In this document: positions 1 through 64,000 of the stretch, in pieces
Layout of the letters: every line of letters begins with the position of its first letter
Position numbering within the stretch: position 1 is the stretch's first letter
Assembly (NCBI GenBank): GCA_965214775.1
Contig: OZ243974.1
Coordinates: 832,001-896,000, forward strand
Direction of reading: 5' to 3'
Origin: Nitrosopumilus sp.
GTDB taxonomy: Archaea > Thermoproteota > Nitrososphaeria > Nitrososphaerales > Nitrosopumilaceae
DNA length: 64,000 bases
Position numbers and translations under genes: made by a program
The notes under the pieces: model-generated
Database searches by the model: none
What the model saw: the letters and a program-made list of their open reading frames with translations, nothing else
What the model was told of the DNA's origin: nothing

Positions 1-1261
1 GATCTCGACGATCCATCTGCTGCCAAAGCCGACCGTGCTCTTCCAGTACCGCAGGTTCTCCTGTCTTTCCTCCTTTGAGAGATCACCCACCGGCACCTCG
101 GGGCCGCCCCCGAGCTGCCATCGCACCAGCCGGCCCCACTTGTCGCCGGTGCCCTTGCCCTTTGCATTGCAACTTGTCAAAAGCCGTATGAGTGGTTTTA
201 TGCCGCGTTTGTGACACTCGGCTACGTTTTTCCTCGAGCCGTATCCGCCGTCTGCAAGCAGGATCTTTCCCGGTATATCTGGATTCGCGCCGGTGCCGAG
301 TACAGCCAGCGGCGATGTCCCGTCTGCAAGCATGTTGGGGATCTTGACTGTATCCGCGCTGTCGGTGCGGCTCTGCTCCTCTTCCTTCTTGATGTTCTTG
401 ACTGTATCCGCGCTGTCGGTGCGGCTCTGCTCCTCTTCCTTCTTGATGTTCTTGACTGCATCCGCGCTGTCGGTGCGGCTCTGCTCCTCTTCCTTCTTGA
501 TGTTCTTGACTGCATCCGCGCTGTCGGTGCGGCTCTGCTCCTCTTCCTTCTTGATGTTCTTGACTGCATCCGCGCTGTCGGTGCGGCTCTGCTCCTCTTC
601 CTCCTCTTCCTTCTTGATGTTCTTGACTGCATCCTCAAGCAGTGCCGGCAGTTCCGTGCTGTCGCCGATTGCATCACTTGTGACAGATACTGCCAGCACC
701 TGCTTGGTGTCTGCATCGACCATCAGGTGCATCTTGACAAATCCGCGCCTTACCTTCCATTTCTTGCATATCCACTCGCCCCGGTTGTGCTGCTTGAGGC
801 CAGTGGCATCGGCTATCATGACCAGGTTGCGGGACTTGTCGCGCACCGTGATTATGTTCTCTGCAATGTCGACGTCAAGCTTCTGTATCCTTCTGAATAT
901 CGTGGTGTAACACGGCGAGTCCGCACCCTTTAGCATCTCCCCGAGCATACCTGACAGCTGCCTGTACTTTAGCATGAATGCGGTCCTGAGGGCGGCTGCG
1001 GCCATTATCATGCCTTCTGCATACAGGAACGGGGCGCCCTCCTTGTGGCGGTTGGCAACCTTGAGATCCTTCTCCCAGTCCGGGTTGTACTTGACGACCA
1101 GGCCTGCCCCTCTCTCTACGTACTTTGCATTATCCGTGCGTGTCAATGTATACAATACGAGGCATCCTCATGATCCATTACTTTTTCGGTCAGAATTAGT
1201 TGATCATTCCGGTGATTTTCAGTAAAGTTTCAAATTTTAGGCAGGGTTATGCAACAAACTA
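1..1261 (-). mobile_element. IS5-family (IS903-like) element, runs off the window start; transposase from TTG at 1146
   Basis: Minus-strand frame missing from the ORF track (no stop in window): ...GAPFLYAEG...YRQLSGML...PCYTTIFRR...IADATGLK...RGEW...FVKMHL...LADGGYGS...SRWIVE. Terminal repeat gttatgcaacaaacta at 1246-1261. Confidence 0.85.
343..630. repeat. 54-bp tandem repeat (~5 copies) inside the IS5 transposase, encoding (NIKKEEEQSRTDSADAVK)n
   Basis: Unit cttgactg(t/c)atccgcgctgtcggtgcggctctgctcctcttccttcttgatgtt starts at 343, 397, 451, 505, 559. Confidence 0.95.
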
Positions 1262-1285
1262 GCATACGGGAGGAAACGTTACGAT

Positions 1286-1762
1286 GTGGATCGAGCCAAC
1301 CGAGACGGGTACATCACAAGGCTGGAAAGTGCGTTTGAAGATGCCGTAAACATGCCTAATCGTCGGGGTCCATATTGCGTAACATTGGACAAACGTGGAA
1401 TAACCATGAACCCCAAAAAAGATCGCACGCAAGATCGTGCCAATTCTGAATGTTGGGAGGTAAATCCAAAGGAGTTTCTGGATGGCGACACTCTGTTGCG
1501 TGAGAAGATATCCGTTGCTGCCAGAGACGCATTGAAAAATTTCTTCAAACAGTATGAAAACCCCGACACACAGCATTATGGAAAAGACATGGAATCAGAA
1601 CAAACAGAAGAGCAAAAGAGACTGGAAATGGAATTGGAGAAATACAGATATGACATTGACCGGATGGTGAGAAGTTCCATAAAGTTCGGCATGTCACAGG
1701 AAAAGGCCGAGAAAAGCCTCCGCCCGAAACTGGAGAAGATCAAGGCCGCCAAAGGCAAGTGA
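1286..1762 (+). CDS. hypothetical protein, possibly 5'-truncated by the IS5 element
   Basis: 158-aa charged ORF, no recognised motif. Confidence 0.5.
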   Translation: MDRANRDGYITRLESAFEDAVNMPNRRGPYCVTLDKRGITMNPKKDRTQDRANSECWEVNPKEFLDGDTLLREKISVAARDALKNFFKQYENPDTQHYGKDMESEQTEEQKRLEMELEKYRYDIDRMVRSSIKFGMSQEKAEKSLRPKLEKIKAAKGK

Positions 1763-1787
1763 TAGGAAAGAGTTTACTCCTCAGGCG

Positions 1788-1875
1788 TAGTACCAACATC
1801 AAAAAATGGAATATAATTTTGTCACATCGTGCCTGTTTTGCCAAAAAAATATTCGATTTTCAACTGCACGCACTA
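1788..1875. mobile_element. ~88-bp MITE with TAG...CTA ends (IS630-related)
   Basis: Close copy at 16846-16933 (cacatcgtgcct...ttttcaactgcacgcacta). Left part resembles the IS630 end at 52554. Confidence 0.65.
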
Positions 1876-1916
1876 CTGCACTGCTGGCCGGGCAAGAGTT
1901 TGCCCCCGCCCTGCGT

Positions 1917-2056
1917 TAGTTTGTTGCATAACTCGATTTTTTTACTCGAATTCGTCCTAAACGACAAATCCAGATAAAAACCACAGTTGATTTCGGATCT
2001 ATCTGTGATCGAAATCAGGAGTTTTTTGACGAAAAAAGAAGTTATGCAACAAACTA
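1917..2056. mobile_element. 140-bp MITE related to the IS5 element
   Basis: TIR tagtttgttgcataac...gttatgcaacaaacta identical to the end at 1246-1261; 8-bp target duplication ccctgcgt (1909-1916 / 2057-2064). Confidence 0.92.
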
Positions 2057-2099
2057 CCCTGCGTGTAAAATATAATAACGACGTACCATACATGAGAAC

Positions 2100-2627
2100 A
2101 TGCAACATGCTGCACGGATACACGTAAGCGGAATCGTCCAAGGCGTCGGTTTTCGCTACCGGGTAAGGAGCGAGGCAGGCCGCCGGAGAATCACCGGACA
2201 CGTCGAGAACCTTGAGGACGGCACGGTCATGATAGAGTGCGAGGGCAAAAGGGAGGACATTGAGGGGCTTGTCGCCTCAATAAGGGACAGCAAAGAGCCG
2301 GTGCAGGTAGACGACATCGACGTGCAGTACTCAGAGGGTACCGGAAGGTTCAAGACATTCAGGATAGTGGCAGGAAACATGGAAAGCGAGATTGTCGAGG
2401 GCTTTGCTACCGGTGCCATGTACCTGAATGACATTGCCGCAGGGCAGAGACAGATGCTGGACAAGCAGGATCAGATGCTGGACAAGCAGGATCAGATGCT
2501 GGACAAGCAGGATCAGACCATAACGGAGATCCGAGATCTTTCATCCAACATCCACGAGATGCTTGACTCTCGGTTCGAGAGGATAGAAAACGACATAACC
2601 AAGATAAAATCAAAACTGCAGATATGA
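2100..2627 (+). CDS. acyP: acylphosphatase with C-terminal coiled-coil extension (QMLDKQD x3)
   Basis: VSGIVQGVGFR...ITGHVENLEDGTV signature; 21-bp repeats at 2451-2513. Confidence 0.85.
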   Translation: MQHAARIHVSGIVQGVGFRYRVRSEAGRRRITGHVENLEDGTVMIECEGKREDIEGLVASIRDSKEPVQVDDIDVQYSEGTGRFKTFRIVAGNMESEIVEGFATGAMYLNDIAAGQRQMLDKQDQMLDKQDQMLDKQDQTITEIRDLSSNIHEMLDSRFERIENDITKIKSKLQI

Positions 2628-2836
2628 CCCGCATCTGCCGGGGTGCGGTAAGGCCATAGGCCTGAACAATGAACTGACGCGCCCTAGGATGCGGCGTGAG
2701 GTACATGATGATCAGGATCTTGTCCGGCAGTGCAGCCTAGGGAGTGGTGGGATAAACTCCAATATCAAATTATGCTGATTCCTTGCAGTATGAGACGTTA
2801 TATCAAATCTTATCTGTAGCGGACGCCATATTATCC

Positions 2837-2970
2837 GTGTTGGGCCCAAGAGCCGAAGTAAACTTGCCACACATGAGGGCGCGTAAGAGACTGGCTCAGA
2901 GTAGACGGACGACGAAATGCCACATAATCGAGGGCGAATGGGAGTTTTCCGTTCAGTTGGGCACACACAC
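2837..2970 (+). ncRNA. putative IS110 bridge RNA (two internal-loop hairpins inside a closing stem)
   Basis: Closing stem gtgttgggcccaa/ttgggcacacac; loop 1 gagcc...ggctc; loop 2 acgga...tccgt; both loops have an apical gcc...ggc stem; lies directly upstream of an IS110 transposase start. Confidence 0.6.
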
Positions 2971-2994
2971 TTTGATCAAAAAGGAGGTGATAAA

Positions 2995-3154
2995 ATGATC
3001 AACATAGGAATAGACGTTCATAAGAAGACATGGTAAGAGTTTACCCCTCAGGCGACTCTGCTGGTCGGAGCCTTGATCACCGTGCCTACCACGTCGTATT
3101 TTCTGGAGGGGGTGAGCTCTTACGAAGACATGTATAGTAACCATCAAAGACCAG
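2995..3154 (+). pseudogene. IS110-family (DEDD) transposase N-terminal remnant, disrupted by MITEs
   Basis: SD aaggaggtga then MINIGIDVHKKT[MITE]CIVTIKD, matching the IS110 GIDVHK motif. Confidence 0.75.
3033..3123. mobile_element. 91-bp IS66-related MITE
   Basis: gtaagag...ctcttac ends; 9-bp duplication gaagacatg; end gagtttacccctcaggcg shared with the IS66 end at 62387. Confidence 0.88.
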
Positions 3155-3236
3155 GTACAACTTCAGGTCCTATTTATACTGGCAAGCAAATACTTCCTAG
3201 ATTCCTAGGCGGTTTAAATAGGACCTGAAGTTGTAC
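3155..3236. mobile_element. 82-bp MITE with 22-bp perfect TIR
   Basis: gtacaacttcaggtcctattta...taaataggacctgaagttgtac. Confidence 0.8.
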
Positions 3237-3370
3237 GAAGTCTTTGAGTCAAAGTAGGTCATAACTACACGTAAAAAACCTCAATTATTTCTGCTCGTTG
3301 CTATACAAACAGTCGAGGCCTTTGACGGGCAATCTGACCGTGTTTTGACTCAAAGACTTTTACTGTTGCC
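3237..3370. mobile_element. truncated copies of the MITE seen intact at 63087-63165
   Basis: gtctttgagtcaaa...ttctgctcgttgcta nearly identical to 63102-63165; an inverted end tttgactcaaagac lies near 3344-3357. Confidence 0.7.
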
Positions 3371-3434
3371 ATATTATTGGTACATTTTTCGAATGAACCA
3401 CTTTGCTAATTATTCAAAACGAGTATTGCGGATC

Positions 3435-4457
3435 ATGGCACTTGGAGAGACTAGTACAAAATATTCCGTATCCAATCAAGAGATACAAAATCTAAGTGAT
3501 GATGCCCAAAAATACTCTGAAAAACTATTGGGAATATTTGATGAAACTCACAAGGTCATTATCGGACAAGAGAACGCACTGCAAAAAATCCTCATCTCAA
3601 TTATTGCAGACGGACATGTGCTTTTGGAAAGCGTTCCCGGTCTTGCTAAAACTTTGATGGTAAAAACCATGGCACAAATTTTCAATGTAGATCACGTTAG
3701 AATTCAATTTACGCCAGATCTCTTGCCTGCAGATATTTTAGGAACAAAAATTTACAAAAATTCTTCGGGTTCCTTTGTCACCCAAAAGGGCCCAATCTTT
3801 CACAATTTTGTTTTAGCTGACGAAATTAATCGCGCACCGCCCAAAGTCCAGTCTGCATTGCTTGAGGCAATGCAAGAAAGGAATGTGAGCATTCATGGCG
3901 ATACCTATGAACTAAAACGGCCGTTTTTGGTTCTGGCCACCCAAAACCCGATTGAAAACGAAGGAACATACAGGCTTCCAGAAGCCCAGGTTGACAGATT
4001 TGCCCTGAAAATCCTACTTGATTATCCATCAAAGCAAGAAGAGATGGATATCATCGAGAGAAATTCTTCAAACTACAACCCCGAAATCAAAGCAATGGTT
4101 AGCCCCGAAGAAATTCTAGAGATTCAAAAGTTTAATGAGAAAATTTACGCCGATAAAGTGATCACTGAATATATTGCAGATATTGTCAACGCAACAAGAA
4201 ACCCAAAGGAATATGAGCTGGATTTAGAAGACATAGTTGAATTTGGCGCATCGCCAAGAGCATCAATATGGCTAATGAGAACAGCAAAGGCAAACGCGCT
4301 GCTTGATGGAAGGGGATTTATCATTCCTGAGGACGTAAAGGCAGTTGCTCACGAAGTCTTGCGTCATAGAATTATCCTGACTTTTGCAGCAGAAGCAAAC
4401 GGGTTGACTGCCGATAAAGTCATTGACTTTGTTTTAGAAAAAATTAATTCCCCATAG
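3435..4457 (+). CDS. moxR: MoxR-family AAA+ ATPase
   Basis: GHVLLESVPGLAKT, RIQFTPDLLPADI, DEINRAPPKVQSALLEAMQE, ATQNPIE, LPEAQVDRF. Confidence 0.95.
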   Translation: MALGETSTKYSVSNQEIQNLSDDAQKYSEKLLGIFDETHKVIIGQENALQKILISIIADGHVLLESVPGLAKTLMVKTMAQIFNVDHVRIQFTPDLLPADILGTKIYKNSSGSFVTQKGPIFHNFVLADEINRAPPKVQSALLEAMQERNVSIHGDTYELKRPFLVLATQNPIENEGTYRLPEAQVDRFALKILLDYPSKQEEMDIIERNSSNYNPEIKAMVSPEEILEIQKFNEKIYADKVITEYIADIVNATRNPKEYELDLEDIVEFGASPRASIWLMRTAKANALLDGRGFIIPEDVKAVAHEVLRHRIILTFAAEANGLTADKVIDFVLEKINSP

Positions 4458-4459
4458 AA

Positions 4460-5341
4460 ATGACTGAGATATCTGAGATTCTACAGAAAGTAAAGAATCT
4501 TGAAATAAAGACCAAAAATATCTCCGAAGGCATGGAATCTGGCGCCTACAGATCCCGATTTCGCGGTGGCGGCGGGATAGAGTTTTCAGGGGTGCGGGAA
4601 TACACGGCCGGAGATGATGCAAGAAGGGTTGACTGGAACGTTTCGGCACGTTACAACGATTTGTTTGTCAAAGAGTTTGTAGAGGACAAAGAGCTGAATG
4701 TCTATGTGATTGTGGATCTATCATCAAGTAATGATTTTGGTTTTAAGAAGAGCAAAAAGGAGCTGGGCTTTGAGATATCAGCTTCGCTGATGTTTTCGGC
4801 ATTAAAAAACAATGACAGAGTTGGAATGGGGCTGTTTACAACCTGCATGGAAAAATTCGTTCCAGCAAAAAAAGGAAAAAAACACATGATGGAAATCTTA
4901 AAACAATTGCTTGATCATACCCCAAAAGACAAGAATACGGACATTCTAAAATCGCTATCCGAATTGCAAAAACATCTCAAACAAAGAAGCATAATTTTTG
5001 TCATTTCTGATTTTATCTCTGATTCGTTTGAAAAGCCTCTGAAATATTTGAAACTGCAACATCAAGTGGTTCTAATTAATATTTCAGACATTAGAGAAGC
5101 CGAAATTCCTGATATCGGGTACGCATATTTAGAGGACGCAGAATCCGGCGAACAAATTCTTGTAAACACCTCGGATGAAAAATTCCGGGAGGAATATTCG
5201 AAACGAATCAAGCAAGCAAGAATTGAAAACGAACGTCGGATGAAAAAATTGGGAATCGGCCATCTTAGTCTAAGCGCAGAGGAGCCGTTTGATGTTACGT
5301 TTAATCGGCATATCAGAAACAAAATCAGGAGAAGACCGTAA
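4460..5341 (+). CDS. DUF58 domain (VWA-like) protein
   Basis: GIEFSGVREYTAGDDARRVDWNVSAR...VKEF; FVISDF. Confidence 0.92.
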   Translation: MTEISEILQKVKNLEIKTKNISEGMESGAYRSRFRGGGGIEFSGVREYTAGDDARRVDWNVSARYNDLFVKEFVEDKELNVYVIVDLSSSNDFGFKKSKKELGFEISASLMFSALKNNDRVGMGLFTTCMEKFVPAKKGKKHMMEILKQLLDHTPKDKNTDILKSLSELQKHLKQRSIIFVISDFISDSFEKPLKYLKLQHQVVLINISDIREAEIPDIGYAYLEDAESGEQILVNTSDEKFREEYSKRIKQARIENERRMKKLGIGHLSLSAEEPFDVTFNRHIRNKIRRRP

Positions 5342-6291
5342 TGGATTTGCACTTTGAATATCTCCATGCCTTGCTTTTGCTGCTGATGATACCCGGATTG
5401 TATTTCTTGTATGCAAAATACAGCTCGGAAAAAAAAGAATCGGCACTAAAATTTAGCTCCCTTAAAATCATAAAAAAATCAATCACCGGAAGAAATTTTG
5501 CAAGAAAGCACCTGCCATTTGTGCTAATGATGGGAGTGCTGGGGCTAGTCATCATAGGATTTGCAAACCCCCAGATTCCTTCTTTGGCATTTGAGAGAGG
5601 CATCAATTTGAGCGTAGTTTTAGACGGTTCTGGGAGCATGGCAGCATCTGATTACAACCCAACACGCCTGGATGCTGCAAAAGACGCAATTGTCAAACTG
5701 ATTGCAAAGATTGGCCCTCAGAACAATGTAGGGGTAGTTCTCTTTGAATCAGGAGCTACAACAATCACCTACCTGTCCCCTGACAAACAAAGGGCTATCA
5801 GTGCCGTTTCGTCAATTCAACAGGGCCAGGGCGCAACTGCGATCGGTGATGGCCTGTCATTGGGAATTGACATGTCGTCTTCAATTCCTGACAGAAAAAG
5901 CGTAGTAATTTTACTAAGTGATGGCGTACACAATTCAGGCTTTGTCACTCCCGATGAGGCAATTGAGTATGCCAAGGCCAACAATGTCCAGATTCATGCT
6001 GTTGGACTAGGTTCGGCCGAGCCGGTCTATCTCAGGGATGACATCTATGGCGAACCACAGTATGCAAAATTGGATGAAGAGACTCTGATGAAAATTTCAA
6101 GCGAAACCGGAGGAAGTTATTTCAAATCACTTGATGAAAAAACACTCGGCGATATTTTTGCCACACTTGGCAGTAATTTAGAATTTGAAACGGAATATTC
6201 CACCATAAGAGACTGGTTTTATGCAGCAGCCATTGGGCTGATGCTGATTAATGCCTACGTTATTTATGGGAGATACAGGATAGTTGCATAG
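5341..6291 (+). CDS. BatA-like membrane-anchored VWA domain protein
   Basis: N-terminal hydrophobic segments, MIDAS DGSGSM, TAIGDG, LLSDG, C-terminal TM. Confidence 0.9.
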   Translation: MDLHFEYLHALLLLLMIPGLYFLYAKYSSEKKESALKFSSLKIIKKSITGRNFARKHLPFVLMMGVLGLVIIGFANPQIPSLAFERGINLSVVLDGSGSMAASDYNPTRLDAAKDAIVKLIAKIGPQNNVGVVLFESGATTITYLSPDKQRAISAVSSIQQGQGATAIGDGLSLGIDMSSSIPDRKSVVILLSDGVHNSGFVTPDEAIEYAKANNVQIHAVGLGSAEPVYLRDDIYGEPQYAKLDEETLMKISSETGGSYFKSLDEKTLGDIFATLGSNLEFETEYSTIRDWFYAAAIGLMLINAYVIYGRYRIVA

Positions 6292-6309
6292 AGTTTTTGG
6301 TAAGAGATT

Positions 6310-7644
6310 TTGAAATCGGTTTTTATCTTTGGTTTGTTTTCTGCAATGTCTTTTTTGCTTTTCAATCCCGTTTTTGCTCAAGAAGCGAATCTTGAAATGG
6401 ATTGGATTGTTGAAGGACAGATTAATGAGCAGGAAATTTCCCCTGAAGAAGCTGAAATTGTCTCATCTTATGAAAAGCTAATCAAAGAAGAAGAAGAACC
6501 AAAAAAACCGATCTATGACAGGTTTGTGACAAACAATCAGTATTCTGTTGGCGATCGCAAGATTACAATCGAGTCCGAAGAAGGACAAATGCTAAACGGG
6601 GTGATTATTGAGCAGCAAGAACTTCAAAAAGACAGTTTCAAGCACAAAATCAGGTATTATGACAGGTTTTCAGACGGTTATGTAGAGGTTGCAGAGGCGC
6701 TTTTAGACCCGATTGGAGAAAACAAGTATCTCATCGAGGGGCGTTCGCTTGATCATAATCCGAACTCAAATCTTGAGTTGTTTGTGATCGAAAGAGGCTA
6801 TTCCTTAGATGATCTTGAGGCAATTCCAAATGATATCTTCTCTCCCAAAGAATTCACGCTTGGACGGCAACTAATGCAAGAGTTCGAGGCAGCTGGAGAA
6901 GGGGGGGTTGATCTCAGACAGTATGCAGTTAACCACCTACATATGAACAAGGAGCAGATCCGAGAGAAAATGATAGAGTCATTCTCAAAACAAAGTTCTG
7001 AAATGTTTGCAGACATCATGGCAGGAAACACATTACAGTCCGAGTTAGAGTCCAAGGCAGGGGTTCCCGTATCTGTGCCTTTGAGAGAATCTCAAAGCAT
7101 CTTTGATAATTTCAAATTCGAGCAGCCTAAATTTGAAAGCACGCGATACGTACGTGATTCATTACAAGGCGGGCCAGTTGAGACTCTCCAGCCGGCCACG
7201 GACATGGAGGACAATCCATGGTTCATTCTAATTCCGGCAGCTGCCGGCCTGGCAATCTTTGGATACATGATGAAGAGAAAATTATCTCAAGGAACCACGG
7301 AAGAACCGCCATTGTTGTCTGCAACAGAACCCCGTGTAAAATACAAAGACATAACACAAGACATGCTGAATAATTCGTTGAGTCTTTACAATTCCAACAA
7401 ACAAAAGCAGGCATACAAAGTTCTAAGTCAGGCAATTAGATACTATTATTCGCAAGACCTGAAAATTTTCAGAGATATTACAAGCTTTGAATTGGCTGAC
7501 TTGATGAGGAAACAAAAGCCTTCAGACTATTCCAAGATCAGGAATTGGCTGTTGCTGTGCGGCAGTGTAGAATTTGCAAGGCATCCAACAGATGAGGCTG
7601 CCTTCAGAGATGCGTTGTCCCAATTCTCAAAGATCATATCATGA
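6310..7644 (+). CDS. exported single-pass membrane protein (last gene of the MoxR operon)
   Basis: Signal peptide, acidic ectodomain, TM PWFILIPAAAGLAIFGY, C-terminal IRYY...TSFE...VEFA resembling Bat-operon partner domains. Confidence 0.75.
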   Translation: MKSVFIFGLFSAMSFLLFNPVFAQEANLEMDWIVEGQINEQEISPEEAEIVSSYEKLIKEEEEPKKPIYDRFVTNNQYSVGDRKITIESEEGQMLNGVIIEQQELQKDSFKHKIRYYDRFSDGYVEVAEALLDPIGENKYLIEGRSLDHNPNSNLELFVIERGYSLDDLEAIPNDIFSPKEFTLGRQLMQEFEAAGEGGVDLRQYAVNHLHMNKEQIREKMIESFSKQSSEMFADIMAGNTLQSELESKAGVPVSVPLRESQSIFDNFKFEQPKFESTRYVRDSLQGGPVETLQPATDMEDNPWFILIPAAAGLAIFGYMMKRKLSQGTTEEPPLLSATEPRVKYKDITQDMLNNSLSLYNSNKQKQAYKVLSQAIRYYYSQDLKIFRDITSFELADLMRKQKPSDYSKIRNWLLLCGSVEFARHPTDEAAFRDALSQFSKIIS

Positions 7645-7647
7645 TTC

Positions 7648-8979
7648 CTACCTGATTTCTATCTGACAGTTGTGAAAAACACCATTCCACTTGGTGTGGC
7701 CCAAGAACCTCTTTACTTCAAACTCTTCCAAGTCATAAAATGTTGTGCCTGTTTTGCCCAAAATGCCTCCATTTTTGTCATAAAATGAAACAATCAAATC
7801 CACCTGTTCTCGACTGATATTGTCATTGTTGTATTTCCCAGACACTGTCACTAGTCCAAAATCGTCTTTTGTACATGAAAAGTCTTCGACCCCCTGAACA
7901 GACGAGGTTTCAGGCTCGATGGACTTGGGAACGATTCTTTGTATTGGTTCTGTTTCTCCTACCGGCTCAGATGGGGCTTCCCTTTGCAAGGTTTTGTAGA
8001 GTTGCGTATTTACGCTGTCATTGTGATAAAAGTTTATTTTGTCCAGTATTTTTCCTGCGAATCTGGTTGTCGGCTCTGTTTTGTCTAGTTTGATTTCATT
8101 TTTATTGTAGTCATAGTGTTCGGCGTATTCATCAAAAATCACTACATGAAAAGCCATGTTCTCATAGCTGCATGAGGTCATTGCACCGTTGATTTTGTAA
8201 TCAAAAAAGCACTGAGAATTTTCATTTAGAACCGTTGATAAGTATGACGATTCAAAAATTGTTGAATTGTCATTTCTTTCAAACGAATTCCAGTAACTGT
8301 CAAGATCATTTTGATCATTGAATTCGGCAATTTGTAAAATCAACGAGGGGACTTTGAATTTGTAAAATGTTGGATCATATACCCTTGTAATATCAGTAAA
8401 CATGATTCTCACAGAGTCCGTTACCCCCTGCTTTTCTTCAAATCCATATTCAGTGGAAAGAACCCTCCATTTGGTTTCTTTAGTTATGCCGAGAATCTCT
8501 TTTTCTGTCAACAAGTATTTTTCAAGACTTGATTCAAATGCCTGCTCTTCATCAAGGTATCCTGTCTCTGGTGCATATTCCAGGTATCCGGATTCCCTCA
8601 GATAATGAACTGTTCCTAGGAATTGCTCATCGGTAATTTTTCCCTCGGTCCACCATTGTGCGCGATCTTTTGTCCAAATGGGAATTAATTCCGAATCTAC
8701 ATTTTGAGTGAGTTCTGGAATGTCTTTAACCACTATTTTGGAAGCATGTTTGAGATTTTTCTCATCTGCAATCTCAATTGGAAGAATGCCGTTGTTTAGC
8801 ACATTTTCAATCAATGCCAAGTATTCGGCATCTGTAATGCCTCCATTTACCCAGATTTCAGTTGATTGCCTAACCCACTGGGGAAAAATTGAATCGTTCT
8901 GGGCAAAGGCTTCTGTTTGAAATGAAATTAAAACCAGAGTCAGCACTAGTCCAATTAGAAGATCAGAACAAGTTTTCAC
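7648..8979 (-). CDS. exported protein with thaumarchaeal P-x-W...W motifs
   Basis: Signal peptide; FPQWVRQSTEIWVNGGITDAEY and IPIWTKDRAQWWTEGKITDEQF; C-terminal beta-rich domain. Confidence 0.8.
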   Translation of the reverse strand: MKTCSDLLIGLVLTLVLISFQTEAFAQNDSIFPQWVRQSTEIWVNGGITDAEYLALIENVLNNGILPIEIADEKNLKHASKIVVKDIPELTQNVDSELIPIWTKDRAQWWTEGKITDEQFLGTVHYLRESGYLEYAPETGYLDEEQAFESSLEKYLLTEKEILGITKETKWRVLSTEYGFEEKQGVTDSVRIMFTDITRVYDPTFYKFKVPSLILQIAEFNDQNDLDSYWNSFERNDNSTIFESSYLSTVLNENSQCFFDYKINGAMTSCSYENMAFHVVIFDEYAEHYDYNKNEIKLDKTEPTTRFAGKILDKINFYHNDSVNTQLYKTLQREAPSEPVGETEPIQRIVPKSIEPETSSVQGVEDFSCTKDDFGLVTVSGKYNNDNISREQVDLIVSFYDKNGGILGKTGTTFYDLEEFEVKRFLGHTKWNGVFHNCQIEIR

Positions 8980-9077
8980 GATCCGTGGTTTGTCTTTTAA
9001 AATAAATAAATAATTGGTACATTTCTCGAATGGACCATTCCTTTTTTATTCAAAACTGAGTCTTGAAGAGCACCAAC

Positions 9078-10868
9078 ATGCACAAGAACTTACAATTATT
9101 TGCAGTCATGGTTTTTGCAGGAGTTTTGGTTACTTCAGTTCCCATGCAATCCGGATTTTCAGATACTGGATTTTCCAACGTAAAGAAGGCAACAGGCATA
9201 ATTATGAAGTTCTGTGAAAATCACGCGATTGTTCTAAATGATTGCATAGAAAAATATGACGGCTATACTTGGACTGACAGAGTTAATGTATTGATTTGGG
9301 CTCCGGGCTGGAATAATGATTCTGATAGTATAGATAAAATTGGCGAATCCGAAGGCACACCAATTACTGTTTCTACTAGAGCCGAATCAGTCGATACTGC
9401 AGTCTTTACCGAAACCGGCCCAGACACGGGAGTTTTCTTTGGCGTTGTAAAGTTATCTGGTCAGCATTTCACTGTTCATGATGAAAATGGCTCTGAGGTC
9501 AAGGGACACGGACATTTGTCAAGCAATTATGGAACCATTGTCAGTTCAGACTGTAGGGATCCAAATGAATCATCAGGAGGGCATAGTCACGGGTTTTTAA
9601 TTCCATTAATCAAGTTACAACATTTACTATTCTCAGCAGTCATGTATGATTTCATTCCAAATGCACATGGTCAGATGCATGGCGGTGATGACATGCATGG
9701 CGGTGATGACATGCATGGCGGTGATGACATGCATGGCGGTGATGACATGCATGGCGGTGATGACATGCATGGCGGTGATGACATGCATGGCGGTGATGAC
9801 ATGCATGGCGGTGATGACATGCATGGCGGTGATGACATGACAGATATTCCTACCTGTTCGAACAAGGGAGTTATTGGAAGCGCATTAGATGTTGCAGTTA
9901 GAGTTCCAACGGATTTACAAAATGGCGCAGTAACTGTTTCATGGGAGCCAAATGAGGACACTATAATTACCAAGACAGCAACTTGGGAATGGAGAACCGG
10001 AGAGATTTACTTTCAGAAAGATATGTACACAGTTGACGAATCGATAAAATTCACATTACATGATGCAGATTTATGGATTCATCACGCAGATTTCTTTACT
10101 TATTGGATGCGTGTGTATTCTGACAGCGATCAGGCAGGAATTTTCGTTCCAGTGCAATTCCAACCAAATCATGATCATGGAACTGAACCTGCATACGAAG
10201 GCGTGACTCAGAAACTGACTGAACCGGCCGCCTCATCACTTACAAAGTATACCCCTGATGGCGAATACAAGATCTACTTTTGGTGGCAACCAGGCGGCGT
10301 AATAGGTGTCGACCAAGATTATGACCTAAACATCATGGTTCATGACGGAATGACAGACATTCATCAAACACATCTTAGCTATGATATGGAAATTTATCTT
10401 AATGGCCAACTGATAGATGTTAGAGAAGATAGGTTCTCCGGTGACGGCCAAGGAATCGAAACGGTAAACTTTGCCGAAAGAGGCTCTGCAAAAGTTATCA
10501 TCAAGAACATCTTTGGAAATGACGTTGAACAAGATTTCTCCTTCCAAGTTGCCCCTGAAGCAATAATTGAAGAACTTGTTCCAAGACATCATGCATTTGA
10601 TACCCCCGTTGACGAATATGAAGGACGATATGGTGCTCACTACATTAACGTACTTGAGGGTGAATTCTATGTAACCCTTGAAGACGCTTCGTCAGAGCAA
10701 GACAGGCTCAGAGTCAATAATGGCGACACGATCACAGTAGAGTATGTCGACTTGACCTTGCCAGAGCCGTACACTTCTGCAGATTCGGTTGATATTCAGG
10801 CAACGACAACGGTTTATGATGTAAAGAACCCATTTGCCAAGGTTTCTGCAGAAAATACCTCCTCATAA
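9078..10868 (+). CDS. exported His/Met-rich protein with (MHGGDD)9
   Basis: Signal peptide, ETGPDTGVF motif, GHGH/GGHSHG segments and a repeat tract. Confidence 0.8.
   Translation: MHKNLQLFAVMVFAGVLVTSVPMQSGFSDTGFSNVKKATGIIMKFCENHAIVLNDCIEKYDGYTWTDRVNVLIWAPGWNNDSDSIDKIGESEGTPITVSTRAESVDTAVFTETGPDTGVFFGVVKLSGQHFTVHDENGSEVKGHGHLSSNYGTIVSSDCRDPNESSGGHSHGFLIPLIKLQHLLFSAVMYDFIPNAHGQMHGGDDMHGGDDMHGGDDMHGGDDMHGGDDMHGGDDMHGGDDMHGGDDMHGGDDMTDIPTCSNKGVIGSALDVAVRVPTDLQNGAVTVSWEPNEDTIITKTATWEWRTGEIYFQKDMYTVDESIKFTLHDADLWIHHADFFTYWMRVYSDSDQAGIFVPVQFQPNHDHGTEPAYEGVTQKLTEPAASSLTKYTPDGEYKIYFWWQPGGVIGVDQDYDLNIMVHDGMTDIHQTHLSYDMEIYLNGQLIDVREDRFSGDGQGIETVNFAERGSAKVIIKNIFGNDVEQDFSFQVAPEAIIEELVPRHHAFDTPVDEYEGRYGAHYINVLEGEFYVTLEDASSEQDRLRVNNGDTITVEYVDLTLPEPYTSADSVDIQATTTVYDVKNPFAKVSAENTSS
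9675..9836 (+). repeat. perfect 18-bp tandem repeat x9 (atgcatggcggtgatgac)
   Basis: 162 bp = 9 units, in frame. Confidence 0.97.
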
Positions 10869-10988
10869 ATAATCAAGGCACCCGCCGAGTCCAACAGATG
10901 AGGGAACGAAATGTATTCAAGAAACAAAACCCAACATTGTCTCGATTACATCTTAAATTTCAATTCCAACGCAGGCAAAGAAGAATGC

Positions 10989-11220
10989 ATGCGACGGTGG
11001 TTCAATGGGCAAATCAATGAACCAGAGTTTGCAAAGGGAATCGGATGTTTGGTTCAAGAAAGAATTATTGGTGTTAAGAAAACTGGTGAACTAACAAAAG
11101 AAGTTGGTGATGCAAACATTACATCTGTTCCAATACGGGTTGGAAATAATGCGGCATGATGGAGGTCTGAGAGTCAATTGACTGGTGTCGACTTTGCAAA
11201 CGGAACCAAATGCTTGATTT
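10989..11220 (+). pseudogene. degenerate remnant of a thaumarchaeal W-W motif domain
   Basis: RWFNGQINEPEFAKGIGCLVQERII...VPIRVGNNAA*W, with an in-frame stop at a Trp position. Confidence 0.55.
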
Positions 11221-11287
11221 CAGCAGGTCCAATCAATCAAAGTTTAAAACATTTATTGAGTTCAAGTCATTTTGTCAAATGAATCAA

Positions 11288-13180
11288 ATGAAAACAAAGT
11301 CTCTGATTTTTTCTTTGTTTGTTTTATTTGCAATCAGTACAATACAAACCGCCTCTGCCGGCGGGTCAGGAAGTGAGCAGAGTGACGTTTTATTCATCAA
11401 TGACAGTTACTACAAAGTCGGATTAGAGACAGAGCCATCTGTCTTGGAGGGAAATGAAGAATTTGTCGTGTTCAATATTTCAACAATTAACGATGACACC
11501 CAAGAAATAATCTCCAATGTCAAATACAAAGTTGAGATTTTTGATACCAGTAATAATAATAATCTGATTGTCAATTACACTGCTTTTTCGCCTGATGACA
11601 AGCTGCATTCAAGAATTGTTCCTAATTCCGAGATTCGCTTTACAGGAGAATCTATTGGGGATGGTTCCTGGCTAGCATCAGGTGATTCCCCACTAGTAGT
11701 TGATGCCCCGTTATTTCAACAAGGAGGCCTGGTCGATGTTTTTGTCACAATTTTATCAATTGATTCTGAACCTGTCTCGGGAGCAAACACCACATTTCAA
11801 ATTCGATTTACGATGGGCGAATTCATCCCGTTTTCTGTAGAGATTGATGGCACCCAAGCGAGTCTGATGTTTGCCACATATTTTGAAGATATTGAGCAGT
11901 TCCATTTTGATGAGAACGAAAAAAAGCTGACTGCATTCATGCCGTTTGATTGGAACAAAGAATTTATCGAATCCATTCCGTTTGTTCATGCCGAATATTA
12001 CATTCCAAAAACCATAGACATGTTTGAAAATCATGAAATCGTTTTGACTGTAAATGATATTCCGTATTTTGGAACAATTGATCGTTCTGGTGATGAAGAA
12101 ACGGTGATTCATTTTTTGCTTTCTTCTTCAAAACTATTGAAAATGATTGGTGATATTCCTGCTGAACAACGAGGTGTGATGACTTTTGGGATTGAACCCG
12201 GAAAAGCTAGGGAAGTTCAAAAATCCGACGCGTCTCTTGAGGATGGCGATAAGATGATTTTATTATCCACCGAAGAAGATTGGAAGTTTCATCTATCGCT
12301 ATCTCCTGCCGGAAAGATAAATCCCAAAGAACAAATCACGTTAAATTTAGAATTTCATGATCCTGTTACAAATTCCATAATTCCTCAGATTACCTATGAC
12401 ATTGATGTTTTTCTAAATGGAAAAATTATCGAGTCTAGAGTCGGACAAGAGACTCCTGACGGAGTTGATGCAATCAAGGTCACGTTTGACAAAGTAGGGG
12501 CCGTAATTGTTAGAATTTCCAATGTAAATAATTTTGATACCTCGGGCCAGTTTTCATTCAAGGTCACCGAGCCAAAAAGTGAGCCGATGGTGGTGGCGGT
12601 TCCAGATGATCAACATGTTGATATTGCCAAGGGAACTTCCCTTCCCGGATGTGAAAAAGACGATTCGTGTTATTTGCCATCATCAATAACAATTCAAACA
12701 AACGAGGTTGTTTGGTGGTACAATCTGGATGATGTCGCACATACGGTTACTTCGGGAAGCCCCAGTGGGGGGCCATCCGGTATTTTTGACAGCAGTGTTG
12801 TTGCCGGAGGCAAAACCTTCTCGTTCGAATTTGAAGGTAAAGGCACTTTTGATTACTTTTGCTCCCTTCATCCTTGGATGACAGGCACTGTAATTGTAAG
12901 AGGCGATTCTGAGCCCGGCGTGCCTGAATGGATAAAAAACAACGCCAAATGGTGGGGAGAAGGACAAATCAATGACTCAGATTTTGCAGCGGGACTAGAA
13001 TTTTTAGTTAAAGAAAATGTAATCAATGTTTCAAAAAGTACCAAGGCTGAATCGTCTGAGGACTCGATTCCTGCCTGGCTTAGAAATACCGCAAAATGGT
13101 GGGCCGATGACTTGCTGTCCGACTCTGAATTCCTTCGAGGAGTCGAGTGGATGATAAAAAATGGAATCATTACGGTGTAA
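11288..13180 (+). CDS. exported plastocyanin/cupredoxin-domain protein
   Basis: Type-1 Cu motif AHTVTSG...YFCSLHPWM; C-terminal VPEWIKNNAKWW / IPAWLRNTAKWW. Confidence 0.9.
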   Translation: MKTKSLIFSLFVLFAISTIQTASAGGSGSEQSDVLFINDSYYKVGLETEPSVLEGNEEFVVFNISTINDDTQEIISNVKYKVEIFDTSNNNNLIVNYTAFSPDDKLHSRIVPNSEIRFTGESIGDGSWLASGDSPLVVDAPLFQQGGLVDVFVTILSIDSEPVSGANTTFQIRFTMGEFIPFSVEIDGTQASLMFATYFEDIEQFHFDENEKKLTAFMPFDWNKEFIESIPFVHAEYYIPKTIDMFENHEIVLTVNDIPYFGTIDRSGDEETVIHFLLSSSKLLKMIGDIPAEQRGVMTFGIEPGKAREVQKSDASLEDGDKMILLSTEEDWKFHLSLSPAGKINPKEQITLNLEFHDPVTNSIIPQITYDIDVFLNGKIIESRVGQETPDGVDAIKVTFDKVGAVIVRISNVNNFDTSGQFSFKVTEPKSEPMVVAVPDDQHVDIAKGTSLPGCEKDDSCYLPSSITIQTNEVVWWYNLDDVAHTVTSGSPSGGPSGIFDSSVVAGGKTFSFEFEGKGTFDYFCSLHPWMTGTVIVRGDSEPGVPEWIKNNAKWWGEGQINDSDFAAGLEFLVKENVINVSKSTKAESSEDSIPAWLRNTAKWWADDLLSDSEFLRGVEWMIKNGIITV

Positions 13181-13370
13181 AATTCTAGTACATTTTAGAA
13201 ATGAACCAATTTTGTTTTTATCAACTTTGTCGAATTGCCAGTATGCAGGCCATAGTTTGATGAGAAACGTGGCAGAGTCATCTTGCTTGCCCGTTTCTCA
13301 TTTTTTTGATAAATTTGTAACAATTCTTGAATAATGTTATTATACAAATTTTTATCAGTTCAATCATCTG

Positions 13371-14129
13371 ATGCTTCCACTACGAGATGAAAATCCTCAT
13401 CCCCCAGGATTCAAACCCAAAGTAACAATTTCGTTAATCATCATTAATGTCGCAGTCTTCATTATGGAGATAGCAATAACCGGTCAATTCTGGGAGTTTT
13501 CAAATCAAAGGGCGGCATACATGTTTTTTGATTGGGGTGCAGTTCCTTCCTGTGTAACGGGATTTTCATCCATGATACAGCCAGGAATCGCGTGTCCGGA
13601 CATGCCATACATTTCCTTGCTTAGTTCCATGTTTATGCACGGAGGATTGATGCACTTGGGTGGCAATATGCTGTTTTTGTGGATATTTGGAGATAACATC
13701 GAACTGAAATTCGGCAAGGCAAAATTCCTTTTAATTTATCTCGGATGGGGGGTAGGTGCAGGACTTGCACATATTGTGTTAGACCCAGCAAGTTCTATTC
13801 CCGCAGTCGGTGCTTCGGGAGCAATCTCCGGGGTGCTGGGTGCATACTTGGCAATCTATCCCAAAGTTAGGATCACGACCTTTCTCATGCTGGGATTTTT
13901 CTGGAGAATGATGCACATCCAAGCACGATGGTTCCTGCCTTTCTGGCTGGTCTTTCAAAACCTGCTGCCTTTTTTCATAGGGGGCTTTGGTGTAGCAGGT
14001 GGCGGCGTAGCTTACATGGCACACATTGGAGGATTTGCAATAGGATTTGCCACGGGATATCTGTACAAGAAAGCCCATAGTGCCGAGTTTACATATGGAA
14101 CACGCTATGGATACAGGCCAGACTATTGA
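13371..14129 (+). CDS. rhomboid intramembrane serine protease
   Basis: SMFMHGGLMHLGGNM, GASGAISG, AHIGGF. Confidence 0.93.
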   Translation: MLPLRDENPHPPGFKPKVTISLIIINVAVFIMEIAITGQFWEFSNQRAAYMFFDWGAVPSCVTGFSSMIQPGIACPDMPYISLLSSMFMHGGLMHLGGNMLFLWIFGDNIELKFGKAKFLLIYLGWGVGAGLAHIVLDPASSIPAVGASGAISGVLGAYLAIYPKVRITTFLMLGFFWRMMHIQARWFLPFWLVFQNLLPFFIGGFGVAGGGVAYMAHIGGFAIGFATGYLYKKAHSAEFTYGTRYGYRPDY

Positions 14130-14161
14130 AAGAATAAATCGCCGTAAACTTTTGGTAAGTT

Positions 14162-14338
14162 ATGCCATTGATTACAGTTTCAATGTATCCTGGAAGAACT
14201 CAGGAACAAAAAAACGAGTACGCAAAAGCAATCACAAAGGCCGCAGTCGACATTCTTAAAACAAAGGAAAACCACGTTATTGTTGTCTTTGAAGACAATC
14301 CAAAAGAAAATTGGTTTTTGGCGGGAAACCAGCTTTAA
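14162..14338 (+). CDS. 4-oxalocrotonate tautomerase family protein (58 aa, below ORF-track cutoff)
   Basis: MPLITVSMYPGRTQEQK...ENWFLAG with N-terminal catalytic Pro. Confidence 0.9.
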   Translation: MPLITVSMYPGRTQEQKNEYAKAITKAAVDILKTKENHVIVVFEDNPKENWFLAGNQL

Positions 14339-14397
14339 TTCTTTTTAAAATGATCATGCTCCGTCAAAGCATGCGGCCACCTGTTCCTTGACTGTTG

Positions 14398-14475
14398 GAC
14401 TTTGTTCGTAATCGACCCGAATGAGACGAATTTGTTCGTAATAGTCCCAGATGTGAACCGATTACGCATAAAGTC
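14398..14475. mobile_element. 78-bp MITE related to the IS5/ISL2-type element at 48257
   Basis: gactttgttcgtaatcgacc...cgattacgcataaagtc ends match the TIRs at 48257/49791. Confidence 0.8.
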
Positions 14476-14836
14476 ATTTGTAGGCATTTTGATCTGTTTG
14501 ATGGAGGTCCATTCATGCATGATCCGATTGCCAATTTCGAATCAACTCCCTTGCATAACCCGGCAACTCGATAAACCATCCATGACAGTCAGGCGTTCTA
14601 CTGCCATTCTGCTGTGACCCATGGCCTCTAGTTGCATGCAGGTCACCAATAACACCCCATGACAATGACCTGTCATCTCCTCGGACTGGCTTTCGTCGTA
14701 TTGACTCCACCAGGCCACGAGAACGATGGCAAGAACGTGAGATCCAAAGCTGTTCTTATGAGACAATATCGATCAGCCTGTCATTTGTTATACAAAGCAA
14801 ATGATCAGACTGGAAAACCCAGTCCAAGTATTATAT

Positions 14837-14957
14837 CAGTCTTCCCAGAAGTAACCAGGAAAACGGCTCCAATCTTGAAACATCTCAAACTAGGCTTCCT
14901 GCAGATCCACACATTGCCGTCTCCGCCGACACGGGTCGTGTACATCTGGGAAGACTG
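14837..14957. mobile_element. 121-bp ISH3-related MITE
   Basis: cagtcttcccaga...tctgggaagactg; equal-length copies at 17837 and 61349. Confidence 0.85.
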
Positions 14958-14985
14958 AGAAATAAGAAAAGTATTAAAGGGCTAT

Positions 14986-16749
14986 GTGCCTTTTACAAAT
15001 GTGTCTAGATCACAATCTGAACTAGCTGTTTTTGGCAGGATTTCCAAAGAGAAAATTATTGAACTTTGTGATTTTTTTAGCAATGAAATACCATACGTGC
15101 CACCAGACTTGTCTAAATTAAAAAGGATTTTAGGAAATGGATTTGTGATGGATGATATTGCGGAATTAGGAGCCGCATTTTATAACTTCGTCATAGGAAA
15201 ACGTAACCCAGAAAAAATCTTTGAAATCATCGATATGTCAAAATTAGATGCAGACAAAAAGAGCGTAGTATCTACGTCAGCCATTTGTTCATCTTTACCA
15301 CCTTTATCTCGCCCCTGCGCGTCATACTGCGCAGTGATCTCTGCATCTCCTTGACGGTCTTGTAAAGGCAGTTTGAAGTCGCCTTTTTGAACCCGCGCCA
15401 CTGCCCCTCCGAGTTGTTAAGATCCGGCGCGTACGGCGGCAGGTACTTTAGCACCACGTCCCCGTTCCACTTGGCCATCTTTCTATTGAGTTCTGCTGAC
15501 TTGTGGTACGATGCGTTGTCGACAAACAACAACACCTTGCCGTACTTGCGGCGCAGTGTCCTGAGAAACTTGTAGAACGTTCCCGTGTTGGCCTTTTCGT
15601 AAAAGCGATAGTCAAACCTGTTTCTTGAGAGGGCCCCTATGACATAGAACCGCTTCCTAGACAGGCTGACGGGCGTATAGACCGGCTCTCCTACGGGGTA
15701 CCAGCTGTTCTTGACGTTCCATCCCAGTATGAACATGGACTCGTCGCCTATCATTACCGTGTACCCCTTTTTTGAATAGTACTTTGCGCTCTGCCTAGCT
15801 TTTTTTTTGAACTCCTTTTTCTCGGATTCTGAGGCTGATTTTGGGTGTTTTGGCCTGGGCTTTCTGCATGAGAAGCCGATTCTGTGCAGCAGGTCGTACA
15901 TGCTCGTTTCTGCATACGTGATGCCGAACTTCTTTTTGACGTGGGCAATGACCAGCGGCCCTGTCCATGTTGTGGCCTTAAAGCCGCAGTTGTCCGGGCC
16001 CTTGATCAGGTCTGCGCGCAGCCGTTCAAGCTGTTTCTTGTCGAGCCTGCACGGGGCGCCATGCTTTATGTCAAACCTGCCCTCCAGGCCATGCTTGTGC
16101 GCACGCACCAGCCAGTATCGTACGGTTCCATACGGCCTGCTCAGCTTCTCGGCAATATCATATATGCTCGCGCCGCACTTTCTCATGTGGTATGCAAGGA
16201 GCCGGATTGCCGCCTTGGCGTCCTTCTCGGACTTGTGCATCCTAAAAAGCTCGTCCTTGCTTGCTATCCCGTACAGGAACGCTGTTCCCGTCGGTAATTC
16301 CTTCTTTCCTTTCATGTGTATATATGGGACTAATAGCTCTTAGATCCTTTGGTTGAAAAAAATTGTCCTTTTTGTGATCAATTGGTAGCCGAGGATACTA
16401 CGTGCTAAAGGAAGCTGTGAAAAAAATCCATGCTGAAACTGATTTAGACAAAGTATCCACCAGTATCACCTCTGAATTTTTGAGAGTATTCGGGTATCCA
16501 CACGTCCATCGGATTGGCACTGTGACCGAGTTCAGACCCATCTCCAGAGACAAAGGCATTACAAAAATTGTTCCCTCTTTGATTGTAAGCGTAAATATTC
16601 ATGATTTGGACACTGATAAAACAGTCAACTTTCAGCTTGGGTTAAAGGAGGTCGAAGAATTTGTCGAGGAATTAAATAAAGGGGCCCGCTCATTAAAAAT
16701 TGAAATGCAGGATCTTCGAGATAAGTTTGGTGAGGATATAATTGATTAG
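14986..16749 (+). pseudogene. ~208-aa COMM-domain-like protein split by IS630
   Basis: Removing 15266-16400 plus one CG copy joins ...DADKKS to VLKEAV... in frame (93+115 aa). C-terminus YPHV...TEFRPI...PSLIVSVNI...TVNFQLGLKEVEEFVEEL resembles a COMM domain. Confidence 0.6.
15266..16400 (-). mobile_element. IS630-family element; transposase 15272-16315
   Basis: HTH, winged-HTH (W...LHRIGFSCRKPRP), DES, DNASYH, LPPYAPDLN; ends tagtatc/gatacta. Confidence 0.93.
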
Positions 16750-17284
16750 ATGTATTTGGAACGAGTTGAATGATAAGCCTCATAAAAGAAAAAACAGTGA
16801 CATTAAACTGTGGGATTATTTAGATGAGCATGACGTTCATTTGCCTAGTCAATACATAAAAAAACGGAATACGATTTTGACACATCGTGCCTATTCCACC
16901 AAAAAAATATGCCATTTTCAACTGCACGCACTACATGATCAAAAAATATGGTTTGACAAAACACCGCCTTTATGTGATTATGAACGCTTTAAAGAGTTCT
17001 CAGGATTGCGGACTAGTGTTTTTACAACGCCAAATGACCCACCAAATAATGAAAACGTAGAAAACAAAAATGCGTTTGAAGACTTTCTCAGAGCCCATTT
17101 GGATGATCCGGCGTATAAAAATAAATTTATTGCATTTGTTAATGGAAAATTTCAGGCTGTCGGGGACAAAAGAAATGCGTTAATTGATGAAATGTATGAC
17201 AAGTTTGGCAATGTAGACATGTACGTAGACAAGGTTACGGATCACAAGCAGGTTATTCTAATAGACACTCCTGAATTTAATTGA
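16742..17284 (+). CDS. protein with C-terminal DUF5678-like domain; contains an in-frame MITE
   Basis: LDDPAYKNKFIAFVNGKFQAVGD...MYDKFG...YVDKV; start uncertain. Confidence 0.6.
   Translation: MIRCIWNELNDKPHKRKNSDIKLWDYLDEHDVHLPSQYIKKRNTILTHRAYSTKKICHFQLHALHDQKIWFDKTPPLCDYERFKEFSGLRTSVFTTPNDPPNNENVENKNAFEDFLRAHLDDPAYKNKFIAFVNGKFQAVGDKRNALIDEMYDKFGNVDMYVDKVTDHKQVILIDTPEFN
16846..16933. mobile_element. 88-bp TAG...CTA MITE
   Basis: Homologous to 1788-1875. Confidence 0.75.
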
Positions 17285-17688
17285 CGTTGCAATTTAGACA
17301 TGACAAGAGGGATAATCCTAGCTCCTTAATTCTAGATCTAATTGTATGGAATAAATTTGGAGATTCTTTTCAAGAAAAAGGAAAAATTGACACGGGCGCA
17401 AGCCATACTGTAATACCAGATTATCTGGTCAGCACACTAAAATTGAAAAAGACGAGGGAGGCGATTGTAAAATCTGTAAGCGGGATGGAATCAGAGCATT
17501 TCAACTACTTTGTAGCCATACAAATTGGGGGGATAAAGTTTGATCGCTTTGAGGTGGTTGCAATGCCAAAAGACTATGTTCTTTTAGGCAGGGATTTAAT
17601 TAATTTGTGGAAATTAAAAATTGATGGGCAAGCTGAAACATATTCGATAGATCCTTGGTCGACGAATCCTGATGATGTCAAACAGTAA
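17281..17688 (+). CDS. retropepsin-like (clan AA) aspartic protease
   Basis: KIDTGASHTVIP...LLGRDLI; TTGA overlap with the upstream gene. Confidence 0.9.
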   Translation: MTLQFRHDKRDNPSSLILDLIVWNKFGDSFQEKGKIDTGASHTVIPDYLVSTLKLKKTREAIVKSVSGMESEHFNYFVAIQIGGIKFDRFEVVAMPKDYVLLGRDLINLWKLKIDGQAETYSIDPWSTNPDDVKQ

Positions 17689-17740
17689 AGTATGGGGCTC
17701 ATCCACCACCACTGCCGCCTAGGATCACCTGGACGAAGGG

Positions 17741-17860
17741 GTGGCAATATCAGAATGTTGTGCAGTCTTCCCAGAAGTAATCCGGACATTGAATACCTGG
17801 GCGTGCAAAGAATCGTGGCAATATCAGAATGTTGTGCAGTCTTCCCAGAAGTAATCCGGA
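17741..17860. repeat. 46-bp direct repeat around a 28-bp insert (period 74)
   Basis: gtggcaatatcagaatgttgtgcagtcttcccagaagtaatccgga at 17741 and 17815. Confidence 0.92.
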
Positions 17861-17957
17861 AAACGGCTCCGGATTTGAAGCAGACCAAGTTATGACGCCT
17901 GCCGATTCACTTGCCACCATCTGCACAGTCATGAATAGCGTACTTCTGGGAAGACTG
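17837..17957. mobile_element. 121-bp ISH3-related MITE
   Basis: cagtcttcccagaagta...tacttctgggaagactg. Confidence 0.88.
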
Positions 17958-18081
17958 TATATGCACATACACACATGTACTGTATGATTTGTTCATCCTG
18001 CCTTTGCATAATAATAAAATGGTACATCCTGTAATTGTACCATCCCTTTATCCTTTTATTCCCATCAGTTTATTTAATCTC

Positions 18082-18915
18082 ATGAAAGTCGCAGTTGTTC
18101 AGTTCAAGGCATCAACCAAAAAGGAAGTCAACTTAGAAAAAATCACATCATACATTTCAAAGGCTGCAGCAAATAACGCAACACTGTGTACGTTTCCGGA
18201 ATTTATGATGTTTTATACAAGTTCAAAACAAACACCAAGGCAACTTGCGGATTTGTCCGAAAAAATCAACGGAAATTTCGTCTCAGGCATAGCACAAGCA
18301 GCAAAAGAAAGCAGGATTCAGGTAGTCGGTTCCTTTTATGAAAAAAGCAGAAAGAAAGACAGGGTCTATGATACCTCCTTTGTAATTGACAAAGACGGAA
18401 AGGTGGTTTCCACGTATAGGAAAATCCATCTTTACGATGCCTTGGGGTTTAAAGAGTCAGATAAGATGGCGCCAGGCTCAAGGATTGCAAAACCCGTGAA
18501 AACTTCTGTAGGAAAAATAGGAATGATGATTTGCTATGATTTGCGATTTCCTGAAATGTCCCGCCTGCTTGCAGTAGCAGGATCTGAAGTTCTGGTTGCC
18601 CCATCAGCATGGGTAAAAGGAAGAATGAAAGAAGAGCACTGGCTAACAATTAACAAGACACGTGCAATTGAAAATGGGTGTTATGTCGTTGCGCCTGATC
18701 AGGTGGGAAACATCTACTGCGGAAGAAGCGTAGTAGTTGATCCTTATGGAAAAATTTTACTTGATATGAAAAAAAAGCAGGGAATTGGCTATGCTGTCAT
18801 CGATTTGAAAAAACTCAAAGACGTCAGAAAAGTCTTGCCTCTCTTAAAGAACAGAAGAACTGACGTTTATCCTACTGCTGCTTTGAAGGCTTGGACTTTC
18901 TACTATCACAGTTAA
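18082..18915 (+). CDS. carbon-nitrogen hydrolase (nitrilase/Nit family)
   Basis: FPE, YRKIHL, ICYDLRFPE, RAIEN. Confidence 0.93.
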   Translation: MKVAVVQFKASTKKEVNLEKITSYISKAAANNATLCTFPEFMMFYTSSKQTPRQLADLSEKINGNFVSGIAQAAKESRIQVVGSFYEKSRKKDRVYDTSFVIDKDGKVVSTYRKIHLYDALGFKESDKMAPGSRIAKPVKTSVGKIGMMICYDLRFPEMSRLLAVAGSEVLVAPSAWVKGRMKEEHWLTINKTRAIENGCYVVAPDQVGNIYCGRSVVVDPYGKILLDMKKKQGIGYAVIDLKKLKDVRKVLPLLKNRRTDVYPTAALKAWTFYYHS

Positions 18916-19351
18916 AGTTTGAGCACTGCCTTGTCCATTTTTGCTTTCTTGAGTATCTGAAAATTATCATTGGCCATTTGCATACTTTGCACGGACTTTT
19001 TGTTGCGCGAAGCTTTGCCTTTTGCAGCAAGGGTGATGATGCCTTACATCCCCCATAATAATTTGAGCATCCAATGAATCTTTTTCTTGTAGTTCTTGAT
19101 CGTATAACCATTAGTTCCCCCAGCTTGCAAACAGGACACGGAACCAGGCCTTTCTTGGGAGAATTTGTTCCCAAGATAATGTATTTTTTTTCTTTTGGGG
19201 ACCAGGACAAGAAGCCGTTGCTGTCAAGATACTGCACAATCTCTTTTTTGAAACTGGCAGTTCCGGCCTTGGTTGTTCTGACAACATGTCGTCTTTTGGC
19301 TGATCTTTTTACCTGAATTGTTGCTTGCGATCTGGATTTTCTCACTGACAT
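18872..19351 (-). CDS. topoisomerase-type C4 zinc-ribbon protein
   Basis: CPVCK...RFIGCSNY...C; basic N-terminus. Confidence 0.8.
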   Translation of the reverse strand: MSVRKSRSQATIQVKRSAKRRHVVRTTKAGTASFKKEIVQYLDSNGFLSWSPKEKKYIILGTNSPKKGLVPCPVCKLGELMVIRSRTTRKRFIGCSNYYGGCKASSPLLQKAKLRATKSPCKVCKWPMIIFRYSRKQKWTRQCSNFNCDSRKSKPSKQQ

Positions 19352-19407
19352 TTTCTATGACGACTTTGCTAAAACGATTTTTATATGGACTTGGGTCAAC
19401 GACTTTC

Positions 19408-20562
19408 ATGGAAAAGGTTTGCGTTCTTGGTGCCGGAAGCACCAAATATGGCAAATTAGCCGACAGTATTGCCGATATCACCACACAGGCCTCAGTTGCA
19501 GCCATAGAAAGCGCAGGAATTGAGCCCAAGGAGATTGGGGCATCATACATCTCAAACGTATTTGGAGTAGCAGACAAACAAGTCCACATTGGTCCTGTCC
19601 TAATGAGCAGGCTGGGAATTCCCGACAAGCCGTCATTGACAATCGAATCTGCATGCGGAAGCGGCTCAGTTTCGTTCAGGGAAGCCTATGCAAACATTGC
19701 AGCAGGGTTTTATGATTGCCTTATTGCAACCGGTGTTGAAAAAGTGACTCATACTGGAACAGAATGGACTACGACATACTTTGCATATTGCTCGGACTTT
19801 TTCTACGAGGCCCAAGCAGGTGCGTCTTTTCCAGGATTGTTTGCATCAATGGCAAGGGCGTATCTCACAGAATTTGATGCGACAGAAGAAGACTTTGCCA
19901 AAGTCGCAGTAAAGAACCATGACAATGGGGCACTTAATCCAAAGGCCCACATGCAAAAGAAAATCACGGTTGATGATGTAATGAGTTCTGCAGTTGTTGC
20001 AAGTCCGTTGAAGCTTTACGACTGCTGTCCGTTCTCTGATGGAGCAAGCTCTGTTGTTTTATGTTCAGAAAAATTTGCAAAAGAACACGGAGGCGATTAT
20101 GTTGAAGTAATTGGTTCGGGCAGAGGCGGTTCACCTGCCGCATTACAGGGACGTGATCACATGACAACCATTCCAAGCACAAAGATTGCATCAAAAGCCG
20201 CATACAAGATGGCCGGAGTAGAGCCAAAAGATATTGACTTTGCAGAAGTTCACGACTGCTTTACAATTGCAGAGGTTGTTGACACTGAAGATCTAGGATT
20301 CTTTGAAAAGGGGCAGGGCGTTCAAGCCGTCAGAGAAGAAAGAACAAAGTTAAACTCGGATATTTCAATTAATCCTTCAGGCGGCCTTAAATCAAAGGGA
20401 CATCCAATTGGCGCAACCGGGATTGGCCAGGTAGTTGAAATGTATGATCAGCTAACCGGCAGTGCCGGCCAAAGATCGGTCAAGGGTGCGGAACTTGGCT
20501 TAACCCATAACTTTGGCGCAACCGGCGCAAGTTGTGCCGTTCATATTTTCCAGAGCGTCTAA
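19408..20562 (+). CDS. archaeal thiolase (acetyl-CoA C-acetyltransferase)
   Basis: ESACGSG, EVHDCFT, NPSGGLKSKGHPIGATG. Confidence 0.93.
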   Translation: MEKVCVLGAGSTKYGKLADSIADITTQASVAAIESAGIEPKEIGASYISNVFGVADKQVHIGPVLMSRLGIPDKPSLTIESACGSGSVSFREAYANIAAGFYDCLIATGVEKVTHTGTEWTTTYFAYCSDFFYEAQAGASFPGLFASMARAYLTEFDATEEDFAKVAVKNHDNGALNPKAHMQKKITVDDVMSSAVVASPLKLYDCCPFSDGASSVVLCSEKFAKEHGGDYVEVIGSGRGGSPAALQGRDHMTTIPSTKIASKAAYKMAGVEPKDIDFAEVHDCFTIAEVVDTEDLGFFEKGQGVQAVREERTKLNSDISINPSGGLKSKGHPIGATGIGQVVEMYDQLTGSAGQRSVKGAELGLTHNFGATGASCAVHIFQSV

Positions 20563-20563
20563 A

Positions 20564-20929
20564 ATGTCCATCGAAGAGCAAGTCATTGAAAATGCAAAGC
20601 AAGGAAGGCTTCTAACCCACAGATGTACTGATTGTGGACATCTTCATCTCTCGACTGCATACTATTGTAGGGAATGCGGAAGCAAGGGATTTGAGGATGT
20701 TTTGGTTGACGGAAAAGGCACCGTGGCTACCTATACCATCATTACTGTGGCCCCTGCTGGGTTTGAGAAATACACCCCATATGCCTTTGTGGTCCTGAAA
20801 TTAGACGGTGCTGACTTGAGAATATCTGGGTTTATGGAGGGAATCACCACTCCCGATGACCTGCCGGTTGGAACCCCCGCCAAAATCACTGGTTTTGACG
20901 AACGCGGCATTTTGATTCAAAAACAATAA
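20564..20929 (+). CDS. DUF35 Zn-ribbon/OB-fold thiolase partner
   Basis: CTDCG...CRECGS, GTVATYT; adjacent to the thiolase. Confidence 0.9.
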   Translation: MSIEEQVIENAKQGRLLTHRCTDCGHLHLSTAYYCRECGSKGFEDVLVDGKGTVATYTIITVAPAGFEKYTPYAFVVLKLDGADLRISGFMEGITTPDDLPVGTPAKITGFDERGILIQKQ

Positions 20930-20998
20930 AAATTTTTGTCCGAATTATTAAAAAAATTAAGATCGATTCTTAATTATTTTGTGTTTGCTGTATCAATC

Positions 20999-21160
20999 AT
21001 GTCTGTTGAAGTTACATGTGGCAAATGCGGTGAAAAGATCACCAGCATGAAAATGTTAAAGTCGCTCAAAGATGCGATGAAACCTTACAGCGGAAAATGC
21101 CCGTCGTGTGGACAAAAACTTTCTACGTCCGAGTTTTCTCTTGACGTTCAGGAAAGATGA
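20999..21160 (+). CDS. small zinc-ribbon protein
   Basis: CGKCG...CPSCG. Confidence 0.75.
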   Translation: MSVEVTCGKCGEKITSMKMLKSLKDAMKPYSGKCPSCGQKLSTSEFSLDVQER

Positions 21161-21326
21161 CGTCCCAAAATGATCACAGCGTGATCGATTTTCAATCCTT
21201 GAAAATTTTTTGAATATTTTTGATCCTGTCAGGAGAAAACTTTGTTCAATCAACATTCCAATGATCAAAAACTAAAAAAATGATCTGGTCACAAGTCTTA
21301 TTTACCTCCTTTTTTTAGAATCAGTT

Positions 21327-23486
21327 ATGAAAATGAGCAACGATGAGTTAGAACTGAATCTGGAGGATGATCTAGATGATGATTTTGACGAGGAGGAGGA
21401 TGATGATGACGAGGACTCGCCAAAAAGAAGCGGAGTATTACAATCCACATCAAAACGTGTAAGAATGATCTTCTCGGTCATGGCAAGCCCCAATAGAATT
21501 GACATCCTAAGAATTCTAAATTCCAAAGGCCCTTTGACTTATTCTGAGCTAAAATCACTGGCCGGTTTCAAATCTAAAAAAGAGAGTGGAAAATTTGCAT
21601 ACCACTTGAGAAAATTACTGAGACAGTCGCTTGTTGCATTAAACAAGTCCGAAAGGCGTTACACAATTACAAATCTTGGAAAACTTGTCATAAGTTTGGC
21701 AAGACAAATTGAGGAACGCTCCATCATTGAAAGTGGAAAGATGTATGTCAGAACATCACATGAATCCATCGAGGAATTCAATTCCCATAAAATTATTCAA
21801 TCGTTGGTTCGTGAAGGAAGTCTTCCGCTTGAACTAGCACAGAAAATCACTGAAGAGGTTGAAAATAGAATCTACAAATACCAAACAACCTATCTTACGG
21901 GCTCGTTAATCCGCGAAATGGTCAACTCTGTTCTTCTTGAGCACGGTCATGAGGAATACAGGAACAAACTTGCACGCCTGGGCATGCCTGCATTTGATGT
22001 CCAGGAAATGCTTTCGAACCTAGATGACGTAGATAACGGTACTGAAGGCCTTTTATTCCATACGGGACAAAGAGTCTTTGCAGAACGTTTACTGACCAAC
22101 ATTCTTCCAAAGGATGTTGCAGATTTCCACCTTTCTGGCGACCTGCACATAACGAATCCCGGAATCTGGTCCATGATACCTGATACGGTTTTTGTCAATA
22201 TCAAAGAACTCTTGGATAACGGAGTTGATCTTGGAGGAAAATATCTTGATGTTTCGAGACTTCCTGCATCAAAACGACTGGATGAAATCGCAAATTCATT
22301 ATCAATGATAATTTCGCTATTATCAAAAGAAGCCTCTCAGGAAATCGTTCTAGATGGAATGCCACAACTCTTTAGCAAACATTCAAAATCACTAGGAGAA
22401 CTTGAACAAAAGCTTACCAATGCATTTGCAATTGCATCCACTACTTCAAAGTATAACAAGACAAGCACGAACGTTTCAATCAGATTACAGCTAGGGACTG
22501 ACGCAAAAATCATCACTTCAATAATCAACGCATACAAAAACTACACAAAGTTCACACCGCAACCAAAAATTGGTTTGATAATCGATGTTGGAAAAGGAAA
22601 GATTACCGATGTTTCAGCAGATGCTGCAGAAATTATTTCCATTGGTGGAAAAATAATGTTTGCAAAAGGACAGACATCCAGCTATGGCATTACCAATGGT
22701 TCAGCTAAAAGTTCCGGTCCATTGACGATCATACTGCAGTCTGTCTCGATTAATTTGCCACGACTTGCGTTTGAGTCAAACAAGGATGAAACCTACTTTA
22801 GAGCAAGGCTTGCTTTGTTGATGAAACCGGCATTGTCTTCCATGGCATTAAGAAAGAAAGACATTTCTGATCTTACAAGAAGAGGTCTAAATCCAATTCT
22901 TGCAAAAAATACCCAATACATGCAAAAAAGCTCAATATCCCTTGTGATCAATCTAGTCGGACTAAAGGAGGCAGTGTTTAACATACTTGGATTCCAAGAA
23001 AACAGAGCAGGCAAGGGAATCCTGCACAAGGTGATAGAGACTGCAGTCGATGTTGCGGCCAAAAAAGGCAAGGAATTAGGCGATTCTGTGGCTATTTGCG
23101 TGTCTGAGACTGAGGGTTCTGAGAGGTTTACGACGCTAGACGGGGAAAAATATGGCAAAAATTCCGTTCTAATTTCAGAGGAAGGGGATTCCTATTCACA
23201 GGGCATCGTAATTAGCGCCTCAAAAGTAGGCGATTACACTGCAAAAAGTGCGCCTATCTCCGAATGCAACAAACTCGCCAAATTGCTCAACGGGGGCTTG
23301 CTTGTAAATCTGGACATTGACAAAAATGCCAAAGTTGCAGATATTAAAAAGTCTATTGAAAAGACTGCCAAACTTACTGCCTCCTTTAGGCCGGTCAAAG
23401 AGATCGCAATTTGTGGCGAATGTGGCTTCAAAGACAGGCCGTTTAAGGACAAATGTCCAAAGTGCAAGTCGCCATACATTGTCTGA
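21327..23486 (+). CDS. ArsR-type HTH + ATP-cone + degenerate class III RNR (NrdD)-like fusion
   Basis: N-terminal wHTH (NRIDILRIL...FAYHLRKL), ATP-cone (VRTS...EEFNSHKI), SINLPRLA, C-terminal CxxC...CPxC. Confidence 0.8.
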   Translation: MKMSNDELELNLEDDLDDDFDEEEDDDDEDSPKRSGVLQSTSKRVRMIFSVMASPNRIDILRILNSKGPLTYSELKSLAGFKSKKESGKFAYHLRKLLRQSLVALNKSERRYTITNLGKLVISLARQIEERSIIESGKMYVRTSHESIEEFNSHKIIQSLVREGSLPLELAQKITEEVENRIYKYQTTYLTGSLIREMVNSVLLEHGHEEYRNKLARLGMPAFDVQEMLSNLDDVDNGTEGLLFHTGQRVFAERLLTNILPKDVADFHLSGDLHITNPGIWSMIPDTVFVNIKELLDNGVDLGGKYLDVSRLPASKRLDEIANSLSMIISLLSKEASQEIVLDGMPQLFSKHSKSLGELEQKLTNAFAIASTTSKYNKTSTNVSIRLQLGTDAKIITSIINAYKNYTKFTPQPKIGLIIDVGKGKITDVSADAAEIISIGGKIMFAKGQTSSYGITNGSAKSSGPLTIILQSVSINLPRLAFESNKDETYFRARLALLMKPALSSMALRKKDISDLTRRGLNPILAKNTQYMQKSSISLVINLVGLKEAVFNILGFQENRAGKGILHKVIETAVDVAAKKGKELGDSVAICVSETEGSERFTTLDGEKYGKNSVLISEEGDSYSQGIVISASKVGDYTAKSAPISECNKLAKLLNGGLLVNLDIDKNAKVADIKKSIEKTAKLTASFRPVKEIAICGECGFKDRPFKDKCPKCKSPYIV

Positions 23487-23688
23487 AAAGCGTTAATCAG
23501 AAACTAACTACGATCATTTTTCAAAATTTTTTGTTCCATTTCAGATCGACGATGATCGCAGTATTGCGCGCAGTTGGCCGGTATGAAGTCCATAGTAACG
23601 GTGTCAATATTTTTGAACCGAGTTTGAAGAAAAAATTTCAGAATGAGTTATAACTACATTGATCATAACCCCTGCGGGGAGGTTATAA

Positions 23689-26600
23689 TTGGATAATTCA
23701 CAAATAGAAAATACGATCAGTGAGATCCGTAAGCGCAGCGGCGCAGTCACGGTTTTCAACCAAGATAAGATTTCAAATGCCATTTATAGGGCACTGGCAG
23801 CCACCTCTAAAGCCGATCGTGGCCTAGCCGATCAACTGGCAGGCAAGGTAGTTGACAAGCTCGTAGAACAGGGATTTACCAGTTCTAGAACACCCACAGT
23901 CGAGGACATTCAGGACATTGTGGAATCAACGCTGATCGACAGCGGAAATAGCGATATTGCCAAGGCATACATCGTCTACAGGCATGAGAGAAGAAAACTA
24001 AGAGAAGAGAAGATGAAGGTCTTGAATCTAAAGTCGTTGGATCCCGTATCTAAGAAATTTGATTTGAACTGCCTCAGGGTACTTGCATCAAGATACCTGT
24101 TCAGAAACGGCAAAAACGAGATTGTTGAATCGCCAACTCAGATGTTTGAAAGGGTCGCAATCCTGGTAGGCATAGGTGATCTGTTGCATGATTCGCGAAT
24201 CTTTGACAAGTCGGCAAGCTCAAAACAGGATGCAGATGAAGCAAAGTCCTATCTTGAAAAACTGGATGCCTTTGACTACAAGTTCAAAATTGGGAAGCAC
24301 TACCTCAACAAGTGGCATTTCAGATCCCTGATCAACCACTATGTCACTCTAGCAGACAAAGATCAAATGAAAGTCAGCTTCAAAGATCTTCTAACACTGA
24401 TTGCAGAAAAGAAACTGGATGATTGTGCAGATAAAATCTCAGAATACTTTGAGCTGATGGTTTCACAGGACTTCCTGCCAAACTCTCCAACGATGATGAA
24501 TGCGGGCGGAAGATTAGGACAACTGTCAGCATGTTTCGTTCTCGGAATGGAAGACGGAATGGAACAGATCATGAAATCCACGTCAGACGCCGCATTAATC
24601 TTCAAGTCCGGCGGCGGCGTCGGAATCAACTATTCTGATCTTCGCGAAGAAGGCGACATTGTTGCGTCAACTTCAGGCGTGGCATCCGGTCCCGTATCAT
24701 TCATGAACATCATCAATACGGTCACCGAGGTAGTCAAGCAGGGAGGAAAACGGCGTGGTGCAAACATGGGAATCATCGAAGCATGGCATCCTGATGTTGA
24801 GAAGTTCATCACAAACAAGACCGAACCGGGAGTCCTGGAGAACTTTAATGTAAGCGTTGGAATCTGGGAGGACTTTTGGCATTCGCTTGTTAATACGTCT
24901 GATGGGAATTACATTCTACGAAGCCCGCGCGACAAAAAGCCTGTCAAGGAAATCAATTCACACCAATTAATTGATTTGATTGCACTATCAGCATGGAAGA
25001 GCGCAGAACCTGGCCTGATCTTCTTTGATCAGATCAACAAATACAACGTCTTTGCAAAGGCAAGACAGGCGCCATTAAGGGCTACAAACCCCTGCGTTAC
25101 TGCAGACACCTGGGTTGCAACGGTTCACGGTCCAAGGATGGTGCAAGATATCATTGACAAGCCGGCTACAATGTTTCTTGGCGGCAGGACATGGGGTACG
25201 GAGGGATTCTTTTGTACAGGAACAAAGCAGGTTTACTCCCTGAAAACAAGGGAGGGATTTGAGCTAAGACTGACTGCAGACCACAAGGTGCTTACAGTAA
25301 AAGAGCAGGCAAGGTACGGACAGGCCACGCAGTGGAAAAAGGCAAGCCAGCTGTCAAAAGATGACAGGATAATCCTTGATGATTGTAGATTCTACGAGTG
25401 GGATGGCAAGCATGACAAACCAGAAGGCTATGTGATCGGTCTTTTGGTCGGGGACGGCAGTCACATCAAAAGGAGCAAAGTTGCCCTGTCGTCTTCACTG
25501 GGTGGTGAGAGTAGTGGCAACGTCAATGTCAGCGAGCAGGTGATGCAGCGTGTAAATAATGACATGTCATACAGCTCTGACTTTGCAGGATGGATCAAGG
25601 TGGCAGGACGTAAAGAATACGCGTTGCAGCTCCCATCAATAAACAGACTTGCAGAATCATTGGGCCTGTGTCGTTCCCACAAAACCATAACACCGCAAAT
25701 CGAAAAGGCATCATCTGAATTCTACAGGGGATTTTTGCAGGGACTCTTTGATGCAGACGGAACAATAGTTGGAAATCAGGCCAAAGGCGTGTCAGTCAGA
25801 CTGGCACAAAGCGATCTCAGGATACTCCAAGCAACCCAGAGAATGCTGCAAAGGCTGGGCATCATTTCCAAAATCCATCAAAATAAAAGGCCAGAACATG
25901 ACACGATAATGCTTCCTGACGGCAAGGGCAAAATCGGACCACGCCACACAAAGGCACGACATGAACTGGCCATCTCAGGCCAGAACGTTCTCAGATTCTC
26001 ACAAGTGATAGGTTTTGCAGACACTGACAAGATGCACAGACTGGATTATGCGTTATCATCATGCCGCCAGAACAGCCTCAAAAAAGAGAGGTTCACTGCA
26101 ACCGTTCTGGAATTGGTTCCAGAGGGAACAGAACCGGTCTATGACGTAATGGTTCCAGGCGCAAACGCCTTTGACGCAAACGGCGTTGTAGCCCATAATT
26201 GTGGCGAACAGAGCCTCTACCCGTACGAATCATGCAATCTTGGCTCAATCAACTTGGCCAACCTTGTCAAAAGGCAGGCTGACGGAACCTATGAGTTTGA
26301 TTGGCAGAGATACGAAGAGACGATCAGAAAAACAACCCGTTTCCTGGATAACATCATTGACGTAAACCACTATCCTGTAAATGAGATCAACGTGGCTTCA
26401 AAGGAATCAAGAAGAATAGGATTGGGCGTTATGGGTGTGGCCGATCTGCTATACAGGCTTCGAATCCCGTACAACTCCAAAGAGGGATACGAGCTCCAGT
26501 CAAAGCTGTCCGAGGCGCTGACTTACTACTCCATGGAAGAAAGCGTCGCTCTGGCAAAAACCAGGGGCGAATTCCCGCTCTGTTCAAAGACCGAATATCC

Positions 26601-27447
26601 GGAGGGAAAGATTCCCGTGGCCGGATACTATGAGAAGCCAAAAGAGTCCCACTCCTATGAATGGGATGCGCTGATTGAGAAGATCAAACAATACGGAATC
26701 AGAAACGTGCTGACAACGACTGTTGCTCCAACCGGCACGTTATCCATGATTGCAGACTGTTCAAACGGAATGGAGCCTGCATTTGCCCTGGTCTTTGAGA
26801 AGAGAGTCACTGTCGGCAGGTTCTTTTATACGAACAAGATTATCGAGGAGGCACTCAAGGAGTATGGCCTTTACAACGATGAGATCCTTGCAAAGATTGC
26901 AGACAACTATGGCTCCCTGAAGGGAATTGATAAAATCCCGCAATGGATGCAAGACGTGTTTGTTACAGCCATGGACATCCACTGGGCCGATCATTTGATG
27001 GCCCAGGGCGTGTGGCAGGACTGGATTGGAAACGCAATTGCAAAGACAATCAACATGCCATATGACGTAACTGCCGAGGACGTAAAATCCGCATACCTTC
27101 TGGCACACGAACTGGGCCTAAAGGGAATCACGGTTTATCGTGACGGCTCCAGACACAAGCAGGTTCTTCACATGACAAGCGAAAACGCACAAAAGACGTT
27201 TGATGTTTCCCCGAGCAAACACGTCACCGGGTTTGTAACCGAACACATTACCAACCCGTACATCAAATCCCAAGTCAATGCGGCGCTCGCGCTCAGGGTT
27301 CACGACGAAGAGATAGTGGCCGAGCCTCAGAAACAAGAGGAGGTTCCAGAGGATCGCCTGTGCCCGACTTGCAAAAACAACCTTGTCTTTGTTGAAGGTT
27401 GTAGCATCTGCATCGAGTGTGGATACAGCGGCTGCAATTCCGGATAG
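23689..27447 (+). CDS. nrdJ: adenosylcobalamin-dependent (class II) ribonucleotide reductase with intein
   Basis: ATP-cone, PNSPT, QLSACF, GGGVG, ATNP|CGEQ, APTGT, TVYRDGSR, C-terminal CPxC...CxxC. Confidence 0.95.
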   Translation: MDNSQIENTISEIRKRSGAVTVFNQDKISNAIYRALAATSKADRGLADQLAGKVVDKLVEQGFTSSRTPTVEDIQDIVESTLIDSGNSDIAKAYIVYRHERRKLREEKMKVLNLKSLDPVSKKFDLNCLRVLASRYLFRNGKNEIVESPTQMFERVAILVGIGDLLHDSRIFDKSASSKQDADEAKSYLEKLDAFDYKFKIGKHYLNKWHFRSLINHYVTLADKDQMKVSFKDLLTLIAEKKLDDCADKISEYFELMVSQDFLPNSPTMMNAGGRLGQLSACFVLGMEDGMEQIMKSTSDAALIFKSGGGVGINYSDLREEGDIVASTSGVASGPVSFMNIINTVTEVVKQGGKRRGANMGIIEAWHPDVEKFITNKTEPGVLENFNVSVGIWEDFWHSLVNTSDGNYILRSPRDKKPVKEINSHQLIDLIALSAWKSAEPGLIFFDQINKYNVFAKARQAPLRATNPCVTADTWVATVHGPRMVQDIIDKPATMFLGGRTWGTEGFFCTGTKQVYSLKTREGFELRLTADHKVLTVKEQARYGQATQWKKASQLSKDDRIILDDCRFYEWDGKHDKPEGYVIGLLVGDGSHIKRSKVALSSSLGGESSGNVNVSEQVMQRVNNDMSYSSDFAGWIKVAGRKEYALQLPSINRLAESLGLCRSHKTITPQIEKASSEFYRGFLQGLFDADGTIVGNQAKGVSVRLAQSDLRILQATQRMLQRLGIISKIHQNKRPEHDTIMLPDGKGKIGPRHTKARHELAISGQNVLRFSQVIGFADTDKMHRLDYALSSCRQNSLKKERFTATVLELVPEGTEPVYDVMVPGANAFDANGVVAHNCGEQSLYPYESCNLGSINLANLVKRQADGTYEFDWQRYEETIRKTTRFLDNIIDVNHYPVNEINVASKESRRIGLGVMGVADLLYRLRIPYNSKEGYELQSKLSEALTYYSMEESVALAKTRGEFPLCSKTEYPEGKIPVAGYYEKPKESHSYEWDALIEKIKQYGIRNVLTTTVAPTGTLSMIADCSNGMEPAFALVFEKRVTVGRFFYTNKIIEEALKEYGLYNDEILAKIADNYGSLKGIDKIPQWMQDVFVTAMDIHWADHLMAQGVWQDWIGNAIAKTINMPYDVTAEDVKSAYLLAHELGLKGITVYRDGSRHKQVLHMTSENAQKTFDVSPSKHVTGFVTEHITNPYIKSQVNAALALRVHDEEIVAEPQKQEEVPEDRLCPTCKNNLVFVEGCSICIECGYSGCNSG
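25093..26199 (+). mobile_element. intein (369 aa) with LAGLIDADG homing endonuclease
   Basis: Begins CVTADT, block B LTADH, ends VVAHN/C; IGLLVGDG and LQGLFDADG motifs. Confidence 0.93.
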
Positions 27448-27498
27448 ATATCAACAGAATCACAACTTTTTTTTACTTTCCCTTCTTTCTCGTTCTTC

Positions 27499-28617
27499 AT
27501 GGACAAGAAAATTCCAGGCTTGATTGCAGGGGCAGTTGTTGCCGCAATCATCTCCGGAGTATTTTTGACCCTTTCGGATTCCGAAGTGATATCCCAAGAA
27601 CCGAATGAAAAAATAGGTCTTGCAGTCAATGCCCCGTTCCAATCCGTATCACCGCAGCAGATTGACGGGATTTTTACTGATGCGTCGGCTACAGGAATCG
27701 GAAGAAGCAATGTCTACTTGTTTTGGAACATCATAGAGCCCCAGCGTGGAAACTTTGATTGGAGGCAGTCTGATATCCTGATGGGCCTCAATGAAAAAAA
27801 TGATCTCAGGGTAACTCTATACTTTTCAGTAATTAACGGGCCTACGCTAGGACCGTTTCCAGACTGGATTGGAAGGCCCCCACTCGGCTCAATTGGCCAG
27901 GACAGGCTGGTTAGCGTTCTAGATGAGGTTTTGTCAAGATACCACATCGTAGATACAGTAATCATTGCCGGAGAAACCGAATCACAGTTTAGAAATTCGC
28001 CAGAAGACATTCCCGTATATCAGGAATTGTTTTCAGGAGTTTATGACAGGCTAAAACAAAAGCATCCGGACGTAAAATTTGGCAATTCGTTTGGGCTTCA
28101 TCATGTCTTGAACAAGGGTTTAGATCACATAGTCACTGATCTTGCAATGGGCGATTTTGTCGCCTTTTCCTATTTTCCTGTAGACAGCCTAAATGACATC
28201 GTCAAGTCTCCAGAACAGGCAAAAGATGATTTGCTCAAGGTATTTGAAATGGTACCAGACAGAAAGGTGGCGTTTTTTGAAACCAGCTGGAGTTCTTCGG
28301 GTTTTGTAGGCGGCACTGAGACTTCCCAGCGGGAATTTTTGAAGGAGGCGTTTGAATTTTATTCAGAAAACGAGTCTCAGATCGAATTTATGACATGGTA
28401 TCGCCAATATGACAAGCCGGAAGGAACCTGTGCGTCTGAGCGTCAAGACGTGGGCGATGAAAGCATATCAATCGGGGGCGGCTCCGGCCTGGGCAGCAGT
28501 GATCATGTTATTGAACGGCTGAATCATTATGTCTGCAACGCAGGACTAGTCAGGACAGACGGAAGCCCAAAGCCCGCATGGAGTGAGTTCAAAAATCAGA
28601 TTGAATCGATAAAATAA
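27499..28617 (+). CDS. membrane-anchored glycoside-hydrolase-like (TIM-barrel) protein
   Basis: N-terminal TM; WNIIEPQRGNFDW, FSYFP, FFETSW, PKPAW, reminiscent of clan GH-A. Confidence 0.65.
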   Translation: MDKKIPGLIAGAVVAAIISGVFLTLSDSEVISQEPNEKIGLAVNAPFQSVSPQQIDGIFTDASATGIGRSNVYLFWNIIEPQRGNFDWRQSDILMGLNEKNDLRVTLYFSVINGPTLGPFPDWIGRPPLGSIGQDRLVSVLDEVLSRYHIVDTVIIAGETESQFRNSPEDIPVYQELFSGVYDRLKQKHPDVKFGNSFGLHHVLNKGLDHIVTDLAMGDFVAFSYFPVDSLNDIVKSPEQAKDDLLKVFEMVPDRKVAFFETSWSSSGFVGGTETSQREFLKEAFEFYSENESQIEFMTWYRQYDKPEGTCASERQDVGDESISIGGGSGLGSSDHVIERLNHYVCNAGLVRTDGSPKPAWSEFKNQIESIK

Positions 28618-28619
28618 GC

Positions 28620-29288
28620 ATGATCTCCCTAATTCTTTCAGAATCCTCATTAGAACTTGTTCCAGTCAAGTTAAGACGCCATCCCTCGGTAATTTCTCAT
28701 GCAAGAAAATTGGGCAAGCTTCCCTCGGAAATTTTGCTTGACAACTCTTGGCATTTTGCAGCAATGAAGGGAATGGAAAACGAACTTAAACGCGGCAGGC
28801 CTGATCTTGTACACTTTTCCATACTAGAGGCAACGACAATTCCGCTATACCTAAAAAACAGACTCAGGCTTTATGTTCATACGATTGATGACAGGGTGAT
28901 CTCCTTTAGTCAAAACATCCGCATCCCAAGGTCATATCACAGATTTGCAGGCTTGATTGAAAAGCTGTACAAAGAAAAGGAGATCTCCTCAGAGGAAGAA
29001 ACCTTACTGACAGTTAAGGATCAAACCTTTTCCGGACTGCTTCAAGAGATCAATCCCTCGAAAACCATAGGATTTTCCACCCGGGGGACTGCACAAACAT
29101 ACGAACAGTCGGCCTCGAAAATTCCCGAAGGCGGATGCATTGTCATTGGCGGCTTTCAGAAGGGGCATTTTTCCAACTCCGTCTCAGATAAAGTTGACGA
29201 GATTTACTCCGTCGGAGACGAATCCTTTGAGGGACATGTTGTTGTTGCCAGACTGCTGTACGAATGCGAAAAAACCATTTTTATGTAG
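28620..29288 (+). CDS. nep1: rRNA small-subunit pseudouridine methyltransferase Nep1
   Basis: RGRPDLVH, RIPRSYHRF, IGGFQKGHF. Confidence 0.92.
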   Translation: MISLILSESSLELVPVKLRRHPSVISHARKLGKLPSEILLDNSWHFAAMKGMENELKRGRPDLVHFSILEATTIPLYLKNRLRLYVHTIDDRVISFSQNIRIPRSYHRFAGLIEKLYKEKEISSEEETLLTVKDQTFSGLLQEINPSKTIGFSTRGTAQTYEQSASKIPEGGCIVIGGFQKGHFSNSVSDKVDEIYSVGDESFEGHVVVARLLYECEKTIFM

Positions 29289-29310
29289 GCGGCAAATTTT
29301 GCACTCTGTT

Positions 29311-29384
29311 GCAGCCATCGTATAGCCTGGTTAGTATTCGGGGTTTCCAACCCTGCGACGCGGGTTCGAATCCCGCTGACTGCA
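29311..29384 (+). tRNA. tRNA-Gly (TCC)
   Basis: Cloverleaf: D-arm gtatagcctggttagtat, anticodon loop tttccaa, T-arm gcgggttcgaatcccgc. Confidence 0.92.
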
Positions 29385-29431
29385 CCCTTTATCACAACAA
29401 CGAATTAGTACCTGTTGCCCTGTGCTAGATT

Positions 29432-29734
29432 ATGAAACCCGCACTGCGGCAACTGGCCATTAAGCGAATGGGGATTTTAATCGACAATGCAATTAGTAAT
29501 TCAAAGTCAAACCCGGAACTTTCACAACGACAGGCGTTACTTGCAAGAAGGATTAGCACGAGGCACAAGATTCGGATGCCTTATAATCTGAGAATTGTTT
29601 TCTGCAAAAAATGTAAATCCTTTATCGCACCAGGACTGAACTCGCGAATCCGTGTTGGCAGGACCCCTGTCAAGTCGATCAGGATATCTTGCAACCTGTG
29701 CGGGCATACCTATCGCAAAATAATATCTCAATGA
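29432..29734 (+). CDS. rnp4: RNase P protein component 4 (Rpp21)
   Basis: FCKKC...PG...RIR...CNLCG. Confidence 0.9.
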   Translation: MKPALRQLAIKRMGILIDNAISNSKSNPELSQRQALLARRISTRHKIRMPYNLRIVFCKKCKSFIAPGLNSRIRVGRTPVKSIRISCNLCGHTYRKIISQ

Positions 29735-29764
29735 TTTATAAGACGATTCTCGATTTTTTGCTTC

Positions 29765-30217
29765 ATGGCAAAGGTATACGACGTACCGGCAGATGTGCTG
29801 ATTGGAAGACTCGCAGGGATTCTCAAAGATGAAGATATTCCTGCACCATCATGGATTCCGTTTGTAAAGACCGGCGCTCATGCTGACAAACCTCCCCAAG
29901 ACAGGGAATGGTGGCATACTAGATGTGCGTCATTGATGAGAAAAATTTACCTTCACGGGCCAATTGGAATTAATGGGTTAAGAAAAGAATATGGCGGCGG
30001 AAGACCGTCCGGATATGGCGCAGCCCATCACAGGGATGCAGGTGGTGCAATCATACGAAACGCCGTCCACGGCTTGGAAAGTCTTGGATACGTTGAAAAG
30101 GTTGAGAAAAAGGGAAGGGCGGTTTCAAAACAAGGAATGCAAAAACTAGACAAGCTGGCAACCGAGATTCTCAAAGAACTGGTTGTGGAAAATCCCCAGC
30201 TCAAGGTTTACAGATAG
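29765..30217 (+). CDS. rps19e: 30S ribosomal protein S19e
   Basis: VYDVP, FVKTG, RCASLMRKIY, YGG. Confidence 0.96.
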   Translation: MAKVYDVPADVLIGRLAGILKDEDIPAPSWIPFVKTGAHADKPPQDREWWHTRCASLMRKIYLHGPIGINGLRKEYGGGRPSGYGAAHHRDAGGAIIRNAVHGLESLGYVEKVEKKGRAVSKQGMQKLDKLATEILKELVVENPQLKVYR

Positions 30218-30224
30218 ATTCAAA

Positions 30225-30509
30225 ATGAGCTTTCCAGAATCTGACCAACCGCCTCACGGCAATGATCAGGAAAACGAGTTGGCAGCTCAAAAAGAGCGAA
30301 TTCTGAGGCAGATTCTCAGTTCGGAGGCAAGAATGCGTTTGAACAACATCAAAATGGTAAAGCCCGAACTGTCTGATTTGGTGGAACAATACCTGATTGG
30401 AATGGCAACTCAGGGAAAACTCCCAGGTCAGCTGTCCGATGAGCAGCTAAAACAGATTCTGTTGTCCATTCAGCAGCCAAAGCGAGATTTTAAGATAAAC
30501 CGGGTCTGA
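30225..30509 (+). CDS. PDCD5-like DNA-binding protein
   Basis: ILRQILSSEARMRLNNIKMVKPE; typical position after rps19e. Confidence 0.9.
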   Translation: MSFPESDQPPHGNDQENELAAQKERILRQILSSEARMRLNNIKMVKPELSDLVEQYLIGMATQGKLPGQLSDEQLKQILLSIQQPKRDFKINRV

Positions 30510-30642
30510 TGCATCCAAGCAAAACGTGAATCAGAGGGATCGTTTTTGCATCGTTACAGGAGGACATGTTCAAAGCACCGTGTTTCCCGCCGTCCCCATT
30601 TTTACCAGATTTTTCAGCATGTTTTGCCCAGCTGTGATGATT

Positions 30643-31940
30643 CAGTCTTCAGAACTAACTCAGGGAGGCACCGGTGGAGGGGTTGGGGCAGCATCCTATA
30701 GTCCGATATGCCGCGCTTGATCACGTCCTTAAGGCACTGCCGGGTGATCAGGGGATCCTCGGTGGTGATCCCCGTCATGATCCTCATCATCGCGTTTGCC
30801 ATGACCCGCGCGTTGAAGACCGCAGCCGAGTACACAAAGTACAGCATCCTTACGACCGGGCTCTTGCTGTGGGTCCTGACCCTTGCGTTCTCTATCATCC
30901 TGTATCCGGCCTCGATCCCCCACCTGCAGCTGTACTCGTCCGGATTTATTCCGGGAACGTTGGTTGCAAATCCGATGAGTCACTCGTGTGCCGGCAGCTT
31001 CTCCGCCCCGGTCCTGCCTGACCTCTTCTTCCTTCTCTTTGTGATGACCATCGTGTATTGTGCGGACAGGGCAGCTCCGGATATGACCGACCCGGCCTCC
31101 TTTCTTTTTCCCTTTCTTTCATCGTGCTCGCTGATGGTGGCAACGACTACATCCGTGTTCTTGCACGGTATGATACATCTGACACCGGCCGCATCCAGCT
31201 CGGAGATGGCTGCTGCCGAGAAGAACTCGCGGCCCGGCATAACGACTCCGAGATCGGCGCCTATGCGGCGTGCAGAATGGATGATCTTGCGCACGAAACC
31301 GGCCGTATCCTCAAGGGCCGGCATCTGCAGTACGCCCAGCACGAGGCGGCAGTGCTCCGCAATGTACTGTATGGTGATGTAACGCTCAAAGACATGCGTT
31401 CCGCCCTTCTTCCTGGAGCGGACAAGCTCCCCGCCGTACTTTTTGTCGTAGCGCGGTATCAGGTGCATGTCTATTGCCGCATCCAGCTTTTGGCCCCTTG
31501 TGATCATCCCAGTTTCCCTCAGCTGATCCAGCTGCCGGCCCACGGTTTCTGCAAGGCAGTCTTGGATCTGGCCGGGCTCGGATTTTATGGCGACGCTGCG
31601 GATCCACTCGTCGGTGGGACTGCGAAACAGTCCCGGGGCCGTCGGCACCTCGCGCGCGGACATCGTGCAGCCGGCCACCTGCCCGTTGGATACGGCCGCG
31701 CGCGTCAGGCACCCGGTAAAGTCGTCTGCAGTGTAGATGGAGTTGTGCTTGTCCGAGACCCTGATGCACGGGGCCATGCCGTCGCTGACGGTCTCCAGTA
31801 TATCTTGATATATGCGCGGGTTGTTAAGAGCATCACGTCTCAGTTGGTTCTTTTGGTAAGGCATGAGTGCCTTCTGGGACGCTCCTAATTGATCTGTTTC
31901 GGTCAAAATGTACCATTTTGGGTTGCTTCTGGGAAGACTG
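30643..31940 (-). mobile_element. ISH3-family element with broken transposase (30980-31906 plus 30614-30898 fragment)
   Basis: AIDMHLIPRYDK, GREFFS, GIE(A)GY/R(V)RT fragments; ends cagtcttc / gggaagactg. Confidence 0.8.
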
Positions 31941-31954
31941 TGGAGATCATCATC

Positions 31955-32098
31955 CTAGCGTACCCTCTCCTTGTTCCAGTAAGGTGAATTGCATTTCTTG
32001 TTGTTGCAGTTCTTTGGTGACTCGTTTCTGCTGTACCAGATGTAATGACATCTATTACATTCATGTCGCCAGTAATCACCATCTGCCTTCATGCTCAT
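31955..32098 (-). CDS. small Zn-ribbon protein (47 aa)
   Basis: ECNRCHYIWYSR...PKNCNNKKCNSPYWN. Confidence 0.7.
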   Translation of the reverse strand: MSMKADGDYWRHECNRCHYIWYSRNESPKNCNNKKCNSPYWNKERVR

Positions 32099-32344
32099 AC
32101 CAACCAATAATTCTGTGATTATATAATCATTTACTACATATAGGCAAAAAGTATAGTATATATGTAGGAAATGACTATATGATGATATGAATCAAGGGGA
32201 ATTGAGAGTGATGATGAAAAAACAAGGGCCGGTCGCTATACTATCGACTGACCGTTACGGAATGATGAGATATCAAGCCGTGACATCTGAGCCCTCATCT
32301 TCTGATTCTTATTACTCTATTTTAGTTTTTGAGGCGCGTCACGC

Positions 32345-33488
32345 ATGAATCAAAGAGAGTTGAGGCAAACAAATCGCAGAAAGGCCTGATCAGATTACAA
32401 GAATTGACGGTTTACATTATGCAGTAAAATCACAAAGCAGAGACAAACTACATGATGTCATTTCCACCGAGTCCTGCTGGAGCTGCTCCTGTGAGGATCA
32501 CCAGTTTAGAAGGGTATCCTGCAAGCACATCCATGCAGTCGAAATCTCACTGCACATCAGAGGCGAGGTGGAAAGAAAAACCATCATCAATGAAGTCAGT
32601 ACAAATCACTGCCGCTCTTGTGATTCGGAGAATATCGTAAAGTGTGGCATAAGACACAACAAAAACCACGACATCCAGACGTACAAGTGTAATGACTGCA
32701 AGAAGAGGTTCTCCGTCAACCTGGGCTTTGAGAGGATGCACGCATCGCCGCAGGTCATAACATCTGCCATGCAGCTGTACTTTACCGGAGAATTGCTCAG
32801 AGACGTGAAAAAGTTCCTGAAACTTCAAGGCATCAACATGAGCCATGTATCAGTATACAACTGGATCAAGAAATACACGAAACTCATGGATGACTATCTG
32901 ACTATGATAACCCCGCAGGTCGGTGAGAAATGGCACGCCGATGAAGTCTGGCTGAAGGTGAGCGGCGACAGAAAGTATCTCTTTGCCATGATGGACAGTG
33001 AAACGCGGTTCTGGATTGCCCAGGAGGTGGCCGATTCCAAGTTCAAGCACGATGCCCGGAGCCTGCTGAAAATTGGAAAGGATGTGGCCAAAAAGACACC
33101 GGCCGTATTTGTCACAGACGGTCTGCCCTCGTATCATGATGCCTTCAAGAAGGAGTTCTGGACACAAAAGAAGCCGAGAACCAGGCACGTCAAGGAGGTT
33201 CACATCAGGAACCAGGTTGCCAACAACAACATCCAGGAGAGATTGAACGGGGAGTTCAGGGACAGGGAGAAGGTATTCAGGGGCCTGAAAAAGCCCGACT
33301 CTCCTGCCATTGCAGGAATCAAGCTGTACCACAACTACGTAAGACCCCACATGGGACTGGACGGGGACACTCCTGCCTCAAGGGCCGGGATTGAGATTCA
33401 AGGGGACAACAAATGGAAGACAATCATCCAGAACGCATCACTCGACGGTTAACACGGGGAATTATCACGCTATAAGTTAACAGAACCG
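32345..33488 (+). mobile_element. IS6-like (DDE_Tnp_IS240) transposase with N-terminal SWIM finger, frameshifted near 32365
   Basis: CSCEDH...CKHIHAV, WHADE, TDGL, NNNIQERLNG; right end ...taacagaacc. Confidence 0.82.
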
Positions 33489-33530
33489 ATTCCAACAAAA
33501 TATAATTATGGGTAAGGCTTCGGTTTAGTC

Positions 33531-34607
33531 ATGAAGGCAGTAGTATATAACGAATATGCACCAGATGATGATTATGCCAAGATTCTCAAAGTCCAGGATA
33601 TAGATGAGCCAAAACCAAAGGCAGACGAGGTAATTTTTACCAACAAGGCATCTGCCCTAAATTATAATGACATTTGGGGAATGAGAGGGGTTCCCGTAGC
33701 AGTCCCCCTTCCACATGTCTCTGGTTCTGACGTGGCCGGGGATGTCATTGCCGTTGGCGAGGAGGTTAAAAATTTCAAGGTGGGTGACCGGGTTGTCTCC
33801 CACTCTAATCTGGCATGCAGAGTTTGCAAAGCATGCACGGACGGAAGAGAATTCGACTGTACCAGAAGACAGGTTTGGGGCTTCCAAACAGGACCGCTCT
33901 GGGGGGCATACTCTGAACAGATTCACTTGCCCGAAGTCAACGTTTCAAAAATTCCCGACAGTGTTTCATATCAGGATGCGGCGGCAGCCTCAATGACCCT
34001 TCTTACATCCTGGCACATGCTTGTTGGCAGGGCAAACATCACCCCGGGCCAGACAGTACTGGTCATGGGCGGCGGTTCTGGTGTCGGAAGTTTTGCAATT
34101 CAGATTGCCAAGCTTTATAGCTGCGACGTGATTGCAACTGCAAGTCCAGACAAATTAGAAAAGTGCCTGGAACTTGGTGCAGATCATGCAGTAGATCACA
34201 GAAAAGACGACTGGAGCAAGGAAGTATTTAAGATATCAAAAGAGATTGCAAAGACAAAAGGCGAGGCGCCTGGAATTGATATCGCATTTGATCACATTGG
34301 TCAAACCCACTTCAACAAGCAGCTTACATTGCTCAAATATGGCGCATCCCTGGTTTCATGTGGGGCAACAACGGGATATGACGCACAGATTGATCTCAGG
34401 CACATATTCTTCAAAGGAATCAACGTCCTAGGCTCAACACAGGGAACCAAGGCCGAATTGGATCAGGGCCTGTATTGGATGGGCCAAGGAAAGCTAAAAT
34501 CAATCGTCGACTCTGTTTATACGTTTGAGCAGGCAGCCGAGGCCCATACAAAAATGCTAAAGGGAAGCTTTTTTGGCAAAATCTTAATGAAGCCTGAAGG
34601 CGCCTAG
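33531..34607 (+). CDS. zinc-binding medium-chain dehydrogenase/reductase
   Basis: GSDVAG, CRVCKAC...C, GGGSGVG, GKIL. Confidence 0.92.
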   Translation: MKAVVYNEYAPDDDYAKILKVQDIDEPKPKADEVIFTNKASALNYNDIWGMRGVPVAVPLPHVSGSDVAGDVIAVGEEVKNFKVGDRVVSHSNLACRVCKACTDGREFDCTRRQVWGFQTGPLWGAYSEQIHLPEVNVSKIPDSVSYQDAAAASMTLLTSWHMLVGRANITPGQTVLVMGGGSGVGSFAIQIAKLYSCDVIATASPDKLEKCLELGADHAVDHRKDDWSKEVFKISKEIAKTKGEAPGIDIAFDHIGQTHFNKQLTLLKYGASLVSCGATTGYDAQIDLRHIFFKGINVLGSTQGTKAELDQGLYWMGQGKLKSIVDSVYTFEQAAEAHTKMLKGSFFGKILMKPEGA

Positions 34608-34614
34608 TCGTTTA

Positions 34615-35481
34615 ATGGCCCAGCAGCTCTTCAGAAGCCTCATTTTCGTTCCCGGAAACAACCCAAGATTTCTTGAAAAGGCAAAGAGTCTCCAGGCAGA
34701 TATAGTATGCCTTGATTTGGAGGACTCTGTTCCAGACAATGAAAAAGCTGCTGCCAGAAGGCTGATCAGAGACGCACTAAAGGAAAGGGGATCGTTTGAG
34801 TCCTCAATATTTGTGAGAACAAACTCCCCGCTTTCGGGAAAAATTCCATCCGATTTGAAGGAGATTGTCCAGAAAGGAATTGACGGGATTGTAATTCCAA
34901 AGGTGAACGGCACAAACGAACTCGAAGAAATTGAAAAGATACTATCGCCTCTCGAAAAATCCAGAAAAATAAAACCGATTCAACTCATTCCCTCAATCGA
35001 ATCGGCCAAGGGAGTGGTCAACACATACAGCATTGCATCACACAGCAGACGGGTAAGCGCCGTGGTCTTTGGAGTGTTTGATCTCTTAAATGATATCGGT
35101 GTTGAGTACACCAAGAATTCCGAGGGAGAGAAACATTCCCGTTCAAAGATTCCGGTTGATGCTCGTGCTGCCGGAGTTGTAGCCATTGATGCGATATGGC
35201 AGGATCTTAAAGATACAAAGGGGTTTGAAAGAGATTGCAGGTTAGGAAAAAGTCTGGGATATGGCGGAAAAAGCATTATTCATCCAGACCAAATTCCCAT
35301 TGCACACAAGCTGTTCCATCCAAGTAAAAGTCAGATTTCTTGGGCCCAAAAGGTTTGCACAGAGTATGAAAAATCAGCCAAAAAAGGCAGGGGGGCTACA
35401 ACCGTTCACGGAAAGATGGTTGACGAGGTACACTACAAACAGGCCAAGGCACTCTTGAAATCAACTGGCCAACAAGGTTGA
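34615..35481 (+). CDS. CitE/HpcH-family CoA-ester lyase
   Basis: RSLIFVPG, DLEDSV, IPKV, IES, GKSIIHP. Confidence 0.9.
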   Translation: MAQQLFRSLIFVPGNNPRFLEKAKSLQADIVCLDLEDSVPDNEKAAARRLIRDALKERGSFESSIFVRTNSPLSGKIPSDLKEIVQKGIDGIVIPKVNGTNELEEIEKILSPLEKSRKIKPIQLIPSIESAKGVVNTYSIASHSRRVSAVVFGVFDLLNDIGVEYTKNSEGEKHSRSKIPVDARAAGVVAIDAIWQDLKDTKGFERDCRLGKSLGYGGKSIIHPDQIPIAHKLFHPSKSQISWAQKVCTEYEKSAKKGRGATTVHGKMVDEVHYKQAKALLKSTGQQG

Positions 35482-35561
35482 TTCAGCAAGACACTTTACG
35501 TCAGGGCAGAGTGCGCGTTCTTATCTTGGAATCAACTGGCCAACAAGGTTGATTCAGCAAG
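35454..35561. CRISPR. orphan repeat-spacer-repeat unit (37-bp palindromic repeat, 34-bp spacer); CRISPR nature uncertain
   Basis: cttg(a/g)aatcaactggccaacaaggttgattcagcaag at 35454 and 35525; no cas genes in window. Confidence 0.4.
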
Positions 35562-35672
35562 AGCGCTCATCGTATGGCTGCCCTAGAGTTTTGAATGAGG
35601 CTTTAAGGAGTCCTCACAATATGCCATCATTTTTCCGTATTTCAGAACGTGCCAAAGCCTGAAATATTCTAG

Positions 35673-36392
35673 ATGGCAATAATGATCATGGTAAATCTTC
35701 TGGATCCGGCCAACGTCATTACCAGGATGTTTAATGCGGGAAAATATCAGGACATGTATGAATATTGCAAGGGACTGCTTGAAAAGATTCCCAATGACAT
35801 GGTGGCCCTGCAAAACATCTCGCTGTCATTGATATATCTGAAAAGGTATGAGGAGGCAGTAAAGTATTGCGACAGGGTCTTGGAAATCAAAAACGCCGAC
35901 ACGTATGCCCTCAAAAACAAGATCTACGCACTGGAGAATCTAAAAAAATATGGCGACGTCATCGAACTGTGTCAGGAAATTCTTTTGACAGACTCCAGGG
36001 ATGTTTGGGCACTAAACAGCATGGGTCTGTCACTAAACGAGCTGGATCGGCACTCCGAGGCAATTGACTTTTACGAAAAATCACTAGGAATCAAGCCTGA
36101 TGATCCTACTGCACTGATGAACAAGGCCATTTCTTTGACCCATCTTAAAAAATTTGAGCAGGCCATCGAATATTATGACAAAACCCAGGCAGCTGATTCA
36201 ACAATAAAGGAGGCTGCCGTTGCAAAATCAAGACTGTTTGAAAAGTTGGGCATGGAAGACGAGGCGTTTCTTGCAGCCCAGGGAGTGCTGAATAAAAACA
36301 TGCAAAAAATCAAGGACGATGCAAAAGAAAACAAATGCTCGGTTTTCCACCAGTTTTGTGATGATGAATTTGCACAATATGATTCTAAATAA
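35673..36392 (+). CDS. tetratricopeptide repeat protein (start may be 35688)
   Basis: Repeated AL..K...L..L..YEEA..YYD units. Confidence 0.88.
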   Translation: MAIMIMVNLLDPANVITRMFNAGKYQDMYEYCKGLLEKIPNDMVALQNISLSLIYLKRYEEAVKYCDRVLEIKNADTYALKNKIYALENLKKYGDVIELCQEILLTDSRDVWALNSMGLSLNELDRHSEAIDFYEKSLGIKPDDPTALMNKAISLTHLKKFEQAIEYYDKTQAADSTIKEAAVAKSRLFEKLGMEDEAFLAAQGVLNKNMQKIKDDAKENKCSVFHQFCDDEFAQYDSK

Positions 36393-36421
36393 TTTTATAC
36401 GAGATTGCAATGAATTCTCCA

Positions 36422-37012
36422 ATGTTTACTGGAATTGTCCAGGGCATCGGGAAAATAGAAAAAGTCTCTGAAAAGACCGGCAGCCGTAGTGCGATTCAAA
36501 TGACAGTCAATCTTGGCAGGAACTCCAAGGGACTGAAGGCCGGCCAGAGTGTTGCATTAAACGGAGTGTGTCTTACTGCAACAAAACTATCAGGATCCAG
36601 CTGTGTTTTTGAAATGATTGAGGAAACCGCAAAAAAAACCGATTTGGGGAACCTCAGGGCAGGAGGCACGGTAAACATTGAAAGAAGCCTAAAGGCCGGC
36701 GACAGGCTGGAAGGCCATTTTGTTTTGGGTCACGTGGACGGAGTAGGCACAATCAAAAGAATCCTCAAAAAACCCAGAGAGGTCCGGGTTTGGTTTGAAG
36801 TTCCCAAAAATTTGTCAAAATACATAGTCAAGAAAGGCTCAATTGCCGTAGATGGAATCAGTCTGACTGTAGTCGATCTCAAAAAAACGCTTGTCTCCGT
36901 GTCATTAATCCCGCACACAGTCAAAGTGACAAATTTTCACACAAAAAAGGCAGGCGACAAGGTTAATATTGAAACTGACATTCTTGGAAAATACATTTTA
37001 AAACGGGATTGA
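36422..37012 (+). CDS. ribE: riboflavin synthase (bacterial alpha-type)
   Basis: MFTGIV, GVCLT, GHFVLGHVDG, VNIETD. Confidence 0.95.
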   Translation: MFTGIVQGIGKIEKVSEKTGSRSAIQMTVNLGRNSKGLKAGQSVALNGVCLTATKLSGSSCVFEMIEETAKKTDLGNLRAGGTVNIERSLKAGDRLEGHFVLGHVDGVGTIKRILKKPREVRVWFEVPKNLSKYIVKKGSIAVDGISLTVVDLKKTLVSVSLIPHTVKVTNFHTKKAGDKVNIETDILGKYILKRD

Positions 37013-37084
37013 TTTTTTACCACTTTATTGGTAATTACCACTTTTTGAGTAAGCTTTATAATTAGAAGTTGTAGCCTTTTCTTT

Positions 37085-37750
37085 GTGTCTCTCGAGTCTG
37101 CTTTAGAATCCCTCAGGCGCGGCGAATTTGTGTTGCTGTTTGATTCTGCAGGACGTGAAAACGAGGTTGACATGGCAGTTGCAGCAGAATTTGTCACTCC
37201 TGAGCACGTTGCTAGAATGAGGCGGCATGCCGGCGGACTGCTTTGTATGGCAATAGATCATAACCTTGCTTCTTCCCTAGAGCTGAAATACATGCACGAG
37301 ATTTTGTCCGAGTCATCAATCTCAAACAAGGAGATGATTGCGGGTTTGGCCCCATATGGGGATCATCCGACATTTTCCTTATCCATAAATCATTATCAGA
37401 CGTATACTGGCATTACAGACAGGGACAGGGCCCTTACAATAAAGGAAATGGCAAACATCTACAGTCTTGAAACCAGGCAAAAGAAATTTGCCTCATCCTT
37501 TAAAACCCCAGGCCACGTACCGCTGTTAATCGCCTCAAAAGGATTGCTGGCTGCACGCCAAGGACATACAGAAATGTCTGTCTATCTTGCCCAGATTGCA
37601 GGACTGACTCCCATTACTGCAATATGTGAAATGATGGATGCAGAGACATATGCTGCATTGTCAGTCGACAAGGCACAAAAGTATGCAAAGGAAAACGGCA
37701 TTCCGTTAATTGACGGAAAAGAACTCTTGGAATACGCCAGGGTGCACTAG
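37085..37750 (+). CDS. ribB: 3,4-dihydroxy-2-butanone-4-phosphate synthase
   Basis: RENEVD, TGITDRDR, PGHV, RQGHTE, CEMM. Confidence 0.95.
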   Translation: MSLESALESLRRGEFVLLFDSAGRENEVDMAVAAEFVTPEHVARMRRHAGGLLCMAIDHNLASSLELKYMHEILSESSISNKEMIAGLAPYGDHPTFSLSINHYQTYTGITDRDRALTIKEMANIYSLETRQKKFASSFKTPGHVPLLIASKGLLAARQGHTEMSVYLAQIAGLTPITAICEMMDAETYAALSVDKAQKYAKENGIPLIDGKELLEYARVH

Positions 37751-37752
37751 TC

Positions 37753-38169
37753 TTGAATATAGCTGTAGTGGTTTCGGAATTCAATGAAGAAGTGACGTCC
37801 AGGATGCTGTCCGTAGCTAGGGAAAAAGCCGAAGAGCTGAAACTCAAAATCACACATGTCTCCCATGTGCCTGGCGCCTATGACATGCCTATAATTGTGG
37901 ACTCTTTGCTGCAAAAAGAGTCCGTGCACGGCGTAGTTACGCTAGGTGCCATAATCAAAGGCCAGACAAAGCATGACGAAGTGATTTCCCACGCAGCTGC
38001 AAGATCGCTGACTGATTTGTCACTAAAGTACCAAAAGCCCGTCTCCCTGGGCATCTCAGGGCCCGGAATGCAAGAAAGGCATGCCTTTGCAAGAATCAGG
38101 CCCGTTGCAGAAAGAGCCGTTGAAGCAGTCCTAAAAATCTCCGACGAACTAAAGAGGATTGACAAATGA
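37753..38169 (+). CDS. ribH: 6,7-dimethyl-8-ribityllumazine synthase
   Basis: VVSEFN, VPGAYD, GAIIKGQTKHD. Confidence 0.95.
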   Translation: MNIAVVVSEFNEEVTSRMLSVAREKAEELKLKITHVSHVPGAYDMPIIVDSLLQKESVHGVVTLGAIIKGQTKHDEVISHAAARSLTDLSLKYQKPVSLGISGPGMQERHAFARIRPVAERAVEAVLKISDELKRIDK

Positions 38170-38915
38170 TTCAGCTAAGCATTCTCAAGATTGCCGGATA
38201 CGGTCCTTGGACGCTCACTCTTGGCAGCAACAGGGAGCACGAATTACAGATGCTTCAGGCATCCTTGTACAAGGAACTTCAAAGGCTGTTTTCTGAAAAA
38301 AACTGCCTCGTATTTCCCAACAGGGCAGACGAATTTTTTGTGGTGTCAAACGGTCTCTCTTTGGATGATCATATCAACGTTCAAAAAACTCTTGAAAGCT
38401 TGTTTGATGTGGGCCTGACCATTTCAATCGGATACGGAGAATCCCCCTTTGAGGCCAACCTAAAAGCGCATGATGGAAAAAAGAACAATGTCATTCTGAA
38501 TCAGGAACACAATATTTTCGGGTTCATGCCAGACGAAACCTCGTTTGACGTGTCAATAATGCATTTGGACGTTGATGATCTTGCATCGCAGCGAGACACC
38601 AGTTCGCCTTATGAGATATCATCGCTGATCTTTGAACTGTACTCTAAAATGTCAAAATATTTTCTTCAAAAAGATTCCCTGACGTTCTTTATGGGAGGAG
38701 ACAACTTTATGGTCGTTGCCAGCAAGGAAGCCAAAAAGTCTGTCCGGCAGTTCATTGATCAGACCAGGGAGGACAGAATTTCCCTTAACTGCGGAATAGG
38801 AAACGCCCCAAATGCACGCCAGGCGGCAAGCTTGGCCACAAAATCCCTGGACACAATCAGGCAAATCAGGGACTCGGGGAAAAAAAAGCCCGAGGTGTAT
38901 GAATTGTCATGCTAA
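38166..38915 (+). CDS. gch3: GTP cyclohydrolase III (IIa)
   Basis: GYGPWTLTLG..RE..LQ.LQ, FMGGDNF. Confidence 0.9.
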   Translation: MIQLSILKIAGYGPWTLTLGSNREHELQMLQASLYKELQRLFSEKNCLVFPNRADEFFVVSNGLSLDDHINVQKTLESLFDVGLTISIGYGESPFEANLKAHDGKKNNVILNQEHNIFGFMPDETSFDVSIMHLDVDDLASQRDTSSPYEISSLIFELYSKMSKYFLQKDSLTFFMGGDNFMVVASKEAKKSVRQFIDQTREDRISLNCGIGNAPNARQAASLATKSLDTIRQIRDSGKKKPEVYELSC

Positions 38916-40099
38916 TCAAAAATGTCAGTGCACTGCTAGGCCAGGAACTGGATTTTACTCAAAAAACCAGTCTGCAAATTCAAAACGGCTCTTTCAAAAG
39001 AATTCAGGCCGACATTGATCCCGATTCAAAGGAAGACGTTGTTGACGGTCAGGGCTTGCTGGCCATTCCGGGATTCATCAATGCCCACACGCATATCGGA
39101 GATTCCATTGGAAAGGATGTCACGCTGGATTCATCAGCAGATAAAAAAATTCATCCGGTTTTTGGGGCAAAATCAAAAATTCTCAAACATACCAGCGATG
39201 AAACCCTGGAAAATTTCATGAAAAACTCCTGCCATTCGATGATTCGGAAAGGAATTACCACGTTTGTTGATTTCAGAGAGGGCGGGCTGAACGGAGTCAT
39301 GATGTTAAAAAATGCGTTAAAAGACGTGCCAATCCGCTTTGTGATTCTGGGAAGGGTGGAAAATTACAGCTCGGTTTCAGAAATCAAGGGCAATGTCCCC
39401 TTTCCAGAAGAAAAAAATGGCGAGCTGCTTTCCATAATTGAGGGATGTGACGGGCTTGGGATTAGCGGGGCCAATGAGAATAGCGATTCGGTTCTAGGCC
39501 GCTATTCAGGAACTGCCAAAATCAGAGCGATTCATTGTGCAGAGACAGAGCAAAGCACCGCCAAATCCGAAGAAATTACAGGAAGGTCAGAGACTGCCAG
39601 AGCCCTGTCGATGAGGCCCCACTTTTTGGTCCATATGACACATGCCTCAAAAAGCGATCTGCGCCAGGCCGCCCAGGAAACCCGAGGAATTGTTGTCTGC
39701 CCCAGGGCCAACTCCTCACTGGCCGAGGGCATTCCGGATGTCGAGTTGATGAAAAAGGCGGGCTGTACCCTGGGATTGGGAACAGATAACGTGATGGTAA
39801 ATTCCCCTGACATGTTCAGGGAGATGGATTTTCTTTGGAAGGTGACGATGGGAATTCACAGGAAAAGGATCAGTCCAAAAGAAATTCTAAAGATGGCAAC
39901 GGCCAATGGCGGAAGGATTTTGGAAAAGAACATCGGCGTTATCGGTGCACGAAGACTTGCCGATTGCGTCTTTATCGACAAGCACTCGCTGGACTTGGAA
40001 CCGATGCACAATCCACACGCATCCATCGTTCACCGTGCATCCGAATCTGCAATCAAGGCCGTAATGATCGGAGGAAGGTTCGTACATGGCAGCATCTAA
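38909..40099 (+). CDS. metal-dependent amidohydrolase
   Basis: PGFINAHTHIGD, IHCAE, VHMTH, CPRAN, GTDN. Confidence 0.9.
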   Translation: MLIKNVSALLGQELDFTQKTSLQIQNGSFKRIQADIDPDSKEDVVDGQGLLAIPGFINAHTHIGDSIGKDVTLDSSADKKIHPVFGAKSKILKHTSDETLENFMKNSCHSMIRKGITTFVDFREGGLNGVMMLKNALKDVPIRFVILGRVENYSSVSEIKGNVPFPEEKNGELLSIIEGCDGLGISGANENSDSVLGRYSGTAKIRAIHCAETEQSTAKSEEITGRSETARALSMRPHFLVHMTHASKSDLRQAAQETRGIVVCPRANSSLAEGIPDVELMKKAGCTLGLGTDNVMVNSPDMFREMDFLWKVTMGIHRKRISPKEILKMATANGGRILEKNIGVIGARRLADCVFIDKHSLDLEPMHNPHASIVHRASESAIKAVMIGGRFVHGSI

Positions 40100-40742
40100 G
40101 CCGTTTGTAATCTTAAATGCGGCAACGTCAATTGATGGAAAAATCGCAACAAGACACGGTGATTCGAAGCTGTCATCTGCCGAGGATCTGAAACGTGTTC
40201 ACAGACTGAGATCACGGGTTGACGCAGTTCTAGTCGGAAAAAATACCGTTTTGGAGGACAATCCGATGCTGACAGTCAGGGCCGTAAAGGGAAAAAACCC
40301 GATTCGAGTAATCATAGATTCAAAGGGATCAATTCCATCCAGATCCAAGATTCTGCAAACCAGTAAGACCATTCCGACAATTGTTGCAGTTTCAAAATCC
40401 ATTTCCAAGCCAAGTCTGGAAAGGCTAAGAAGGTTTCCAGTCGACATAGTCATTTCAGGAGCGTCAAATGTGAATTTGAAGTCCCTGCTGGAAATTCTCT
40501 GCAAGAAAAAGATTTCAAAAATTCTTGTCGAGGGTGGAGGTACTACAAACTGGGAATTTGTCAAGAGCGGTCTGGTTGACGAGCTCTTCGTTACGGTTTG
40601 CCCGTACATTATCGGGGGTTCTGAGTCAGTCTCGTTGGTGGAGGGAAGGGGCTTTTCCAAGGTTTTGGATTCCCCGAAATTATCCCTAAAATCCATGCGG
40701 AGGCTCAAAAATCACCTTGTGTTGCATTATGTCAAGCTCTAA
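40086..40742 (+). CDS. arfC: RibD-C family pyrimidine nucleotide reductase
   Basis: SIDGKIA, VHRLR..DAVLVG, DNP.LT.R, LVEGG. Confidence 0.85.
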   Translation: MAASKPFVILNAATSIDGKIATRHGDSKLSSAEDLKRVHRLRSRVDAVLVGKNTVLEDNPMLTVRAVKGKNPIRVIIDSKGSIPSRSKILQTSKTIPTIVAVSKSISKPSLERLRRFPVDIVISGASNVNLKSLLEILCKKKISKILVEGGGTTNWEFVKSGLVDELFVTVCPYIIGGSESVSLVEGRGFSKVLDSPKLSLKSMRRLKNHLVLHYVKL

Positions 40743-40778
40743 GTTCTTATACTTATTTTGGAATAAAGCTACAAGAGA

Positions 40779-41015
40779 TTGGCAGCAAAAAATCAAGATA
40801 CAAAAAGAAAGGTTGCACCAAAAAAGAAAACCGCAACCCAAAAGAAGGCTACTAAATCAAAAACAAAGAAACCGGCATTTGGAGGATATTCAATAAGTTT
40901 TGCAGGGCGTAAAGAAACCGCCGAACAAATCTTTGGTAAAAAACCAATTGCACCAAATGAGATGACCAAAAAAATATGGGCATTTGTTAAAGAAAAGGAC
41001 CTTTCAAACCGTTAA
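40779..41015 (+). CDS. small Lys-rich protein with SWIB-like C-terminus
   Basis: K/T/A-rich tail, then QIFGKKPIAPNEMTKKIWAFVKEKDL. Confidence 0.7.
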   Translation: MAAKNQDTKRKVAPKKKTATQKKATKSKTKKPAFGGYSISFAGRKETAEQIFGKKPIAPNEMTKKIWAFVKEKDLSNR

Positions 41016-41250
41016 TCAAACCGTTAATCAAACCGTTTAATGATCACTGGTTAACTAATTTCTATATTTTAGTTCTGATAGCAGCAGCCAGGCCGGATGT
41101 GAGAGGAATCGTTGCTGCCGTTTGGCGTTTTCAAGGCGTGCCTCTCGGATTGGTTTTTTCCGTCTTTGCCAGATTTTTCAACGCATTTAGATCAAGCTGG
41201 ACAATGAACAAGATATAGATAGATATTGGAGTTGATTTGGAGTTGTTGTT

Positions 41251-41805
41251 ATGTCAACTGCGTCTTTAAGAAGAGATCATGATTTAATTGAAAAAGTAAC
41301 AAGAGCCATGGAATCTACAATTCAGTTACTGTCCCAGGGAAAGCAGATTCCGGAATCAATCCTGCTTCCCGTAATTGATTTTACAAAAAACTTTACTGAT
41401 GCATGCCATCACAGCAAAGAGGAAGACTCTCTTTTCCCAGCATTAGAACAAGCCGGGATGCCCAAAGACATGGGGCCTATTGCAATGATGTTGATGGATC
41501 ATGAGCGCTCTCGTCAAATAGGACACAGCATGGAGGAGTCAGCCAAGGAATATCTTTCATCAGGGGACCCTGCGAATCTCATCAGCCACATGAGGCAATA
41601 TGTGGAACACATCACAGAACACTTGTGGAAAGAAAACAATCGGCTGTTCATGATGGCAGAGGCCCGACTGCAACATGTCTCTGAAAAAGTGGACAAGGAA
41701 CTCAATGAAATCGAGGATTCGCGGCTGGATGGCCTGGGAAGATCCAGGGAACATTACGAGCAGCTGGCTGAAAACCTTGCAAGGGATGTAGCAGGCCAGG
41801 ACTGA
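41251..41805 (+). CDS. hemerythrin-like (HHE) protein
   Basis: DH, CHHSKEE..LFP, DHE, EHLWKEN..LF. Confidence 0.9.
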   Translation: MSTASLRRDHDLIEKVTRAMESTIQLLSQGKQIPESILLPVIDFTKNFTDACHHSKEEDSLFPALEQAGMPKDMGPIAMMLMDHERSRQIGHSMEESAKEYLSSGDPANLISHMRQYVEHITEHLWKENNRLFMMAEARLQHVSEKVDKELNEIEDSRLDGLGRSREHYEQLAENLARDVAGQD

Positions 41806-42042
41806 ACCCTTTGACAAATAGCGTATTTGGCAAGCAGGTGGTATAGGGGGGTTGTTTCATAATTTGCCGGAATTCCTGAAAACCGCTGGGATGCCACATG
41901 GAATGCGTGCAAAAGGGCGAAAATTCAGAAAAACGTGCAGGTTGAATCAGGCAGGTGGAATTAGGAAACAGCCCCGGTAGCAGGAGTAGGGAGGTTTTCC
42001 AACAATGACGTTAAGGTTGACTTTTGCCACGAGGATGGGATT

Positions 42043-42258
42043 TTGGCCTGTCGACACTTCTCCGCCTCTGCCTCCTACCCAGACCCCGGCAGGTCAGGAA
42101 GTTTCCCAAATAGCCTGATCGAGCCGCTGTGTTTGACATTGGCCACAGGCATTTGTGTTGAGATATTCTTTGATGGCTCGGGAAATCCATCACACGTTGA
42201 AATGGAAGAATGCTATGAGGATGAGTTTGACGAGGACTCTGTTTTGGAGGAATCATGA
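42043..42258 (+). CDS. small hypothetical protein
   Basis: 71-aa ORF with acidic tail; no family recognised. Confidence 0.4.
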   Translation: MACRHFSASASYPDPGRSGSFPNSLIEPLCLTLATGICVEIFFDGSGNPSHVEMEECYEDEFDEDSVLEES

Positions 42259-42395
42259 ACTCCAAATGTATCTTGGAGATCAAGGCGTTCCAAAGATCTC
42301 ACTGATCTTCACTCAACAACGATGTCATCATCAAGTGTCCTCGTCTATTCATAATACGTCAGAATCATACTTAAGGGATGCGCCAATTTTCACGA

Positions 42396-43799
42396 CTATT
42401 CGACGTAATGGTGATGAACCAGGTTGTCATAGAACCTGACTGATTTTATGTTTACAAATTCAAGCATCCCATAACGTGACAGCTCCCTTCCAAAGCCACT
42501 GTGTTTAATCCCTCCAAAAGGAATCCTTGGATCAGAAACAACCACGTTGTTTACGCTTACAATTCCCGATTCAATTCGTCTTGAGATTTTTTCAGCTTTT
42601 GCCAGATCTTGAGTCCAAATACTTGCACCCAGTCCGAATTCAGTGTCATTTGCCATCTTTATGGCCTCGCCTTCGTTTTCTACAACGGTAATTGGCGCAA
42701 CCGGCCCAAATGTTTCCTCTCTGGCAATTCTCATGTCTGGTTTTACATTTGTAAGGATTGTAGGCTCGTAAAAAAATCCCTTGCCGCCTTTCTTTTTCCC
42801 CCCTAGAAGAATTTCAGAGCCCTTTTCTCTTGCATCCTCGACTATTTCTGAAACTGTCTCAAATCCTTCTCTGCTTGACAAGGGGCCAATATCCGTCTGA
42901 ATTGATGCCGGATCTCCGATTTTTAACTGAGAGGCTTTTTTGACAAACAGTTCGGTGAAATCCTTGGCAATGTCCTTTCCAACAAGGAATCTTTTTGATG
43001 CAACACAACTCTGGCCACAGTTTATGAACCTGCCTTTAACTGCGCCTTCGGCTGCCTTTTCAACAATTGCGTCATCCAAGACTATGAAGGGATCACTTCC
43101 GCCAAGTTCCAAGACACATTTTTTCAGATTCATTGCCGCCCTTTTGCCTACATTGGCGCCTGCGCTGGTGCTTCCGGTGAATGTAACGGCATCTACATCC
43201 GAATCAATCAGGCTGTTTGCAGAGTCGACACTTCCAACCACCGTCTGAAAGACCCCATCGGGGACTCCCGACTCGGCAAACGCCTTTTCTATCTCTATGC
43301 CCGATTGCACTGTAACCCTGGACGGCTTCATGACAATGACGTTTCCTGCCATCAGACATGGCGCGGCAAATCGGAGTGCCTGCCAATAGGGAAAATTCCA
43401 CGGCATTATAGAGCCAATTGCCCCAAGCGGCTCAAAAGTCAGAAAGCTCTTTCGGGCATCCGTATTTAGCACTTCGTCTGAAAGAAAGCTATCCCCATGA
43501 TCTGCATAGAATTCTAATGCCCAAGCACACTTTTCCACCTCGCCTATGGACTCCTTGAGAACCTTGCCCATTTCTGCAGTGGCGACTTTGGCAAGATCCA
43601 GCTTGTTCTTTTTTAGATGTTCAACCAGGTTGTAGATGCAGTTTTTGCGTTTTTCATAATCTTTTTTCCATTCTGGAAAGGCCCCTTTTGCCTTGCCGAC
43701 CAGCCCAAATACTTGGGATTTATTCATTGGCAGGTATGACCGGATCTCTTCCCCGGTTGCCGGATTTACGGTGACTAGCTTGTTCAGGGCTTTATCCAA
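42396..43799 (-). CDS. NAD(P)-dependent aldehyde dehydrogenase (succinate-semialdehyde dehydrogenase-like)
   Basis: MPWNFP, FTGS, LELGGSD, GQSC, EETFGP, PFGG. Confidence 0.93.
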   Translation of the reverse strand: MDKALNKLVTVNPATGEEIRSYLPMNKSQVFGLVGKAKGAFPEWKKDYEKRKNCIYNLVEHLKKNKLDLAKVATAEMGKVLKESIGEVEKCAWALEFYADHGDSFLSDEVLNTDARKSFLTFEPLGAIGSIMPWNFPYWQALRFAAPCLMAGNVIVMKPSRVTVQSGIEIEKAFAESGVPDGVFQTVVGSVDSANSLIDSDVDAVTFTGSTSAGANVGKRAAMNLKKCVLELGGSDPFIVLDDAIVEKAAEGAVKGRFINCGQSCVASKRFLVGKDIAKDFTELFVKKASQLKIGDPASIQTDIGPLSSREGFETVSEIVEDAREKGSEILLGGKKKGGKGFFYEPTILTNVKPDMRIAREETFGPVAPITVVENEGEAIKMANDTEFGLGASIWTQDLAKAEKISRRIESGIVSVNNVVVSDPRIPFGGIKHSGFGRELSRYGMLEFVNIKSVRFYDNLVHHHYVE

Positions 43800-43841
43800 A
43801 CTCGTCTCCTATTTAATTTAGCAAGCTGTCTTTCAAAGGTT

Positions 43842-44357
43842 CTAGAAAATTTGTTGCATGTCATTTTTGATCTCGTCAATCTTTTTGGAATATGCCTTTT
43901 TTGACTTGTCATTCTTTTTGAGGTTTAGAACGCTTCCGCAAGACGGGCACTTGAACATTCCTTCAAGCGATTCCTCAAATGTGACTCTCGGACAGTCCTC
44001 GTTGCCACAATGATAAAAGTCAGACGCGTTTTCATAGTCTAACCTTTGCTGTAATCTCTCTGAAATTTTCTTTTTCTGGTTCTCAATGAAATTTTCCACT
44101 TCCTCCCTTCTGGTGCGCCACCTGTAGACAAACCATCCCTTTCTTTCGTCTTTGATCCTGATTCCCGTAATCAGCGACTTTCCAAACAGATCATACAGGA
44201 CCTTTCTTACCATGTTGATTCTCAGTCCCGTTGAACTGGCAATCTCCTCGTCTGTTGCATCCTCTGCCTTTAGGAGTGAACGGGCAACCTTGAGGTATTC
44301 GTCGCCTCCAATCATAGAGGCAATTCTTACAAACGGATCCTCGTATTTGTCAACCAA
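43842..44357 (-). CDS. tfe: transcription factor E (TFIIE alpha homolog)
   Basis: TDEEIA...VRKVLYDL...GWFVYRW; Zn ribbon FKCPSCG. Confidence 0.93.
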   Translation of the reverse strand: MVDKYEDPFVRIASMIGGDEYLKVARSLLKAEDATDEEIASSTGLRINMVRKVLYDLFGKSLITGIRIKDERKGWFVYRWRTRREEVENFIENQKKKISERLQQRLDYENASDFYHCGNEDCPRVTFEESLEGMFKCPSCGSVLNLKKNDKSKKAYSKKIDEIKNDMQQIF

Positions 44358-44387
44358 CCTACTTTAATCACTCCCAATTTTCTACTA

Positions 44388-44924
44388 TTAATCCCTTGTT
44401 TCGGACACCACTACGTTTTTCCCGTTTTTTGTGGGCACAATCCTCCTTTGCGCGTTGGGAAACGCCTTTTCAAACTGCCTTCCGCCCTGAATCCTGTCCA
44501 AAAGCACCGCCAACGCACTGATTTCAGAATGAGGCTGACTGCCAATCCCGATGTTATAATCGGCCAAGTCGTATGCCTCCCTGGGTACCTTTTGAGCCCC
44601 TACAACCACCAACAGTCTGTCCTCGTTCCGAAGTTCCTTTTGGGCATCGTTGATTTTTTGGCCATACATTGTAAGATGCACGATTTTGAAGTTTTCCTCT
44701 TCCCTCTTCTTTTTTATGACCGGCCTCCACTTTTCAATAAACTCAACCTCAAAACTTCCCCCCCAAGTCCTGTTGATCTTTTCTAGCGTGTCCTTGATCT
44801 CCGGATTGACTTCGGTCATGTATATTTTCTCAGCACCAAAGGATCTTGAAACCAAAGCCACGTGCGTGGTAACCCTGTCGTCTCTGACTACCCTCTCTCC
44901 AATTCTAAGGACTTGGACAATCAT
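44388..44924 (-). CDS. trm56: tRNA (cytidine56-2'-O)-methyltransferase
   Basis: [28 protein letters not shown]. Confidence 0.93.
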
Positions 44925-46042
44925 TTTCCTTGTATGCCCCGGCTTGCCTTTCCAAAATTTGAAGAATCATGGCTTTGAAGGATGTTTTGGATTAATTCTT
45001 TTAATTCCTTTACATTTTTTCCGTTCTTTGCAGATACCTCAATCCGTCTCTTGTTTTCAGCCAGGTTCAGAACTTTGATTTTTTCATTCAACTCGTCATT
45101 TTCAACCAGATCTGATTTGTTTAGCGCATAGACCATCCTCCCCCTCTCAATTCCCAGTTCACCCAGTGTTTTCATGCAGCTTGCAAATTTCTTTTTCAGG
45201 TCAAAAACGGTGTCCTTGACATCAATCACCACGATTACCGCATCGGCGTATCCCAGCTCTTCGAGCGTGGACTTGAAGGCATCAATCATGTATGCAGGCA
45301 GCTTGCTGATAAACCCGACAGTGTCTGAGATTAAAAACGATTCGCGGTTAATGTTTACTCTTCTGGTGGTTGTTGAGAGGGTGGTGAACAATTCCTCGCC
45401 CTGGGTTCTTGTCTCCCCCGTCATCTTGTTAAAGAGGGTTGTCTTGCCTGCAGAGGTGTATCCTGCAAGCGAGATGGTTTTGAAGCCCATCCTTTTTCGC
45501 CCCTGCCTGTGAAGCTCCCTTTGCTTGCCGGATTTTTCCAGTTTTGATCTGATCGTCTGCATTCTATGTTTGATGTCGTTATAGTAAACGTCAACCTCGA
45601 ACTTTCCAATTCCCATGAATCCCGGCTGCTCTCCCATGCTGGATAGTCGGACCTTTTCTTTTGCCCTTGCCATCTCGTATCTTAGCTGGGCAAGTTTTAC
45701 TTGCATTTTTGATTCCGCACTGGAAGCCCTGCTTTCAAAGATTTCCAGGATCAGCGCCTCTCGATCCAGAATCTCTCTGTGAAGAACCGCTGCAAGATTG
45801 TAGTTCTGGCTAGGTCTTAGAATCTCATCAAAGACAACCACGTCTGGTCTCAGTTTTTCAGAAATTTCCTGCAGCCGCTCCAAAATCCCTCCGCTGATTC
45901 CATATTTCGGCCGGTTCAAGAATTTTTGCCTGATGGTATGGACAATCTCATAGCCTGCCGCATCACACAGTCCCCTTGCTTCGCTGATTGCATCCTCTTT
46001 TTCGTATGTGATCAGGATGGCTGATTTCATGACTATTTCCAC
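44921..46042 (-). CDS. hflX: GTPase HflX
   Basis: [30 protein letters not shown]. Confidence 0.95.
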
Positions 46043-46074
46043 AGTGTTGCTGCCGTCTTTATCGTTTCCCGGGA

Positions 46075-47121
46075 TTAGGCGGTCTTTTTGAGTGTCTTTT
46101 CAACGTTCATGTTTAGTACGATCTCAGATATGTCGCTGGCATACTCTGAAATTCTGCGAATATTCTCAGTCATTCTCCTGACCCTGTAAAGCTCCTCATC
46201 GTCTTTTAGCGATTTTGAGGCATCCCTTACTTTCTTCTCAAACCTTGCTATTTGGTTGGTTTTTTCAATGGTACTTTCTGCCTGGGAATAATCTTCTTTG
46301 AATAACGCAAGGCAGGCATCATCCAGTACGGACAGGCCAAAGTCATTCATGTCTTGTAGTCTTTGGAGAATCTCCCTTTTGATTGACTTTTTAAACTCTA
46401 AAAGATCTTTTGCAATAAATGCCGCATGATCTCCGGTCCTCTCGATGTTTTTGACTACAAGCCTGTACCCCAGACAGTTTCGTGCGTTTCTGAAACCCAT
46501 CTCTTTTAGCATGTGCTCGTTTTGTATCGCTATCTTTAACTGACGGATTATATAGAATCCAAATCTGTCCACTTCGTCATCCGTGTTCATGACTTCCTGT
46601 GCAAGATCCAGATTGTTTTCCTTTACAGACAGCAGCGCATCACTTGACATGGATTTTGCCAGGTGAATCATTCTCTTGAAGGCACCGTCTACGGAGAGTT
46701 CCAGCAGGTTAACCAGGACCTGTACGGTAATCCCGCCACTCGAATCAGAGATGATTTCTGAGCCCATCAGCATCCGTTTTACGGCTTCCTTTACCGTGTT
46801 TCTTTGGCCGGGGTTTAGTCTTCCATTTTTTGGTTTGACATGGATCGTCTTGAACCCAAGAAAATACAGCGAGATTAATTTTCTGACAATCGAGGACGGC
46901 TTCTCCTCAATGTCAATCTCGATTACTGCATCCTCCTTTTTTTGAATTCTTGATTCAAATTTTGGCGGGTATATCTCCAAAGTCGAAGAGCCGTTTCTTA
47001 CCATTCTGATCTGATCTCCTTTTTTTAGCCCTAAATCCATAATCCATTGTTTTGGCAATGAAACGATATAGGATGACTTGCCGGTAAACTGGATTTTTCT
47101 AGTTTCTTCTCTTTGTTCCAC
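46075..47121 (-). CDS. AbrB-PhoU domain phosphate uptake regulator
   Basis: [19 protein letters not shown]; DDEVDRF; ERTGDHA. Confidence 0.9.
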
Positions 47122-47212
47122 AAACTAATGAAAATTTAACTGTCTATATAGTTTGATCCCCTTCGTATGGTTTATCATTCAACTAATATTTAGAGAAAAT
47201 TTTTGGAGGATC

Positions 47213-47686
47213 GTGGATCCGACCATCAAGATAAGGCATACGATTGATGCATTGTTTGGAACAGGCGTCTCAAGGCAGCTGCCAGAGGATCTTGATTTGA
47301 CATTTTCAAGAAAGACGGGAAGGATTCGGACAGTATCCCATGACGGCAGATTGCTTTGTACTCTTAGGATTGACGGGGGCCTGGCCATAAGCCCCTATTT
47401 TGCTCAAATCCTGCTAAAAAATAGAAAATTCAGAGAAAACTGCGTTGAGATAAATGAAGAGGCGGCCCCCTTTGTTCAGGAAGGCCGCTCAGTTTTTTGC
47501 AAGCATGTGGTCTGGTGCGGAAAAAATGTAAGGATTTCAGCTGATACTCCCGTTTTATTCAAAAACAAGGTGATTGCAGTCGGCAGGGCGGTCCTGTCAA
47601 AGGAGATGATCGATGATTTTGACAGGGGCGTGGCCGTCAGAGTCAGAGATAGTTTAAAAAGTCCAAAGGAGAACATAGGACTATGA
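47213..47686 (+). CDS. PUA-domain protein (archaeosine TGT C-terminal-like)
   Basis: SRKTGRIR, GRSVFCKHV, GVAVRVR. Confidence 0.85.
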   Translation: MDPTIKIRHTIDALFGTGVSRQLPEDLDLTFSRKTGRIRTVSHDGRLLCTLRIDGGLAISPYFAQILLKNRKFRENCVEINEEAAPFVQEGRSVFCKHVVWCGKNVRISADTPVLFKNKVIAVGRAVLSKEMIDDFDRGVAVRVRDSLKSPKENIGL

Positions 47687-48024
47687 TGCGTGGCGGAAAT
47701 CGCGAAATGCGAAGAATGATGGACAAGATGGGCCTTGACATGAACGAGATCCCAAACGTCCAAGAGGTGATTATCAAGACCGACAAGAAAGAGATCATTG
47801 TTTCAAAGCCTTCTGTTACTGAAATGAAGGCCAAGGACAATTCCATTTTTACAGTTACTGCTGACGGATATGAGGAAAGGGAGCTTGAGGTTCCGACCTT
47901 CTCTGAGGAAGACATTCAGCTGGTTTGCCAGGGGGCAGGAGTGGATGAAGAAAAGGCCAAAAGCGCGCTAGAAGAGACAAAGGGCGATCTTGCCAGAGCT
48001 ATCTTGCTTTTGACTTCAGGGTAG
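47683..48024 (+). CDS. nac: nascent polypeptide-associated complex protein
   Basis: MRRMMDKMG...EEDIQLV...GDLARAI. Confidence 0.93.
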   Translation: MMRGGNREMRRMMDKMGLDMNEIPNVQEVIIKTDKKEIIVSKPSVTEMKAKDNSIFTVTADGYEERELEVPTFSEEDIQLVCQGAGVDEEKAKSALEETKGDLARAILLLTSG

Positions 48025-48256
48025 CAAGTTTTGTGGCTAAATGAACGGTCTGGCAATGGCATGTTGAATCCGGACTTTTTTTTACAGGCCGGGATGTTTG
48101 AGAGTACGAATTGCGGCTGACGTGTGGATTAGTTGAATCCGCCTTTCTTTTTTGTGATATTTTAAACCGATTTCCAAAGCAGAAACAGGTTTTTTCTCCA
48201 AATCCAGAGCCGATTCGAAAATATCAAAGCAGTCTTTGCCGGCAGGCAGTTCCATT

Positions 48257-49791
48257 AGACTTTATGCGTAATCGACCGTGATTAAAAATTCCGTAGGCTT
48301 TTCCAAACGCAAATGCGCTGATCGGATCAAATTACCGCATGCATCTCGTGTCATGACGCACGTAAAAGCCAGTTGCGCCAAAAGAACGTGCGCAACCATG
48401 CAGCACGGCAGTGTGCCCCGTTGACAAGTCAGAAAGAATGGCGGTCCGTACCGCCGTATGTCATGTGTCTGGCAGCAGATGCAGCTGCTGCAGCAGCTGG
48501 CCATAGTATTTTTTCCTTTTCAACATCGTCTTGAGGTTCTCAAGACCCGTGATTATCTGCATGAAATAATTGAGATCCTTGGCAGTTCCGCCAAACGGCA
48601 TGGTAAGAATGCCATATCTTTTGAGCCGCCCTATGTGGTGCTCCACCCTGACGCGAACCCTGCTTATCTGCTTGCGGCGCCTCTTTTGCGTTGCAGTAAG
48701 ATCCCCGTCCCTGGGCTTCTTTGGGGGCTGCCTGTGTATGGCGCCCGGAAGCATCTTTTGAATGCCCTCAAATCCCAGGTCGCTGTAAATCACAAACGCC
48801 TCTTCCGGATCGTCTGCGTTTTTTGCATTCCTCATTGATCCGGTGTGCCTTCCAAAGTCCGGGCCGCCCCCTGCGTTCATCACGCCCTTGTCGTTGACGC
48901 TTCCGTCCACAGTCTTGCCGCAGTGCAGTATGAGGCCGTCCAGGTTCGAGGTAATTATCGTGTTGAACATGTGCCGCTTTTTTCTTCCCGAGTATCTGGT
49001 CTTTCTTGCGGTCCTGTCCCCGGGCCTGTCTACCGGAGTCAGGGTGCCGTCAATCAGGAGCGTCTTTTTTGGGATCAGCACCTCCTCCAGCTTGCCTGCC
49101 GGGGTCTTGCAGATGATGCTTGCTAGCTTTTCGGAGGCAGGCAGGAGCCGGCGCAGTAACACGGCACCGTACCGGAGGTACCTGGACATTGTGGACTGGT
49201 CGACGTCAAACGTTGCGGCCAGATGATGCTGCGTTGCCTTGGTCCTTATGCTCATGAGTACTGCAAGCAGCGCGTGCCTGATGTACAGCTTGCACCGGTT
49301 TCCGGCATCGCCGCCTCTTACGTCGTCCTCCCAGAACAGGGGCCTGTCCTCGTCGTCCATGACTTCTTCCGTAAAGCGCTCCAGTATGATCGTAAATGAC
49401 TCCTTTGTGCATCCCGTGACGTTGCGAAGGCGCACCGGATCGCCGATTATGCCGTCTGCAACCTCGATTGCGTGCATCCGCAGAGGCGTCCCGCCGCGCA
49501 CGACTCTTTTTGTCTTGTTTTCTTCGGACTGCCACAGTGAGTCCTCAAACGCAAGCTGCTTCCTCATACGCTCGTTTTGCTTGGACATCTGTTTGTTTTG
49601 CTTGGATACCTGCTCGTGTTGCTCGACTAGCATCTCGTGTTGCGCTTGTAACGCTTGAAATGCTTGGAGAGTCTTGTCATTTGAGCCCATACAGTTAGGG
49701 AATCATACAGATCTTTAGGGTTGTTGGTGTGCAAATAATGATCTATTGTGTCGTATTTTTAGATCAGATGGGCCGATTACGCATAAAGTCT
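48257..49791 (-). mobile_element. IS5-family (ISL2/Harbinger-like) element; transposase 48461-49690
   Basis: IDGT, YSGRKK.H, DLGF.G, RVRVEH.IGRLK; TIR agactttatgcgtaatcg; 3-bp duplication att. Confidence 0.92.
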
Positions 49792-50031
49792 ATTACGTCG
49801 TCATCATCATCAGTTTTTGAACCTGAATTAGAATCAATGTCGATTGGGAATGGCAATGTCCCGTAATTTTTTTTTTGAAGAGCAACTCCTGCAAAATGAG
49901 GTTGTTTTGGTCTTCGTCCTGAAATTGAGGCATTGTCTCTTGCCCGTAAATGATATTCAATTTTATCAGATTTAGATTCAGTTTCTTCAAAATGGGGGAA
50001 CGTATCTGCTTCAGTACTTCCTAGATGTATT

Positions 50032-50368
50032 TTTGCAGATCCGGCACGACGGCGCCGCTACTTTCCGCGATCGTTTACAAACGAGTCGACCGCATCTACA
50101 ATGCATGTGACAAACAGCAGCATAGTAAATCCCTTCCCTCCGGCAAATCTGTCCCACTTGGATTCTATATCCATGAACACAGCAGTCCTCCACAGGTTAT
50201 ACAGTATGACAGACAGGTAGAACAGCAACAATCTGACTGCCGGATAGTTGCTGCATGCCTTGCCCATTATTCCCTTGATCACCTGAGTCCAGTCTCAATT
50301 CCCCACCGCTTTCGGTACTCCTCTGATATTTGCTCTAGGACGTCCTCTGTACTTTCAGTAGCCATGTT
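50032..50368 (-). pseudogene. C-terminal remnant of an ISH3-type transposase, interrupted by the next element
   Basis: ...EEYRKRWGIETG; the frame continues upstream past 51718 (YQVFTAN|MAT). Confidence 0.7.
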
Positions 50369-51718
50369 CAGTAGACGGAAATGTACCCCCTTTAAATACG
50401 TCTGACAGACGACAGCGTAAAAAAATCTACCAAAAATGTAAACAAATCTAGATCACACAGATCAACTGTAAGGCGCCCCTACCCGCTATAGTGATTGGAC
50501 AAAATAGCGGGCAAAAGCACCGCATCAACATGGGCAACAGGGTGCTTAATACCTTGGCAAACATCATAGGCGGCGGGGGCGAGATCAAGTTCTCCAAGCA
50601 GCATAACGCGCTATACGGACTGTCACAGTTTGTGATGATCCTGGCATCCATGTGCAAATCAGGCCAGACTGCAACAGAGAGCGTGATAGAGTTTGAAGAC
50701 AACGAGAACCTGCCCACTGCCAGGTGGTTTCACGGAATGGTCCGAACCGCAGGCCTTGACGGAATAAGACAGATTTGCGATGACCTGATGGATATTGCAA
50801 TCAAGGTCGCCAAAAAGGGCGGCATTCACAGTAACGGCCCCGTCATGATTGCAATAGACAAGCACGAGATACCGCGGTATGACAAGGACAACATGAAGTA
50901 TCTGATAAGATCAAAGCCCAAAAAGGGAACAAGCAAGTTCGAGGCGTATGCGACCATGCAGGCAGTCGACTCCCCTGTCAATGCCACGCTCGGATGCATT
51001 CCGCTCACAAGGGAGGACTTTGACGCCGATTTCGTGCGTAAATTTGTGAATATTCTCAGGAAATCAAACATAATGTACCGGCTCTTTCTGCTGGACCGGG
51101 AGTTCTACTCAGTTGACATAATGACAGAGATGTATCGTGCAGGAAAAAAGTTCCTGATGCCTGCAATCAAGAATGCCACAGTAAAGAATGCAATAGAGGC
51201 GGCACACGCAGCAGGCAAGACAAAGGGGAGCTGCGTGTCTGATTTTACCATTACAAACCGCAAAGGCAAGACCGCATCATTTAACCTGGTCATCGTGCCG
51301 TCTGCCATGCACGGGCAGGAGGGCAAGACAGTAGTGGAACAGTACGTGGCATTTGCCACCAACCTCCCGTTCTCCAACGCGCTGCATGAGATCGATACTG
51401 CCTCACCGGACTACCGGAAGAGGTGGGGCATAGAGACAGGATACAGGCAGATAGAGCAGATACGGGCCAAGACCATAAGCAGGAACCAGGACATCAGGCT
51501 GCTTGTATTTTTTGTGTCTGTCTTTGTGTACAACATGTGGGCCATCGAGCGCAACAGGGACGACATATGGTGTGCGAGAAGGGATCTTACGTTATTGCGG
51601 GTTTCATGCGCGCTTCTCATGGCTGCTAGAAGGAATCTTGCAGAATACGGGTTTGCCGGCCCGCCACTGCCGCCGTAGGGTCGAGGTGGCCTTTGGGGGG
51701 TTACATTTCCGTCTACTG
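50369..51718 (+). mobile_element. ISH3-family element; transposase 50491-51678
   Basis: AIDKH.IPRY, LDREFYS, YRKRWGIETGY; TIR cagtagacggaaatgta; 5-bp duplication atgtt. Confidence 0.92.
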
Positions 51719-51852
51719 ATGTTGGCAGTAAAGACCTGGTACTAGCCCGATGACCCATCACTGCGCCTTGGCCGAGTCGGCACAAAGGCGCCTCTGTCCT
51801 GATCCTGCCCACATCATCAGATAAAAACAAGCTAGCCCAAGATATCTTGCTT

Positions 51853-52553
51853 ATGGCATCGCTTCCACGAAAATCCAACATCAAACGGGGCAGCCGTGTC
51901 TCCATTGAGACCAAGGCAGATCAGGGAACCGGCAGGTTCACAGAGGGGACGGTTGACGAAATACTGACCTCTTCCGAGTCCCATCCGCATGGGATAAAGG
52001 TCAGGCTGCACGACGGTCAGATCGGGCGGGTCAAAAAGGCCATCCTAGCTCGTGTCCCGACGGACTCGGCGGATCCGGGAAAAAAGACGGCATCCGGGAA
52101 GACCATGATCCAGAACGGATTTGCTGATCTGGACAAAATGGAGATTCCTGCAGTCGAGGATGCGCAAAACGAGTTCAAGGAGTTTTACCAGTTTGATTCA
52201 AATCTTGTAGATGTGGAGGACAGGCAAGCGCGAGAGGGTGCAAAGAAAAAGACCCGTGAGAGGTTTGCCATCGCCGTGTGCTCCTTTGGAAACTCGCGTG
52301 AAGGCGGATTCGTATACTTGGGAATAAACTCGGACGGCCGGGTTGTGGGTCTTGAGCGTGATCTTAAACTAGGAGGGTTTTCTGACTATGAGGACTCGTT
52401 TGCAAACAACATTAGGAATGCCCTGGGCGACATGATACGTGACAAGGCATTCATAATAGACAATCTGAAGATAAAGTTCAGGACGGTTGTGGGAAAGACC
52501 ATCTGCCTAGTTCAGATACTTCCCTCCGATCGACCTGTCTATCTGCATTCCCA
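51853..52553 (+). pseudogene. YwbE (DUF2196)-Schlafen/AlbA_2 fusion, 3'-truncated by IS630
   Basis: DQGTGRFTEGTVDEILTSSESHPHGIKVRL..GQIGRV, then E...EFKE, AVCSFGNSREGGFVYLGI..DG.VVGL. Confidence 0.82.
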
Positions 52554-53694
52554 TAGTCAACATATAAAAAAAAGAACAATTTTGACAACTATTTTTGATC
52601 CAAACATTAAGATCAGGCAAGGAATACGCATATGCATGGACAGACAGAGAAAGGAATTCGTAGCATCAGGAAGCAAATTCCTGCCAAATACGTCACGCTC
52701 CTACCTGCACAAGGCATACAAAAAGGAGACAGACAAGAGAAAGCGCGACAGGCTGCTTGCATACATGCAGCGCAAGGACGACCTCGGTGTGGAACAGATA
52801 GCAAAGAACCTCGACCGGGCACATTCCACCATATCCAAGTGGCTCATCCGCGCACAGGACGAGGGAATACGTGCAAGGCACGAGCGGCCAGGCAGGGGAC
52901 GCAAGCACAAGCTGAGTGAGTCGCAGCTGAAACAGCTTGCGGCGGATCTCAAGTCAGGATCCGAGGAGTGCGGTTTTGAGAGCAGCCTGTGGGACTCGGG
53001 CCTGATGAGACGGCACATCAAAAAGAAGTTCGGCATAGAATACAGCAAGAGCGGCACGCGGCTGCTGGCACGCGAGCTTGGGTTCTCATGGAGGAAGCCG
53101 AGGCCAAAGAACCCAAAGGCCGTCTCAAAACAAAAGCAGAACGAGTTCAAGGAGGCATCCCAAGAGCTGATACGGGAAAAGGAGGCGCAAGGGTATACGG
53201 TACTGGCAGAAGACGAGTCATCCATACAAAAGACCTCAAACAGCCCCAAACACGGGTGGCTCAGGCGCGGCATGAGCGTCACGGCGCCCTTGACGCTGTC
53301 ACGGCAGCGCCGGTACATGTTCGGCGTGCTGGCAGTTAACATATTCTACTATATGTTCTATGACAAGACCAACACCGACAGCTTTTGCGACTTTTTGGAA
53401 AAGGTGCACGAAAAGTACGGAAAGGTGTTGATATTCCTGGATAATGCGTCATACCACAAGTCTGTCGGCGTAAGAGAGATGCTGGAAAAGTACAAGGGCG
53501 AGATAATACTGAAGTACCTGCCGCCGCACACGCCGGAGCTCAATCCTGTAGAGATACAGTGGAGGGAGATAAAGCGGAGGCTGTCTGCCAAGATGTTTGA
53601 TACGCTTGATGAGATGGAGCAGTCCGTGCGGAAGATGTTTGCCAGTGGAGAGATCCTACCGGTAAAGATGTTCCGATATTTGATGGGCTGACTA
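52554..53694 (+). mobile_element. IS630-family element; transposase 52636-53691
   Basis: LGFSWRKPRP, DES, DNASYH, LPPHTPELNPVE; ends tagtca/tgacta. Confidence 0.92.
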
Positions 53695-53825
53695 CTGCAG
53701 CAGCAGCAGCAGCAACAACTGTCGTGTTCCATACTGTCGGGTCTTGTGTGGCAGTATGTCAAACCCCCCATGCACGAATTAACTACTGCAGCAGCAACAA
53801 CTGTCGTGTTCCATACTGTCGGGTC

Positions 53826-53988
53826 TAGTACGCCTTGCAAAGGCGTGAGTGCTTTGCTTGCCTAGGAATTTGTCCCTTGATGTTGCGAATTCTGCCTGTT
53901 TTCCCATGCATGTGCGATGGTTTGCCTGATCTTAATGTTTGGATCAAAAGCAGTTGTCAAAATTGTTCGTTTTTTTATGAATTAACTA
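53826..53988. mobile_element. IS630-derived MITE/remnant
   Basis: ~53921-53988 is an inverted copy of the IS630 left end (52554-52620). Confidence 0.7.
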
Positions 53989-54082
53989 TGGCCTCATACC
54001 AACAGTCTAAGGAAGCCTAGGTGGAATTAGGCGACAACCCCCCCTGCTGCCATAAAGTCTATTATGTCAAGATCCACTCTGA

Positions 54083-55300
54083 ATGTCATTGAGGGTGTGT
54101 CTTTTTGGCTCCTATACCAGATCAACTAACGGCATTCCGTCTGGCATCACCGGCGATCTGATAAAAGAGATCTGCAGGTCGCAGGGGTTTGAAACGGTGG
54201 AATGCCACGAGCACTGCAGTTCCTACGGCCAGCTCATCGGAGCGTACATCCGGCTGTTCCTAAAGCACCGAAGGATCGACTATGACGTGATGGTGATCCC
54301 GTGGAGGGGAATAGTCACGCTCCCGCTTGCCAAGCTGATTCACAAAAAGCCGATCGTGTATTTCCCTACGCTGCCGATCTACGAGACGCTGGTGACCGTC
54401 CGCAATAATATTCCCAAAAACTCGCTGAGGGCAAAATTCGTCCGATTTGTAGAAAGAATCTCCTGCAGGTGGGCGGATCTGGTGGTGACAGAAAGCACGT
54501 TTCAGATAGAATACTTTGTCAGGGAGTACGGCCTGCCGAGGGGGAAGTTCCGCCAGATGTGGCCTGCCGCATACGAGCCGCTCTTTGCGCCGATTCCGTT
54601 CAAGGAGAGGACAGACGAGTTCGTCGTGCTGTATTTTGGAACGTTCATTCCCACGTACGGCACCAGGGTCATAGTTGAGGCAGCCGACCGCCTGCGTGAC
54701 AAAAAGGACATGGTGTTTGTCTTCTGCGGCGGCGGCCAAGACGAGCCCAAAGTAAGGCGGTACGTCGAGGAAAATCGCCTGTCCAACGTAAGATTTCTGG
54801 GAATGCTTCCGGTTCTGTCATTTATACAGCAGATAAAGGACAGCGACGTGTGTCTGGGGCTGTTTGGCACAAGCGACAAGTGCAAGGGATCCATGCCAAA
54901 CAAGATCAACCAGATCCTGTCATCGGCCAAGCCGTTGATTACGATAAGCACGCCCACAACGCGCGAGGCAGGCCTGATCGACAAGGAAAACTGCATGCTG
55001 GTACAGTCCGACTCGTCCGAGGAGCTGGCCCAGTGCATCCTGCAGCTGAGGGACGACGACAATCTCCGGAGGCGCGTGGCCATGCAAGGACGGCAGCATT
55101 ATCTTGAAAGGCTATCGATTGATCGGTCGGGCAGGCAGCTGGGCCGGTACATATCGGACATATGCGGTAGTGGATGGAATCCAGACTGCCCGGAAAGCGG
55201 TGCCCGTGCGCAGCACACCTCCCGCACCGAACCCCCCCCCCCCAGATCATCCCGACTGACCGGAACCGTGAGGCGGTGCCTGCCGATGATCGAGATGTAG
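54083..55300 (+). CDS. GT4-family glycosyltransferase
   Basis: VLYFGTFIPTYG, NVRFLG, SDVCLGLFG...PNKI. Confidence 0.88.
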   Translation: MSLRVCLFGSYTRSTNGIPSGITGDLIKEICRSQGFETVECHEHCSSYGQLIGAYIRLFLKHRRIDYDVMVIPWRGIVTLPLAKLIHKKPIVYFPTLPIYETLVTVRNNIPKNSLRAKFVRFVERISCRWADLVVTESTFQIEYFVREYGLPRGKFRQMWPAAYEPLFAPIPFKERTDEFVVLYFGTFIPTYGTRVIVEAADRLRDKKDMVFVFCGGGQDEPKVRRYVEENRLSNVRFLGMLPVLSFIQQIKDSDVCLGLFGTSDKCKGSMPNKINQILSSAKPLITISTPTTREAGLIDKENCMLVQSDSSEELAQCILQLRDDDNLRRRVAMQGRQHYLERLSIDRSGRQLGRYISDICGSGWNPDCPESGARAQHTSRTEPPPPRSSRLTGTVRRCLPMIEM

Positions 55301-55734
55301 TGCATACAGCTGAAAATCGATTGTTTTTTTAACGAAAATGTGGCATGTGGTCACCTACCCCTATCAATCAGGCATGAATGGGCAGGTACAATTATGATTT
55401 TCGTGCCTAGCTAGCAGGGGGACGTGACCTCATACGTTCCTGAGAGGGATCCGGATGGCGTGGAATGGAGGGAGAGTATCCTCCTGGGACGCAGCCAACT
55501 GTCAAGACATACGAGATCACGTTCAATGACAGGGACGCGACAATAGTGTTCAGGAGGATCGATCCCGGGGACGGCGCCAGTCAGGCAGTGTCCTCGCTAT
55601 CCGGACGTGAAGATCACAGTCACATGTGAGTTTCTGCTTGAGGTCAAAGACGGGTGACTCTGCGGTCAAGTAGGCGGATTTCACTGCTTGGGGGATTTCG
55701 AAGCCATCAATGCTGTGAAACCGATGCCAATGAC

Positions 55735-55852
55735 GTAACAGGATAGCCCCTGCCTAGGCAGCAATCAGGCATGAATCTGCCTGCAGTTGCGATTTTCATG
55801 CCTGCCCGGTAATGGACGTGACTCCAACTCTAGGCAGGGGCTATCCTGTTAC
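55735..55852. mobile_element. 118-bp element with 23-bp perfect TIR
   Basis: gtaacaggatagcccctgcctag...ctaggcaggggctatcctgttac; interior resembles ~55362-55428; similar end near 61330. Confidence 0.7.
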
Positions 55853-55932
55853 AAAAAATCTTATGCAAGTAACATCAAAAATTTCTTGCAAATTTGTTTC
55901 TAAATATAGAAAACAAGCAGTGATGAATTGCT

Positions 55933-57084
55933 TGTATAGTCCAAAAAGTAGTTCACCCCTTCTCCGAGTGTGTAAAGTCGGTCAGGAGCAGATGTGCAAG
56001 CCTGACCCACACTGGAAGTACAGGTGTGTGGGTCTGGCGACGAAAGCTCCGTAAATACGTGAGTCTTGAGCACCCAAACGGCATGAAGCTAGAGAAAAGC
56101 CAAGTACAATGGATAGTGCAGGAAAAGAAAAAGGGCGAGCTTACCAACGCCCAGATAGCCGGAACCATGGACGTGACGGTACGGTGGGTCCAGAAGCTGT
56201 GGGCCAGGCACAAAGGCTGCCCTGCGGCAAGCGAAATATCGCATCCTGCGCCAATGGGGAGGCTCCAGAACGGTCTGCCCGGACGCAGGGAGCACTCTGC
56301 AGTCATGTCTGCCAGACATGCAGAGCACATGGGGGCTGCCGGACTGCAGCAGCGCATAGCGAATCAGACCGGAATCCATATCCCGCACGGCATCATACAC
56401 AAGATACTGAGGGACGAGGAGATGGCAGAGGCGCAGCCCAGCAAGGGTACAAGGTACAGGTGGGTCCGCTACGAGCGCGATCACTCAAACTCACTGTGGC
56501 ATACGGACTGGAAGCAGATCCACGGCGGAATGCACGACGGCAGATGGTTCCTGTGCTACGAGGACGATGCCTCCAGGTTTGTGACCGGATATGGCATCTT
56601 TGATAATGCCACGACCAAAAACGCCCTGGCAGTGCTTGAGACGGCAATAGAAAAGCACGGCAAGCCGGCCTCGATCATGACAGACCACGGCAGCCAGTTC
56701 TATGCCAACGAGAAAGAGACGGCAAAAAAGAGGGGCGAAGGCGAGTTTGAAAAGAAACTGACAGAACTGGGAATACGGCAGATCCTGGCAGGCGTGGGAC
56801 GACCCCAGACCAACGGAAAGGTCGAGCGCCTCCACGGGGAGATCCAGCGCAAGCTGCACGAGTTCGAGGAGATCATGATGAGAAAAAGCGACCCGATAGA
56901 CCTGTTCATGCAGTGGTACAATCATGACAGGCCCCACAGGTCGCTGGACTGGGACAATCAGGAGACGCCCGCACAGGCATTTCTCAGAAAGATGCCCAAG
57001 GAGGGGGAAACCGTTATTGACGGGCAGACAGGAGAGGAGTATGATGTCAAATAAGGGGGGGCGAACTACTTTCTGGATCCCACA
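55933..57084 (+). mobile_element. IS481-family element; transposase 56083-57054
   Basis: TGT...ACA ends; WHTD, TDHGSQF, PQTNGKVER, YN.DRPH; 15-bp duplication cagtgatgaattgct. Confidence 0.93.
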
Positions 57085-57229
57085 CAGTGATGAATTGCTG
57101 AAAACATTAAAGAGCAAAAACAGACCCGGTCAATTTACTGCTTGTGCCTGCGATGCGCTCTTGATTAACGAGATGAGGGCTTTTTCCATAGCAACAGACT
57201 GGTGGTGCCATGAGAAACACCCGCAAAAA

Positions 57230-57769
57230 TCATTTTTGCTGTTTTTTCCAAGAATCATTTTTTGACTCCTGCCTTAGCAACTGCCGTTTCCGTCTTATTC
57301 CCCAGCGGTATCCTGCGATACCCCCGTCTTTTTTTACAACGCGATGGCATGGTATTGCAACAGCCAGTATGTTGGAACCGCACGCATTAGCTACTGCCCT
57401 GATAGAATTGGGAGATCCAATTCCTTTTGCAATGTCTGTGTAGCTTGAGGTAGAGCCCCTAGGAATTGCTTGGATGGTTTTCCAAACCTTTTCTTGAAAC
57501 TCAGTTCCCTGAATGTCCAAGGGAAGACTAAATTTGGAGGCAGGATTTTCAACAAACTGATTAGTTGCCTTTAATTCAGAATTCATATTTTTCGATTCAG
57601 TCAGATCTCGTTTGGGAAATGAATTTTTGAGTTCTTCAACCAGAATTTCTTTGCTGTCTCCAAGTAAAATGGAGCATATTCCGGATCTGCTTTTTGCAAC
57701 CAGGATTTTTCCATAGATACACGTGCCTATTACATAGGAAATTGGATGGTTTTGCCGGTCTTTAGACAA
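57230..57769 (-). CDS. ogt: methylated-DNA-protein-cysteine methyltransferase (Ada C-terminal-like)
   Basis: GTEFQEKVW, RAVANAC, IPCHRV. Confidence 0.93.
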   Translation of the reverse strand: MSKDRQNHPISYVIGTCIYGKILVAKSRSGICSILLGDSKEILVEELKNSFPKRDLTESKNMNSELKATNQFVENPASKFSLPLDIQGTEFQEKVWKTIQAIPRGSTSSYTDIAKGIGSPNSIRAVANACGSNILAVAIPCHRVVKKDGGIAGYRWGIRRKRQLLRQESKNDSWKKQQK

Positions 57770-57814
57770 TTCTGATTAAAAACATCACTGTCATCTTTGA
57801 TTTTAAGCAAAACT

Positions 57815-57836
57815 CACCATGGAGAGTACCATGGTG
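57815..57836. promoter_or_regulatory. palindrome between divergent genes (possible operator)
   Basis: caccatgg-agagta-ccatggtg. Confidence 0.4.
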
Positions 57837-57863
57837 CGCAAGGCATTTTTTAATATCTGACGT

Positions 57864-58208
57864 ATGGAAACTGTGCAAAAAATAATTTTAGAAGTAATCA
57901 ATGAAAGAAAAGTTTGGATGATAGTCTCCACAAGAGAAGAAGACTGTGAGGAAAACGAGCTTGAAATCATAAGGCCAATGATAGAAAAGCTGAATGAACA
58001 ATGGTATGAAAAGGGGAATATGGTCTGGATCGGAAGGCTAGACGATCAAAAGACAAGTATTGCAGTTTTTGAGGCAACAGAAGAAAAAGCAAACAATCTC
58101 TTTGAGCAATATGCAGCAGTTTGTGGAAAAGCATTAAACGTAAAACTCCATCAATGGGATGCATTTCCGTTGTTTTCTGTTTTTGAAAGGCTGCAAGGGA
58201 GACTGTAA
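57864..58208 (+). CDS. hypothetical protein (possibly YCII-like)
   Basis: ...GNMVWIG...SIAVFEATEEKA...LHQW pattern. Confidence 0.55.
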   Translation: METVQKIILEVINERKVWMIVSTREEDCEENELEIIRPMIEKLNEQWYEKGNMVWIGRLDDQKTSIAVFEATEEKANNLFEQYAAVCGKALNVKLHQWDAFPLFSVFERLQGRL

Positions 58209-58473
58209 TTTTTAAAAGAAATCATGGTGCCTGCAATGGTATGCTGCCGCAGGAATTTTTGTAGGATATGTGATACGCGAGGCGGCCATAAAGAACGGCC
58301 AGACCCCGCTGATTGCATTCGGCGATAAAAAGGCCACAGATGCGATCAGGAAAAGCGACCCGAAATGGGTGGAGAGGGAGACATCGATGACTAGGCAAAA
58401 TAATTTCGGTATAATACAGAACTTGGTACTCGATAATGCTAATTTTATATATGCTATGCCATTCAACTGCCTT

Positions 58474-59886
58474 ATGAATAGGCGTGTTAGCGTTCTCTTT
58501 ACAATTGCAGCAGTAGCTGTAATGGGCGCAACCTTATTCGGAAGCACATACACACAAACCCAGATTGCTGGACAATCACTTGATATCAACGAAATGGATG
58601 TCGATGTAATTGAGAAAATCCATCAAATGGGCGGTTTACAACTTGTAATGCCTCAAGCATTCGCAGAAACTGACTGTGGTGTACTGGAAAATTCTGGACG
58701 CAACGTAGTTGAGTTCAATTTGGATGGTTACAGTGTTGAGCTCCCAATCATGGGCGGTAAGACATTCAACGCCATGACTTTTGATGGACAGGTCCCAGGA
58801 CCGACACTAAGAGTCACACAAGGTGACGTTGTAAAAATGACCCTCACAATTCCAGACTGGGAAGTTACTGGACACGGTAACGACATGCACGCATCACAAA
58901 CGTCATCAGCAAGCTTTGAATCAGTTAATCCTGGTGAAACAAGTCAGTACTGTTACATCGCCGAATCAGCTGGTGTGTTCAAATACCATTGTTCTGGTGT
59001 CAAACTAATTGGCATGGACCAACACGTACTTTCCGGCATGTACGGAATTGCAATCGTTGATCCTGCAAATGGATACAAGAAACTCATGGTAGAGAAGACC
59101 AGCGGTAGCGGTGAACTTGACAGAAAATTCTATGATGCAGATGCATTAGAGTTCCAACTCCAATACAGCCAATTGTATCTGACACCTGAGGGCAACTATG
59201 ATGCAGTAGCAATGCACAAGCATCAAAACACTGCAACAGTTGTCAACGGAATGCAATTCGGTTACGTGCCAAACATGGCTCATAACTTACTCGTCAAGGG
59301 CGATGTAAACAAGAACATCTTTGTTGCACAACCATGGAATGGAATCGAACACAAGCAGTACCAGTCACAACTCTTATTTGTTGAAACTGATCAGCACGTA
59401 AGACTCTTTATTGAAAACCAGGGCAACGAACCAGTATTCTTCCACATTGTAGGAGAAATCCTGGATAGAGTTGTTCAAGGCAACAGAGTACAATCTGCAG
59501 CAACTGAGACATGGTTACTCGGCGGCTCACAAAACATGATTGTAGACGTGGTATTTGATGAACCAGGTACGTATGCAGCAATAAACCATGATTATGCGGC
59601 AATTTACAGTGGTGCAGCTACGGTCTTTGTAGCAGGTGATCCATTCGGCCTGAACCCGGTTCTAGTCGAGAAAGGAGTCATTCCGGCACCGGTGGCATCA
59701 TATGCATACGCATTAGGCAACCCAAGCAGCGCTGTCCCGCCAATGGGAATGAACAGCATTGCTCATCCTGCAATCAACATTCATGGTCTGATGACTGATG
59801 AAGTAGCTTCTGAAATGCAAGCAAGTGGCGATTATATCGCATTATGGGAAGTAATTCCCGTAGTGGCAGAAATCCTTACTTCTTGA
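58474..59886 (+). CDS. nirK: copper-containing nitrite reductase, AOA type
   Basis: VPGPTLRV, HGNDMH, KYHC...DQHVLSGM, FHIVGE, NHD. Confidence 0.92.
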   Translation: MNRRVSVLFTIAAVAVMGATLFGSTYTQTQIAGQSLDINEMDVDVIEKIHQMGGLQLVMPQAFAETDCGVLENSGRNVVEFNLDGYSVELPIMGGKTFNAMTFDGQVPGPTLRVTQGDVVKMTLTIPDWEVTGHGNDMHASQTSSASFESVNPGETSQYCYIAESAGVFKYHCSGVKLIGMDQHVLSGMYGIAIVDPANGYKKLMVEKTSGSGELDRKFYDADALEFQLQYSQLYLTPEGNYDAVAMHKHQNTATVVNGMQFGYVPNMAHNLLVKGDVNKNIFVAQPWNGIEHKQYQSQLLFVETDQHVRLFIENQGNEPVFFHIVGEILDRVVQGNRVQSAATETWLLGGSQNMIVDVVFDEPGTYAAINHDYAAIYSGAATVFVAGDPFGLNPVLVEKGVIPAPVASYAYALGNPSSAVPPMGMNSIAHPAINIHGLMTDEVASEMQASGDYIALWEVIPVVAEILTS

Positions 59887-60272
59887 TCACTAACATCTTT
59901 TTCTTTTTATTTTTCTTTTGGAACACTCTTCCAGGCGTGATCCGCAATGATCAAGCCCATGGCTGGATCCTGCCTTGTAAAATGGCCGCATCGCGCATGC
60001 CCCATGGGCCTTGCATGGATCCTGTACGGCATGAGGTTGCCGTAGCTATGCCAGTCCTCCGTCAAGGGAGGCATGGCATGGCCTGTATTCTTTCCCATAT
60101 ATCCGCGCATGATGTGAGGACATTCGCCGCCGGATCATCCTTGCCTTGCCGGTCACGGACTTATGGCGCATGCCCGGTAGCTGTCGGGCCAGGCGGCTTT
60201 TGGCGCCCCGGTTCCGGAAAAAAAGAGGCATGCCGCAAGCCGATATCAATTGTTATATGACGAAGGCGTGCA

Positions 60273-60863
60273 GTGACGGGGGAGAATATGAACGGCAAAA
60301 CAACATTCGTAATGCCTCCCTCGGTACCGGCGCTGCTGGCTCCTGTGGGAATGACAGATGCGGCGGCACAAGAAGCCCCGGGAGGCATTGAAGACGACAC
60401 GCAAAAAATCACGGTAAACGAACTAGAAACCGACACCGATGAGCAAATTCACGATATCCCAGATGGTTTTGAATCAGGAGAGTTCAGAAAGCTATTTTCT
60501 GACAGCGATGGAGGCAGTGTTGGAACGACGCCAAGTGTGATGCCAGACACATTACGTGGCAAAATCACACCTGTACATCATGGCCCATGGCCTGTCCGGT
60601 GCGGTGGCAGTTTCTTGGACCCGCACATGCCAGACCCGACGCCGACTACCTGTGATGCGGGAATCACACCAAGCGGCACCCGGCAGATCCTGAGAAATGA
60701 CGGATATCATATGACTGCCGAATATGCATCCTGGATTGGCGCAGCATCGCAACCGTATGATTCCACAAAAATCGTTCCAAGCAGCAACTGTGGGGGGCTG
60801 TGCGATGCCGGGGCATTCCGTGATCATGCCGGAATAAACAACGATTTTTCACACACCGTATAA
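60273..60863 (+). CDS. hypothetical, possibly degenerate exported protein
   Basis: Signal-like N-terminus; no family recognised. Confidence 0.3.
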   Translation: MTGENMNGKTTFVMPPSVPALLAPVGMTDAAAQEAPGGIEDDTQKITVNELETDTDEQIHDIPDGFESGEFRKLFSDSDGGSVGTTPSVMPDTLRGKITPVHHGPWPVRCGGSFLDPHMPDPTPTTCDAGITPSGTRQILRNDGYHMTAEYASWIGAASQPYDSTKIVPSSNCGGLCDAGAFRDHAGINNDFSHTV

Positions 60864-61348
60864 AACGAAGAGCCAAATCCAGAGACATTGTCGTATGTAT
60901 GGCCGTACTCTCACCGGGGAGTTTGCGCATATCGGTGGCATGTCACTTGGCCCCACTTTTTTCTAATTCTGGGGGCTACGCTGGGCTTTCTTTTTGGAGC
61001 ATCTTTTGGCATGATGATACTCAATCTCTTAATTTATGACCATCTTGGAGGGCCGTGCATATGGCCGCTCTCCGATGCAGTCGGCATCGGCGGGATAGAC
61101 ATCTCAACATTGGAATGGAGCGAGCGCCTGCAATGCTATCTTAATCCCTACAGGGAACCCTGGTGGAATTAGACCAGCAGGCAGTTGTCGCACGGAGTGA
61201 CCGCGGAGTTGGGAAGTTGTCCGGAGATGACGCATTGGCATCTGGCATTGGCCTCACAGCCCGATGCCTGACGCAAGACATGACATCGGACTGCAATCGA
61301 TCAGATCCTGCCTGTCTGACTTGTGATGGGATGGCCCCTGCCTAGGTT

Positions 61349-61469
61349 CAGTCTTCCCAAAAGTACCGCATCAAATCATCCCAGGCTTAAAACAATTCAG
61401 ATGAGGATGCCTGCAGATCCGCATGTCACCTACTGCACTGCCGTGAGTCGGTTACTTTTGGGAAGACTG
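61349..61469. mobile_element. 121-bp ISH3-related MITE
   Basis: cagtcttcccaaaagta...tacttttgggaagactg. Confidence 0.85.
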
Positions 61470-61516
61470 AGGATACGGATAAGATTTCGTACAGCGTCTA
61501 CTGACTGTTGAAACCG

Positions 61517-61538
61517 GATCTGCCAATTTAGGCAGATC
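61517..61538. terminator. hairpin at the 3' end of the 61537-62025 gene
   Basis: gatctgcc-aattta-ggcagatc. Confidence 0.35.
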
Positions 61539-62025
61539 ATGTACCTTGCTGTGGTTTATTGTCTTTTATTGATATGGCCAGACCGTTTGGAACACTATAG
61601 AACGGACTACCGTTTTGATCATAGGCATTATCAAATCTAATTATTTCATCGATGGTTAGTTTAACTTTTACTTCTTGCCCTGTTCGTAAAATTCTATAGA
61701 TGTTCCAAGGTTCGTGATTCTTATCTATGTGTACCTTGTATTTATTGTGAGATTTTTGTTTTTCTACATCATTAAGTAATTCTAGGCTAGGGGTTCCTCG
61801 TAAATGAGGTGGAGCATAAACAGACCATTTCGGCAAAGTTATGTCAAAACTCACTTTTTTAGGATTGTTAGGATCTCGCATTATTTTTGCCAGAAAAATT
61901 CTACCTTTGACTCGCACACCATCATCTAGCTCATACTCATTCCAGTCCTCCTCTTCAACTTTGAACTCCATTTCTTCATAATCACTTGGCAATGGGGAAG
62001 GGTTGTCAGGATTAGACTGCGACAT
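61537..62025 (-). CDS. hypothetical protein with internally duplicated E-x-W-N-x-Y domain
   Basis: EEDWNEYELDDGVRVK... and HEPWNIYRILRTGQEVK... Confidence 0.75.
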   Translation of the reverse strand: MSQSNPDNPSPLPSDYEEMEFKVEEEDWNEYELDDGVRVKGRIFLAKIMRDPNNPKKVSFDITLPKWSVYAPPHLRGTPSLELLNDVEKQKSHNKYKVHIDKNHEPWNIYRILRTGQEVKVKLTIDEIIRFDNAYDQNGSPFYSVPNGLAISIKDNKPQQGT

Positions 62026-62035
62026 TAAAAATAAC

Positions 62036-62236
62036 CTAAGTAGTATTAATCAAGTTTAGCTTTAAAATGTTTCCGTCGCTTGTAGACGCAGATGTATCTG
62101 ATTCTGTAACTATCGATACTGTTGAGGATTCTATTTGCGTAGTTTCTTCAGAAGTTTGTTTTTGAGTTTTGTCTATTATGTGCGTTTTTACATCATACGT
62201 CTGATCATTTGATCTACTTACGCTAATTTTTTGCAT
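62036..62236 (-). CDS. small S/T-rich hypothetical protein
   Basis: 66-aa ORF, co-oriented just upstream of the previous gene. Confidence 0.45.
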   Translation of the reverse strand: MQKISVSRSNDQTYDVKTHIIDKTQKQTSEETTQIESSTVSIVTESDTSASTSDGNILKLNLINTT

Positions 62237-62285
62237 GTATAATGTACATGAAAATTTAATTAAAAACCTATCGGTCTATCTGGGG

Positions 62286-62376
62286 GTAAGATCTTGCCCC
62301 TCCCCTGAGATACGGCGTGCTAGGCGTGATCATGAAGGCTCCGACCGGCAGTGCCGCCTGAGGGGTAAACTCATAC
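62286..62376. mobile_element. 91-bp IS66-related MITE
   Basis: gtaaga...ctcatac; 9-bp duplication tatctgggg; inverted homolog of 3033-3123. Confidence 0.88.
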
Positions 62377-62782
62377 TATCTGGGGTGTATGAGTTTACCC
62401 CTCAGGCGACGTTTCCAGTCAGGGTCTTGGCGACCATTTCACTCACGTTACACCCTTGGGCGCGCCAGTTCATCGTGCATGTCATCAGCACGGTGAACAT
62501 CTCCATGCCCTCCATGGTACGGAGTCCCTGGAATATCTTGCGCGCAATTACAGACGGCCTCAGCATGCGCTCGGCCAGGTTGTTGGTGGGCTCCATGCCC
62601 GGATACAGCACGAACGTGTACAGGTATTCTGAAGCGTTCCCAAGCTTTGTGGCAAATCTCGCGCAACCTGCCTCCCTGAATGCCACGGCCAGCGCGCGTG
62701 TCTCGACTACCAACATGTCGTGCTGCTGCTGCCTGGTATCGTCCTCCTTCTCCTTCTCCTCCGGTGGTGGTGGCCCAGCCCC

Positions 62783-62890
62783 TTGGCAAAGAGGAACTTT
62801 TTCTTGAGTGTATCATACGGTAATGTTACACCAATCCCCCCGTCTGCAAGGGGGTTGGCAAAGAGGAACTTTTTCTTGAGTGTATCATAC
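62783..62890. repeat. 36-bp direct repeat around a 36-bp insert (period 72)
   Basis: ttggcaaagaggaactttttcttgagtgtatcatac at 62783 and 62855. Confidence 0.93.
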
Positions 62891-63086
62891 AGCGCGTGGG
62901 CCTGCCGGGAAGTCTTGCCGGCATCCTTGGCCTCCCGGAGTATGTGTGCCCAGCACCACTGCCTAGTCTTGAATACGACGTATACACCGTACCCGTCGAC
63001 TGTAACTGGTTTGTCATAATACGGAAAGTTCGTGTCAACTATGATCCTGCCCCTGCTAGGTGCGACCACCGTGTGGACGCCGGTTA

Positions 63087-63165
63087 TAGCAACGGGCAGA
63101 AGTCTTTGAGTCAAAATAGGTCACAACTACACGTAAAAAACCTCAATTATTTCTGCTCGTTGCTA
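63087..63165. mobile_element. 79-bp MITE, TAG...CTA ends, TA duplication
   Basis: tagcaacgggcagaa...ttctgctcgttgcta; removal restores GSITG of the transposase. Confidence 0.85.
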
Positions 63166-63394
63166 TATGCTGCCGTCCTTGTCCTTGCCTACTACCACCC
63201 ATATGCGGGCCGTCCTGCCGTTGTATGGCATGGCAGTCTCGTCAATATACAGATAATCAGAATCTCGGATGGCCTGCTTGATGCCATCTACGCTGGGCTT
63301 TATTGCCTTGGTGCAGGCCCTCAGGCACTGCAGCACACCTGCCTCTGAGACATCCATGTTCAGGATTTCTGAGCACATTGTGGCCGTGGCCTGT

Positions 63395-63648
63395 ATGGAG
63401 GCAGGTGTCATGTGCATTGAAGTTATCATCATGCATCCGAATCGGGAAAGTCGATCATTCAGAACAGATGGAGGCAGGTGTCATGTGCATTGAAGTTATC
63501 ATCATGCATCCGAATCGGGAAAGTCGATCATTCAGAACAGATGGAGGCAGGTGTCATGTGCATTGAAGTTATCATCATGCATCCGAATCGGGAAAGTCGA
63601 TCATTCAGAACAGATGGAGGCAGGTGTCATGTGCATTGAAGTTATCAT
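63395..63648. repeat. 73-bp tandem x3.5 (35-bp IS66 segment + 38-bp insert)
   Basis: Units start at 63395, 63468, 63541, 63614. Confidence 0.95.
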
Positions 63649-63688
63649 TCCCGTAATGTTTGGTCCAAACTCGGTTCCCTGCACGTTC

Positions 63689-63909
63689 CAGTCCCAGTCA
63701 ATACTGTATGTTATCCTGTATTTTCCTACATTGTATGCAAATACCCGCTTGTGTTTCTTCCATCTTCCCAACACTATTGAGTTGTCAGAATTTTTTAGCT
63801 CTTCAATCGCATGATCTACCCTTTGCTTGATCTGTGCATCAGGGTTTTTGTACTGTTTTCTGAATATTGCCTGTGACGTGATCTGCCACCGGGTTTCAGT
63901 TTCATTCAT
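63689..63909 (-). pseudogene. RelE/ParE-like toxin, 3'-truncated by IS66
   Basis: FRKQYK...RVDHAIEEL...NVGKYRITYSID. Confidence 0.7.
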
Positions 63910-64000
63910 TGAGCCACTTTATGAATTCCGCGGCAGTTTTGAATGTCACCTTGCCATCGTCGCTTGCATAGAATTCGTCGATGGCGTTGATTTCCTCCGA
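63902..64000 (-). CDS. C-terminus of a probable antitoxin (runs off window)
   Basis: ...EEINAIDEFYASDDGKVTFKTAAEFIKWLNE*, overlapping the toxin start. Confidence 0.55.
   Translation of the reverse strand, partial: SEEINAIDEFYASDDGKVTFKTAAEFIKWLNE

Follow-up and report, generated by a model that had tools for sequence, protein, structure and literature searches.

A probable bridge RNA gene in the left end of a decayed IS110/IS1111-family element in a Nitrosopumilus genome

Bridge RNAs were previously predicted for most IS110/IS1111 elements (PMC11208160). In IS621 the bridge RNA is encoded in a long left end upstream of the recombinase gene and contains a target loop and a donor loop (PMC11208160, PMC11208158), and the element also accepts a bridge RNA given in trans (PMC11208160). 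In the seekRNAs of the IS1111 family, the complement of the top strand lies 5' of the match to the bottom strand (Siddiquee et al. 2024, PMC11187229). IS1111 elements have subterminal inverted repeats of 7 to 17 bp with asymmetric extensions of 7 and 3 bp (PMC11187229, PMC11208160). The noncoding RNA region is described as lying downstream of the recombinase in almost all IS1111 members, with "a few" carrying an upstream region, among which ISMtsp17 is named (PMC11187229). For ISPpu9, a structured 5' UTR that inhibits translation is reported (PMC12288879).

The window analyzed here is a 64,000-nt stretch of a Nitrosopumilus sp. genome (G000; contig positions 832001 to 896000), and unless a genome is named, positions are counted from its first base. 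G000 is a single 2.83-Mb contig, and its full-length match to the archaeal SSU model (1459 bits), the one model it was compared with, is consistent with an archaeal genome. The region of interest was found to be a mosaic of repeats. Positions 2600 to 2787 share 94% identity with G000 380174-379987, positions 2788 to 3032 recur at 95 to 98% identity in six or seven genomic places, and a 91-bp MITE at 3033-3123 is present in dozens of copies genome-wide. Unique contigs from four public sequencing runs cover 2623-2817 and 3087-3182 with zero differences; as the junctions in both intervals are spanned identically, they are not assembly errors. Within this mosaic, positions 2795 to 2994 are the noncoding left end of a decayed IS110/IS1111-family element, named IS-W here, which very probably carries a bridge (seek) RNA gene whose loop 1 reads the target and whose loop 2 reads the donor. 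The features of the element and its surroundings are as follows.

2640-2756, minus strand: MITE-like repeat; its minus strand starts TTTATCCC (2749-2756), the right-target side of an IS-W insertion site
2757-2787, minus strand: inverted remnant of another IS-W copy, with core AG (2757-2758) and the last 29 nt of the right end (2759-2787; minus strand TGCAAGGAATCAGCATAATTTGATATTGG)
2788-2794, plus strand: left target GTATG (2788-2792) and core dinucleotide AG (2793-2794); every IS-W copy has GTA(T/A/C)G-AG as its flank
2795-2994, plus strand: IS-W noncoding left end, 200 nt, with subterminal inverted repeat ATATCAAAT (2800-2808) and Shine-Dalgarno sequence GGAGGTG (2983-2989)
2995-3032, plus strand: first 12 codons of the recombinase (MINIGIDVHKKT), followed by the MITE insertion point
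3033-3123, no strand assigned: 91-bp MITE with 15-bp terminal inverted repeats GTAAGAGTTTACCCC / GGGGTGAGCTCTTAC, inside the recombinase gene
3133-3154, plus strand: recombinase ORF resumed (..CIVTIKDQ); IS-W homology stops at about 3154, other MITEs come next and the remainder of the gene is missing

The left boundary of IS-W was located by comparison with its other copies. Homology of seven other genomic copies starts exactly at 2788, and all seven carry GTA(T/A/C)G-AG ahead of ACGTTATATC; the window junction reads GTATG-AG|ACGTT at 2794/2795, with AG as the core. The 9-bp subterminal repeat ATATCAAAT is complementary to ATTTGATAT of the IS-W right end, and outside the repeats the left side has AGACGTT and the right side GGG, with one core copy counted. 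The right end, the region after the recombinase stop codon, is short. Located via C-terminal recombinase fragments, it reads ...CCGGAATAATTTGATATGGG-AG and is followed directly by MITE sequence, its tip and core (TTTGATATGGG-AG) abutting TTTACCCC. An intact relative of 1349 bp with a 365-aa ORF was found in another genus (genome G250, locus L045), arranged as GTAAG-AG-(ACGTT...GATATGGG)-AG-TTTACCCC...GGGGTAAACTCTTAC, where parentheses enclose the element. From these boundaries and the arrangement in the intact relative, it follows that the natural target is the MITE terminal inverted repeat GTAAG-AG-TTTACCCC, with AG as the shared core; as the target is a MITE end, each MITE offers two oppositely oriented sites. 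Exact empty sites (GTAAGAGTTTAC) numbered 60 in G000 (116 with one degenerate base), and 11 left junctions were occupied. Downstream of 10 matches to the IS-W right-end motif, AGTTTA followed in six. The home family has AG as its core, and the more distant families have TG; GT, considered as the core of the family f3 loci, was discarded, the model-based junctions there giving TG. The MITE at 3033-3123 is flanked by a 9-bp duplication, GAAGACATG, at 3024-3032 and 3124-3132. Beyond the IS-W homology, two further MITE families occupy 3153-3237 and 3237-3305; the first, present in about 30 copies, is an almost perfect palindrome of 84 bp, and the second consists of a 69-bp unit repeated about 90 times in nearly identical form.

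These boundaries differ from those proposed in the initial annotation, which placed the end of the element near 2754 with an A-rich core, took the 3' strand of loop 2 for a complement guiding to the element's own left junction and expected cgacgaaa of CGACGAAAT to match the right end. The two matches behind that proposal are truly present: ATGGGAGTTT (2938-2947) is complementary to AAACTCCAAT (2754-2763) at nine of 10 positions, and GAAGTAAAC (2855-2863) agrees with GGGATAAAC (2749-2757) at six of nine. They arise from the segment 2749-2787, a remnant, in inverted orientation, of the right end of another copy together with its target. The minus strand of this segment reads TGCAAGGAATCAGCATAATTTGATATTGG-AG-TTTATCCC, that is, the last 29 nt of the right end, the core and the start of the target, and it has matches in two right ends, one at G000 2382414 and one in the intact G250 element; at the core, the minus strand of the MITE-like repeat continues as AG|TTTATCCCACC.... 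Loop 2 contains ATGGGAG-TTT, the same sequence as the right-end/target junction, and is therefore complementary to the inverted remnant, while GTAAACT of loop 1 is complementary to AG-TTTAC and therefore resembles GGGATAAAC of the remnant. The matches point to a neighboring relic and not to the left junction of the element itself. The proposed boundary lies about 40 bases too far left, as the homology of the seven copies begins at 2788 and not at 2754, and the segment 2600-2787 is a separate repeat with 94% identity elsewhere. The intact G250 copy is likewise bounded elsewhere than proposed, reading GTAAG-AG|ACGTT, and CGACGAAAT, which has no match in the right end, covaries with the left end instead. 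Taken together, a boundary near 2754 with these guide assignments has next to no chance of being correct.

The predicted RNA lies within the 200-nt left end, with its core ending 29 nt upstream of the recombinase start codon, and comprises the following parts.

2837-2966, plus strand: bridge RNA core, 130 nt as modeled (model R1), with closing stem 2844-2849/2957-2962
2850-2897, plus strand: predicted target-binding hairpin (hairpin 1), GAGCC 2850-2854 / GGCTC 2893-2897, inner GCC 2866-2868 / GGC 2878-2880
2905-2952, plus strand: predicted donor-binding hairpin (hairpin 2), ACGGA 2905-2909 / TCCGT 2948-2952, inner GCC 2919-2921 / GGC 2933-2935

To assess this structure across homologues, a covariance model (R1) built from six IS-W sequences only, on our own structure, was used. 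The model returned 40 full-length matches in 48 sources, of which 21 were in loci from other genomes; all 21 were situated just upstream of a recombinase ORF. The five helices 2 to 6 were 97.5 to 99% paired over the 40 homologues, with two-sided changes in 18 of 22 pairs, and slid controls were 30 to 42% paired. For the whole structure, 93.5% of cells were paired compared with 82.5% in shuffled alignments (none of 500 shuffles reached the observed value) and 22 of 26 pairs had changed on both sides, pair counts that favor the structure because the R1 alignment is fitted to its own model. The two hairpins described in the initial annotation are present in the sequence, and by the pairing across the 40 homologues they exceed chance. 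The closing stem, drawn there from 2837, was retained as an enclosing stem in the form GCCCAA 2844-2849 / TTGGGC 2957-2962; its outermost 4 bp (2837-2840/2963-2966) were rejected, being paired in 66.7%. Folding of single sequences was uninformative by comparison: the minimum free energy fold of 2749-2995 had ordinary stability (z = -0.47), and single-sequence folds of 25 homologues were inconsistent with one another. Because the families are shifted by 1 to 3 nt relative to one another, RNAalifold recovered only 4 pairs from a plain MAFFT alignment of 25 left ends. A scan of 2500-3500 against Rfam 15, which may lack such a family, gave no bridge RNA match at E values up to 10; it returned chance-level miRNA/snoRNA matches only, the best of them on the palindromic MITE (3144-3247). 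At loci L055 and L057 (genomes G117 and G335), the apical hairpin of the target loop has gained about 30 nt of G+C-rich sequence, with guides and stems kept.

Each hairpin contains a large internal loop, and the four strands of the two loops hold the candidate guides.

2855-2865, plus strand: loop 1, 5' strand GAAGTAAACTT, right-target guide; complementary to the sense strand of AG-TTTAC (core and right target)
2881-2892, plus strand: loop 1, 3' strand GCGTAAGAGACT, left-target guide; GTAAG, core AG and a 2-nt handshake AC
2910-2918, plus strand: loop 2, 5' strand CGACGAAAT; bases 2-4 (GAC) form pairs with GTT at left-end bases 3-5, one of them a G.T wobble in the window copy
2936-2947, plus strand: loop 2, 3' strand GAATGGGAGTTT; ATGGG (right-end tip), core AG and TTT (right-target start)

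Covariation between guides and DNA among homologues, which the initial annotation had named as the thing to look for, was found for all four guide segments, and one handshake was mapped. Loop 1 was kept at 25 of the 33 left junctions in G000, giving 21 unique flank/guide pairs. The left flank and the 3' strand of loop 1 were identical at 88 of 105 positions (shuffled mean of 44.9 and maximum of 76; 0 of 20000 shuffles reached 88), with the qualification that copies within one genome are kin, so that shuffle tests overstate their independence. Across the 40 R1 matches, the 9-mer of the loop 1 3' strand recurred 36 to 58 nt upstream with no mismatch in 20, one mismatch in 13, two in 2 and at least three in 5. 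Exceptions were L056, L058, L036 and L038, for which this test yielded no junction, and L055, which is offset by 3 nt. The left guide of the window copy (GTAAG-AG) differs from its own flank at one of seven positions. In 33 of 35 loci, the left end opens with the same dinucleotide (AC, AT, or AA) as the handshake that follows this guide.

On the right side of the target, the 5' strand of loop 1 was compared with the core plus right flank in 20 loci. The longest common word reached 5 nt or more in 16 of them and 6 nt or more in 11, compared with 6% and 2%, respectively, of 376 control pairs; in the remaining four loci the word was 4 nt or shorter, and some loci need a bulge of 1 to 2 nt. The donor guides were traced in the same way. 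The 3' strand of loop 2 contains ATGGGAG, which is identical to the tip of the right end together with the core, both in IS-W and in a related family of G000, referred to as Group A. At 28 of 35 loci, bases 2-4 of the loop 2 5' strand and left-end bases 3-5 formed three of three Watson-Crick pairs; at five more, the window copy included, the pairing contained a G.T pair. Six triplet combinations covary in this position (AAC/GTT, AGC/GCT, AGT/ACT, GGC/GCC, ATC/GAT, and GTC/GAC), a result reached by 6 of 20000 shuffles; as CGACGAAAT bases 2-4 covary with the left end, the suggestion that cgacgaaa reads the right end is wrong. For a possible second handshake in loop 2, both bases fit in only 10 of 20 loci, counted by eye. 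The covariation assigns target binding to loop 1 and donor binding to loop 2, in agreement with the division of labor that had been proposed, and together with the conserved fold it supports the original description of an IS110-family left end encoding a two-loop bridge RNA.

Covariation is visible because Group A elements were retargeted several times. Their left ends are 67 to 70% identical to that of IS-W, and the group consists of three intact 1334-bp elements with 376-aa frames, six 476- to 485-bp derivatives, and broken copies. The Group A recombinase shares 55% identity with the IS-W type, and these elements are its sole intact relatives in G000. While the ATGGGAG donor tip guide and the AG core are common to the two RNAs, their scaffolds differ in every stem. 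From its ends, a Group A circle junction of ...CATATGGG-AG-ACGCTATATG... would be expected. The six derivatives are located in G000 as follows.

181545-182022: Group A derivative
2787934-2788411: Group A derivative
808417-807934: Group A derivative
2726222-2726708: Group A derivative
2784516-2785002: Group A derivative
2831779-2831293: Group A derivative

The derivatives represent two deletion types, in which both ends and the RNA are kept and the recombinase is absent. Each has loop guides that fit the flanks of its own site, which would be expected had a recombinase provided in trans moved them. One Group A copy (A2169/L032, at G000 2169386) carries a guide for CTTAT and is seated at TCAGT, with four of nine mismatches to its flank; recombination between copies, or insertion via the RNA of another copy, is a possible cause. 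A Group A subfamily (m808, A549) sits within the left end of a second IS110-family type, Group B, at CAAAC-AG-ATT. Group B (G000 1626191-1627570 and relatives) has 378-aa frames and ends reading GTAACCATATGTGTC... and ...GACACATAGATA. Its left end is short, at about 135 nt, and its left flanks vary greatly; its deletion derivatives are roughly 580 to 600 bp, with at least seven copies.

The distribution of guides and derivatives bears on whether the structure is merely a leader at the 5' end of the recombinase mRNA, acting on translation or stability and having no guiding role. It does lie directly upstream of a strong, conserved Shine-Dalgarno sequence (GGAGGTG), and the inhibitory 5' UTR of ISPpu9 offers a precedent (PMC12288879). 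A leader, however, has no need of loop sequences that track the flanks and ends of each copy, and the 476- to 485-bp derivatives keep the structure, with guides that fit their own flanks, and lack the recombinase gene. A leader role alone is therefore highly improbable, and a bridge RNA remains the preferred reading.

By analogy with IS621, ISEc11, and ISEc21, the RNA would be made, be bound by the recombinase and direct strand exchange. Its core (2837-2966) is predicted to fold as a closing stem around the two hairpins and their large internal loops. Loop 1 would read the terminal repeat of the 91-bp MITE, GTAAG-AG-TTTACCCC: its 5' strand would pair with the sense strand of AG+TTTAC, and its 3' strand (GTAAG-AG) would pair with the antisense strand of the left target, followed by the handshake AC. 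Loop 2 would read the donor, a circle junction predicted as ...TTTGATATGGG-AG-ACGTT..., with its 3' strand (ATGGG-AG) pairing with the antisense strand of the right end and bases 2-4 of its 5' strand pairing with left-end bases 3-5. Exchange at the common AG core would then lead to insertion, with the core as the sole duplication.

The recombinase gene of the window copy is destroyed, as had been reported. An IS110 N terminus begins downstream of the noncoding DNA with an ATG at 2995 (ORF MINIGIDVHKKTW, followed by a stop). The MITE interrupts the gene after codon 12; read across the MITE, the sequence is MINIGIDVHKKTCIVTIKDQ, and the gene is then truncated, leaving a remnant of about 20 codons. 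Family recombinases matched the IS110-type domains PF01548 and PF02371, and a family protein scored 245 bits against NF033542, "IS110 family RNA-guided transposase" (cutoff of 140); their similarity to the IS621 and ISCro4 structures is distant, with an E value of about 1e-11. A tblastn search of G000 with the G250 recombinase identified IS-W-type fragments only and no intact gene; thus, IS-W is an extinct lineage in this genome with orphan RNA genes. The best copy (G000 403758-405123) is split by another MITE and is without a right end. Model R1 found 27 copies in G000 at E values up to 0.001, seven of which, scoring at least 160 bits, are of IS-W type, and none of these seven has a usable recombinase, a loss that looks like decay. 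In a 151-genome sample of the class, nine genomes had R1 matches at E values up to 1e-5, including G000 itself and the unpublished G132. Among 401 genomes of the class, 77 had the recombinase protein, representing 24 of 81 genera, a tally including the unpublished G283.

This state of the recombinase leaves the earlier suggestion that the window RNA might guide an intact copy in trans with no intact IS-W recombinase in G000 to serve. A variant of that suggestion is that the orphan RNA is still functional, being transcribed and used in trans by Group A recombinases at MITE ends. The RNA core is complete, the left end is 92% identical to that of the intact element in another genus, the ATGGGAG guide and AG core are held in common with Group A, 60 to 116 target-like sites are available in the genome, and IS621 takes a bridge RNA in trans (PMC11208160). 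The Group A recombinase is just 55% identical, however, with RNA scaffolds differing in every stem, and all seven high-scoring IS-W RNA copies are without a usable recombinase in a manner resembling decay. We therefore regard continued use of the window RNA in trans as unlikely. A broader form of the idea, in which the seven orphan RNAs outlived their cognate recombinases, are still transcribed and are loaded by Group A while the archaeal clade represents a stable third layout, seems similarly doubtful. If it were true, the guides of a dead element would keep steering recombination at 60 to 116 MITE-end sites, and a third layout, with IS1111-type ends and strand order and the RNA upstream, would be a record of the RNA gene's move between ends.

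As a bridge RNA in the left end of a decayed element, the window locus was compared with the described systems. IS-W has the features of the IS110 family as a whole, namely, a DEDD (RuvC-like) plus Tnp recombinase, a two-loop RNA fold, target guides, and donor guides. Like IS-W, IS621 has a DEDD/Ser recombinase and an upstream RNA with two internal loops (Durrant et al. 2024; Hiraizumi et al. 2024). In both, the two loops are each matched to both strands of the DNA around a 2-nt core, and in the target loop a 2-nt handshake comes directly after the 3'-strand guide (PMC11208158). The strand order is mirrored, however: the 5' strand in IS-W pairs with the sense strand of the right side, and the two orders agree only when the DNA is flipped, which places a CT core on the antisense strand. 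Subterminal repeats measure 9 bp in IS-W and 2 to 3 bp in IS621, and similarity to the IS621 protein is low (E value of 1.2e-11). With respect to the IS110 group in the strict sense (IS621, ISEc21), IS-W thus shares the upstream RNA but differs in its 9-bp repeats and reversed guide order. When ISEc21 was searched by k-mers for guide words, no target word was found at k = 7, and the donor words were only suggestive.

Similarities were also found with the IS1111 family. The seekRNA elements ISEc11, ISPa11, and ISKpn4 have the same guide strand order as IS-W, and the repeat length and the 7-bp left and 3-bp right extensions are shared (PMC11187229). As in IS-W, the target in IS1111 seekRNA elements, and in IS4321/IS5075 as cited there, is the end of a repeated element (PMC11187229). 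The difference lies in the RNA region, which is downstream in almost all IS1111 members as described in that source and upstream in IS-W. ISMtsp17, reported to combine an IS1111-type transposase and ends with an upstream noncoding region, resembles IS-W in its hybrid layout, a likeness drawn from its published description only (PMC11187229). Judged on ends and guide order, the IS-W layout appears IS1111-like, a hybrid with IS1111-like strand order and repeats and an upstream RNA. A tblastn search against plasmids gave matches of at most 38% identity with generic names, from which no subgroup was assignable. ISPpu9 and MITEPpu9 of Pseudomonas putida share with IS-W an invariant AG at both ends as the recombination site, and ISPpu9 is likewise reported to have targets in repeated elements and nonautonomous MITE-like derivatives flanked by IS ends (PMC12288879). 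ISPpu9 differs in being bacterial and of the IS110 group without inverted repeats, and MITEPpu9 differs in carrying the sRNA gene ssr9 and not a bridge RNA (PMC12288879).

The bridge RNA of the window is well supported and has an uncommon hybrid layout, but it belongs to a known system and was to be expected. None of the results for IS-W are unexpected, since most IS110/IS1111 elements had already been predicted to have bridge RNAs (PMC11208160). The analysis provides a dissection of a bridge RNA in an archaeal lineage made from sequence only. Within one 2.8-Mb genome, it documents natural "reprogramming" to at least five target classes ahead of AG (GTAAG, TCAGT, (C/T)TTAT, CAAAC, and TTAC). 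The mixed layout, with IS1111 features and an upstream RNA, bears on the divergence of the two groups of the family, and the 1349-bp G250 relative is a candidate compact archaeal bridge recombinase with target and donor defined.

Two further repeat-containing ORFs were observed in the window. On the minus strand at 1-1155, a transposase-like ORF runs off the window start and contains five tandem units of 18 to 19 aa (...DSADAVKNIKKEEEQSRT...). Just upstream of the feature described here, a 175-aa ORF at 2100-2627 ends in a C-terminal three-fold DKQDQML repeat, and the 21-nt DNA repeat behind these units spans 2449-2511.

Follow-up and report, generated by a model that had tools for sequence, protein, structure and literature searches.

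The window analysed here, a 64,000-nt stretch of contig OZ243974.1 of the archaeon Nitrosopumilus sp., contains four sites at which a sequence is directly duplicated around a short insert. These sites, which we call ectopic units, lie among the following features (window coordinates).

17741-17860, unstranded: ectopic unit 1, with target 17741-17786, a 28-nt insert at 17787-17814 and target 17815-17860.
17837-17957, unstranded: MITE copy beside unit 1, about 121 nt, with inverted ends.
34615-35481, plus strand: HpcH/HpaI-type aldolase gene (Pfam match).
35453-35562, unstranded: ectopic unit 2, with target 35453-35491, a 32-nt insert at 35492-35523 and target 35524-35562.
53706-53747 and 53788-53829, unstranded: 42-nt direct repeat with period 82, within a multi-copy element.
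62420-63700 (approximate limits), minus strand: degraded IS66-family element, host of units 3 and 4 (DDE_Tnp_IS66 match).
62783-62890, unstranded: ectopic unit 3, with target 62783-62818, a 36-nt insert at 62819-62854 and target 62855-62890.
63395-63648, unstranded: ectopic unit 4, amplified, in the same IS66 copy as unit 3.

The two target copies of unit 1 are 46 nt long, 100% identical and at period 74, each consisting of 22 nt of unique DNA and the first 24 nt of the MITE, in agreement with the first-pass annotation, which had the target spanning a MITE junction: the MITE copy begins at 17837. Many dispersed copies in the genome match this MITE at 72-95% identity, and its position within the target shows that unit 1 was formed later than the MITE insertion. 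The insert recurs at genome 1062473-1062500 with 100% identity and different flanks, and, because 7 of the last 10 nt of the apparent target match the 10 nt upstream of this source, the original split was probably 36 + 38. The palindromic target of unit 2 contains the stop codon of the aldolase gene. Originally read as 37 + 34 from position 35454, this site is real but remeasures as 39 + 32, with one mismatch between the target copies (97% identical) and period 71; its insert has no match in the genome or in viral_contigs.

Unit 3, with 36-nt target copies (100% identical, period 72), sits within the degraded IS66 transposase gene, and searches of the genome, viral_contigs and metagenome_contigs gave no match for its insert. 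Unit 4 is a 73-nt unit (35 + 38) in 3.5 perfect copies, 100% identical according to Tandem Repeats Finder, with the 35-nt target at 63395, 63468, 63541 and 63614 and one and the same 38-nt insert at 63430, 63503 and 63576. A DDE_Tnp_IS66 match at 62707-63114 (minus strand) bears out the proposal that the targets at 62783 and 63395 are IS66 coding sequence. The intact IS66 paralogue (L006:1253-2710, a 485-aa IS66 transposase) has a single target copy with contiguous flanks where the window carries the additional 72 nt of unit 3, and one target copy where the window is longer by 219 nt, that is, 3 x 73, at unit 4. The identity of the inserts in unit 4 points to a single integration, after which unequal recombination or slippage between the newly formed repeats would have multiplied the unit. 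Two more units were found in other copies of the same IS family, at genome 301682 and 1929695.

The window units do not have the make-up of a functional CRISPR array, which would call for at least three copies of a conserved repeat of the kind processed by the system's Cas6, a leader and different spacers: they comprise two target copies, or four with one same insert, and their targets are stretches of ordinary genes, IS elements or MITEs that do not look like the true repeats. A fifth, looser site, originally placed at 53691-53826, did not hold up as an independent event: the repeat at 53706-53829 is internal to a multi-copy element, the same repeat-insert-repeat arrangement is found in about 8 mobile-element copies genome-wide at periods 79-82, and the site is dropped by the junction-uniqueness filter.

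The genome was surveyed for unique, isolated repeat-insert-repeat structures with a repeat of 30 nt or more at 90% identity or higher and an insert of 10 nt or more. The period scan suggested in the first-pass annotation yielded a sharp genome-wide peak at 72-74 nt, with 46 units at periods 70-76 compared to 8 at all other periods within 40-108. A further 61 filtered units had periods of 135-159, mostly 156, and are presumably repeats inside large genes; once multiples of 3 are left out, 70-74 is the only range of offsets in clear excess. The amplified unit at 63395 was counted on top of the 46, giving 47 inserts, and one of the 46 is probably MITE-internal. For exact direct repeats of 30-46 nt at a distance of 70 nt, chance is excluded, and the useful null is other repeat-making processes.

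The duplicated target measures 36 nt in 15, 37 nt in 10, 35 nt in 5 and 38 nt in 4 of the 46 units (35-38 nt in 34, 36-37 nt in 25), and outliers of 30-32 nt (3 units) and 43-46 nt (5 units) leave the total length unchanged. Inserts span 26-43 nt, with 36-38 nt in 26/46 units and 35-39 nt in 33/46. The sum of the two lengths is constant (r = -0.92 between target and insert, partly because units were selected by period), and the variable split, with targets of 30-46 nt, is not the textbook fixed ruler. This variation may stem from later base changes or from microhomology at the edges, as suggested by three insert sources at which 7/10, 4/7 and 4/8 bases match. The repeats are 100% identical in 40/46 units and decayed units are few, so the activity looks recent. 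A single unit in the genome, at 1266834-1267014, contains two spacers and three repeats.

For fourteen units there is an empty site, in the form of a paralogue whose flanks run on uninterrupted around a single copy of the target; among the contigs searched, no empty allele was found for units 1 and 2. Contigs from two independent studies agree with the units. A contig of run X5 covers 17000-17811 in the region of unit 1, and contigs of runs X1 and X5 stop at 35488 and resume at 35533, the break expected at unit 2 with a repeat longer than the assembler word. Tandem duplication by replication slippage, or an assembly artefact, could be read into the perfect tandem array at 63395, given that assemblers can be confused by repeats, but is very improbable: the insert, too, is absent from the empty sites, so that what was gained is new DNA rather than a duplicate of adjoining sequence; inserts derive from distant loci; the contigs of the two other studies break at repeat borders or cross a target copy and the insert; and units of this kind recur in relatives whose genomes were assembled independently.

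MITEs and IS elements are highly abundant in the genome, 21% of which lies in 16-mers present three or more times, and half of the units lie within or at most 100 nt from such repeated DNA. The units had been expected to fall mostly in mobile DNA, and of this a modest bias remains, as 17/46 targets are in multi-copy DNA compared to 27% of random sites. It is nevertheless very improbable that the units are small MITE-like transposable elements that duplicate an unusually long target site, about 36 bp, as this mobile-rich setting might invite one to think. Such an origin is already contradicted by the 47 inserts, which share neither sequence nor ends and lack inverted termini; thirteen of them come from within unrelated genes or IS elements. 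Compared with each other and with 78 true spacers, the 47 inserts show only chance 8-10-nt matches, and insertion of a MITE or IS with target-site duplication was rejected on the same grounds, as was the thought that the inserts might be ends of known MITEs.

Two CRISPR arrays are present in the genome, one with 36-nt and one with 37-nt repeats, and their units measure 71-75 nt. An orphan array combines 36-nt repeats with 36-39-nt spacers, and a cas-adjacent array comprises 68 repeats of 37 nt with spacers of 33-37 nt, mostly 34-36. The ectopic peak thus equals repeat plus spacer of the true arrays (36 + 36-39 and 37 + 33-37 nt), the comparison that had been called for. The 68-repeat array adjoins a complete type I-B cas operon (cas1, cas2, cas4, cas6b, cas3, cas5, cas7), which holds the one intact adaptation module of the genome: cas1 (336 aa, no internal stop), cas2 (120 aa) and cas4 (196 aa). 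The residues that we take to be catalytic in Cas1 (Glu, His and Asp) align in the resident protein. The genome contains no second Cas1, casposase-like Cas1 or Cas4-Cas1 fusion remnant, and the casposase-like enzyme raised as an alternative agent is not needed. Casposons as such were set aside, the inserts being 26-43 nt long and the sole Cas1 homologue being the CRISPR Cas1.

The borders of the duplicated segments resemble repeat ends. Across 92 borders, the first dinucleotide is GT in 19, CT in 13 and GC in 11 cases, where 4.8, 5.3 and 5.5 are expected (43/92 against 15.6 in all), and these are exactly the three dinucleotides that start the four true repeat ends. Matching of the 7-nt border to the repeat ends is far above that of 20,000 random sites (p = 3.7e-10); compared end to end with the two true repeats, the targets score no higher than random DNA (p = 0.09 and 0.79). 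Targets also fold more strongly than random 36-mers (p = 9e-5), a trait that they share with the palindromic true repeats.

Thirteen of the 46 inserts match another place in the genome over their full length at 94-100% identity (six at 100%), with different flanks, and none of the 78 true spacers has a genome self-match longer than 19 nt. The presence of self-derived inserts in the units and their absence from the true spacers would fit purging of self-spacers by autoimmunity, which would act on real arrays only. No consistent PAM emerged from the sources: TTN occurs on either side at 6/13 of them (p = 0.009, noticed post hoc), and the true spacers, having no matches, offer no PAM of this system for comparison. 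Among the unique source sites, 5/10 are within 200 kb of the CRISPR-cas locus (p = 0.009) and 2 within 15 kb, also noticed post hoc.

Taken as a whole, the anatomy of the units, their empty sites and lengths, the border bias, the self-derived inserts and the intact adaptation module lead us to consider it probable that a CRISPR adaptation integrase left the units behind as scars of spacer integration at off-target sites; the likeliest enzyme is the type I-B Cas1-Cas2 (with Cas4) encoded in this genome. Ectopic integration by Cas1-Cas2 had been proposed from the window alone, and the checks on period, arrays, cas1, inserts and contigs support it.

The same chemistry could have been performed by another Cas1-Cas2 module, the builder of the orphan 36-nt-repeat array, an origin that we regard as unlikely; that module would since have been lost from this chromosome, or be carried by a mobile element or virus that the assembly does not include. 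In unit length, the ectopic units are closer to the orphan array than to the cas-adjacent array: the mean period of 72.89 +/- 1.24 (n=46) differs from that of the cas-adjacent array (72.03, n=64; p=2.7e-4), and the comparison with the orphan array (73.45, n=11) gives p=0.17. Insert length follows the same pattern, the modal target is 36 nt, not 37, and the region of the orphan array includes a HerA/TrwB-like ATPase, which suggests a mobile element. Further support comes from the Cas1-bearing relative G009, which has arrays with a 30-nt repeat (unit 65-69) and with a 36-nt repeat (unit 72-75) and whose ectopic units are all at 71-75, none at 64-69; there, the 36-nt-repeat array type goes with a Cas4-Cas1 fusion (and Cas2), which is absent from the genome studied here. 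However, no trace of a second Cas1 or of the fusion is left in this genome, yet the activity looks recent, and, since an off-target site has none of the motifs inside the repeat by which the exact cut is fixed, differences of 1-2 nt weigh little.

Relatives were compared on a small scale, with 400 kb sampled from each of three Cas1-bearing and three Cas1-lacking genomes. Besides about 7 isolated units, G009 contains a new array of five identical repeats with four different spacers; the other Cas1-bearing relatives yielded 2-3 units (G017) and none (G026) in their 400-kb samples. The Cas1-lacking G002, G018 and G007 have 0-1 candidates each, two of them with one at period 72. Two of the Cas1-lacking relatives keep CRISPR arrays, implying that an integrase was once present.

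The stray period-72 candidates are also what one might expect of an undescribed Cas-independent process that adds about 72-73 nt by combining a distant short copy with a compensating local duplication, for example template-switching repair or replication with a fixed product length. We consider this quite improbable, even though the constant sum with a variable split, the many inserts copied from the genome's own DNA and the lack of a clear PAM would all be in keeping with it. The constant is the CRISPR unit length of the same genome, and the modal split corresponds to the repeat and spacer lengths; the borders look like CRISPR repeat ends; repeat hits at one G009 site build an array-like series; and density is far lower in the Cas1-lacking samples, two of which come from genomes that once had an integrase. 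Moreover, no repair pathway is known to measure 73 nt.

With the resident CRISPR integrase as the presumed agent of off-target integration, we infer the following order of steps. The Cas1-Cas2 complex would capture DNA of about 37 bp, often from the cell's own chromosome or an IS element. In non-CRISPR DNA, the two 3' ends of the captured piece would then attack opposite strands at a distance of about 36 bp, at hairpin-prone sites whose first bases recall those of CRISPR repeat ends (GT, CT or GC, followed by A at positions 6-7). Fill-in of the two single-stranded gaps would duplicate the 36 bp, for an overall gain of about 73 nt. Later, a unit might receive a second hit (as perhaps at genome 1266834-1267014), be amplified by recombination between its repeats (possibly the case at window 63395-63648), be lost by the same route, or drift.

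Off-target spacer integration reportedly gave rise to "neo-CRISPR" loci in E. coli type I-E with over-produced Cas1-Cas2, in work attributed to Nivala, Shipman and Church (2018, Nat Microbiol 3:310). As in those loci, a spacer-sized insert here lies between repeat-length duplications of ordinary DNA at partly array-like sites; unlike there, some 46 natural units are found in one type I-B genome, among them units that disrupt genes or carry self-derived inserts, one that has been amplified and one that holds two spacers. Non-canonical integration as described by Nivala et al. 2018 is cited in PMC7054753, PMC6698737, PMC9456107 and bioRxiv 10.1101/148544, the last of which credits that work with no more than "circumstantial evidence" of natural events, in two further species. 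Cas1-Cas2 of Pyrococcus furiosus integrates in vitro at non-CRISPR plasmid sites, according to PMC6698737, which describes paired sites on opposite strands one repeat length apart with partial likeness to repeat borders, as in our units, and a base preference of G, then C, at attacked positions, with no need for a leader seen. The P. furiosus reaction used plasmids in vitro and a 30-bp ruler, whereas the footprints described here are fixed in a chromosome and have a 36-37-bp duplication.

Isolated arrays away from cas genes are said to start by integration into repeat-like sequence, a proposal ascribed to Shmakov et al. (2020, CRISPR J 3:535). Those cases reportedly involve sequences resembling the cognate repeat, whereas our targets show border likeness only, mostly with a single spacer. 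Shmakov et al. 2020 are referenced in PMC8616872 and PMC13769266. Casposons would share with the units a Cas1-family integrase, a staggered cut and a duplicated target. The target duplication made by casposases is 14-15 bp. Casposons differ in being kilobase-sized, with terminal inverted repeats, a polymerase gene and short duplications, and a second, casposase-like Cas1 is missing from the genome studied. They occur in the same archaeal group, according to PMC6563490. Finally, "ectopic spacer acquisition" in Streptococcus thermophilus and S. mutans (PMC7999890, PMC5338259 and PMC8265633) likewise places a spacer away from the leader-proximal repeat, but those events reportedly take place within a CRISPR array at genuine repeats, whereas our units lie in unrelated genomic DNA.

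Most likely, such stray integrations sometimes break genes. Off-target integration is already known as a process, and the genome studied here probably adds a rich new natural case of it, on an unusual scale.

Re-examination of the window sequence bore out four main sites at which the first-pass annotation had recognized a target sequence directly duplicated around a short insert (hereafter, a unit):

Units in the window
17741–17860: exact 46-nt duplication around 28 nt
35453–35562: 39-nt duplication with one mismatch, around 32 nt
62783–62890: exact 36-nt duplication around 36 nt
63395–63648: amplified unit, 3.5 perfect copies of 73 nt (35 + 38)

A fifth site, 53706–53829 (period, that is, target plus insert length, of 82), turned out not to belong to this class: the same internal structure recurs in about 8 copies of the element, with periods of 79–82. 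Other tandem repeats in the window are an 18-nt unit repeated perfectly 9.2 times at 9675–9839, within the long open frame 9063–10868, a 54-nt unit at 342–602 (4.8 copies) and a 21-nt unit at 2451–2517 (3.2 copies).

The annotation had proposed plotting the period of such structures across the genome. We scanned the single 2,833,656-bp contig, in which the window occupies positions 832001–896000, for repeats that were 30 nt or longer and at least 90% identical, around an insert of 10 nt or more, with no shorter period and both junctions unique, leaving out the true CRISPR arrays. The expected clustering was found: 46 isolated units have periods of 70–76, most commonly 72 (11 units), 73 (16) and 74 (12), and 8 lie elsewhere in the 40–108 range. 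Across the whole genome, the same filter retrieved 61 further units at periods of 135–159, mostly 156, which are presumably repeats within large genes. One of the 46 (genome coordinate 2288313) looks like a MITE-internal structure, and the amplified unit at window position 63395, filtered out of this set, still belongs to the class. The repeats are 100% identical in 40 of the 46 units, and decayed, old units are scarce in the genome. Units number 4–11 per 400 kb, or about one per 60 kb overall. The suggested concentration in mobile DNA is present but modest, with 17 of 46 targets in such DNA compared to 27% of random sites. The MITE/IS load of this genome is very high (21% of it consists of 16-mers present at least three times), and many units adjoin MITE copies. 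One multi-copy element (genome 113943, 228016, 794568, 1521943, 1531675, 1590841 and others) carries an internal 34-nt repeat with 3 mismatches around 41 nt (period 75), possibly a former ectopic unit that was carried along as the element multiplied, or else a coding repeat with no relation to the units.

For 14 units, a paralogue elsewhere in the genome has one target copy and unbroken flanks, that is, an empty site. In the IS66 element of the window, the two units account for 72 and 219 (3 x 73) bases that an intact IS66 copy lacks in the alignment. Replication slippage was rejected as the origin of the units, given that the empty sites lack the insert as well as the second repeat. Removing units in silico yields a longer open frame at many sites; at genome 1281865, for example, it grows from 130 to 1064 codons, and at genome 1266906 from 114 to 551. 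In-frame units are located within long open frames, among them those for an Mrr/Ig-domain protein of 615 aa and a PMT/LamG protein of 833 aa. The period is divisible by 3 in 11 of 46 units, so there is no bias toward in-frame insertion. Logan contigs from runs of two studies, some possibly derived from the source strain itself, are identical to the window and consistent with the units, either stopping at the repeat borders or continuing from the first target copy to the end of the insert; none of these contigs, in which rare alleles are invisible, fully spans a unit or contains an empty-form junction.

Beside the amplified unit, a 102-aa open frame (window 63601–63909, minus strand) shows a weak match to ParE toxins (E = 2.7e-4, below the Pfam cut-off). 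At genome 1266834–1267014 (locus L007:2834–3014), three copies of a 36-nt target, the first with a one-base deletion, separate two different spacers, one of which matches an IS element present in 12 copies perfectly. The unit lies inside a 562-aa gene in a glycosyltransferase/sulfotransferase/AbiE island (1264–1284 kb) that contains 5–6 units.

The annotation had posited a Cas1-type integrase in the genome, and cas1 is indeed present in a type I-B operon adjacent to one of two CRISPR arrays:

CRISPR loci of the genome
Cas-adjacent array: 68 repeats of 37 nt, spacers mostly 34–36 nt, type I-B operon alongside
Type I-B operon, in order: a gene for a 591-aa protein without a Pfam match, cas7, cas5, cas3, cas6b, cas1, cas2, cas4
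Orphan array, genome 1977219–1978062 (L002): 12 repeats of 36 nt, spacers of 36–39 nt, no cas genes nearby

The orphan array neighbors genes for a HerA/TrwB-like ATPase, a type IV prepilin peptidase-like protein and an MreB-like protein, and may form part of a mobile element integrated there. In the relative G009, an array with this type of repeat is served by a Cas4–Cas1 fusion. A casposon origin of the units was rejected, as the sole Cas1 homologue is the CRISPR one and the inserts are short. The dimensions of the units approach those of the arrays: among the 46, the duplication measures 36 nt in 15 and 37 nt in 10, and the insert is 36–38 nt long in 26. With a mean of 72.89, the ectopic period is compatible with the orphan array (73.45, p = 0.17) and deviates from the cas-adjacent one (72.03, p = 2.7e-4). 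Therefore, production of the units by a second adaptation module, lost or mobile, stays a live rival explanation; however, the genome retains no trace of such a module, the genome search having found neither a second Cas1 nor a fusion remnant.

Across 92 borders, the duplicated segment starts with GT in 19 cases, CT in 13 and GC in 11, compared to about 5 expected for each, and these are the three dinucleotides that start the four true repeat ends. Border positions 4–7 show the same leaning (G or T at 4, A at 6 and 7), and the 7-nt border match to the true repeat ends is far above that of random sites (p = 3.7e-10). The targets are also more hairpin-prone than random 36-mers (p = 9e-5), but over their whole length are no more similar to the true repeats than random sequence. 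Target and insert lengths vary in a compensating way, so that their sum stays constant (r = -0.92). From a few cases, we infer that each unit starts out with the same total (36 + 37) and that its apparent boundary is shifted by base changes, conversion between copies or microhomology at the edges. In the unit at window position 17741, 7 of the 10 'extra' target nucleotides agree with the 10 nt upstream of the insert's source; the same comparison for the unit at genome 305641 gives 4 of 7. At genome 1266843, an apparent target of 27 nt proves to be a 36-nt repeat that has lost one base.

The inserts resemble neither each other nor the true spacers, which rules out a transposable element family, including a MITE with a long duplication. 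Thirteen of the 46 have a full-length match elsewhere in the genome at 94–100% identity with unrelated flanks; six of these matches are perfect, including that of the window insert 17787–17814, and one further insert is matched over 31 of its 36 nt. A single 12-copy IS family is the source of two inserts. For the 78 true spacers, the genome search found no self-match longer than 19 nt, a pattern that we read as self-targeting being selected against in real arrays only. Of the 10 unique source sites, five are no more than 200 kb away from the CRISPR-cas locus, including two within 15 kb (p about 0.01 each, post hoc). The shared PAM that the annotation had proposed to look for did not emerge: the sources have no common motif, and the TTN enrichment is weak and post hoc. 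The three window inserts without a self-match have no exact match in viral_contigs, nor does the 62819 insert in metagenome_contigs; as both scans were exact-match, diverged sources would be missed.

Of the 31 genomes searched (G000 included), 13 proved to contain Cas1. Six relatives were examined over 400 kb apiece, a small set of genomes that kinship renders non-independent. Among the Cas1-bearing relatives, G009 has about 7 isolated units at periods of 71–75 and none at 64–69, G017 has 2–3, and G026 has none in its 400 kb; there are 0–1 candidates in each of G002, G018 and G007, where the search detected no Cas1. Many period-75 matches in these relatives are repeats within genes, presumably DUF285-like. 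CRISPR arrays are still present in two of the three genomes without detected Cas1; the loci L094 (G018:C1:252741–253030) and L122 (G007:C1:16241–16540) are short arrays with 36–37-nt repeats of the same two types as in this genome. G009 encodes a 36-nt-repeat array with the Cas4–Cas1 fusion and Cas2, and also a 30-nt-repeat array. At G009:C1:238780–239210 (L029–L030), five identical 36-nt pseudo-repeats, unlike both of its CRISPR repeats, separate four different spacers of 36–38 nt, followed by a sixth, overlapping event whose target starts inside the last pseudo-repeat. This series looks like a new array being born.

Off-target Cas1–Cas2 integration is established in E. coli with over-produced proteins, as reported by Nivala 2018. 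A search of a limited set of literature returned no account of a single genome with dozens of units of this kind. Integration by Cas1–Cas2 at non-CRISPR sites is established in vitro, and the units described here agree with the paired sites one repeat length apart and the border preference described for the P. furiosus proteins (PMC6698737). A host factor restricts off-target integration in vitro (PMC13769266), and the evidence for natural cases has been termed circumstantial, with their common production considered unclear (10.1101/148544). In the literature searched, 'ectopic acquisition' denotes events within arrays. We regard off-target integration as a process already known, of which this genome is a new, unusually rich case.

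Considered jointly, these observations tip the balance slightly toward misdirected spacer integration being, rather than a rare accident, a steady endogenous source of insertions in this archaeal group, one that breaks genes, samples self DNA and seeds arrays. If so, accessory genes would be broken or lengthened by units, and new arrays would be seeded, as the G009 series illustrates. The units would record integrase sampling without selection, which draws mainly on the DNA of the cell itself, with IS elements and the neighborhood of the CRISPR locus among the sources. They would show what the integrase captures where self-targeting goes unpunished. Because they are flanked by perfect 36-nt repeats, units could be lost precisely, which would make such mutations reversible. 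Off-target integration is known from over-expression and test-tube work. The approximately 46 natural events, for which empty sites, sources and border preferences can be read from the genome, form a ready resource for working out how a type I-B integrase chooses its targets. They address the natural frequency and cost of the process, and bear on how heavily an adaptation module burdens its host with mutations and on the birth of CRISPR arrays.
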